The notes below the pieces were generated by a model, which saw only the letters and a list, made by a program, of their open reading frames with translations, did no database searches and was not told where the DNA came from. The position numbers were made by a program, and so were the translations under genes. From Ruminococcus albus 7 = DSM 20455 (lineage in GTDB: Bacteria; Bacillota; Clostridia; Oscillospirales; Ruminococcaceae): a DNA stretch of 32,000 nt. Position 1 is the first letter of the stretch. The number at the start of each line of letters is the position of its first letter. The stretch lies in assembly GCF_000179635.2 (NCBI RefSeq), contig NC_014825.1, positions 270,001 through 302,000 on the forward strand, written 5' to 3'. Shown one piece after another: positions 1 to 32,000 of the stretch.

Positions 1-121
1 CATTAACGGTGGTCTTGTCCAGCATCCAATCGGGAAGCTCACGCTCTTTCTTCTTTTCAGGTGAAACGGTTGCCGAGGCATTCTCCCCATTCTTCGATAC
101 ATCGTTTGTATTCTCGTTCAA
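1..121 (-). CDS. 5' end of an unidentified gene that runs off the left edge (start unresolved)
   Basis: The minus-strand frame ...TGLNENTNDVSKNGENASATVSPEKKKERELPDWMLDKTTVN stays open to base 1. A candidate TTG start at 121 lies 9 nt after a GGAGG. The alternative ATG at 25 has no SD. The ORF overlaps the 3' end of the CHC2 gene. Confidence 0.3.
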   Translation of the reverse strand, partial: MNENTNDVSKNGENASATVSPEKKKERELPDWMLDKTTVN

Positions 122-671
122 TCCTGTCTACCTCCGTTTTTATTTCTTCCTGTTGCTCTTTGTCGAAACGATTGAACGTTTCAAGCATATACTCCGCATA
201 GCCGATATTCTGCAAAGCGTATACGAAACGCCTGTCCGTTTCATCATCGGGAGAAGTCGGAACATAAAGCATTTTGTACTTGTCCAGCAAAGTAAAATAC
301 CTGAGCAGAACATCATACATATGCTCCGCCCTTGCTTTCTCTGCCTTACGCTCGGCGATCTCCCTGCGCCGTCTGTTGACTTTCTCCATATCCGGTGGCT
401 TGTCCACGTCCAGACCAAGTGCAAAATCGCTGTTGAGCTGTTTCACCGCTTCGATAGATGACAAGCCGAAAAGCTCCTGCACCAGCTTGATAACATCGCC
501 GTGTGCCTGACAACCGAAACAGTAATAGTGGTCATCATACAGCTTGCAGGACGGGTGACGCTCCCTGTGGAATGGACAGAGCGCCATGTTTCCTCGGTGG
601 ACTTCCACGCCGTAACTGCGGGCGGCGGTGGGTACGTCCACAAGCTCTTTTACTTCATCAAATATTGTCAT
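57..671 (-). CDS. CHC2 zinc-finger, DnaG/primase-N-terminal-like protein (mobile-element replication/priming)
   Basis: The translation contains CPFHRERHPSCKLYDDHYYCFGCQAHGDVIKLV, the CHC2 zinc-finger pattern (CPFH..E..PS....CFGC...GDVI). I prefer the ATG at 669-671 (MTIFDEV...) because GGAGG lies 7 nt upstream on the minus strand. The longer ORF to 704 has no SD. Confidence 0.8.
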   Translation of the reverse strand: MTIFDEVKELVDVPTAARSYGVEVHRGNMALCPFHRERHPSCKLYDDHYYCFGCQAHGDVIKLVQELFGLSSIEAVKQLNSDFALGLDVDKPPDMEKVNRRRREIAERKAEKARAEHMYDVLLRYFTLLDKYKMLYVPTSPDDETDRRFVYALQNIGYAEYMLETFNRFDKEQQEEIKTEVDRIEREYKRCIEEWGECLGNRFT

Positions 672-708
672 TAAAAGACCTCCTTCACATACAGCCTTTT
701 TCACCCCA

Positions 709-734
709 AAAGTTGTACGAAAACGTACAACTTT
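709..734. promoter_or_regulatory. Perfect palindrome AAAGTTGTACG-aaaa-CGTACAACTTT, putative operator upstream of the primase-like gene
   Basis: The 11-bp arms were read directly. A 24-nt core (711-734) recurs 23/24 identical at 30041-30064, upstream of the replisome-organizer-like gene. Confidence 0.5.
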
Positions 735-770
735 AAATAAAATATGTTTTTATTAAATTAAAAATCATAT

Positions 771-806
771 GTTATCACAAAATGAGAGCCTGCATTTTGT
801 GATAAC
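771..806. promoter_or_regulatory. 14-bp perfect inverted repeat GTTATCACAAAATG-N8-CATTTTGTGATAAC (operator-like or hairpin)
   Basis: Read directly. It ends 23 bp upstream of the -35 of the STAND gene promoter, in the divergent intergenic region. Confidence 0.4.
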
Positions 807-828
807 AGCACAGCACATTTCCCGATAC

Positions 829-857
829 TTGAAATACATATCGCTTTGTGCTATAAT
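829..857 (+). promoter_or_regulatory. Sigma-70/SigA-type promoter with extended -10
   Basis: TTGAAA (829-834), a 17-nt spacer whose last three bases are TGC (extended -10), then TATAAT (852-857). It lies 34 nt upstream of the ATG at 891. Confidence 0.6.
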
Positions 858-890
858 GTATATTGGATAATTATTGAAAGGCGGCTATCT

Positions 891-3419
891 ATGTACAAGT
901 TCTGCGACTTTCAGTCTGTTACCAAATTGCTGTACAGTGGGCTGATAAAATCTACGATCAAATCATATAACGTAATGATGAGCGACCTTTTTGGTGCATA
1001 TAACGCCGCTGAAAGAAAACAGGCGTTTACAAGCAGTGAGCTTTCACGTCTGGGCAACGGTAAGCGTGTGCCGTCAAAAACGTGGGTAGACTTCTATCAG
1101 CGGAATGATAAGTCTGTCATGATCGCAGATATTATGAGCATTATTCCAAATATCGTAGATAAAACATCAATGCAGAAAGCACTGTTTGAGCTTTACACCA
1201 ACGACAGATTTATCCCCGATGATTATATGCAGATATTTTTATCAAGCCATAAACCTGAATATTCCGATGATAACGCACTTGCGGAACTCATTTATGATGT
1301 TCTGTTCATTTCTATCGTCCGTCCTTATGAAGAAAAAACAAAGGAATGTTTTGTAGTTATACCCTTTGATGTTTCCGAGAATGAAGTTCCGTTTACAGAT
1401 CAGAAAGCCGATGTACTGCCCACTGTAAACATAAAATCTCCGGAATCGCCTGACACATTGTTCGCCAACAGCGAATATGTACCGCCGTGTCCGCATTTCT
1501 GCGGTTATGCGTCTGATATTGATGACCTGAACACAATGTTTGCAAAGGACAACAAGCTGTTTGTGACAGGCTATCCCTGTGTTGGCAAAAGTGAGTTTGT
1601 TCGTGCTTATATTGAGAAATACCGTTCCCAATATAAGAAAATCGGTTATTATTTTTACAGCGGCAGCCTGCGTTCGATCATTGCAAATATGAACTCGGAT
1701 ATGCCTGTATCGCTGAGTGATACAAATAACGCTCTCTACATAAGCAACCTTAATATTCTCCACACACTTGATGAAAGCACCCTTATCGTTATTGACAATT
1801 TCAACGTCGGCATTGAAGATGATGAATGTGCGGACGATATTCTCAAACTGAAATGCAGGGTCATCTTTACTTCACGCAGGCGATATGAGGGAGTGACTAC
1901 ATTCAAGCTAAATGGTATTTCCAAGAATGACGGAATGGAGCTTGTAGAAAAGTTTTTTGACAACCCCACGCCTTTAGCTGAACATAGGCTTAAGGGCATT
2001 GTCAGTATGCTCGGAAGAAATCCTCTTTTCATAGAAATAGTCGGCAAAATGCTGATAAAGGGCGGCTGTACAACCGAAAGATTAGATTTTGAGCTTCTCG
2101 CCGGAGACTATTCCAAATTTGATCAAAAAGTAACCTTCACAAAAGATGGAAAACTCATGAAAGAGTCTCTTATCGGTGTTCTGAGAAATATGTTCGGATT
2201 TTCTGAACTCTCGGAGGTTCATCGCAAGGTTCTGTGTATGATGCACGTTGCAGTAGAAGCCCCCATACGAAAAGATGCAGCAATAGCCATGTTTGGGATT
2301 AACAGCGTTCAGCCGATAGACGATCTGATCGACGCAGGTTTTGTATCGGAAACTTCAAACGGCATGATACAGATGAGCCATTTCATATCGGAGATTGTTT
2401 TCAGCGCCCTGAAACCCGACAAGAATATCTGCCGTGAGCTGATAGACCGAATCAGGCTTATCGGAAAAGATGAAAGTATTCAGTGCGATTTCGGCGATAT
2501 AAGAAATATCATAGCTGAGTTTGCATTTTTCCCCATAGTAAAGCCTGACACTGAAGCCGTGGAGGTCGCCTTCGACTGTTTCAAATTCTTTTGGCGTATC
2601 CATGATATTGAACGTATGGAAGAACTGAATGAGAGAACCTTTACCCTTCGTGGATTGACAGAGCCGAAACAGCTTGCGATACAAGAACTGGAAGAAGCCG
2701 CTATCGAAGCCGAAAAGAGAAATTATGTCAAGGCATTGGAATTTCAGAAAAACGCCATTGAAAAAATCATGGCACTTGATGATGAATATCTGAAAGCAGA
2801 AGCTGTAAGCAGCTATGCCTATTACCTTGAATATTCGGAAACGGCTGATTCCACCGAAGAATTATATGAAGCCTACCAAAGAGGTATAGAACTGTTTGAA
2901 GGTCTTGAACTTGATAACGGCGGCAAAGTGGAACAATGCCGTATCATCACCCGTTATGCCTACTTGCTCCTCATGACCTGTAAAACAGATGAAGCACTTG
3001 CGTGGGCTGATAGAGCCGTTAATACACTTGCAAATCTCAGACCAAGAACTGTACCCAGATATGAGTCTTTTGCCGATGCGCTATATGTCGGAGGGCTGTG
3101 CCATTTGCTTAAAAATGATGATAAAATCGCAAAATTTGAACTGGACAGGGCTTTCCGCATATACTTAATGGATCACAAAAGAGAATCCGATTTCATCGAA
3201 GACAAGCTCGAATGGGTATTCAATTTTGCCTTAGATGTGGACTCTGATATTATGGAAACGAAGCCTTTGAAATATCTGTTTGAGGTTGAAGATGATTACG
3301 ATGATGACCTTGATGATGACGATCTGATCGATGACGATGAAGAGTTCTTCCTTGATCCCGATGCCTTTACAGAAGATGAGGACACCGATAAATCCGACTC
3401 ATCAGATGAAATCGAATAA
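891..3419 (+). CDS. STAND (NB-ARC/AP-ATPase-like) P-loop NTPase with C-terminal TPR-like helical repeats, an unknown ~215-aa N-terminal domain and a poly-acidic tail
   Basis: Walker A is GYPCVGKS (nt 1569-1592) and Walker B is LIVID (nt 1782-1796). RVIFTSRR and LGRNPLFIEIVGKML resemble the NB-ARC RNBS-B and GxP motifs. The C-terminal half is rich in A/L/Y/E helical repeats (YVKALEFQKNAIE, AYQRGIELFEGL, ALAWADRAVNTL). The ATG at 891 follows GAAAGG. The TTG at 846 in the ORF track overlaps the -10 box and is rejected. Confidence 0.7.
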   Translation: MYKFCDFQSVTKLLYSGLIKSTIKSYNVMMSDLFGAYNAAERKQAFTSSELSRLGNGKRVPSKTWVDFYQRNDKSVMIADIMSIIPNIVDKTSMQKALFELYTNDRFIPDDYMQIFLSSHKPEYSDDNALAELIYDVLFISIVRPYEEKTKECFVVIPFDVSENEVPFTDQKADVLPTVNIKSPESPDTLFANSEYVPPCPHFCGYASDIDDLNTMFAKDNKLFVTGYPCVGKSEFVRAYIEKYRSQYKKIGYYFYSGSLRSIIANMNSDMPVSLSDTNNALYISNLNILHTLDESTLIVIDNFNVGIEDDECADDILKLKCRVIFTSRRRYEGVTTFKLNGISKNDGMELVEKFFDNPTPLAEHRLKGIVSMLGRNPLFIEIVGKMLIKGGCTTERLDFELLAGDYSKFDQKVTFTKDGKLMKESLIGVLRNMFGFSELSEVHRKVLCMMHVAVEAPIRKDAAIAMFGINSVQPIDDLIDAGFVSETSNGMIQMSHFISEIVFSALKPDKNICRELIDRIRLIGKDESIQCDFGDIRNIIAEFAFFPIVKPDTEAVEVAFDCFKFFWRIHDIERMEELNERTFTLRGLTEPKQLAIQELEEAAIEAEKRNYVKALEFQKNAIEKIMALDDEYLKAEAVSSYAYYLEYSETADSTEELYEAYQRGIELFEGLELDNGGKVEQCRIITRYAYLLLMTCKTDEALAWADRAVNTLANLRPRTVPRYESFADALYVGGLCHLLKNDDKIAKFELDRAFRIYLMDHKRESDFIEDKLEWVFNFALDVDSDIMETKPLKYLFEVEDDYDDDLDDDDLIDDDEEFFLDPDAFTEDEDTDKSDSSDEIE

Positions 3420-4154
3420 CCTCAGCAGCACATCAATCACCACAGCAACAGGTGCGGCATAGTACAAAACATCGCCAATCGTTCTGACGGTGCAGAAACG
3501 TTTTACTGACTTGCTGATTTGCTCGGAAGCATTTTCCGCCGCCGCTGTTGCCGATCTCACGCTGTTGGTGCAGGAAGTTATATCCTTCTCCATCTGATCG
3601 CTGTTTGCCTGCACATACTGCATCAGCTCGTTGATGGCTTCTTTCTCCTGCGCTTTGACCTGATGATAGATGTTGTAAACACTGTCAGAGACCTCTGTCC
3701 TGACGCTTTTTGCGTACTGCTCTTGCAGGCTCAGGTTCTGCATCTGATGTTCGGACAACCTTTGTATTTCGGCGTTTATAGCTGTCGAATAGTTCTTCAA
3801 AAGTTGGCACATCTTTAGCGTTGCCGTTACCAGAAGAAGGACTCTCTCGTCCCTCTGTGCGTCCACTGACGATACTCCGATCTCCTCCGCCATTTCCCGA
3901 ACTCTCGTTTCGATTGCGTCCAGTTCCGGCAAAGGTGCTGCCTGTTTCTTGGTTTCCATTGGTCTTACCCCCTGTCTCTGTGCCTTGTGTGATTGTTCGT
4001 ACTCCCTGTGGATACGCTCCGCTTCTTTTATCATCTGTTCCCGTGTAAAGACCGCCGTTTGCTGTTTGTGTTCTGTCTGCGGTTCTTGTACTGTCGGCGG
4101 TGAGGGCTTCGGCTCTGTCGGCTTCTTGCCCTCGCCAAATCTTGGTAAGCTCAT
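3402..4154 (-). CDS. Coiled-coil protein with a C-terminal TM helix, nested out of frame in the relaxase 3' end (MobB-like accessory candidate)
   Basis: It has its own ATG at 4154, preceded by GAAAGGAA at 6-nt spacing on the minus strand. The composition looks protein-like (REQMIKEAERIHREYEQ..., heptad-like Q/E/K stretches) and ends in the hydrophobic IGDVLYYAAPVAVVIDVLLRLF. It overlaps the relaxase ORF by 470 nt. Confidence 0.5.
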   Translation of the reverse strand: MSLPRFGEGKKPTEPKPSPPTVQEPQTEHKQQTAVFTREQMIKEAERIHREYEQSHKAQRQGVRPMETKKQAAPLPELDAIETRVREMAEEIGVSSVDAQRDERVLLLVTATLKMCQLLKNYSTAINAEIQRLSEHQMQNLSLQEQYAKSVRTEVSDSVYNIYHQVKAQEKEAINELMQYVQANSDQMEKDITSCTNSVRSATAAAENASEQISKSVKRFCTVRTIGDVLYYAAPVAVVIDVLLRLFDFI

Positions 4155-4971
4155 ATTTGATTCCTTTCACTGTATATTTGTCACCCAGCTTACTGCCCCT
4201 GACCGAGACAAGTTTACCGTTCTTATCGGTATAATTCGGGTGACGGTAGGATATAGTGTTGCCCTTGACACGGCATTCCACATGATAATGCTTCATCAGG
4301 GCATTGACCACATCTTCTAAAGTTTTGTTGTTCGAGTCGGCGCACTCGATACGAATGACTTCCCGAAGTTCATCTTTGAATGTTTCCTTACCCTTAGCTT
4401 TCATCTGCTTCTCGGCAAAGGTTTCCTTGTCACGGTCGGGATCATCGTTATAATAATCCTTACGGACAGAGTGTACAAGCCCTCGCTTCATGCACTGCTC
4501 CCCGAAAAATTCGCACATGGTCTGCAAATCTTTCTGACTGCGGCGGTATGCCTTGCCTGTGACGGTGTGGCAGTTGCCCAGAAGAAAATGGACGTGCTTG
4601 TGCGGTTTGTCGGTGTGAACGGCAAACATGACCTGATAGCCGTCAAAAAACTTCTCGGCGAACTCCTTTGCAATGTTAAACACTTCTTCATAGGTCAGCT
4701 TGTCATTATCATCGGGAGAGAACGACAGCGACATCTTGAACGCAAGGTTCGTCCGCTTGTTATCACGCTTGCCGAACAGCTTTCGTGTGGTGAGAATGTC
4801 ACAAGAATAAATGTTGCGGTCGCAGTTCATCTCCCAGCACAAATGCGGCGCAGTTTTTATGACACCTGCCTGCTGCTGTTCGGGCAGCTCACCCAGCATA
4901 TACCGTGAAGCCCGGTCAAGCTGTATCTGCGATTTGCAGGGTTTATAGTCCACATTGACATTTCCGTACAT
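3685..4971 (-). CDS. MobA/VirD2-family relaxase (mobilization nuclease)
   Basis: The histidine triad region HTDKPHKHVHFLL (HxDxxHxHxH-type) lies in the N-terminal ~250 aa. The gene sits immediately downstream of mobC with a TGATG stop/start overlap (ATG 4969-4971). The C-terminal ~155 aa are low-complexity G/T/R/S/N and overlap the nested ORF. Confidence 0.8.
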   Translation of the reverse strand: MYGNVNVDYKPCKSQIQLDRASRYMLGELPEQQQAGVIKTAPHLCWEMNCDRNIYSCDILTTRKLFGKRDNKRTNLAFKMSLSFSPDDNDKLTYEEVFNIAKEFAEKFFDGYQVMFAVHTDKPHKHVHFLLGNCHTVTGKAYRRSQKDLQTMCEFFGEQCMKRGLVHSVRKDYYNDDPDRDKETFAEKQMKAKGKETFKDELREVIRIECADSNNKTLEDVVNALMKHYHVECRVKGNTISYRHPNYTDKNGKLVSVRGSKLGDKYTVKGIKYELTKIWRGQEADRAEALTADSTRTADRTQTANGGLYTGTDDKRSGAYPQGVRTITQGTETGGKTNGNQETGSTFAGTGRNRNESSGNGGGDRSIVSGRTEGRESPSSGNGNAKDVPTFEELFDSYKRRNTKVVRTSDAEPEPARAVRKKRQDRGL

Positions 4972-5324
4972 CACTTAACGCCTTTAATGCTGAACTTCGG
5001 ATTATCCAGAAATGCAAGAATCCGCTTCATGACGGCTTCATTGGTAATTCGGATAGCCCCGATCTCGGCTCTGACCTTATCGTCCTGCCCGATGTTGGAA
5101 TAGTAAGCAAGCTGATTGAGGTTCGTGCCGATCTTGCGAATCTCGTGGATAAGCGGTGCGATGTCATCTGCCACGCTGTAGATCCTGACTTCGCTGTCCC
5201 TGATTGCTTGCATCAGATAGTCGGTCTTGCTCAGTCCGCTTGTTTCATGCTTGGTATTCCAGAGCTGAAGCTCCTCGTCGGTCAGTTTCAGACTGATCGA
5301 GTGATAGCGCTTTCTGTTTATCAT
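4971..5324 (-). CDS. mobC: MobC-family relaxosome accessory protein
   Basis: This 117-aa protein contains the IRKIGTNLNQLAYY motif characteristic of the bacterial mobilisation protein MobC family. A GAAAGGA SD lies upstream of the ATG at 5324. The gene is directly upstream of, and coupled to, the relaxase. Confidence 0.8.
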   Translation of the reverse strand: MINRKRYHSISLKLTDEELQLWNTKHETSGLSKTDYLMQAIRDSEVRIYSVADDIAPLIHEIRKIGTNLNQLAYYSNIGQDDKVRAEIGAIRITNEAVMKRILAFLDNPKFSIKGVK

Positions 5325-5683
5325 TTTTATCCTTTCTCCGCCTGCGGCGGTCTTAGGGGAAGGTCTCGGAGGGGGAACGTCTCTGAGCAGGGAGACCGAT
5401 GTGTCACTACATCGGTGCTACCTGCCCGGCGCAATCCGACGGGTCACGGTCCTGTTATTACAAGACATCACGGCGATAAGCCGTTTTTTCATAAGCAATT
5501 CGCTCCGCCGATTGCGTTCGAGTCTGCAAATTCCTCTGTGATATTTGCAGGCTTTCTCTTTTCGCATAAAATGCTATCGGGCATTTTTGCGTTATATCCC
5601 CGATTTTTCCACCGTCTATTGGTTTGTTGCTGTTGTTGTAACACTCCGATATATGTACGGCGGTAAAGCTGTTTCAAGCAGTA
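5325..5683 (-). promoter_or_regulatory. Hairpin-dense leader upstream of mobC, putative oriT and promoter region
   Basis: The 5338-5450 stretch is visibly GC-rich and holds several inverted repeats. These are CCGCC-tgc-GGCGG (5338-5350), GGTCTC...GAGACC (5362-5397) and CCGATGT-gtcact-ACATCGG (5397-5416). Two more lie further right, GCAAAT...ATTTGC (5525-5548) and CGCATAAAATGC-tatcgg-GCATTTTTGCG (5563-5591). A possible minus-strand promoter is TTGAAA-17/18 nt-TATATC near 5650-5677. The nic site is not identified. Confidence 0.35.
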
Positions 5684-6145
5684 TCAGCCGCCGATAAAAT
5701 CGAAATCAATACCGGAATAATCATCATTTTCGCTGTTATCAGCGTTGCCAAAGCCCTCCGCGGCGCTCGGATTGCCGCTCACGGCATATCCTCTGCTGTC
5801 CATTGTTCCCATGGGAACAGCTCGAATCTCATTGAACTGTACAGGGTAACTGCTGTTCAGACTCAGCATCAGACTTGCGAGAAACTTCGGCATTTCGGCG
5901 ATAAACGCCTTGCCTACCTCGCTGACGATCTGCTGAATGAAACGCTCCTCACGCTGACGGGTCTCGAAATACGGGTCATCAGCCAGTTTTCCCATACGGT
6001 CAAAGTAGTCATTGACCGCCGTAATGGCTGCAACATTGGTGGACTTGATCTTGTCCTTATCATAGTTATGAAGATAGTCCCAGGCTTTGGCGTGTTCGGG
6101 GTTATCCATATTGAAGCGGAAACAAGTAGTCAGAACCTTGCTCAT
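5684..6145 (-). CDS. ParR-like partition adaptor candidate (putative ribbon-helix-helix N-terminus, acidic C-terminus)
   Basis: It lies immediately downstream of parM with a 4-nt ATGA overlap, the canonical parM-parR order. The N-terminus TTCFRFNMDNPEHAKAWDYL fits a beta-strand then helix pattern. No family motif was recognised. Confidence 0.4.
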   Translation of the reverse strand: MSKVLTTCFRFNMDNPEHAKAWDYLHNYDKDKIKSTNVAAITAVNDYFDRMGKLADDPYFETRQREERFIQQIVSEVGKAFIAEMPKFLASLMLSLNSSYPVQFNEIRAVPMGTMDSRGYAVSGNPSAAEGFGNADNSENDDYSGIDFDFIGG

Positions 6146-7065
6146 TTCTTCTCCTCCTTTTTAAGCTGTGCAACGGCGAAATATTCATAGCCCTTTGCAG
6201 AAGCCTTAATGTCCTCGATGATAGTTACTCTATCCTTATCATAGTTTCCGAAATTTTTGATGAGCTTTCCTCCGCCGCCCGTGATGTAAAGGCGCATCAT
6301 TTTCGGGTCATATTCATACTTGCGGAGCAGAGCAAAAATGCTCTCGGCGTATTCGGAAATTGCCTGTCTGAGAACCTCGGCATACTCGCTGTCAATGTCG
6401 GCAGTTCCGTAACGGATCATCGACTGGATAATGGTCTCGTCAACGGTCACGCCCAGCTTGTTCATCATAGCATTGGACGCAGCCTTTACGCACTGGTTCA
6501 CGCCCATTTTCTCGGTGTAGGTTTTGGTGTTGATGACACGCTTGTTGCTGACGAAAATGATGTTGACCGTTCCGTTGCCGATGTCTGCAATCATGCTGAG
6601 ACCTGTCATATCGTTCAGCTTGTCCACCACGGCAGCGTAGCCCTGCGGATACACATAGCAACCGATGATGCGGACGGAGTAGAGCTTGTCCTCGTATTTG
6701 AAGTCCACGCTCTCCCTCTGCAACATATACTTGCGGAAATCCTCACGCTGTCTGCCTACCCAGGTGATCGGCAGTCCTACAGCGAGGTAAATCTTAGCCG
6801 AGGTGATGCCCTCTTGGTTCAGCTCACGGGCGATACCCATAAGCGTGAAGATGTAGTTGTCATCGTCCTGCCACTTGTCGGCAAGATACTCCTTGTGTCC
6901 CTCACCGATCTGATAGTAGTTCCCTTCAAAGAAAAGAGTATTTTTCGTAAAGGTCGGTGCGGCATCGAGCTTGGTGATGCCTGTGGGCGTGACCGTGTTG
7001 GCGGTCTTGATGTTGCCGTAACCGTGGTCGATGCCCACGATCAGGAAGTCGTTATAGTGTTTCAT
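6142..7065 (-). CDS. parM: ParM/StbA-family actin-like plasmid segregation ATPase
   Basis: Actin-fold phosphate-1 motif VGIDHGYGNIKT at the N-terminus, then ADIGNGTVNI (phosphate-2) and ITGGGGKL (adenosine motif). A GGAGGAATA SD precedes the ATG at 7065. Confidence 0.8.
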   Translation of the reverse strand: MKHYNDFLIVGIDHGYGNIKTANTVTPTGITKLDAAPTFTKNTLFFEGNYYQIGEGHKEYLADKWQDDDNYIFTLMGIARELNQEGITSAKIYLAVGLPITWVGRQREDFRKYMLQRESVDFKYEDKLYSVRIIGCYVYPQGYAAVVDKLNDMTGLSMIADIGNGTVNIIFVSNKRVINTKTYTEKMGVNQCVKAASNAMMNKLGVTVDETIIQSMIRYGTADIDSEYAEVLRQAISEYAESIFALLRKYEYDPKMMRLYITGGGGKLIKNFGNYDKDRVTIIEDIKASAKGYEYFAVAQLKKEEKK

Positions 7066-7131
7066 TGGTATTCCTCCAATCTTTTATTCAGTCATTCGGA
7101 TAGCTGTGCGCTGTCCTTTGGCTGTAATTTT

Positions 7132-7140
7132 AGTATAGCA
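7132..7140 (-). promoter_or_regulatory. Extended -10 element (TGCTATACT on the minus strand) of the parM promoter
   Basis: The minus strand reads TGC-TATACT, about 65 nt upstream of the parM ATG. There is no good -35. The iterons begin about 20 bp further upstream. Confidence 0.4.
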
Positions 7141-7158
7141 CAGATCGGCTCTCAGTGG

Positions 7159-7222
7159 GTTGACAACAACCTGACAAGAACCTGACAAAACAGGTTTGTC
7201 AATTCTGTCAACTTTGTCAGGT
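7159..7222. repeat. parC-like centromere/operator iterons
   Basis: TGACAA occurs at 7161, 7172 and 7183 (11-bp phasing, the last two as CCTGACAA). The inverted (T)TGTCA follows at 7196, 7205 and 7214 (9-bp phasing). TGACAAA-acagg-TTTGTCA forms a central perfect palindrome (7183-7201). The array lies directly upstream of the parM promoter. Confidence 0.55.
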
Positions 7223-7274
7223 CATGTTCTGAGTTGCAACGGAGAGGGCAGAAATATGTGCTATAAATGAACAA

Positions 7275-7301
7275 GCCCTCGGAGCGTTATACTCTGAGGG
7301 C
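7275..7301. terminator. 10-bp stem hairpin (GCCCTCGGAG-cgttata-CTCTGAGGGC), likely an intergenic terminator that served as the IS66 target
   Basis: The stem has one G-T pair. On the minus strand it is followed by TTGTTCATTTAT. The 3' arm overlaps the IS66 target-site duplication. Confidence 0.45.
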
Positions 7302-7303
7302 TA
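7296..7303. repeat. Left copy of the 8-bp target-site duplication GAGGGCTA
   Basis: It is identical to 10324-10331 and directly abuts the IS terminal repeat at 7304. Confidence 0.85.
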
Positions 7304-7367
7304 GTAAGCGTATAACCCCCCGCATCATAAAAGCAAACAGCCGGGCAGATAACACCCGGCCGTAACA

Positions 7368-7907
7368 TCATATTCTGGCTTTGATTTCTCCATTTCTCTT
7401 TGCGTCCATGTATATTTCTTTGAAATCAGCTTTGCTGTTCGGACCGAATATGATCGGCATAACAGATACCAGGCCATCGGAAATGATCGCATTTTTAAAT
7501 GGCAGAAGCGCTGCATCAAGCAAAGTTGGCATCGGTGCATTTCTCAGCATTTCCTCCCAACTGCTGACAATGCCGTTTACAAGAAAAACAGAATTGTCAT
7601 CGATCGATATAAATACCGATCCCTTTTTCCAATGTCGCTCAATGATAAATCTGCCGGTGATGCACCCTTTCCAGCTTTTAAGTATCTCCATGTGTTCTTC
7701 GGGCAGATCCGATCGCTCAAGATAATCATCAATGATCCATGTCCGTTCCCATAAAAAGTGGGCAACCTCCGCAGCGTCCTGTGGGTCGATCATTCCTTGC
7801 CCGAAATAATCTTCCTCAGGAAGTATATGATATTCTCTGTTCACATAGTCAAGCAGTGGAAAAAACAGTTCATAAAACAGCTTTGCATCTTCATTACTAA
7901 GTTTCAT
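7368..7907 (-). CDS. Hypothetical 179-aa protein carried inside the IS66 element, downstream of tnpC
   Basis: It lies inside the IR boundaries and its start overlaps the tnpC stop by 11 nt. The composition is protein-like and no motif was recognised. Confidence 0.6.
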   Translation of the reverse strand: MKLSNEDAKLFYELFFPLLDYVNREYHILPEEDYFGQGMIDPQDAAEVAHFLWERTWIIDDYLERSDLPEEHMEILKSWKGCITGRFIIERHWKKGSVFISIDDNSVFLVNGIVSSWEEMLRNAPMPTLLDAALLPFKNAIISDGLVSVMPIIFGPNSKADFKEIYMDAKRNGEIKARI

Positions 7908-9408
7908 TTTCTTCCCTCCATGGTAATAATATCGTCCCCGCAGGCTGTGAAAACAGCTCGGTCAGGTATTTCTCAGCATCAACACCGTTCGCCTGTGCAG
8001 TTGAAATGATCGAATACAGCGTTGCACTTGATCTGGCTCCGTTTGCTGTATTTGAAAACAGCCAATTTTTTCGGCCTAACGCAAACGGTCTTATTGCGTT
8101 TTCGGCTCTGTTGTTGTCGATAGGCACGTCTCCGTTTTCAAGAAACGTGTAAAGATATTTCCGTTCATTCAACGCATATCTTACTGCATCTGTCAGCTTG
8201 CCCTTACCACTGACCTGAACATTTTCAAGCCACGCAAAAAACTCGTCAAGCAAAGGCTTTACCTTCACAAGGCGCTGTTTATATCTGTATTCTGTGGAGC
8301 TGTCGGCAAGCAGATTTTCTTCGTGATATATCTTGTTGAAATATTCTACTGCCTTTGCCGCAACAGAAGTGCTGTGCAGCTTTTGGTCGTTCGGAAGAGC
8401 CTGAATAAAACCACGCCTTGCATGAGTCATACAGCCGCATCGCTTAGCACCCTCGACTGCATTGTAGGCATCGTATCCGTCACAGATAAGATAGCCGATA
8501 AATCCTTTCAGGAAATTCGAGGCGTGCTCACCCTTTCGTGTCGGCTGATAATCGAAAATGATGATGCTCCTGTCATTCATTTTGCCGTTGCAGTAGACCC
8601 ACATTCTTGATGTCGTGGTAGGCTTTCGGCCTTCCTCGTGAAGCACCTGAACGGTCGTTTCATCGGCATGGATCATCTGCCCTGCGATAAGCGTCTCATG
8701 CATTTTCTCCACAATCGGCAAACACCATTTTTCGGCAGCAGTGCCTACCCAATTAGACATAGTCGCTTTGAGCAGAGGTATGTTTTTGGAATTAAAGTCC
8801 TTTTCCTGACGGTGCAGAGGTACTGACTTTGCATATTTTTCGTAGATGATATGAGCCAGAAGTTCGGGAGAGCAATAGCTTCCCGGGATCATAGCGTGAG
8901 GATATGGCGCACGGATGATATGACAAGGTTCGTCCCTTTCTTCGGGCTTTTCTCCGCACTCGGGACACTTGTACTTATGTACTATATGCCTGCGGATATG
9001 ATATTTTGGCGGCGTAAATATAAGTTCATCGTAAGCCTTTTCGGGAGTCAGTTCTTCCATTTCGGCGCCGCATATTTCGCATACCGGGTTGTCAATTTTG
9101 TGATGTTCTTCTTTTACAGGCAGATTGTTCATCCATTCATCGTGAGTGCGTTTTTTCTTGCGCTTGTGTTCGGGAACAGTAATTGTTTCGGCAGATTTAG
9201 CTGCGGATTTTTCTTCATTGTTTCCGAACATGGAAAGCTGAACACCGAACTCCTTTTCCATAACAACAGATGTCTGCTCTGTTTTTCTTCCGAATATCTG
9301 CTTTCTGAACCACGCTAACTGCTGATTGGCAAGTGCTAGTTCTTCCTTGAGAACAGCGTTTTCATTACGGAGCGATACAATTTCCGATGTCATATTTGGT
9401 TCGGACAT
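7897..9408 (-). CDS. tnpC: IS66-family transposase TnpC
   Basis: An N-terminal leucine-zipper-like region (LRNENAVLKEELALANQQLAWFRKQIFG) is followed by Cys clusters (CEICG...CPECG). The C-terminal region DNNRAENAIRPFALGRKNWLF is typical of IS66 TnpC. I prefer the ATG at 9408 (MSEPNMT), which follows GGAGGGG. Confidence 0.9.
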   Translation of the reverse strand: MSEPNMTSEIVSLRNENAVLKEELALANQQLAWFRKQIFGRKTEQTSVVMEKEFGVQLSMFGNNEEKSAAKSAETITVPEHKRKKKRTHDEWMNNLPVKEEHHKIDNPVCEICGAEMEELTPEKAYDELIFTPPKYHIRRHIVHKYKCPECGEKPEERDEPCHIIRAPYPHAMIPGSYCSPELLAHIIYEKYAKSVPLHRQEKDFNSKNIPLLKATMSNWVGTAAEKWCLPIVEKMHETLIAGQMIHADETTVQVLHEEGRKPTTTSRMWVYCNGKMNDRSIIIFDYQPTRKGEHASNFLKGFIGYLICDGYDAYNAVEGAKRCGCMTHARRGFIQALPNDQKLHSTSVAAKAVEYFNKIYHEENLLADSSTEYRYKQRLVKVKPLLDEFFAWLENVQVSGKGKLTDAVRYALNERKYLYTFLENGDVPIDNNRAENAIRPFALGRKNWLFSNTANGARSSATLYSIISTAQANGVDAEKYLTELFSQPAGTILLPWREENET

Positions 9409-9500
9409 AAAGCACCCCTCCGTTCGTGATGATACTTTAATGATACCACGAAAAGAGGGGCTTTTCAAGCACATATTCTGAATATTCGGTAAGTATTGCC

Positions 9501-9857
9501 TTAATACAGCGCCCCCGGCTTTCCCTCACGGATAGCCTTCGGCTGCTCTATTTTCAAGCCTTCCAGAAGCCAGCGAATTTGCTGAGATGTGAGCATTACT
9601 GCTTCGGTCTCACTGCGCGGCCACTGGAATCTTCCGTTGTCAAGGCGCTTGTACAACAGCAGAAAACCATCGCCCTCCCACAGCAGACCTTTGATGCGGT
9701 CACAACGTCTGCCGCAGAACAAAAACAATGCTTTCGAGAACGGGTCAAGTCGAAGCTGAGCCTGAACGATAGTCGCAAGTCCGTCTATCCCGCGTCGAAG
9801 GTCGGTGTATCCCGTAACAAGATAGACCTGTGCGTCCGCTGCCAGATCATTCAGCAT
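9501..9857 (-). CDS. tnpB: IS66 Orf2 (TnpB)
   Basis: This 118-aa protein contains VTGYTDLRRGIDGLATIVQ...DPFSKALFLFCGRRCDRIKGLLWEGDGFLLLYKRLDNGRFQWP, the hallmark IS66 Orf2 pattern. Confidence 0.9.
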   Translation of the reverse strand: MLNDLAADAQVYLVTGYTDLRRGIDGLATIVQAQLRLDPFSKALFLFCGRRCDRIKGLLWEGDGFLLLYKRLDNGRFQWPRSETEAVMLTSQQIRWLLEGLKIEQPKAIREGKPGALY

Positions 9858-10168
9858 AGCTCATGCACCAAAGCGGTCAGAGTGTCCGCAGATATATCTG
9901 CCGGAAGAGATATTTGAAGTCCGTTTTTCTCAATGCGGATATTTTCGTTTGAGCAAGGAACTGATACAGGAACGATGGTCGGAGAATTTTCGATATACTT
10001 TTCACGAACTTTTCTTAGGCGGTTGTAATACGTGTTTGGCTTGATCCCTTTTTCTTTGCACCATTCCCGGATCGTCAGACCGCTTGCCTGCTGTGCTTTG
10101 ATCTGCGCAGACCATTCCTGAAGCTGCATTTCTTTTTTGATTGTTGTGATGGATGTTGTTTTGTCCAT
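9851..10168 (-). CDS. tnpA: IS66 Orf1 (TnpA, HTH-containing)
   Basis: This small protein has SGLTIREWCKEKGIKPNTYYNRLRK (HTH-like). It overlaps tnpB by 7 nt. The ATG at 10168 follows AAGGAGGTAACAGGT. Confidence 0.8.
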   Translation of the reverse strand: MDKTTSITTIKKEMQLQEWSAQIKAQQASGLTIREWCKEKGIKPNTYYNRLRKVREKYIENSPTIVPVSVPCSNENIRIEKNGLQISLPADISADTLTALVHELC

Positions 10169-10323
10169 ACCTGTTACCTCCTTGTCTAATCGTCTCCAAT
10201 GAACTCCATGGATCAATTTGGATTATTCAATTTACTTCATGGTGTTCCTTGGAGTTTATTATACTTTATTAGACTTCGGTGGGGTAGGTGCTGGGGGTTA
10301 TACGCTTACGGTTATACGCTTAC

Positions 10324-10331
10324 GAGGGCTA
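10324..10331. repeat. Right copy of the 8-bp target-site duplication GAGGGCTA
   Basis: It is identical to 7296-7303 and directly abuts the outer IS terminus at 10323. Confidence 0.85.
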
Positions 10332-10390
10332 TTTAATGTGTGGTAGCAGGGCAGGGTAACTTTGATCCCACCGGAATCAAAGTTGACATA

Positions 10391-10426
10391 AAAACGGCTC
10401 CGGAATATTTCATCCAGAGCCGTTTT
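10391..10426 (-). terminator. Rho-independent terminator of the giant gene/operon
   Basis: On the minus strand, AAAACGGCTCTGG-loop-CCGGAGCCGTTTT is followed by TAT, giving a T5 run. It starts 9 nt after the stop at 10435. A second hairpin, AACTTTGAT-N9-ATCAAAGTT, lies at 10358-10384. Confidence 0.75.
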
Positions 10427-10434
10427 CGGGTTAA

Positions 10435-13400
10435 TTATGGGTTGCTTTTAGATTGCTCAATAACAGTAGGATATACCTTTGCATTGGTGTATACCAAATA
10501 ATCAGTAGGCTTATTACCAATTGTTTCGCCACTGCCATCAATCAACTCGGCTTCAAGAAATACTTGATAGTTTGCATATTCAGTGAAGCCGCTTCCGGTA
10601 ATCACATAGTATTGAATTGTTGCACTATAAATCTTATCAGTTGCAGGATCTATTGACATTTCATAGATATATGTATCGTTTGTGCTTTCGCCAATCTTTG
10701 TTAATGAAGTATTGCCAATTTTTAAATCAATACCAGAAAGATAATTTGAAATATCACTTACTTTGACATACTCAACTTTAGTAATAGCTGCATTGGCAAT
10801 TTGAGGAGTATCCGTTTTCTTATTTAATGTTAAAGTAAATCGTATTTTTCTTGTTGTTGCGTGTGTTTCGTCCTCAATTGCCGTTGCATTTAATACCGCT
10901 TCCGAGTCTATCAACATAGCAGTTCTATCGTTGTTTGTGCCGTTAGAGGTTCGACCATTTACACCCAGCCTTGAATAGTTCTTACTCTCCTCGCCTATGG
11001 TATCATAGATGTCTAATTCTCTTTTGGCTTTGTAGGTTAAAATCGAAGCGTTTGCTGATTCTCTGTAATAGTAGTAATTATTTGGTGCAAACGGTTTTGT
11101 CATACTTGTATGCGTAAGCTGTGTACTGTCATAAGCAAGATTTGATGTGGCAGAGACCTTTACACCAACACGAGGATTTGAAGTGAGTTTTTCAGGAAAT
11201 TCAGCTTGAATATCTGAAAATACCATGTCTATATCAGCAGATACTGTTAAGGTGTAGTTGCTTGCATTTAGCAGATTAGACATCACGTTAGTTGTGTTTA
11301 CGAGTATATAGTTTGATTGCTTATCCACCACACAAGCAGTAGCTGAGCTATTTCCTATTTTATAGGCAGCTGTGCTGTTTGTAGCATCATAGCCGGCGAT
11401 CTCATTTACTACACTTCCGTCCTCGCCATAGCAGTTCAATGAAATATCGAATGCATGATATAGTGGTTTGCCGCTATCAAGTAAATATGATCTCGCTGTA
11501 TCATTTGTTAATCTGATAGTGGTTTCTGCATTAACTTCAATATGCCTATTGGAATCGGTGATTTGAACCTGAGTATTTCCTAATGTGTAAGAGGTTGTCT
11601 GTTCATACAAATCAGCAATAAGAACATTGTAAGGTGAATTTGAAGTTCTTGCAGCAGATTTTGTTCCGGTCAACCGTGATGGTGAGTCAATTCTATAAAA
11701 ATATAGTTCACTATCATAGCCGTCAACCTTTGGAACATACATACTGATATAGTAATCTTCGTTCAGAACATAACTATTTGAAACGGACAAGTTGATATTA
11801 CCGCTGCCGCCAACATATTCATAATAGTGCTTTATTCCGTTGTTGTCTATACGATATACACTATACTCATTATCTGTGACCGTATGACCTTCTGCGAATG
11901 TCAGCTCATTATACATTCCTCCTGTATCTGATTCTAATGTTTCAACCTCGATTTCCTTTGCAATCATTTTATTAAAGCTGCTTACGGAAAATGAAGTACC
12001 ACCGCTATCACTTGTGAAGTTAGTTAAATCAATCTTCCAGCCTGCTTCACCTAAAATATAACCGGTTTCGCCGGAATCAGGCAGAGCTTCAAAGTCATCT
12101 GCTGATGCATAGTATACCTTATCTGAATCTCCGTTCGGGTCAACAAGTACCATGTAAGTATCATCCGGCAGCTTATACGAAGCTATCTGCGTGTTGAATG
12201 TCACATACTTGTTATGATTCCATTTAAGATTTCCAGCAGAAAGCAGGATATTCAAGTCTTCTGCTGTATAGGAAAATCTGATGTATTGTGTAACCCAGGT
12301 GTTAAGGCTGTCAACGTGAAGACGATTATTGCTTGCCATTGCAGCTTCATAGTCAGAAACAACTGATGGTGTCTGATATGTAACAGAGTTTGTATCGGTC
12401 AGTGCTGCAGCCGAGAAACTGAATGTCATCTGCTTGACTGTATATACAGGAACATACAGATGATAAGCTACATCAGTATGATCTGAGTCAAAAGGATCGG
12501 TGAATTGAACGTCAATCAGCGTAAATGTGTTTTCTTTTCTTGCTCCCGAATCAGCATTTGCACCACTTAAAGCGAATACTCCATTATTAAACGTCAGACC
12601 AGGAGCATAATCAGGATCATCTGTATCAGTTATAACACTAAACTTTCCGCCGCTGTACTTGCAAGTGTTTATTGCAATATTATAATAATTGCTTGAAGTT
12701 GTATAGTCGTTGGAAGTATTTGTTACTAACTGAATATAGCGATTGATAAGATTAGTTGTCTCTGTGTTGTCTGTGTTTGATATAACAACCACAGCAAAAT
12801 TGTTTACTCCTGTTGGCAATGAGCCTGCCTCGGTTTGATAAGTCGAGATACGATCTCCGTCTTCGCCTGCTATGTGCTTCATGTAATTATCAATAGATAC
12901 GCCCGTATTATCATCTCTTGTCGGAATAGGATCATCAACAAATGAAGTATAACGTCTTGTATTTGTTGTGTCGCTAAGTTCCGAATAGATTTTAGCTGCC
13001 ATAGTTTGGTCGGCAGTCTTACCGCTGTATCCTGTGATTGATGAGCCGAAAAGCACAGCACCGTCACCTGAAATGATTTCATTAGTGCCAACAGCAGAGT
13101 GTGGATTGATATTAACATATGGAGCTTTAGGCATTCCAACATTGTTAGTATCATTGAAATTAGATACTGTGTTATTGGCTGATGTCTTACTCCGTCCGTC
13201 ATAATCTGCGAATACGAAGCTTGCATTATCGAAGTTCTCCCTATTGCCTACGTTTTTAGTAAAACCGTTTTCATAAACAGCCATACCCGAGAACTGAATA
13301 GAGGTTGTATCATCACTTCCGTCAACATAGCCTACCCAAGCACCCATATTAGTGCCTGTTACAGCTTCTACATCATCAAGTTTGATATTATAGCCGAGGA

Positions 13401-16400
13401 TTTTGTTTGTGCTTGATGCACTTTTTCTGTCAATTCGTCCGATAGCACCGCCGGCATAATTACCGGAATCACCCATAGTACAATTAATAACAGAACTATC
13501 GTGAATATAGCAGGTTACAGAACTATTATTAGCAAATGAACCAGAGTAACCAATGAATCCTCCACAATAAGTACCCTTAATGCTGTAATTTGAAACGGTA
13601 CTATCCTGAATGAGAATGTTAGGATCGCCGTTATCCAATACCAATGCTCTACCGATAAATCCGCCTGCATAGTTTGCATCAGTTGTATAGACGGTCACTG
13701 CCTCTATTGTGTTTGGTGAAGCAGAATTACCCGTCACTTTACAATTGTTTATGGCGATTGAATAAGGTGTATAGCCTGTTGTTCCCCATTTGCCGCCATA
13801 GATACCGCCGACAAATTGACCTTTGAAATTGATATTTTCTATTGTGCAATTCTCAAAAACAGCATAACAGGTCGGCACATAATCGGGTATAGGATCGCCT
13901 GCCGTGTGACCATTTTCTGTTTTTTCATAAGCACCGGAAGTTCTCGACTGCATAGCTCCGCAAATTCCGCCGGCAAAACGTATTCCTCCGCCGCCAATCG
14001 TAACAGGGCTGCTGCTATCACTTGATTGTATCTTCATATTGTAAGCCTGACAGCCGTCACCTGCGAAACCAACAAGTCCTCCTGCTGATGAAAGGTATTC
14101 TGCATTAGCTGATTCAAAGCCGATAGATTTCAAACCTACTGTTGAATAGCTTGCTGAATTACCCTGAACGATTACCTTTCCTTGGAAACATACACCTACA
14201 AATCCGCCTAAACCATTTCGGGCTTTTTCGGAGCTTTCCTGATCGGAACTTGAATTCATCTTCATTGAAAGATTTGTTGCACTGCACTGTGTCGCTGTGA
14301 TAATGTTTGTCTCTACACCATTAACAGCTTTACCAACATTGCCGGAATAGCCGAGAAGACCGCCTACGGCACTTGAACCGCATACTGTCAGGTCATTCAA
14401 TGAGATTTGATCAAAAGTAATATTCACATCAGTCAAACTTGCACCGCAGACACCACCCACGCTCAGAAATCTTGCAGTTGCCGATGCAACAATATCCATT
14501 TCGTGTGTTGAAGCGCTGTAATCGTTACTGAAAATTTCAGTATTTACAGAACCAGAGAGAGTGAAATTGGAAATACTGCTGCTTGCATTTTTGGTTACTA
14601 TGCTGTCAAACAAGCCTATTCCGTGGTTTGAATCCGACTTGCTGACATTATTAGTACCGCTGTCTGCACTCAAAATTTGGGTTGTAGTTGAATGAAGGTT
14701 ATTGAAGTAGTTGTCATACTCAAACTTATTCAAGTATATATCAACATCTATTGTGCACTTAGACGCAGTAGAGGTAAAAGAGTCAACCTTCATTTTACTT
14801 CCTGCTACATAGTTTCCAACACAACCTAATCCACGGAAACTATCAGGCATGACATAGGAAGAACCTGTAAGACTTATGTCGTAATATCCTGTTGATGATG
14901 TTACAAAGCGAGCAGGATAGCTGTATGTGATTTCGTCATATTCTTCGCCTGTCTTCTCATAGAAATCCAGCTGCGCTCCATTACCTCCACCACCTTGTGC
15001 CTGACCAGTGAAATGATTGCCATTTCTTAAACCTAAGTATTTCCTATTATCTGAAGTAGAACCCTTTATTTCCCATTTTCCTGCCGCTTCTCCTGAGGTT
15101 ATTTGTGTTATTTCGAAGTTGTATGAATTATTAGATGAAATAATATTTCTACTTGTACCATTTTCAAATGCAATATAATTAGAACCATTATTAAAAGATA
15201 TTGTATAATCATTGCCACTTATTTTAGTAAATGTTAACGGTAATTTTGTTGTATTATCAGAATTAACAGCTTGAAATCCTTTCGCATTAGAGTAAGTACC
15301 TGTTGTACTGCTTAAAAACATATTTCCAAATGCGATGTATAGTTCTTTTCCATTGGGATCATCGCCTGAAAACAGTTTTACTCCCGAAGCATGATGAGTG
15401 TTTGTGGAAGTTCCGTATGTATACCACTTGATTATATATGGTAAAGCGGTATTAGCAGCCGTATCTTTGCTTGCAAAATTATCATAGTCCGTTACTGTGT
15501 ATTTATCCGTGACCGCAGTACCCACGTCACTATAATCCGCTATATGGCTCATACCGTAAACATTAGTATTATTAATTCCATACGAAAACGAATTTACATA
15601 AGCATTGCTGTTAGACGTTGTAGCTGTTCCTGCACCAGACTGCGTTATAAGCGACAGAATGAAGAGTGCTTGTGCATTAGGAACCGTTATCGTTCCGTCT
15701 GCTGTTGCACTTGTAGGTGGTGTGACAGAAAGTGAATTAGCTGTTGTTATAGTCGTATACTTCTGAATATCGGCAATAGAATAATGCTTTTTACCGTTTT
15801 TCAGAGTGTGTTGTGTTCCTGTTCTTGCAGCACCTGCGTCACTATTAGCATCATCGTGATAAGTGCCGTTTTCGGTCACTGATAATTGATTTGATTCATT
15901 GACCGCATAACCGTTGATGACACGTCCGACAATCGGATTTACATAAATTGCTTCCTCAGCGGAATCCTGTGCAAGATTATGTGTTGTATTAGTCTTGTAA
16001 TATACGTTAAGTCCCGTATTAGCTACAGTTGTTTTTGAGGAAGTCATATTTTTGAAAATAAGACCGCCATAAACAACAACACCCACATAACCGCCGACAG
16101 GCACTATTGTACCATAAGTATTTGTTCCGTTATCTGTCAACTGTATCGCTGTAGAGAAAGATTCATCGTTCTCATCACCATCGGTGTCGGTATAAGAATA
16201 TCTCACATAGCTGTTGTCAATGATATTGTCGCCGCCCATAATTTCGCCAATGATTCCACCGTAATACTGACACTGAGAATTATAACCAAAATAAGCAGCA
16301 CTGTTAGTAGCAGCGGACTGAGTACGCACGATAGTATCTGTGTCAACATCAATATTAATGTCTTTTATAACGCTTCCGTTAGAGACATTGATGAGCGGAT

Positions 16401-19400
16401 AAGGGCTATTGTTCGTGATAGTCCATTTTGGAACGGCATTGCTTGCACTTGTCTGTTCTCCAACAATAACTCCTCGGAAAGCATAATTTCCATTTATTAC
16501 TGTTGTACAGCCTAAACCGACATAGTTAGCACCAAGAGTAATATCACTGTTTATCTTATAATATGCACTTGCAAGGTACAGACGAACATTATCAGAAGTC
16601 CATGTGTAAACCGTTGCAGGGCTTGTTGATGAATCAGTATAGACGTATTTTCCGTTGTTATCACCGGATGTAGCAAGCTCAAATACAGCGCACCCAGTTT
16701 TGCTTGCACACCAACGATCACCTTTTGCATTATTTGTAATTCCATTGAGCTGCGTTTTAGGCAGACGTATGCTCTGCATATCACTCGGCTCACCGGAGGA
16801 GATGAATTTGGCAATAACTACAAGATTGTCACCTGATACAACATAAGGGTGGTTATAAGTGCCGCATCCGGTCTCAGGACCGGTCTTTTCGACATTGACC
16901 TTCAACTCTCTGTTATACATTTCATTGGCATTTGTTGCTGTGAATGCTACGGCAACATAAGGCAGCCAACCACTTGAGAAATTATATACTCCTCCTGTTC
17001 CCGATATGGGGTTCGTGTAGGCACGATTTGAGCCGGAGTAGCAGTTTTCAAGGCTAACATCATTTTCTCTGTATTCCAAGGAGTCCTTAACTTCTTTGCC
17101 GTATGTTACATATCTGTCTGCTACTGAATCAGCATCGTCTCCGTCCTCCCAATCCTCTGCATAGGTATAGTAGTATTCAAGAGTTGCTGTCTGATTAGTT
17201 TTGATAGAATGCAAAAATACAGCATCATTAAATATAGACCTTGATGTGTTATATGCCGTATCCAAACCGCTGTTTCCTGATAATGCAGTAGTTCTTGCAT
17301 CGAGTTTGACATGAGAAAACTTTATAGTAAGATCATTACCCGTTGCACTGCCTATAAGACTGCTTGCAACAGGGAGAGTGCCGGTATAACCGCTTCCCGA
17401 ATAAAGATTATTTATAATGAGCTGAGGAGCAGCAACGGTATCACTTTCTCTAACTATATTATTGATAAGCAAATAACCGCCTGTATATGCACCGTTATCT
17501 GTTGTTTTAGGAGTTATTCCGGCAAGTGCAATCGAACCGGTTTCGCATATGAAATTACCATTCATCACCTTGCTGATAATAACACCGCTATATCCATTAG
17601 CGGAATTTGTTGTCTCATCAACCGTACCGTCAAGACCAAGAAATGTTCCGGCAAGCGATAAATCACCTGTTACCGTTATTGCCTTGCCTGTTTCTAAATT
17701 CATAAATAATCCCGAATGCATCAGGAAATGCTGATTTACAGCACCAGGGTCACGGATATAGCTGTCACCATTGATTACATTCTCAGCAGTAGAGTAGATT
17801 CCGCTATAATCAAATGTAAGTGAAAGATCACCTATGGTATAGGTGTCAGCATTTTTTAGCGGATAGAAAGAAAGACCTGTAAGATTGGCAGTTCCGCTAA
17901 AGGTTAATATACCTGTTTTAGAATCCGCAGCAATCGTTGTACCAAAGCTTTCTCCCTCGCCTTGAATGAATTCATCTGCAATATTGGAAGCAGCATACTT
18001 GCTTACACTCCACAATACCAGATTCTGTCCATAATCTGCGTTTGACATTACATCAAGATTGTAGTAGTATCTTGATTTTCCATTCGCATACTTGGCAGCA
18101 TTTATAGCAGTGATATTTGTGCTGGCTGCCCTTGAAATCTGGTTCTGATATGTACCCTTGACAGTTATTTTTGCTTCCGTTCCGCTTCGACTACTGTTCG
18201 TATTTACTGATACAACGCCCCCGCCGCCTGCAATCACATCACTGGCTGAATAAGCAGCAAGTTCGTCAAAATCGCCTATACTATTTGGTAGTGTTATATC
18301 AGCATTCGTTAATTTATATCCGGAATTCAGAACGTCAAGATACAAGCCATCAGTGCTGTTATAAGCCTTGTTGACAATTATGCCGAGTGATGTTCCGCCG
18401 CCATTAGTCATAGACATCTTTTTTATGGAAAGTGAATTTACTGTCCACTTGCCGGTGGCTACATAGCAAATAACACCAACGTTAGCAGCAGTTTTGGATA
18501 AAACGGTATTATTGATTGAACTTGTTCCCTTTACAGTAACTCCATCAATGGTCGTAGTTGTATTCATCCAGGCATAACCAAGAAATCCACCAGCTGTTTT
18601 CTCAGCACAGTTATTAATCACACAGCCATTGAATTCTACATTTCTAACGTTTATTTTACGGTCATCATAGCTGCCATTTGAAATGATATAACCAATAAGT
18701 CCGCCGCAATCAGAATTATCACCAATAACAGTCACATTATCTACATCAGTATTCATTCCAACAGTTAAGATATTACTGCCGCTTTGTTCTATGTTTACTA
18801 TGATGCTTTCAGATGCGATTTTGCCTATAACACCTCCGTAAACCAGCCAGGTTTTATGAGAACCTGTAAACACAAATTTAGGAGAAGCAGTAGATGTTCC
18901 TGTAATAGTAATTATTCCATTATCGGTGTTTTCATCAACATACCCAATAAAGCCGCCAATGTTCTTACCTAAATCCTCGGTGCCAGGTGAAATAGCTCCT
19001 TCATGGTAATTAACTGTCAAAGCGTTAGTCCCGCTTGCTGAAACTGTAATTGCATTAAGTGCAGTGTTTCCGTGTGAGCGAGCAGCGACAGCACCAAAGC
19101 TCATGCCGTCAGCACCCGCATTGCGAATATTGATGGTTCCGGCAATATTTAGGCTATTGACCGTACCTGTTCCTGTTGTATCGTTTCCAATTACAGAAAA
19201 GAGACCGTTATACTGATGACGATAAATTTGACCTATACCTTCATCAGTTGAAGATGAACTAATACCGAAACCATATTTTTCTCCTGTTGCTAAGGTTATG
19301 GTATTGTTTCCGCCACTGAGTGTTCCAATGAACGTTCCTACACCGCCAATATCGGAGCTGGTTGCACTTGAAGCCGCAACGCCCTCACTGACAGTTATAC

Positions 19401-21687
19401 CTGTACCGTCACGCATAAAACCATTGATGCCCGTTCCGGAAAGACTGAATCCACTTGAAATGGTCAGAGTTGTACCAAGAAGATACGAACGGGTATTATT
19501 GCCTGATGTAAATAATAGGCAGTTGTATCCGGAGCCTTGATTGAGCTGAATATTGAGAGCTGTTCTTACAAAATCATCGGCATTACCCATAGATGGTTTG
19601 GCAGCAGCAATTGTTGCAGTATGATTTGTACTTGTACTGTCAAAATAAATAGCATTGGTTGAAGTGCTATCATCAATACTGCGTACAACCTCGCCCCATG
19701 TGCCGAGATCATCTGAAATTGCTCCACTTGACCGCTTGAAAGACCAGCCGCTACCATATGAGTTGCCGTCAGAACCATTACCAAGTGCATATACAAGAAC
19801 ATTATCATTATAGCCTACAAGCTGTCCATAGCTTGCATAACGCAAGCCGTCAGCATCTGTGGTAGCGTATGCACCGTTAGGCTTTGCACTTGTCATGTCC
19901 GTAATACCACTGAAACGAAGAACTCCGTTATAGAACTGTCCTACAACTCCGCCACCGTTAAAACCAGAGGTATCTGTTACCGTCAGCGTAAAGTCGCCAA
20001 GGTCAATAAAATCACCGTAACTTGCAGAAGTTGCGCCTACAAGCCCACCGAAAAATGCATAATTGTTGCAGGAAGTGCCTATGGAATCCCTGCTCTCCGT
20101 TCCACTTGCGGTTATAGCTACATTGTCAGCCTTAACATACGCAGCTACATCAATATATCCTATCGCTCCACCAAATGCATTGAATGAGTCGTCAGAAGCT
20201 ACAGAATACTCTAATTCGCTAAGTTCAAGGCTGTTTGTAAGGCTATCAGTTGTATATCTGCCAACAAGACCGCCAAAATAACCGGTTTCGTCATATGTGT
20301 TACCTGAACCAGATGTTGCAGTCAATGTAGCGTGTCCTGAAGAAGTGGTATCTGTAATTGTAAGGGTATTTGGTGCAGATGATACCATTTTATTTTCAAG
20401 AACACCGAAAAGACCTCCGCAATATCGCCCATAAACAGAAGCCTCGTTACTGTAATCTTTAATATCAAATGTATTGCTCGCCGTTACGTTTTCATAGTAA
20501 CCGAACAAACCGCCGGCACCAGCCGCACCTGTCACGCTGCCGCCGACAGGGATAGATGTTGCTGAAGAACCTCCAACCGTAAATCCGCTATCCATATTAA
20601 TTATTGCTTCTGATGTGATATTTCCGACAAGACCTCCGGAATAAGCCGAGGTCGAGACAACACTTTTGGAAGCAGATGCAGAAGACATAGCAAGAAGGTT
20701 TATTCTTGCATTACCATTCATAGAGCCTACAAGCCCGCCCGCATTACCGTAGGCAGATGTAATGCTGTATGATGATGAGTTATCAGTATATGAGAGGTTA
20801 AGTATCGAACCGGTCTGCATTTCACCGCATATAGCGCCAACATCTGCGACATAGTAAGAATCGCTTATTGAGGCATTTGATACTACATCAGCAGCAGAAC
20901 TATTCGTATATGTCAAGTTGACCTCTGTATCAGCAGTAATATCTCCAATAACACCTGAATACGTTAATGCGTTTGTGCTTACCGTTTCAACATTCCAATG
21001 TGCAGGAGTTGACGAACTATTGTTGTAAACGTGTTGAGCGAATAATGGAGCGCTCGTATCCGCACCTACGTTTGAAAGTCTTGCAAATTGTATTTTTATT
21101 TCAGGATAGTAATATGTATCTGTATCCACGTCATGAACACGGGAATTGCTCAGAATTTTTACAGAATTATTGACATGAGAAAACAGAGGTATCCCATATG
21201 TGCTTAAAGGGAAAGCGCCCGAACCATTATCAGGGAGAGTTATTGTTCCGTTAAAAGGATAATCATCATTGCCAAGACCTACAAATCCCTCCGGTATCTC
21301 TCCACGTGAACCCGTATCAGAGCCAAATGTCAACGTCAAATTATCGTTTTGATGAGCATCTGCAAACTGTTTGGTGACCTGCTGAGATATAAGAGTACCT
21401 TCTTCACCTTCGGGGTCTTGTATCATTTCCTCAACAGTGATCATACAAGTATCATCGGCATAGTAAGAACAATAGTCGATAAAATCATATGGTGTTGAAA
21501 AAGACACTTCGCCTATATTAAAGCTGTCAGCCGCAACCGCATTCGCCTTGATGGTGGAAGCTGTAAAAATAGACGGAAGTTTTGGAAAGTGAATAGGTAG
21601 ATTCATCATCTCATCAAGCGGCATAAGATTGCTCATCATAACCGTTGCAGTCAGAAAACTGACAAACCTTTTATGAAGTTTTTTCAT
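10435..21687 (-). CDS. Giant (3750 aa) secreted GLUG-motif repeat protein, putative beta-helical adhesin/fibre tip
   Basis: This uninterrupted 11.25-kb ORF starts with GAGGTGA SD + ATG, 18 nt after the upstream gene. The N-terminus is basic then hydrophobic (MKKLHKRFVSFLTATVMM...). Dozens of GG(L/F/I/V)(V/I/F/L)G repeats (AGGLVG, FGGLVG, CGGLIGY, AGGFLGY, CGGFIGY...) fall in at least four clusters, matching the GLUG motif. The protein is rich in T/S/N/G. It has no LPXTG or other C-terminal anchor. Confidence 0.75.
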   Translation of the reverse strand: MKKLHKRFVSFLTATVMMSNLMPLDEMMNLPIHFPKLPSIFTASTIKANAVAADSFNIGEVSFSTPYDFIDYCSYYADDTCMITVEEMIQDPEGEEGTLISQQVTKQFADAHQNDNLTLTFGSDTGSRGEIPEGFVGLGNDDYPFNGTITLPDNGSGAFPLSTYGIPLFSHVNNSVKILSNSRVHDVDTDTYYYPEIKIQFARLSNVGADTSAPLFAQHVYNNSSSTPAHWNVETVSTNALTYSGVIGDITADTEVNLTYTNSSAADVVSNASISDSYYVADVGAICGEMQTGSILNLSYTDNSSSYSITSAYGNAGGLVGSMNGNARINLLAMSSASASKSVVSTSAYSGGLVGNITSEAIINMDSGFTVGGSSATSIPVGGSVTGAAGAGGLFGYYENVTASNTFDIKDYSNEASVYGRYCGGLFGVLENKMVSSAPNTLTITDTTSSGHATLTATSGSGNTYDETGYFGGLVGRYTTDSLTNSLELSELEYSVASDDSFNAFGGAIGYIDVAAYVKADNVAITASGTESRDSIGTSCNNYAFFGGLVGATSASYGDFIDLGDFTLTVTDTSGFNGGGVVGQFYNGVLRFSGITDMTSAKPNGAYATTDADGLRYASYGQLVGYNDNVLVYALGNGSDGNSYGSGWSFKRSSGAISDDLGTWGEVVRSIDDSTSTNAIYFDSTSTNHTATIAAAKPSMGNADDFVRTALNIQLNQGSGYNCLLFTSGNNTRSYLLGTTLTISSGFSLSGTGINGFMRDGTGITVSEGVAASSATSSDIGGVGTFIGTLSGGNNTITLATGEKYGFGISSSSTDEGIGQIYRHQYNGLFSVIGNDTTGTGTVNSLNIAGTINIRNAGADGMSFGAVAARSHGNTALNAITVSASGTNALTVNYHEGAISPGTEDLGKNIGGFIGYVDENTDNGIITITGTSTASPKFVFTGSHKTWLVYGGVIGKIASESIIVNIEQSGSNILTVGMNTDVDNVTVIGDNSDCGGLIGYIISNGSYDDRKINVRNVEFNGCVINNCAEKTAGGFLGYAWMNTTTTIDGVTVKGTSSINNTVLSKTAANVGVICYVATGKWTVNSLSIKKMSMTNGGGTSLGIIVNKAYNSTDGLYLDVLNSGYKLTNADITLPNSIGDFDELAAYSASDVIAGGGGVVSVNTNSSRSGTEAKITVKGTYQNQISRAASTNITAINAAKYANGKSRYYYNLDVMSNADYGQNLVLWSVSKYAASNIADEFIQGEGESFGTTIAADSKTGILTFSGTANLTGLSFYPLKNADTYTIGDLSLTFDYSGIYSTAENVINGDSYIRDPGAVNQHFLMHSGLFMNLETGKAITVTGDLSLAGTFLGLDGTVDETTNSANGYSGVIISKVMNGNFICETGSIALAGITPKTTDNGAYTGGYLLINNIVRESDTVAAPQLIINNLYSGSGYTGTLPVASSLIGSATGNDLTIKFSHVKLDARTTALSGNSGLDTAYNTSRSIFNDAVFLHSIKTNQTATLEYYYTYAEDWEDGDDADSVADRYVTYGKEVKDSLEYRENDVSLENCYSGSNRAYTNPISGTGGVYNFSSGWLPYVAVAFTATNANEMYNRELKVNVEKTGPETGCGTYNHPYVVSGDNLVVIAKFISSGEPSDMQSIRLPKTQLNGITNNAKGDRWCASKTGCAVFELATSGDNNGKYVYTDSSTSPATVYTWTSDNVRLYLASAYYKINSDITLGANYVGLGCTTVINGNYAFRGVIVGEQTSASNAVPKWTITNNSPYPLINVSNGSVIKDINIDVDTDTIVRTQSAATNSAAYFGYNSQCQYYGGIIGEIMGGDNIIDNSYVRYSYTDTDGDENDESFSTAIQLTDNGTNTYGTIVPVGGYVGVVVYGGLIFKNMTSSKTTVANTGLNVYYKTNTTHNLAQDSAEEAIYVNPIVGRVINGYAVNESNQLSVTENGTYHDDANSDAGAARTGTQHTLKNGKKHYSIADIQKYTTITTANSLSVTPPTSATADGTITVPNAQALFILSLITQSGAGTATTSNSNAYVNSFSYGINNTNVYGMSHIADYSDVGTAVTDKYTVTDYDNFASKDTAANTALPYIIKWYTYGTSTNTHHASGVKLFSGDDPNGKELYIAFGNMFLSSTTGTYSNAKGFQAVNSDNTTKLPLTFTKISGNDYTISFNNGSNYIAFENGTSRNIISSNNSYNFEITQITSGEAAGKWEIKGSTSDNRKYLGLRNGNHFTGQAQGGGGNGAQLDFYEKTGEEYDEITYSYPARFVTSSTGYYDISLTGSSYVMPDSFRGLGCVGNYVAGSKMKVDSFTSTASKCTIDVDIYLNKFEYDNYFNNLHSTTTQILSADSGTNNVSKSDSNHGIGLFDSIVTKNASSSISNFTLSGSVNTEIFSNDYSASTHEMDIVASATARFLSVGGVCGASLTDVNITFDQISLNDLTVCGSSAVGGLLGYSGNVGKAVNGVETNIITATQCSATNLSMKMNSSSDQESSEKARNGLGGFVGVCFQGKVIVQGNSASYSTVGLKSIGFESANAEYLSSAGGLVGFAGDGCQAYNMKIQSSDSSSPVTIGGGGIRFAGGICGAMQSRTSGAYEKTENGHTAGDPIPDYVPTCYAVFENCTIENINFKGQFVGGIYGGKWGTTGYTPYSIAINNCKVTGNSASPNTIEAVTVYTTDANYAGGFIGRALVLDNGDPNILIQDSTVSNYSIKGTYCGGFIGYSGSFANNSSVTCYIHDSSVINCTMGDSGNYAGGAIGRIDRKSASSTNKILGYNIKLDDVEAVTGTNMGAWVGYVDGSDDTTSIQFSGMAVYENGFTKNVGNRENFDNASFVFADYDGRSKTSANNTVSNFNDTNNVGMPKAPYVNINPHSAVGTNEIISGDGAVLFGSSITGYSGKTADQTMAAKIYSELSDTTNTRRYTSFVDDPIPTRDDNTGVSIDNYMKHIAGEDGDRISTYQTEAGSLPTGVNNFAVVVISNTDNTETTNLINRYIQLVTNTSNDYTTSSNYYNIAINTCKYSGGKFSVITDTDDPDYAPGLTFNNGVFALSGANADSGARKENTFTLIDVQFTDPFDSDHTDVAYHLYVPVYTVKQMTFSFSAAALTDTNSVTYQTPSVVSDYEAAMASNNRLHVDSLNTWVTQYIRFSYTAEDLNILLSAGNLKWNHNKYVTFNTQIASYKLPDDTYMVLVDPNGDSDKVYYASADDFEALPDSGETGYILGEAGWKIDLTNFTSDSGGTSFSVSSFNKMIAKEIEVETLESDTGGMYNELTFAEGHTVTDNEYSVYRIDNNGIKHYYEYVGGSGNINLSVSNSYVLNEDYYISMYVPKVDGYDSELYFYRIDSPSRLTGTKSAARTSNSPYNVLIADLYEQTTSYTLGNTQVQITDSNRHIEVNAETTIRLTNDTARSYLLDSGKPLYHAFDISLNCYGEDGSVVNEIAGYDATNSTAAYKIGNSSATACVVDKQSNYILVNTTNVMSNLLNASNYTLTVSADIDMVFSDIQAEFPEKLTSNPRVGVKVSATSNLAYDSTQLTHTSMTKPFAPNNYYYYRESANASILTYKAKRELDIYDTIGEESKNYSRLGVNGRTSNGTNNDRTAMLIDSEAVLNATAIEDETHATTRKIRFTLTLNKKTDTPQIANAAITKVEYVKVSDISNYLSGIDLKIGNTSLTKIGESTNDTYIYEMSIDPATDKIYSATIQYYVITGSGFTEYANYQVFLEAELIDGSGETIGNKPTDYLVYTNAKVYPTVIEQSKSNP

Positions 21688-21705
21688 TATCTGTTCACCT
21701 CACAA

Positions 21706-22797
21706 TCATGATGAAGAATTCTCACTATGAAATTCGCAATCAATAAAGTTAGATGCACTATTTGTTCCAATGTACTGTGTTTCGCCATCAACTTTATATA
21801 ACTGTATTTGGTATCTGTTTATATCAGTGGAGTCAACCATTAATGTTACCATTTTCCAGTTTGCACGAGTAGCGTTCTTGATTATAGAACCCGTTTCAGC
21901 AGCTTCACCATTGCTGTCATAAAGAACAAATTCGTTTCCTGACAGCTCACTAAAGAAGAACTCGTTTATCTCAAATTTGGTTGAATCCCACATTATGTCT
22001 ACCGTTCCGACACCGCTTCCGGTTAAAACATAATTATAAAAATCATAAGACACACTTGAACAATCATCTGACTCAACCAGTTCTCCTGTCCATGAAGCAG
22101 CTTCCGCTGTACTTTCAGCAGTTCCGAAATAGTTACTAAGAGTTGTATGTAAAGATGCAGGGGACGAAGGAACTGCCTCAACATAAATATAGAACTCAGG
22201 TTCGGTCTTTTCTTGTTCAGCATCATCAAGAATTATCTTGAATGAATCAGTAGAGCTTACCGTCCCTTTAAGAGCGCAATTGGTGGTAAACGTTGTACTA
22301 TAATCTGACTCTGTAACAAGGTTGATGGCATCACCGAGACCAGTTGCATTCTCATCGTCTTTTATGAATTGGATGGAATAGGTTCTCTGCTCGTTAGTCC
22401 CTAATTTCAACTTAGAAATGTAGTCTGCTTTATCAGCCCCTGTGTACTCTGAAAGTTTTACAAAATCATTACCGTTTTTTATTGCTAAAGATGCATTCAA
22501 AGTATAGGTGATATTATCAGGATTTACTTCTAAGGCATTTTCCTGAGCAAAATTACAAACTGTAATAGTATATGCCGTTGAGGATAGTCGCTGAGAAGTT
22601 GCTGATGATTTCAAAGAATTAGATGAAAACATCACACTGTCTGCCGGTCTTGTGGAAACTACACGTTTTACAGAATTAACACCGGTATATGATGCAAAGA
22701 CCACGAAAACACTTACAGCAAACAACGTACTAACAAGCCATACCAGTGCCCAATGCTTTTTCAGCCGTTTCTTAATGCTTTCAAAGTTTACTTTCAT
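21706..22797 (-). CDS. Operon protein E: 363-aa secreted/anchored protein with a degenerate TasA-type N-terminal motif (minor fibre subunit candidate)
   Basis: The N-terminus is KKRLKKHWALVWLVSTLFAVSVFVVFASYTGVNSVKRVVST, that is basic, then TM, then FASYT, then a short beta-like segment. An AAGGGA SD is present. The gene lies 33 nt after gene D and 18 nt before the giant gene. Confidence 0.55.
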   Translation of the reverse strand: MKVNFESIKKRLKKHWALVWLVSTLFAVSVFVVFASYTGVNSVKRVVSTRPADSVMFSSNSLKSSATSQRLSSTAYTITVCNFAQENALEVNPDNITYTLNASLAIKNGNDFVKLSEYTGADKADYISKLKLGTNEQRTYSIQFIKDDENATGLGDAINLVTESDYSTTFTTNCALKGTVSSTDSFKIILDDAEQEKTEPEFYIYVEAVPSSPASLHTTLSNYFGTAESTAEAASWTGELVESDDCSSVSYDFYNYVLTGSGVGTVDIMWDSTKFEINEFFFSELSGNEFVLYDSNGEAAETGSIIKNATRANWKMVTLMVDSTDINRYQIQLYKVDGETQYIGTNSASNFIDCEFHSENSSS

Positions 22798-22830
22798 GAT
22801 CTCATCCCTTTCTATAACTTGATTTCACTT

Positions 22831-23610
22831 TTATTCGGTGGTTCGGCTGGCTGTAATGTAAATGATGTCTGTTTCTTTATTATTTGATGCTGCATTCCAT
22901 TTGGTAAAGTTCGTAGAGGAGCTTTCAGAAGCCCAACCTATTTCCAAAATATAAAAGTCGTGATTAACGTCCCGTGTTTCTAATTCCTGAACCTGTGAAT
23001 ATATTGGAACTGCATATATCTCAGGCTTATCATTTCCGTCATAAACAAGGTCATAAAAATCATCACCTTTTAGCCCAAGTATTCTTCCATAGTAATCCTC
23101 GTTATCCTCATCAGGATTCAAATCAACTAAATCTAAAGGTTCGGCTACCGTTTTTCCAGATTCAATGGTTCTTTTATAGTTTACGGTTTTATCTCCAACA
23201 GGTGATTCATAAGTAACAATATCCGTATCAGATGCCAATGCTTCTTCTGCTCTGTATAGAGTATATGTGAAAGGAATATTTGTAGTATGAGCAAGCTGAA
23301 TATCGTAATATGTTTTTGAATTTCCTGTTATTACACCAAATACATAACATTGTGGTTTCCCCGTCTTCTGAATATTCTCCAGGTCGATGTTACTAAGCTC
23401 AAAATATTCAACAGTATCACCATCACCGGCACATAAGTCAAGGCTGGGTGGCTCTTGAACTTTCGTCATTGTTTCGATTTTACTTGTATATGAAAGCCAC
23501 GCATAGACAGGTACTGCTACCATAAGAAAAAGGGTAGCAACAGCGGCAATGGCGGCTTGAATCTTCTGTGCAGTTGTAAGTTTATTGATAAATTCCTTCA
23601 TTTGGTTCAT
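22831..23610 (-). CDS. Operon protein D: ~259-aa protein with a TasA/SipW-type-like signal (minor fibre subunit candidate)
   Basis: The N-terminus ...AAIAAVATLFLMVAVPVYAWLSYTSKIETMTKVQEPPSLDLCAG parallels the TasA/CalY layout ...GGTFAYFSD...AGTLDL. I prefer the ATG at 23610 (MNQMKEF), 8 nt after AAGGAGG. The GVG start at 23619 in the track, a GTG, is too close to the SD. Confidence 0.55.
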   Translation of the reverse strand: MNQMKEFINKLTTAQKIQAAIAAVATLFLMVAVPVYAWLSYTSKIETMTKVQEPPSLDLCAGDGDTVEYFELSNIDLENIQKTGKPQCYVFGVITGNSKTYYDIQLAHTTNIPFTYTLYRAEEALASDTDIVTYESPVGDKTVNYKRTIESGKTVAEPLDLVDLNPDEDNEDYYGRILGLKGDDFYDLVYDGNDKPEIYAVPIYSQVQELETRDVNHDFYILEIGWASESSSTNFTKWNAASNNKETDIIYITASRTTE

Positions 23611-23623
23611 CAAAGCCACCTCC

Positions 23624-24613
23624 TTATGATACGGAGACTGTCATCGACAATAATAGATAACGTACTCTCGCACCTATGATGTTATCAGCTTGATTGTATC
23701 TTCCTCCGTAATATAGGTAGTTACTGTTAATATCTGATATAGACACATTGTCAGCAGTTGTAATGCCTTTCATAAAGTATTGTGGATTATCTTCGATATA
23801 ATCAAGAAAATCGCTATCATCACAAAATGGGTATGTAACTTCAACATCTTCATTAAGAACATCATCGTGTTCTGTGACGGTGTGCGTATTCAGCAGATCG
23901 CTAAAGTTGTTTACCCAAACCCAATAGATATTTACGGGGATTGTTGTATCTTTACCCGTGTACGTCTTATCTGAAAGAAGTCGGCTTAATGAAGTAGTAT
24001 TCTTTATTAGTCCTGAGTATGTATCCGTAGCCAGATCATAATCTTCAAATAAAAGAATATGACCATTCAGATAATTGATGACATCAGCATCATTGGTTGA
24101 ATCAAGCTGTACCATTGATGTTATATTATTCTCCGTTACGGGATTATAACCTATCAATTCAAATGAAAAGTCTAAATCAACCGAACTTACTCTCGGCGTA
24201 ACATAGAAAGTTACATAACCTCTGCAATCAGGGTGAATACCGTCATCTTCAACGCCTGTAATTGAGTGATAGTTGCCTATATTCTGTTCCAGACCGTTGG
24301 AGTCAGTGCCGTTCATCTTCCATATGATTGCTGTATCATCGTGTACTAAATCAAGATAATCATCATATACACCATTATTTCCATTGGTAAGTACTGAGAT
24401 CTCATATTCCGGACCCTTTATAGATACTTTCATACCGCTTGCCGAGTTTTCAGAATTATTTGTAAACCAAGCTATCGAGGAAAAAATCAGCATAATAGTG
24501 CTTAAAACAAGCATAGCTCCCATTTTTATAAGAGCTGCCTTTTGCATTTTCTTACGCTCCAACAATTCCTCAGAGGCAGAATCCGCAAGATTTATATTAT
24601 TCTTTTCATTCAT
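23624..24613 (-). CDS. Operon protein C: ~329-aa protein with a TasA/SipW-type-like signal, paralog of protein B
   Basis: The N-terminus is KKMQKAALIKMGAMLVLSTIMLIFSSIAWFTNNSENSASGMKVSIKG. It shares blocks with protein B, listed in the findings. I prefer the ATG at 24613 (MNEKNN), which follows GAGGTGG. Confidence 0.55.
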   Translation of the reverse strand: MNEKNNINLADSASEELLERKKMQKAALIKMGAMLVLSTIMLIFSSIAWFTNNSENSASGMKVSIKGPEYEISVLTNGNNGVYDDYLDLVHDDTAIIWKMNGTDSNGLEQNIGNYHSITGVEDDGIHPDCRGYVTFYVTPRVSSVDLDFSFELIGYNPVTENNITSMVQLDSTNDADVINYLNGHILLFEDYDLATDTYSGLIKNTTSLSRLLSDKTYTGKDTTIPVNIYWVWVNNFSDLLNTHTVTEHDDVLNEDVEVTYPFCDDSDFLDYIEDNPQYFMKGITTADNVSISDINSNYLYYGGRYNQADNIIGARVRYLLLSMTVSVS

Positions 24614-24633
24614 CTGCCCCACCTCGCTTATCA

Positions 24634-25653
24634 TTACTCGGCATAAGTGCGAACGTTAAATCCGAAGTATTTTGTATTTTCAATAATCAGCTTATCGCCG
24701 TTATCGTAATAATCGCTTAGAATGTCATAGTCGGTCATTTCCGTTCCGTCGGGAATTGCTCCGATTTCTGCGGTACACAGGAACTCGTCAGGATTGTTCT
24801 TGATATATTCAAGCATTTCAGCCTGTTGGTCGCTGTTATCAAACAACGCTCCGTCAGCCTGAGTATTGACTAATTGCTCATAATATTCTGCCCATATCCA
24901 ATAGACCTTTATCTTGTATTCTCCGCTGGCGTTCAGATCGTCCATGTGTTCGCTTGTGCGGTATATCATTTCGCCGTTTTCAATCAGACCGCTGTACTTT
25001 CCGTTGCAATTTTCCCTAAAGAAAAGGATATGACCGTTCAACAGCTCGTCAATATTGTCAAGACATTTACGTTCGGTAGTGTCAGAACAATCCACCTCTG
25101 ACATCTTCACCAAGCTGCCGTCTGCAAGCTCCGTAACAGCAAACACATCATATGTAATATGAATAGAGAGGTCGGCATCTGCTTTCTTAGGCTTGATATA
25201 AAATGTGGTAGAGCCATAGGAGCCGGGGAGCGTGACCGATCTGCCGTCCTCCTGTTTCAGATACATAGCTGTGTTGCGGTTGAAAGCAGATGTTTTCAGG
25301 CTATCGGAATAACCGTTATCCTGCATAAACTTTGAGACTTCTTCATTGGTGTTCGCTTCAAAATCTTCATCAACACGCATTTCATAGTAGTCCGATCTCA
25401 TAGGCATAAAGAAATCAGATATAGCTTCTTTCGGAGAAGTTATCTTACCGCCCGAATGTTTGACTGCGATTAGGTACATTGTGAATAATATCAAAAGGAC
25501 TATGCTGATAAATGACATTAGAGGTGACAGCGAACCCTCCACCTCGATCAGCCGACTATCCTCGGCTTTATATTCCTCCGAAAACTCATAATCATCATCT
25601 GATATTTTCCTTGATTTGGTATGCCGAAAATGAGATTTTCTTTTCATACGCAA
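24634..25653 (-). CDS. Operon protein B: 339-aa signal-anchor membrane protein, paralog of C without the AWFT motif
   Basis: A charged ~45-aa N-terminus is followed by the TM helix LMSFISIVLLILFTMYLIAV and an extracytoplasmic domain homologous to C. The start is either TTG at 25653 (5 nt after GAAAGG) or ATG at 25647. Confidence 0.55.
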   Translation of the reverse strand: MRMKRKSHFRHTKSRKISDDDYEFSEEYKAEDSRLIEVEGSLSPLMSFISIVLLILFTMYLIAVKHSGGKITSPKEAISDFFMPMRSDYYEMRVDEDFEANTNEEVSKFMQDNGYSDSLKTSAFNRNTAMYLKQEDGRSVTLPGSYGSTTFYIKPKKADADLSIHITYDVFAVTELADGSLVKMSEVDCSDTTERKCLDNIDELLNGHILFFRENCNGKYSGLIENGEMIYRTSEHMDDLNASGEYKIKVYWIWAEYYEQLVNTQADGALFDNSDQQAEMLEYIKNNPDEFLCTAEIGAIPDGTEMTDYDILSDYYDNGDKLIIENTKYFGFNVRTYAE

Positions 25654-25718
25654 TCGAACCTTTCACGATATTTTCTCAGGTCAAATTGCGATATAATTAT
25701 TATACTACTTCACTATAT

Positions 25719-25747
25719 ATTATATCACAAAACGCCTTGTGTTTCAA
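25719..25747 (-). promoter_or_regulatory. Strong SigA-type promoter with extended -10 in front of genes B-F
   Basis: The minus strand reads TTGAAA (25742-25747), a 17-nt spacer ending in TGA, then TATAAT (25719-25724). Confidence 0.6.
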
Positions 25748-25798
25748 TAGTATAGGCGTAGATTTTACCCGATTTTCACTTATTCCTGTTATGAAGTA

Positions 25799-25829
25799 AA
25801 CCCGCCGAGCATTAGCTGTCCGGCGGGTT
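25799..25829 (-). terminator. Hairpin after the major-subunit gene (partial terminator/attenuator)
   Basis: On the minus strand, AACCCGCCG-N13-CGGCGGGTT is followed by TACTTCAT. The stem is GC-rich and 9 bp long but the U-tract is weak. It lies 48 nt after the stop of gene A. Confidence 0.5.
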
Positions 25830-25876
25830 AAGTATTCTATCAGAGTAGATCAGTTTTGTATTTAGCCTTGACAGCT

Positions 25877-26968
25877 TTACTTAAGACCGAATACGATCTC
25901 AACAGTCAATTCATCAAGATCAGAATAAATATTATCAGTATTACAGTTAGAGTCTTCGCCCTCAAACCAAATGTATACATCAATTTTTGCACCATCAGAT
26001 GTTGTAGCCGGAAGAGTCGCAAGGCTTAAACCATCAGTAGTATTCGATGCAGTAGTTGCAGTCCAAGTGGATACAGCTGATGTTCCTGTCAAATCAAGTC
26101 CTGCTGTTCCAGTTGCCAACGATGCCGCTGCACTTGTTACTGCCTTTGTAGAAGTATCATATGCAGACGCTATAAAATAACTACTATCAGCACCAGCAAC
26201 TGGAGCAAACGTCAATGCACTACCGCCAGTAGGCAACACAGCAACACGGAGAGTTTTATCTAAGTCGTGTGCAAGAGCATCTCCGTCTGTATTCTTATCC
26301 AGTCCGCTTACCTTTATTTCCTTTACATAAAGGGTATCATCACCATCGTTAGTCAAATCTGCATTGAGTGTTATTGCGTTAGAAGAAGACGACTTAACAT
26401 AGTAAGTATACTTGATAAATGCTCCATCATCATTATCGCCTATTGCAGCCGCCGTACCATCTTTTTCCTTGTAGTAGATATTTGCTTCTGCATCCGTTCC
26501 AGCTGCCGCAGCAGTCGCCTGTATAAAATCAAGTTTTCCACTCGAAAGATTATTTCCACCAGCAGTAGTTGCTAAAGTGAAAATTTCATAACCAGCACTG
26601 CTAAGTTTATCACTTTTAGTATTAGCTGCGGTTCCTTTTGCCGATGCGTTAGCGGCAACGCTGTTAGCATGAGCCCATGTTGACATATCTGCACTGGACA
26701 TAGGAATAAGTGTTGCACCAGCATTAGCTGTACTCTTAGCCTCTTCATCCCAATTGGTATCGCCCGAAGTTGCTACTTCATTGATAAGCAAGCCTTTCTC
26801 AGCCTTTGCCTTGACTTCCATACCTGTCACCTGAACTTCTTTGTTCATTGTGAACCATGCGAACGTACTTGTCGCCAGCATTGTAGCGGAGATCATGAGC
26901 ATTCCGGCAGCGGGAATGAGCTTCTTCATAGGAGAGCTGCCCTTTGTATTCTTAGTATTAGCTTTCAT
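25877..26968 (-). CDS. Operon protein A: 363-aa A/T/S/G-rich secreted protein with a TasA/camelysin-type signal, candidate major fibre subunit
   Basis: The N-terminus is MKKLIPAAGMLMISATMLATSTFAWFTMNKEVQVTGMEVKAKA, compared with TasA/CalY ...GGTFAYFSD...GTLDL. The C-terminus KIDVYIWFEGEDSNCNTDN...LTVEIVFGLK resembles, from memory, the camelysin/TasA C-terminal F.D.G.DQN..QG ... F.A.Q layout. It is the first gene, is followed by its own hairpin, and has a GAAAGGAAC SD. Confidence 0.55.
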   Translation of the reverse strand: MKANTKNTKGSSPMKKLIPAAGMLMISATMLATSTFAWFTMNKEVQVTGMEVKAKAEKGLLINEVATSGDTNWDEEAKSTANAGATLIPMSSADMSTWAHANSVAANASAKGTAANTKSDKLSSAGYEIFTLATTAGGNNLSSGKLDFIQATAAAAGTDAEANIYYKEKDGTAAAIGDNDDGAFIKYTYYVKSSSSNAITLNADLTNDGDDTLYVKEIKVSGLDKNTDGDALAHDLDKTLRVAVLPTGGSALTFAPVAGADSSYFIASAYDTSTKAVTSAAASLATGTAGLDLTGTSAVSTWTATTASNTTDGLSLATLPATTSDGAKIDVYIWFEGEDSNCNTDNIYSDLDELTVEIVFGLK

Positions 26969-27108
26969 AGTAATGTTCCTTTCATAAGAGGATTTTAGCC
27001 TTTGAGTGGTGGCTAATGACCTTTCCTTATATTCCTTGTTGGGGTTGTCATTTTTCGTGAAACGGCTCTATAACCAGTAAAAATGGTCATCTAAACCGTT
27101 AGAGCCTG

Positions 27109-27777
27109 TTAAGTCATTATATCCAGCTTGTTCTTCGTGGTGTTGATCTTCATCTCGCTCTTTTCAAGCTCGGTATACTCCATGATGCCCACTATCGTAA
27201 GGCTTATATTGGCATTCCTCTTCAATTCAAACTTTATGGTCTTTCCAAGTGCGTTATCTGTACTGCCGAAATACTGTTCGCAGAAGACATCCGAAACTAT
27301 ACAGGTATGTCTTTTGCCCTCATTATCAGCGTTATTCGGGGCACGTCCCTGTACTATCTGCTTTTTTAACTGGGGCGGATCGAAATAATCTCCCGATACG
27401 CCAAGCAGCACAGCTGAAAATGTCTCGCCGTTTTCATTGACTATATCAGCGGCATCATACAGATCGTTACAGCTGTAGGTAAGTTCACCCGGGTGCTGTG
27501 CTACAAGTCCCTGCACCTTTTCAAGGGTGAGGGTATCGTCATCGGTGTCGGGATACTTGCCCTCGTAATCATCCCTTATCTCGGGATAGATGGTGAGCTT
27601 TACGTCACCTAACTGGTCAAAGGTAGAACTCAGTGTTTTCGATATGGAATTACCTATGGTGGTGATGGTTATCACCGCGCTTATACCTATTATAATACCC
27701 AGCATGGTCAGGAATGATCTCAGCTTGTTTATCGCCAGAGAGGAGAACGCCATTTTTATGCTTTCAAGGAAGTTCAC
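27109..27777 (-). pseudogene. Truncated MacB/FtsX-type ABC permease (N-terminal TM1 and periplasmic core domain only)
   Basis: The N-terminus MNFLESIKMAFSSLAINKLRSFLTMLGIIIGISAVI is the canonical MacB-type TM1 and is followed by a periplasmic-domain-like sequence. The ORF ends at 222 aa without the C-terminal FtsX TM bundle. Full-length relatives are about 400 aa. A GTGA start/stop overlap links it to the ATPase gene. Confidence 0.6.
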
Positions 27778-28490
27778 AACAGCACCTCCTTTTTATAATC
27801 GTCACCGACTATCCTGCCATCGCTTATGGTTATCATGCGCTGGCATTCGGCGGCAAGTTCCGGGCTGTGGGTTATGAGGACTATGGTCTTGCCCTCCTCC
27901 TCATGGAGTTTATGGAAAAGATCCATAACCATTCTGCCAGTCTTGGTATCAAGAGCGCCCGTAGGTTCGTCAGCGAGGATTATGGAAGGATCATTCGCCA
28001 TAGCCCTTGCGATAGCTACACGCTGTTTCTGTCCGCCCGAAAGCCTTGCGGGGTCATGGGTGTATCTGTCGGACATACCCACAAGTTCTATGAGCTCCAT
28101 AGCGCGTTCCGTTCGCTTCTTCTGGGATACGCCCGCATACATCATGGGCATCTCCACGTTTTTCAGGGCACTTATCTTAGGTATAAGATTAAAGTTCTGG
28201 AACACGAAGCCTATCTCCTTGTTCCTTATTCGTGAGAGCTGTTTATCATCCAGTGTCTTGGTAGAGGTCCCGTTCAGGTCATACTCGCCATCGGTCTGCC
28301 TGTCCAGAAGACCGATTATATTCATCAGCGTACTTTTGCCCGAACCCGAAGCCCCGACTATGGATACGAACTCGCCCTCGTAGATATCAAGTCCGATATC
28401 AAAAAGTATCTGCAGCTCGTTAGGCTCACCCACGTAGTACTTCTTGGTCACGGATTCCATGTGGATAACGGGGTCACTTTTTCTTTTCAT
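27774..28490 (-). CDS. MacB/LolD-type ABC transporter ATP-binding protein
   Basis: Walker A is GASGSGKST, the Q-loop region is present, the ABC signature is LSGGQKQRVAIARA, Walker B is ILADEPTGALD and the H-loop is ITHS. Confidence 0.9.
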   Translation of the reverse strand: MKRKSDPVIHMESVTKKYYVGEPNELQILFDIGLDIYEGEFVSIVGASGSGKSTLMNIIGLLDRQTDGEYDLNGTSTKTLDDKQLSRIRNKEIGFVFQNFNLIPKISALKNVEMPMMYAGVSQKKRTERAMELIELVGMSDRYTHDPARLSGGQKQRVAIARAMANDPSIILADEPTGALDTKTGRMVMDLFHKLHEEEGKTIVLITHSPELAAECQRMITISDGRIVGDDYKKEVLL

Positions 28491-29862
28491 TTACCTTTAC
28501 CCTCGCTCCGTCCTCTACCTCGGGCAGATCACCGCCCTTGGGGTCTTCGATGATAAGGTCACCGCTTTTGACCTCGCCGCTCTTGACCTCAACATAGAAG
28601 TCACTCTCAGCGCCTTTAACGACCTTTTTCTTTCTGGCGATATAGCCGCCCTCTTCGTCATCGGCAGGCTCGGCTACAAATACGTAATCACCGCCATCCT
28701 CCTCGATTATACCGGAATAAGGCACACTGAGCTTTTCACCTACTTCCTCTATAGTGATATCTACCGAAGCCGTCATACCGATGAGCAGGCTGTCGTTGGT
28801 CTCATCGAGTGTGACCTCGACTTTATAGCCTGATGAAGAACCTTCGGCTGAAACATCGGTGGAAACCACGTTTACTATACGTGTTATGGAAGCCGCAAAC
28901 TCCTCACCGGGAAGCACCTTGGAGGTCACCTTGGCTTTCATTCCCTCGGCTATCTTTGTGATATCCGTTTCCTTGACTGTCAGTTCTATGACGGTCTTAT
29001 CGGTATTGACAATGGTCATCAGTGAAGGTGATGAGGGTACACTGCCCTCATTTACATTAAGGGCGGTGATTATGCCCGACTGTGGAGCATACACCTTGCA
29101 CTGCTCGATCTGCTCTGCAAGCTTATCAAGGGTCTTCTGATCGTCGCTGCCGATGTCGAAGGCTTCACCGTCGATAACGTCCTGCAATTTCTGGATAGTG
29201 TCGTTCCACTGAGATTCGGTATCATTGTAGCCGTCTTTTGCTGTGGTCACAGCGTCATCAAGATCGGAAAGTCCTGCTTCAAGCTGTTTGAGGGAAGCAA
29301 ATACACCTGTGTAATCGTAGTTGGGGTCATTATTGTTCACAGCGTTATTGTACTCGCCGCAGAGGCTGTTGTACTTTTCATAAGCATCGTCACGGACTTC
29401 CTCTGCCTTATCTATAACGCGCTGTGCCCTTGCAAGAGCCGCCTCTTTCTTAGTCTTTGCAGCTTCGAGATCACGCTGGTTCTTGCTGCTGTCGGATTTC
29501 TCCTTCTTATCGGAATTATCCATTTTCTTTTTCAAGGTATCATATTCCTCCTGAAGTTCGGTGGGATCGAACTCGCACAGCAGGTCGCCCTCCTTGACCA
29601 TATCACCAAGGCTGACCTTTACCTCACTGACGGGGCAGGTAAGCTTTGTGGTAACGTCAACAGTGCCGTTGCCGATGACATTTCCCGTAGTGGATATCAC
29701 CTTTGAAAGGTCGTTCTCCCCCGCGGGTATAGCGGAATACTTTGAGTTAGCCATCATGCTTTCCTTAGCAGCCGATGACAATGTGTTACAGGCAAACAGT
29801 CCGCCGCCTGCCAGCAGTGCTATCACTGTCGGAATTATGATAGCTTTTTTCTTTACAGCCAT
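28474..29862 (-). CDS. HlyD/MacA-family periplasmic adaptor (membrane fusion protein)
   Basis: The N-terminal anchor is AIIIPTVIALLAGGGLFAC. A long coiled-coil middle (EELQEEYDTLKKK...LEAAKTKKEAALARAQ) follows, then a lipoyl/beta-barrel-like end (YAPQSGIITALNVNEGS). It is upstream of, and overlaps, the ABC ATPase gene. The ATG at 29862 follows AGGAGG. Confidence 0.8.
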   Translation of the reverse strand: MAVKKKAIIIPTVIALLAGGGLFACNTLSSAAKESMMANSKYSAIPAGENDLSKVISTTGNVIGNGTVDVTTKLTCPVSEVKVSLGDMVKEGDLLCEFDPTELQEEYDTLKKKMDNSDKKEKSDSSKNQRDLEAAKTKKEAALARAQRVIDKAEEVRDDAYEKYNSLCGEYNNAVNNNDPNYDYTGVFASLKQLEAGLSDLDDAVTTAKDGYNDTESQWNDTIQKLQDVIDGEAFDIGSDDQKTLDKLAEQIEQCKVYAPQSGIITALNVNEGSVPSSPSLMTIVNTDKTVIELTVKETDITKIAEGMKAKVTSKVLPGEEFAASITRIVNVVSTDVSAEGSSSGYKVEVTLDETNDSLLIGMTASVDITIEEVGEKLSVPYSGIIEEDGGDYVFVAEPADDEEGGYIARKKKVVKGAESDFYVEVKSGEVKSGDLIIEDPKGGDLPEVEDGARVKVNEKKK

Positions 29863-30040
29863 TAAAATGCCTCCTTCTTTTTTTAAGATCTCCCGCAAAA
29901 GACCAAGCTCTCTCTGCCAATATTTGTCATTTTGCAGGACATCTTTTGTTCACAAAACTCTATTCTTTCTGCACAATTTTGGTGGTGCAGTTTTGTGCAA
30001 ACATATGTTTTTACATTTATTTTAGACATATTTCTGAAAC

Positions 30041-30064
30041 AGTTGTACAAAAACGTACAACTTT
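30041..30064. promoter_or_regulatory. Second copy of the GTTGTAC-N6-GTACAAC palindrome, putative operator
   Basis: AGTTGTACAAAAACGTACAACTTT is 23/24 identical to 711-734 on the same strand. It lies about 150 nt upstream of the replisome-organizer-like gene. Confidence 0.5.
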
Positions 30065-30210
30065 TTGACCCTTTTAGGGTGATAGTGAAAGGGTATGCAA
30101 ACGCATACGTTCACATCAACATGGAAATATGCGGTATGAAAAAAATGCAGATAAAAACTGTCACGCTTTTCATGCAGCACATATCAGGACTATCAACAGG
30201 AGGTATCATT

Positions 30211-31059
30211 ATGAACCAGATCAACAACACAAGCAAGAGTTTTATGATGTACAAGGAGTGGGAGGAGACCTTTCTCGCACTGGAAAGCGATGCCGAAAGA
30301 GGCGAACTACTGAGAGCGCTGTTTGTTTTTGCACGCACAGGAGATATCCCCGAATTCAAGGGCGGGCTGAAGATAGCTTTTCTGCAGATGAGCAATCAGC
30401 TTCGCCGCGATGCGGAAAAGTACGAGAAAAAATGCGAGCGCAATCGTGCGAATGCCAACAAGCGCTGGGGCAACAACAATAATGCGGTCGCATCCGAAAG
30501 CATACCAAAGGATGCCGTTTATGCCGATAAAGATAAAGAAGAAGAAAAAGATAAAGAAAAAGATAAAGATAAATATAAAGATGAGGATGAGGATAAAGAT
30601 AAAGATAAAGACGAAGAGCGTCCTGCTGTGCAGGGACCCGTTAATGATCTGACTTCGTCAGATCCCCCCGCCCCCATCAGAAATAAATACGGTGAATTTG
30701 GTAATATCTTATTATCCAATGAAGAACGTGAGCAGCTGATAAAGCGCTTCGGTATGCATCTTACAGACGTATGCATCGAACGCATGGATTCCTACATGGA
30801 GCAGACCGGCAAGTGCTACAACAACTGCTATGCCAAGCTGAAAAACTGGATATCCGAGGAACATGAAAAAGTCAGGCATAAGCGCACCAACGGCTCTGAA
30901 AAGGAGCACACTTACTTCACCGACAAGGAGCTGGAAGATTATGAACACTATGCACGCACACAGGCTTCAGATGACTTTGCCAAAGAGCTCGAAGCCCTTG
31001 TCCGCGCCCAGGAAGCTCGTGAAAAAAATAATAAAAGTCTTTTATCAAATATATTATAA
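30211..31059 (+). CDS. Replisome-organizer-like protein (DUF6291-like N-terminus, KD/E-rich linker, phage replisome-organizer-type C-terminal motif)
   Basis: AGGAGG lies 7 nt upstream of the ATG at 30211. The N-terminus is MMYKEWEETFLALESDAERGELLRALFVFARTGDIPEF...KKCERNRANANKRWG. The C-terminus LLSNEEREQLIKRFGMHLTDVCIERMDSYMEQTGKCYNNCYAKLKNWI matches the pattern (from memory) .LT.EEY.KL...G......I..L..Y....GKKYKS.YA.IL.W seen in phage/plasmid replication organizers. The upstream in-frame extension to 29932 has no SD and is rejected. Confidence 0.65.
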   Translation: MNQINNTSKSFMMYKEWEETFLALESDAERGELLRALFVFARTGDIPEFKGGLKIAFLQMSNQLRRDAEKYEKKCERNRANANKRWGNNNNAVASESIPKDAVYADKDKEEEKDKEKDKDKYKDEDEDKDKDKDEERPAVQGPVNDLTSSDPPAPIRNKYGEFGNILLSNEEREQLIKRFGMHLTDVCIERMDSYMEQTGKCYNNCYAKLKNWISEEHEKVRHKRTNGSEKEHTYFTDKELEDYEHYARTQASDDFAKELEALVRAQEAREKNNKSLLSNIL

Positions 31060-31182
31060 GCTATTGATAATATTATAACATTCACAAAATACTTCGTCAA
31101 GATTGATGATGTGGGCTATACAAAATTCGACAGAATGCACAATTGAAAAAGTTTATCCCCCCACCCATTAACCTCAAAATGA

Positions 31183-31430
31183 CCCTAGCGCGGGTACGCA
31201 ACACGTTACTAACATAGTGTGTACGGGCAGTTTGTTTCTCGGTGTCCGTTGTATGCTATGTTGAAACAGTAGTTTTCTCGCGCGGGTACGCAACACGTAA
31301 CCAACACAGTGTATATGGGCAGTTCGTTTCTCGGTGTCCGTTGTAAGCTATTTTGGAACAACAGTCCCCTAGTGCGGGCACGCAACACGTCACATACAGC
31401 GTTAGTATGGTAATACAATCCCCTGCAGCC
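31183..31430. repeat. 92-bp tandem repeat, about 2.5 copies
   Basis: Unit starts fall at 31183, 31275 and 31367, each beginning (C)CCTAG(C/T)GCGGG(T/C)ACGCAACACGT. Units 1 and 2 are about 80-85% identical over 92 nt by eye. Unit 3 is partial and more diverged. Confidence 0.8.
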
Positions 31431-31444
31431 GATGCCCAAAAAGC

Positions 31445-31476
31445 AACGCGCGCTGCCGATAATGACAACGCGCGTT
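31445..31476. terminator. Bidirectional rho-independent terminator between convergent genes
   Basis: AACGCGCG-N16-CGCGCGTT is followed on the plus strand by TCTTTGTTATTTT. On the minus strand it is followed by GCTTTTTGGG. Confidence 0.65.
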
Positions 31477-31521
31477 TCTTTGTTATTTTACAGTACAGAG
31501 GTCTGTATGGTATAAAGCGGT

Positions 31522-31878
31522 TTAATCTTCATCAAAGTTCTGCAGTGCATCGTAGCCCTGTTCGCCTGTACGCACCTTGATGACGTTCTCTATTGGATAG
31601 ATGAACAGCTTGCCGTCGCCGTAGTTGCCTGTATACAGGGCGCTTCTTGCTGCATCAATCACCTTGCTAACAGGTACTGCGCATACAACTATCTCAGCCT
31701 TTACCTTAGGCAGCAGGTTCATCTCGATAGAAGTACCTCTGTAGTAATGGCGCTGACCGTTCTGCATACCGCAGCCGATAACGTGGGTAACGGTAATACC
31801 TGTTACGTCGATAGCTTCCATAGCCTGTATAAGTGCCTGGAGCTTCTGCTCCTTGAATACGATGACAACCTTGGTCAT
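31522..31878 (-). CDS. P-II family nitrogen regulatory protein (GlnB/GlnK-like)
   Basis: MTKVVIVFKEQKLQALIQAMEAIDVTGITVTHVIGCGMQNGQ..YYRGT...LLPKVKAEIVV...YTGNYGDGKLFIYPIENVIKVRTGEQG matches the P-II fold signature end to end. The reading frame stays open upstream to the window edge and the ATG at 31878 has no clear SD, so the true start is uncertain. Confidence 0.75.
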   Translation of the reverse strand: MTKVVIVFKEQKLQALIQAMEAIDVTGITVTHVIGCGMQNGQRHYYRGTSIEMNLLPKVKAEIVVCAVPVSKVIDAARSALYTGNYGDGKLFIYPIENVIKVRTGEQGYDALQNFDED

Positions 31879-32000
31879 CCTGGGGTGACCGTCAGAGGTG
31901 GGTGCTACATAGCTTTCTACCTCTACTGCCTTTTCTACGGGCACCTTCAGTGCAGGCACCTGACCTTCCACCTTCTTCACGCTCTTAGCGTCGTCCTTGG

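What the first reader, a model, noticed from the sequence alone, without database searches (positions are those of the whole stretch)
10435..26968. Candidate undescribed mobile fibre/adhesin system: TasA-type-signal proteins plus a 3750-aa GLUG giant, with no dedicated assembly machinery
Six co-directional minus-strand genes sit in one block with small gaps (A-223 nt-B, B/C about 20 nt, C/D 13 nt, D/E 33 nt, E/F 18 nt). The block ends in a strong terminator. Proteins A, C, D and E each start with basic residues and a hydrophobic helix. That helix ends in TFAWFT, SIAWFT, VYAWLSYT or VFASYT. A short alternating segment follows 8-12 residues later (TGMEVKA, SGMKVSI, PPSLDLC, VKRVVST). This is the layout of the SipW-cognate signal and N-terminal donor strand of TasA/camelysin (...GGTFAYFSD....AGTLDL). 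Protein A is A/T/S/G-rich, is encoded first, and has a TasA/camelysin-like C-terminal motif, so it looks like a major subunit. The last gene encodes a GLUG-repeat giant with no cell-wall anchor. It could be displayed only if held by the other products. The window contains no sipW-type signal peptidase, sortase/LPXTG, pilus ATPase or chaperone-usher gene. By eye the block is more AT-rich than the flanking backbone. It sits between an IS66 element and a truncated efflux gene on a mobilizable element, so it is probably horizontally mobile cargo.
Basis: partly seen in the sequence, partly recalled or inferred. Interest (0 to 1): 0.85.

Follow-up and report, generated by a model that had tools for sequence, protein, structure and literature searches.

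The report
Detached subunit genes of SipW-type fibre
These six genes from a Ruminococcus albus 7 plasmid look like the building blocks and giant adhesin of an uncharacterised cell-surface fibre, and the machinery that would process and assemble them (two SipW-type signal peptidases plus a McrBC-like motor) sits elsewhere in the same genome, so the system is not machinery-free.

Summary
Six co-directional minus-strand genes (A-F, 10435-26968) end in a strong terminator. They are AT-richer than their flanks and lie between an IS66 element and a decapitated MacB gene.

A, C and D share a homologous N-terminal module of about 60 aa: a basic stretch, a hydrophobic helix, an 'AWF' motif and a strand. 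E has the same layout. B is a paralogue of C that lacks the motif.

None of A-F matches Pfam or NCBIfam, including Peptidase_M73/TasA, TIGR04088 and GLUG. A confident AlphaFold model of A has no Foldseek match to TasA or to anything else. The 'TasA-type' fold is therefore not supported.

The SipW link is supported by context. In 28 of 39 well-flanked species loci, an A-family gene lies within 10 kb of a conserved cluster. That cluster encodes an EAL protein, an A-like membrane protein, a SipW-type peptidase, a membrane McrB-like AAA+ protein, and a McrC-N (DUF2357)/coiled-coil/SipW-peptidase fusion. It fits the 'CoCoPALM' class, which was named in 2024 but never characterised.

The R. albus 7 chromosome carries this cluster directly beside a second copy of A-F. 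'No dedicated machinery' is therefore true only of the window.

Best reading: a mobile, fast-evolving structural module of a new SipW-dependent fibre system, supplied in trans.

The parts
25877..26968 (-). Gene A (363 aa): candidate major secreted subunit, and founding member of a large unannotated family
   Evidence: ORF. It is 100% identical to R. albus 7 ADU24359/ADU22760. There are 245+ homologues, and 4850 50%-identity cluster representatives at E<=1e-3. No Pfam or NCBIfam hit. The AF2 model is all-beta, with pLDDT 81 and pTM 0.79, and has no Foldseek match. It is a full-length homologue of the machinery-encoded M239 protein (hhalign 98.6%).
26804..26968 (-). N-terminal module of A (residues 1-55): basic n-region, h-region 17-35, TFA|WFT motif, then the strand-like segment VQVTGMEVKAKA
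   Evidence: This is the most conserved part of the family (invariant A37 W38 F39 M41 N42 V45 A54), yet residues 35-55 have pLDDT <50 and no secondary structure in the monomer model. It aligns in register with the TasA signal. TasA's mature N-terminus, A28, was verified against 8AUR. Cleavage and donor-strand roles are inferred.
25795..25829 (-). GC-rich hairpin after A (ACCCGCCGG...CGGCGGGTTT): possible attenuating terminator
   Evidence: Sequence. The fold of 25760-25880 gives -31 kcal/mol, z = -3.5. The U-tail is weak. The function is inferred.
25719..25747 (-). Promoter-like site in the A-B gap (TTGAAA, 17 nt, TG-TATAAT; 11 of 12 matches)
   Evidence: Best-scoring site in the scan. The number of sites in the region is no higher than in shuffles, so this is only a lead.
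24634..25653 (-). Gene B (339 aa): lineage-specific paralogue of C with a strongly hydrophobic helix and no AWF motif
   Evidence: jackhmmer links B to C at 6e-69. B is absent from most species' modules. Its h-region hydropathy is 2.59.
23624..24634 (-). Gene C (336 aa): candidate minor subunit carrying the shared N-terminal module (SIAWFT...SGMKVSI)
   Evidence: hhalign A-C is 98% over the N-terminal 57 columns only. C is conserved downstream of A in 31 of 80 loci.
22831..23619 (-). Gene D (262 aa): candidate minor subunit carrying the shared N-terminal module (VYAWLSYT...PPSLDLC)
   Evidence: hhalign A-D is 95% over about 66 N-terminal columns. D against a TasA-family profile gives 29.5% in register (PvyAWF..L.I against GTWAAFND..GTLDL), which is not significant.
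21706..22797 (-). Gene E (363 aa): has the same layout (h-region, VFASYT, KRVVS) but no detectable homology to A, C or D
   Evidence: Family consensus. hhalign to A is 7.6%. E always lies between D and F in the 19 loci where it was found.
10435..21687 (-). Gene F (3750 aa): giant, S/T/G/N-rich beta-repeat protein and candidate displayed adhesin
   Evidence: No Pfam, NCBIfam or PDB sequence hit. It has 22 GG-hydrophobic-hydrophobic-G motifs against 0.63 expected. NCBI names the chromosomal fragment 'beta strand repeat-containing protein'. It has no C-terminal LPXTG. Its leader is conserved and not of the AWF type: 'LP[VL]xE', then about 25 aa, then AxA. It has no similarity to the A, C, D or E profiles.
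10385..10427 (-). Intrinsic terminator closing the block
   Evidence: 15-bp stem, -25 kcal/mol, z = -7.48, 0 of 200 shuffles as stable, followed by UUUUUAU.
27109..27114 (.). Upstream junction of the mobile block, about 145 bp 5' of the A start codon and coinciding with the premature stop of the MacB ORF
   Evidence: Identity of 99.9-100% between the window and L001, L002 and L006 stops at window 27112-27114, and the flanks beyond it differ. Sequence.
27109..27777 (-). Truncated MacB-type permease (periplasmic core domain only, no FtsX part): the flank, not part of the system
   Evidence: Pfam MacB_PCD 2.4e-24. The HlyD and ABC ATPase genes lie upstream.
7897..10320 (-). IS66 element (tnpA-like, tnpB, DDE transposase) abutting the block's 3' end, with a terminal GTAAGCG repeat near 10290-10320
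   Evidence: Pfam hits. Sequence. Public contigs that carry the block all break about 148 bp after the F stop codon.

Best explanation
A-F is the structural module of a SipW-dependent cell-surface fibre or matrix system of Ruminococcus and related Clostridia. In this window it is a detached, recently duplicated plasmid copy that relies on machinery encoded on the chromosome of the same strain.

Proposed mechanism (inferred unless a call is cited):
1. A, C, D, and probably E, are exported by Sec with an N-terminal signal that ends in the conserved 'AWF' motif.
2. A SipW-type peptidase (Ser-His-Asp, ER/archaeal type) cuts at or near TFA|WF. This exposes a highly conserved N-terminal segment that is unstructured in the monomer.
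3. That segment mediates subunit-to-subunit joining, as the donor strand does in TasA and BsaA.
4. A is the abundant major subunit. C, D and E are minor or adaptor subunits. The 3750-aa beta-repeat protein F is the displayed adhesin.
5. The A-like, strongly membrane-anchored protein M239, encoded in the machinery cluster, is the likely base or nucleator.
6. The machinery is a 'CoCoPALM'-type cluster. It comprises a membrane-anchored McrB-like GTPase and a McrC-N (DUF2357)/coiled-coil protein whose extracytoplasmic end is a second SipW-type peptidase. Nucleotide hydrolysis in the cytoplasm is therefore physically coupled to processing or assembly outside the membrane. An EAL protein, and a neighbouring GGDEF protein, place it under c-di-GMP control.
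7. The subunit genes evolve fast and are exchanged as cassettes, while the machinery is strongly conserved.
For: SHOWN
- Shared N-terminal module: A~C 98% and A~D 95% by hhalign over about 60 N-terminal columns; A~M239 98.6% over the full length; the motif is conserved in every family.
- Context: tblastn of 80 species loci shows the 7-gene cluster beside A-family genes. Of the 39 loci with at least 9 kb of flank on both sides, 28 have the machinery, 19 have C-D-E-F, 10 have both and 2 have neither.
- Both peptidases are of the SipW/archaeal type: TIGR02228 scores of 94 and 88 bits against a cut-off of 51.85, and NF046067 SipW at 2.4e-31 and 9.7e-28. The best PDB relatives are human SEC11A/C, and the Ser, His and Asp motifs are conserved.
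- The ATPase is McrB-like. McrB is the only significant PDB family (6.9e-5 with a family profile). Walker A, Walker B and the G-T-x-N-N-D-D signature are invariant. It also matches the PADLOC McrB-like candidate PDC-M26A at 2.8e-39.
- Its partner has DUF2357 at 31.9 bits against a cut-off of 23.3.
- Same genome: the exact ATPase, the SipW peptidase, M239 and the fusion protein lie on the 3,685,408-bp R. albus 7 chromosome (ADU22763-22766), next to ADU22754-22760, which is a second A-F copy (layout in L001).
- The literature names this machinery class and predicts pilus assembly (PMC11090510).
- Conservation gradient: machinery 55-87% identity against 26-32% for A, C, D, E and F.
- The segment of A that is most conserved is disordered in the model.
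- The h-region of A is signal-like (1.45), while that of M239 is anchor-like (3.15).
- An analogous SipW-dependent donor-strand fibre in Clostridia, BsaA, has been studied experimentally (PMC11580942).
Against: - There is no experimental evidence for cleavage, polymerisation or a fibre.
- A's body shows no detectable sequence or fold similarity to TasA, BsaA or any solved pilin. The donor-strand step is therefore an analogy.
- The TIGR04088 signal model does not score A-E, M239 or P0065 in this tool, although it scores TasA. UniRef does label M239 and P0065 'SipW-cognate class signal peptide'.
- E has no demonstrable homology to A, C or D.
- F has a different leader and no recognisable domain for incorporation.
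- No multimer modelling was possible.
- The McrB-like assignment rests on modest E-values, and the AF2 model of the ATPase was poor (pLDDT 54).
- The role of the GTPase is pure inference.
Confidence: 0.6

Rival explanations
1. A-E are genuine TasA/camelysin-family jelly-roll subunits. They self-assemble by donor-strand exchange with no dedicated machinery and use whatever signal peptidase the host provides.
For: The signal region aligns in register with TasA. TasA fibres can self-assemble in vitro (established knowledge). The window itself has no machinery. The TasA/BsaA superfamily is known to be highly divergent in sequence (PMC11580942).
Against: No PF12389, TIGR04088 or TIGR04090 hit for A-E or for 51 A homologues, with a positive TasA control. 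hhalign probabilities against a TasA-family profile are at most 30% and are confined to the signal. A confident model of A finds neither TasA (8AUR, 5OF1) nor the archaeal bundling pilin by Foldseek. A conserved 7-gene machinery cluster lies beside A-family genes in 28 of 39 loci and is present in the same genome.
Confidence: 0.05
2. Not a fibre. A-E are processed or membrane-anchored envelope proteins that form a non-filamentous coat or docking complex. They hold or mature the giant protein F at the cell surface, and the SipW-type peptidases act only as dedicated processing enzymes.
For: B, E and M239 have strongly hydrophobic, anchor-like helices. F has no anchor of its own. No polymerisation evidence exists. 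A's fold resembles no known pilin. Many loci have a lone A gene beside the machinery without C-F, so A has a role independent of F.
Against: A has features typical of a polymerising major subunit: it is encoded first, it is A/T/S/G-rich and has a single Cys, and its sequence is highly variable on a conserved N-terminal module. Its most conserved segment is unstructured in the monomer model, which suggests an intermolecular role. All characterised SipW-cognate clients (TasA, TapA, BsaA) belong to polymer systems (PMC11580942, and established knowledge of B. subtilis tapA-sipW-tasA).
Confidence: 0.2
3. The McrBC-derived cluster is primarily a conflict or defence system, like its CoCoNuT relatives. 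A-F are surface decoys, receptor-masking proteins or effector proteins under arms-race selection, rather than an adhesion or biofilm organelle.
For: The ATPase belongs to the McrB lineage and matches the PADLOC defence candidate PDC-M26A. The class was found in a census of Type IV restriction systems (PMC11090510). The subunit genes diversify fast and are exchanged as cassettes and by mobile elements.
Against: The McrC-like partner has no nuclease domain. It has a membrane-spanning coiled coil and an extracytoplasmic signal peptidase instead. The EAL and GGDEF neighbours point to c-di-GMP-controlled surface biology. None of A, C, D or E matches a defence model. The authors who named the class themselves predict pilus assembly.
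Confidence: 0.08

Closest known systems
B. subtilis tapA-sipW-tasA (TasA fibres), B. cereus CalY and archaeal bundling pili
   Same: There is a dedicated SipW/archaeal-type signal peptidase linked to its clients. The client signal ends in a small-aromatic motif (TWA|AFN against TFA|WFT), followed by a conserved N-terminal segment that is free in the monomer. There is a major subunit plus an accessory membrane-associated paralogue (TapA against M239). The predicted product is an extracellular polymer.
   Different: No sequence, profile or fold similarity in the mature domain. There are five or six structural genes, including a 3750-aa giant. There are two peptidases, one of them fused to a McrC-like protein. 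A McrB-like NTPase is present, whereas TasA needs no motor. The structural genes can lie far from the peptidase genes.
C. perfringens sipW-bsaA-bsaB-bsaC (BsaA donor-strand 'exchange and lock' matrix fibres; PMC11580942, PMC7395162)
   Same: It is a clostridial SipW-dependent system with a major subunit, a minor paralogue and a large accessory adhesion-type protein (the VWA protein BsaC, against F). Its N-terminal disordered strand is predicted to insert into the neighbouring subunit. A and C have N, K and E at a spacing similar to the BsaA isopeptide triad.
   Different: A-E do not match the BsaA model TIGR04090. N42 is not conserved family-wide. BsaA secretion uses type IV pilus proteins rather than a McrBC-like module.
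[quoted passage not shown]
   Same: The machinery that accompanies A-family genes has the described architecture: a McrB-type GTPase with an N-terminal TM and coiled coil, a DUF2357 McrC homologue with a coiled coil, and associated signal-peptidase-family proteins.
   Different: The paper gives only a two-sentence mention and defers analysis. It describes no pilus subunits, EAL link, giant adhesin or cassette mobility, and the held library contains no follow-up. The window contains only the presumed substrates and none of the CoCoPALM genes.
Sortase-dependent Gram-positive pili and type IV pili (including R. albus GP25/CbpC)
   Same: The logic is multi-subunit (major subunit, minor subunits and a tip adhesin), and the probable function is adhesion in a fibre-degrading bacterium.
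   Different: There is no LPXTG or sortase. There is no prepilin G/FTLIE leader, prepilin peptidase or PilB/PilT ATPase.

Membership tests
TasA/camelysin (Pfam Peptidase_M73, PF12389; NF046066) | Match to the family profile PF12389 | tested here: not met
   No hit for A-F at E<=1, and none for any of 51 A homologues at E<=10. All 120 listed TasA relatives carry PF12389.
TasA/camelysin (Pfam Peptidase_M73, PF12389; NF046066) | Profile-profile homology of the mature domain | tested here: not met
   hhalign against a 55-sequence TasA-family profile: A 25% (28 signal columns only), D 29.5% (N-terminal 71 columns), C 0.3%, E 1.3%, M239 0.1%.
TasA/camelysin (Pfam Peptidase_M73, PF12389; NF046066) | TasA-like jelly-roll fold | tested here: not met
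   Foldseek of the pLDDT-81 model of A against the PDB (which holds 8AUR and 5OF1) gave no hit at E<0.001. The top hits were leukocidins with TM 0.14-0.18. C, D and E could not be modelled with alignments.
TasA/camelysin (Pfam Peptidase_M73, PF12389; NF046066) | Polymerisation by N-terminal donor-strand complementation | not testable with these tools
   No multimer prediction was available. The only indirect evidence is that the conserved segment 35-55 is disordered in the monomer model.
SipW-cognate signal class (TIGR04088) and SipW-exported families (TIGR04089, TIGR04090) | Match to the signal or family HMM | tested here: not met
   No hit for A-E, for 51 A homologues, or for M239 and P0065. 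The TasA control scores 38 bits against a cut-off of 19. In conflict with this, UniRef names M239 and P0065 'SipW-cognate class signal peptide'.
SipW-cognate signal class (TIGR04088) and SipW-exported families (TIGR04089, TIGR04090) | Genomic linkage to a SipW/archaeal-type signal peptidase I | tested here: met
   Not met in the window, but met in 28 of 39 fully flanked species loci and in the same genome.
CoCoPALM (PMC11090510) | McrB-type AAA+ GTPase with a shortened Nx(x)D signature | tested here: inconclusive
   McrB is the only significant PDB family (6.9e-5). Walker A, Walker B and G-T-x-N-N-D-D are invariant. 'NNDD' can be read as NxD followed by D (as the paper describes) or as NxxD. 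The AF2 model is too poor to help. This protein is encoded outside the window.
CoCoPALM (PMC11090510) | N-terminal TM plus coiled coil (FtsB-like) on the GTPase | tested here: met
   The hydrophobic N-terminus and a continuous helix 52-124 precede the AAA+ core. Homology to FtsB itself was not tested.
CoCoPALM (PMC11090510) | [quoted passage not shown] | tested here: met
   DUF2357 scores 31.9 bits (cut-off 23.3) at residues 68-167. An E/R/K-rich coiled region of about 400 aa follows. A TIGR02228 peptidase domain lies at 772-927. A separate 223-aa SipW-type peptidase is also present.
CoCoPALM (PMC11090510) | The window's genes A-F are themselves CoCoPALM components | not testable with these tools
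   The paper does not define the pilus components, and its held supplements have no matching entries. The association is by conserved neighbourhood only.
GLUG-motif proteins (PF07581) | Match to the GLUG profile | tested here: not met
   No Pfam hit on F at E<=1. A GLUG-like GGxxG motif is 35-fold enriched over shuffles.
Sortase-assembled pili | LPXTG sorting signal and a sortase gene | tested here: not met
   No C-terminal LPXTG in F. The only LPxxG-like string is internal, at residue 3202. The window has no sortase family hit.
Type IV pili | Prepilin leader (G/FTLIE), prepilin peptidase and a PilB-type ATPase | tested here: not met
   The hydrophobic helix precedes the conserved motif rather than following it. 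No pilin or T2SS family hits.

The most novel reading that the evidence does not exclude
A new Gram-positive fibre biogenesis pathway. A cytoplasmic McrB-type GTPase ring is coupled, through a McrC-derived transmembrane coiled-coil protein, to an extracytoplasmic SipW-type peptidase. This complex processes and polymerises a previously unrecognised superfamily of 'AWF-signal' subunits (several thousand sequence clusters, with no Pfam family and no known fold). The resulting c-di-GMP-controlled surface fibre carries a giant beta-helical adhesin. Subunit cassettes, including this plasmid copy, are swapped between strains at the conserved signal-coding segment, giving surface variation in the main cellulolytic bacteria of the rumen.
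Probability: 0.35. Interest if true: 0.9.

Novelty: new variant of a known kind. Interest (0 to 1): 0.72.

Why it matters
Ruminococcus albus and R. flavefaciens are key fibre degraders, and their attachment to plant material is only partly explained by cellulosomes and type IV pili. This system is widespread in Ruminococcus, Oscillospiraceae, Eubacterium and some Bacilli. Its machinery is very strongly conserved: the ATPase is 78-100% identical in the 120 best of more than 8000 database relatives at E<=1e-10. Its subunits are hypervariable. The whole system is unannotated.

If the model is right, three things follow. It adds a new subunit fold and family to the SipW-dependent fibres. It gives the first functional context for a repurposed McrBC (Type IV restriction) motor in protein assembly. 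It also supplies concrete, testable genes in a cultivable strain whose genome is fully sequenced: Rumal ADU22754-22766 and ADU24354-24359.

For annotation, it shows that 'hypothetical' operons with AWF-type leaders should be read together with a distant SipW/McrB-like cluster.

Tried and rejected
- PLSDB nucleotide and protein searches with the block, with A, and with the plasmid backbone found nothing. The source record appears not to be searchable there.
- A PDB sequence-profile search with the A family found no hits. F against PDB sequences found none.
- Foldseek of the A model against the PDB and BFVD gave only noise.
C, D and E therefore have no models.
- The second AF2 job, on the McrB-like ATPase, gave pLDDT 54 because the alignment was shallow. 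Its Foldseek result is uninformative, showing only weak P-loop/AAA+ hits. A family-profile search of PDB sequences was used instead.
- By eye, the C-termini of D and F looked alike (KETDIIYITA against KPTDYLVYTNA). HMM searches of the A, C, D, E and M239 profiles against F gave nothing, so this was dropped.
- Isopeptide 'N-E-K triad' idea, by analogy with BsaA. A and C have N, K and E at a similar spacing, but N42 is replaced by S in some A paralogues. It is kept only as a weak lead.
- Literature searches for SipW+Ruminococcus, donor strand+Ruminococcus and Rumal locus tags found nothing relevant. The supplements of the two key papers held no usable entries.
The invariant W-F-E-G-E-D-x-x-C of the A/M239 family has no counterpart in the TasA profile alignment.

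Full report
1. WHAT IS IN THE WINDOW

The six minus-strand ORFs exist as described:
- A: 25877-26968
- B: 24634-25653
- C: 23624-24634
- D: 22831-23619
- E: 21706-22797
- F: 10435-21687 (3750 aa)

The block ends in a very strong intrinsic terminator: a 15-bp stem, -25 kcal/mol, z = -7.5, followed by a U-run. GC is 0.37-0.44 in the block and 0.44-0.50 in the flanks.

The flanks are as follows. Downstream lies a complete IS66 element (7897-10216, with its end near 10300), followed by a ParM-like gene, NikA/MobC and a MobA/VirD2 relaxase. Upstream lies a HlyD/ABC-ATPase/MacB operon. Its permease is cut to the 222-aa periplasmic core domain.

Exact-sequence look-ups identify the organism as Ruminococcus albus 7 (DSM 20455). 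The intact F protein (ADU24354) lies on a 352,646-bp replicon. From my own knowledge, that is the size of megaplasmid pRUMAL02.

2. THE PROTEINS

None of A-F hits Pfam or NCBIfam at E<=1. That includes Peptidase_M73/TasA, TIGR04088 and GLUG.

A founds a large family. There are 245+ close relatives, all from rumen or gut Clostridia. An exhaustive profile search finds 4850 50%-identity cluster representatives at E<=1e-3. None of 51 members tested hits any relevant family.

Iterative searches and hhalign on ORFs from 82 loci show four things:
- A is a full-length homologue of a 239-aa membrane protein (M239) encoded in the machinery cluster described below (98.6%).
- A, C and D share only an N-terminal module of about 60 aa (98% and 95%).
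- B is a recent paralogue of C that has lost the motif, and it is absent from most species.
- E has the same layout but no detectable homology.

The family consensus sequences make the shared module explicit. It consists of a basic stretch, a hydrophobic helix, [YF]-A-W-F, and then a short alternating segment.

In A this segment is the most conserved part of the protein (invariant A37, W38, F39, M41, N42, V45, A54). Even so, residues 35-55 are the only internal region of a good AlphaFold model (pLDDT 81, pTM 0.79, all-beta) that is unstructured. That pattern is what one expects of a segment that acts between molecules.

A's h-region is only mildly hydrophobic, which is signal-like. Those of M239, B and E are strongly hydrophobic, which is anchor-like.

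F is S/T/G/N-rich. It has 22 GG-hydrophobic-hydrophobic-G motifs against 0.63 expected, no C-terminal sorting signal, no PDB or Pfam relative and no similarity to A-E. Its leader is conserved but of a different type: 'LP[VL]xE', then about 25 aa, then AxA.

3. IS IT TasA-LIKE?

I recovered the TasA sequence and verified it against 8AUR, whose mature chain starts at A28. I then built a 55-sequence TasA-family profile in which every member carries PF12389.

hhalign aligns A only over the signal peptide. The alignment is in register (…STFA|WFT against …GTWA|AFN) but not significant (25%). D aligns over 71 N-terminal columns at 29.5%. C, E and M239 give about 0-1%.

Foldseek of the A model finds no TasA, no archaeal bundling pilin and no other fold at E<0.001 in the PDB or BFVD.

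The TIGR04088 model is present in the library and scores TasA, but it does not score A-E, M239 or P0065. UniRef nevertheless labels M239 and P0065 'SipW-cognate class signal peptide'.

Conclusion: the signal layout resembles the SipW-cognate type, but membership of the TasA/camelysin or BsaA families is not demonstrated. The BsaA paper notes that this superfamily is extremely divergent in sequence, so very remote homology cannot be excluded.

4. THE MISSING MACHINERY

Public contigs that encode the exact A protein place the identical A-F block in three contexts. One of them (L001) has a divergently transcribed cluster immediately upstream of A:
- An EAL protein.
- M239.
- A 223-aa SipW/archaeal-type signal peptidase (TIGR02228, 94 bits).
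- A 526-aa protein with an N-terminal TM and long helix followed by a McrB-like AAA+ core.
- A 989-aa protein made of DUF2357 (the McrC N-domain), about 400 aa of charged coiled coil, TM segments and a second SipW-type peptidase domain (88 bits).
- Two small proteins.

Both peptidases keep the Ser, His and Asp motifs of human SEC11A/C, which are their best PDB relatives.

With a family profile, McrB is the only significant PDB family for the ATPase (6.9e-5). Walker A, Walker B and the G-T-x-N-N-D-D signature are invariant. The ATPase also matches the PADLOC candidate PDC-M26A at 2.8e-39.

A pattern scan of one genome per species returned 80 A-family loci, and tblastn shows the cluster beside A in most of them. 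Among the 39 loci with at least 9 kb on both sides, 28 have the machinery within 10 kb, 19 have C-D-E-F, 10 have both, 9 have C-D-E-F without nearby machinery (as in this window), and 2 have neither.

Accession look-ups show that the R. albus 7 chromosome encodes the machinery (ADU22763-22766) right next to a second A-F copy (ADU22754-22760). In that copy F is split into pieces of 2812 and 899 aa.

So the strain does have dedicated machinery. The plasmid block studied here is a detached copy with an intact F.

5. LITERATURE

Bell et al. (eLife 2024, PMC11090510) found this McrB clade in a census of McrBC systems. [quoted passage not shown] They named it CoCoPALM and deferred its analysis. No follow-up is in the held library. 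Nothing was found on the subunit genes, on Rumal locus tags, or on SipW in Ruminococcus.

The closest experimentally studied analogue in Clostridia is sipW-bsaA-bsaB-bsaC of C. perfringens. There, an N-terminal disordered strand inserts into the next subunit and is locked by an isopeptide bond.

6. MECHANISM PROPOSED

Shown:
- The shared signal module.
- Its linkage to two intact SipW-type peptidases, a McrB-like NTPase and an EAL protein.
- Presence of the machinery in trans in the same genome.
- A strong conservation gradient: machinery 55-87% identity, subunits 26-32%.

Inferred:
- A, C, D and probably E are exported by Sec and cleaved at or near TFA|WF.
- They polymerise through the exposed conserved N-terminal segment. 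A is the major subunit, C, D and E are minor or adaptor subunits, M239 is the membrane base, and F is the displayed adhesin.
- The cytoplasmic GTPase is mechanically or allosterically coupled, through the McrC-like transmembrane coiled-coil protein, to the external peptidase. c-di-GMP provides the input.
- A GC-rich hairpin after A, and the best promoter-like site of the region in the A-B gap, fit over-expression of A relative to B-F. Both are weak evidence.

7. MOBILITY

Identity between the window and the other contexts stops at 27112-27114. That point is 145 bp upstream of A and 2-3 nt before the premature stop of MacB. All public contigs break about 148 bp after F, at the IS66 end.

In the machinery-adjacent context there is a 69-aa remnant of a resident A-family gene. 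It ends exactly before the AWF motif ('…MLATST*') and precedes the incoming cassette. Other strains carry the same remnant followed by a different A cassette, or carry an intact resident gene. This suggests cassette replacement at the conserved signal-coding segment. That would fit a surface structure under diversifying selection.

8. VERDICT

It is wrong or unsupported on two headline points: the TasA-type fold, and the absence of dedicated machinery.

The thing itself is interesting. It is a widespread, unannotated, multi-subunit system whose machinery class has only been named in passing. Its subunit family has no known fold relatives.

I rate it a new variant of a known kind (SipW-dependent extracellular fibres). 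There is a substantial chance that the assembly mechanism is new in kind.

Noticed in passing
L001:9424-9633; L099:7132-7341; L100:7132-7341; compare L098:6076-7341: Beside the machinery cluster lies a 69-aa remnant of a resident A-family gene. It ends just before the AWF motif ('...MLATST*'). In different strains it is followed by different A-type cassettes: the window's A-F block in L001, and a 408-aa A-like gene in L100. L098 and L101 have an intact gene of 421-424 aa. This looks like cassette replacement by recombination in the conserved signal-coding segment.
   Followed up: partly
window 27109-27777 and junction at about 27113: The MacB-type permease of a HlyD/ABC/MacB efflux operon is cut after its periplasmic core domain, exactly where the mobile block begins. 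No FtsX-domain remainder was found in the window.
   Followed up: partly
R. albus 7 chromosome (ADU22754/ADU22755) against window 10435-21687: In the chromosomal copy of the block, which lies next to the machinery, F is split into ORFs of 2812 aa and 899 aa. The plasmid copy in the window is intact at 3750 aa. A and E are 100% identical between the two copies. UniRef lists two identical full-length F proteins in this strain, and a third upstream context (YfhO/NUDIX/DHHW; L002, L093) exists in public assemblies.
   Followed up: partly
window 21540-21687 (F residues 1-50) and F homologues in L017, L018, L020, L022, L023, L041, L047, L067, L070, L077, L087, L091: F-family giants share an unusual long leader: a basic stretch, a weak h-region, a conserved 'LP[VL]xE[LIM]' motif, about 25 residues, and then an AxA site. 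It is unlike the AWF leader and was not recognised by any signal-peptide family model.
   Followed up: partly
window 26777-26845 (A residues 42-64) and the equivalent positions in C: A and C have N, K and E at a spacing similar to the N35/E56/K74 isopeptide triad of C. perfringens BsaA (A: N42, K53, E64). N42 is replaced by S in some A paralogues, so this is only a weak lead towards a 'strand exchange and lock' mechanism.
   Followed up: partly
L001:5184-6764 (McrB-like ATPase) and L001:1487-1711 (74-aa protein): The machinery is extraordinarily conserved. More than 8000 database proteins match the ATPase at E<=1e-10, and the best 120 are 78-100% identical. Across species, median identity is 77% for the ATPase and 87% for the 74-aa protein, against 26-32% for the fibre module.
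   Followed up: yes
L001:1-1442 and L098-L101:15323-16963: In R. albus, a 546-aa membrane GGDEF protein lies convergent to the end of the machinery cluster, and an EAL protein starts the cluster. The EAL protein shows degenerate-looking versions of some catalytic motifs. That assessment was made by eye only and was not analysed.
   Followed up: no
window 846-3419 (+), 29932-31059 (+), 31522-31980 (-), 57-704 (-): Other plasmid-backbone ORFs: an 857-aa ORF with no Pfam hit, a DUF6291 protein with a K/D/E-rich low-complexity tail, a P-II-like protein, and a DnaG-type CHC2 zinc-finger protein.
   Followed up: no
L010:1-6709 and L046:1-10000: In some species an F-like giant (3842 aa in L010) lies upstream of the A gene and machinery without C-D-E. 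It is separated from them by a LytTR regulator and an ABC-2 transporter, and a Wzy_C (O-antigen ligase-like) gene sits between A and the EAL gene.
   Followed up: no
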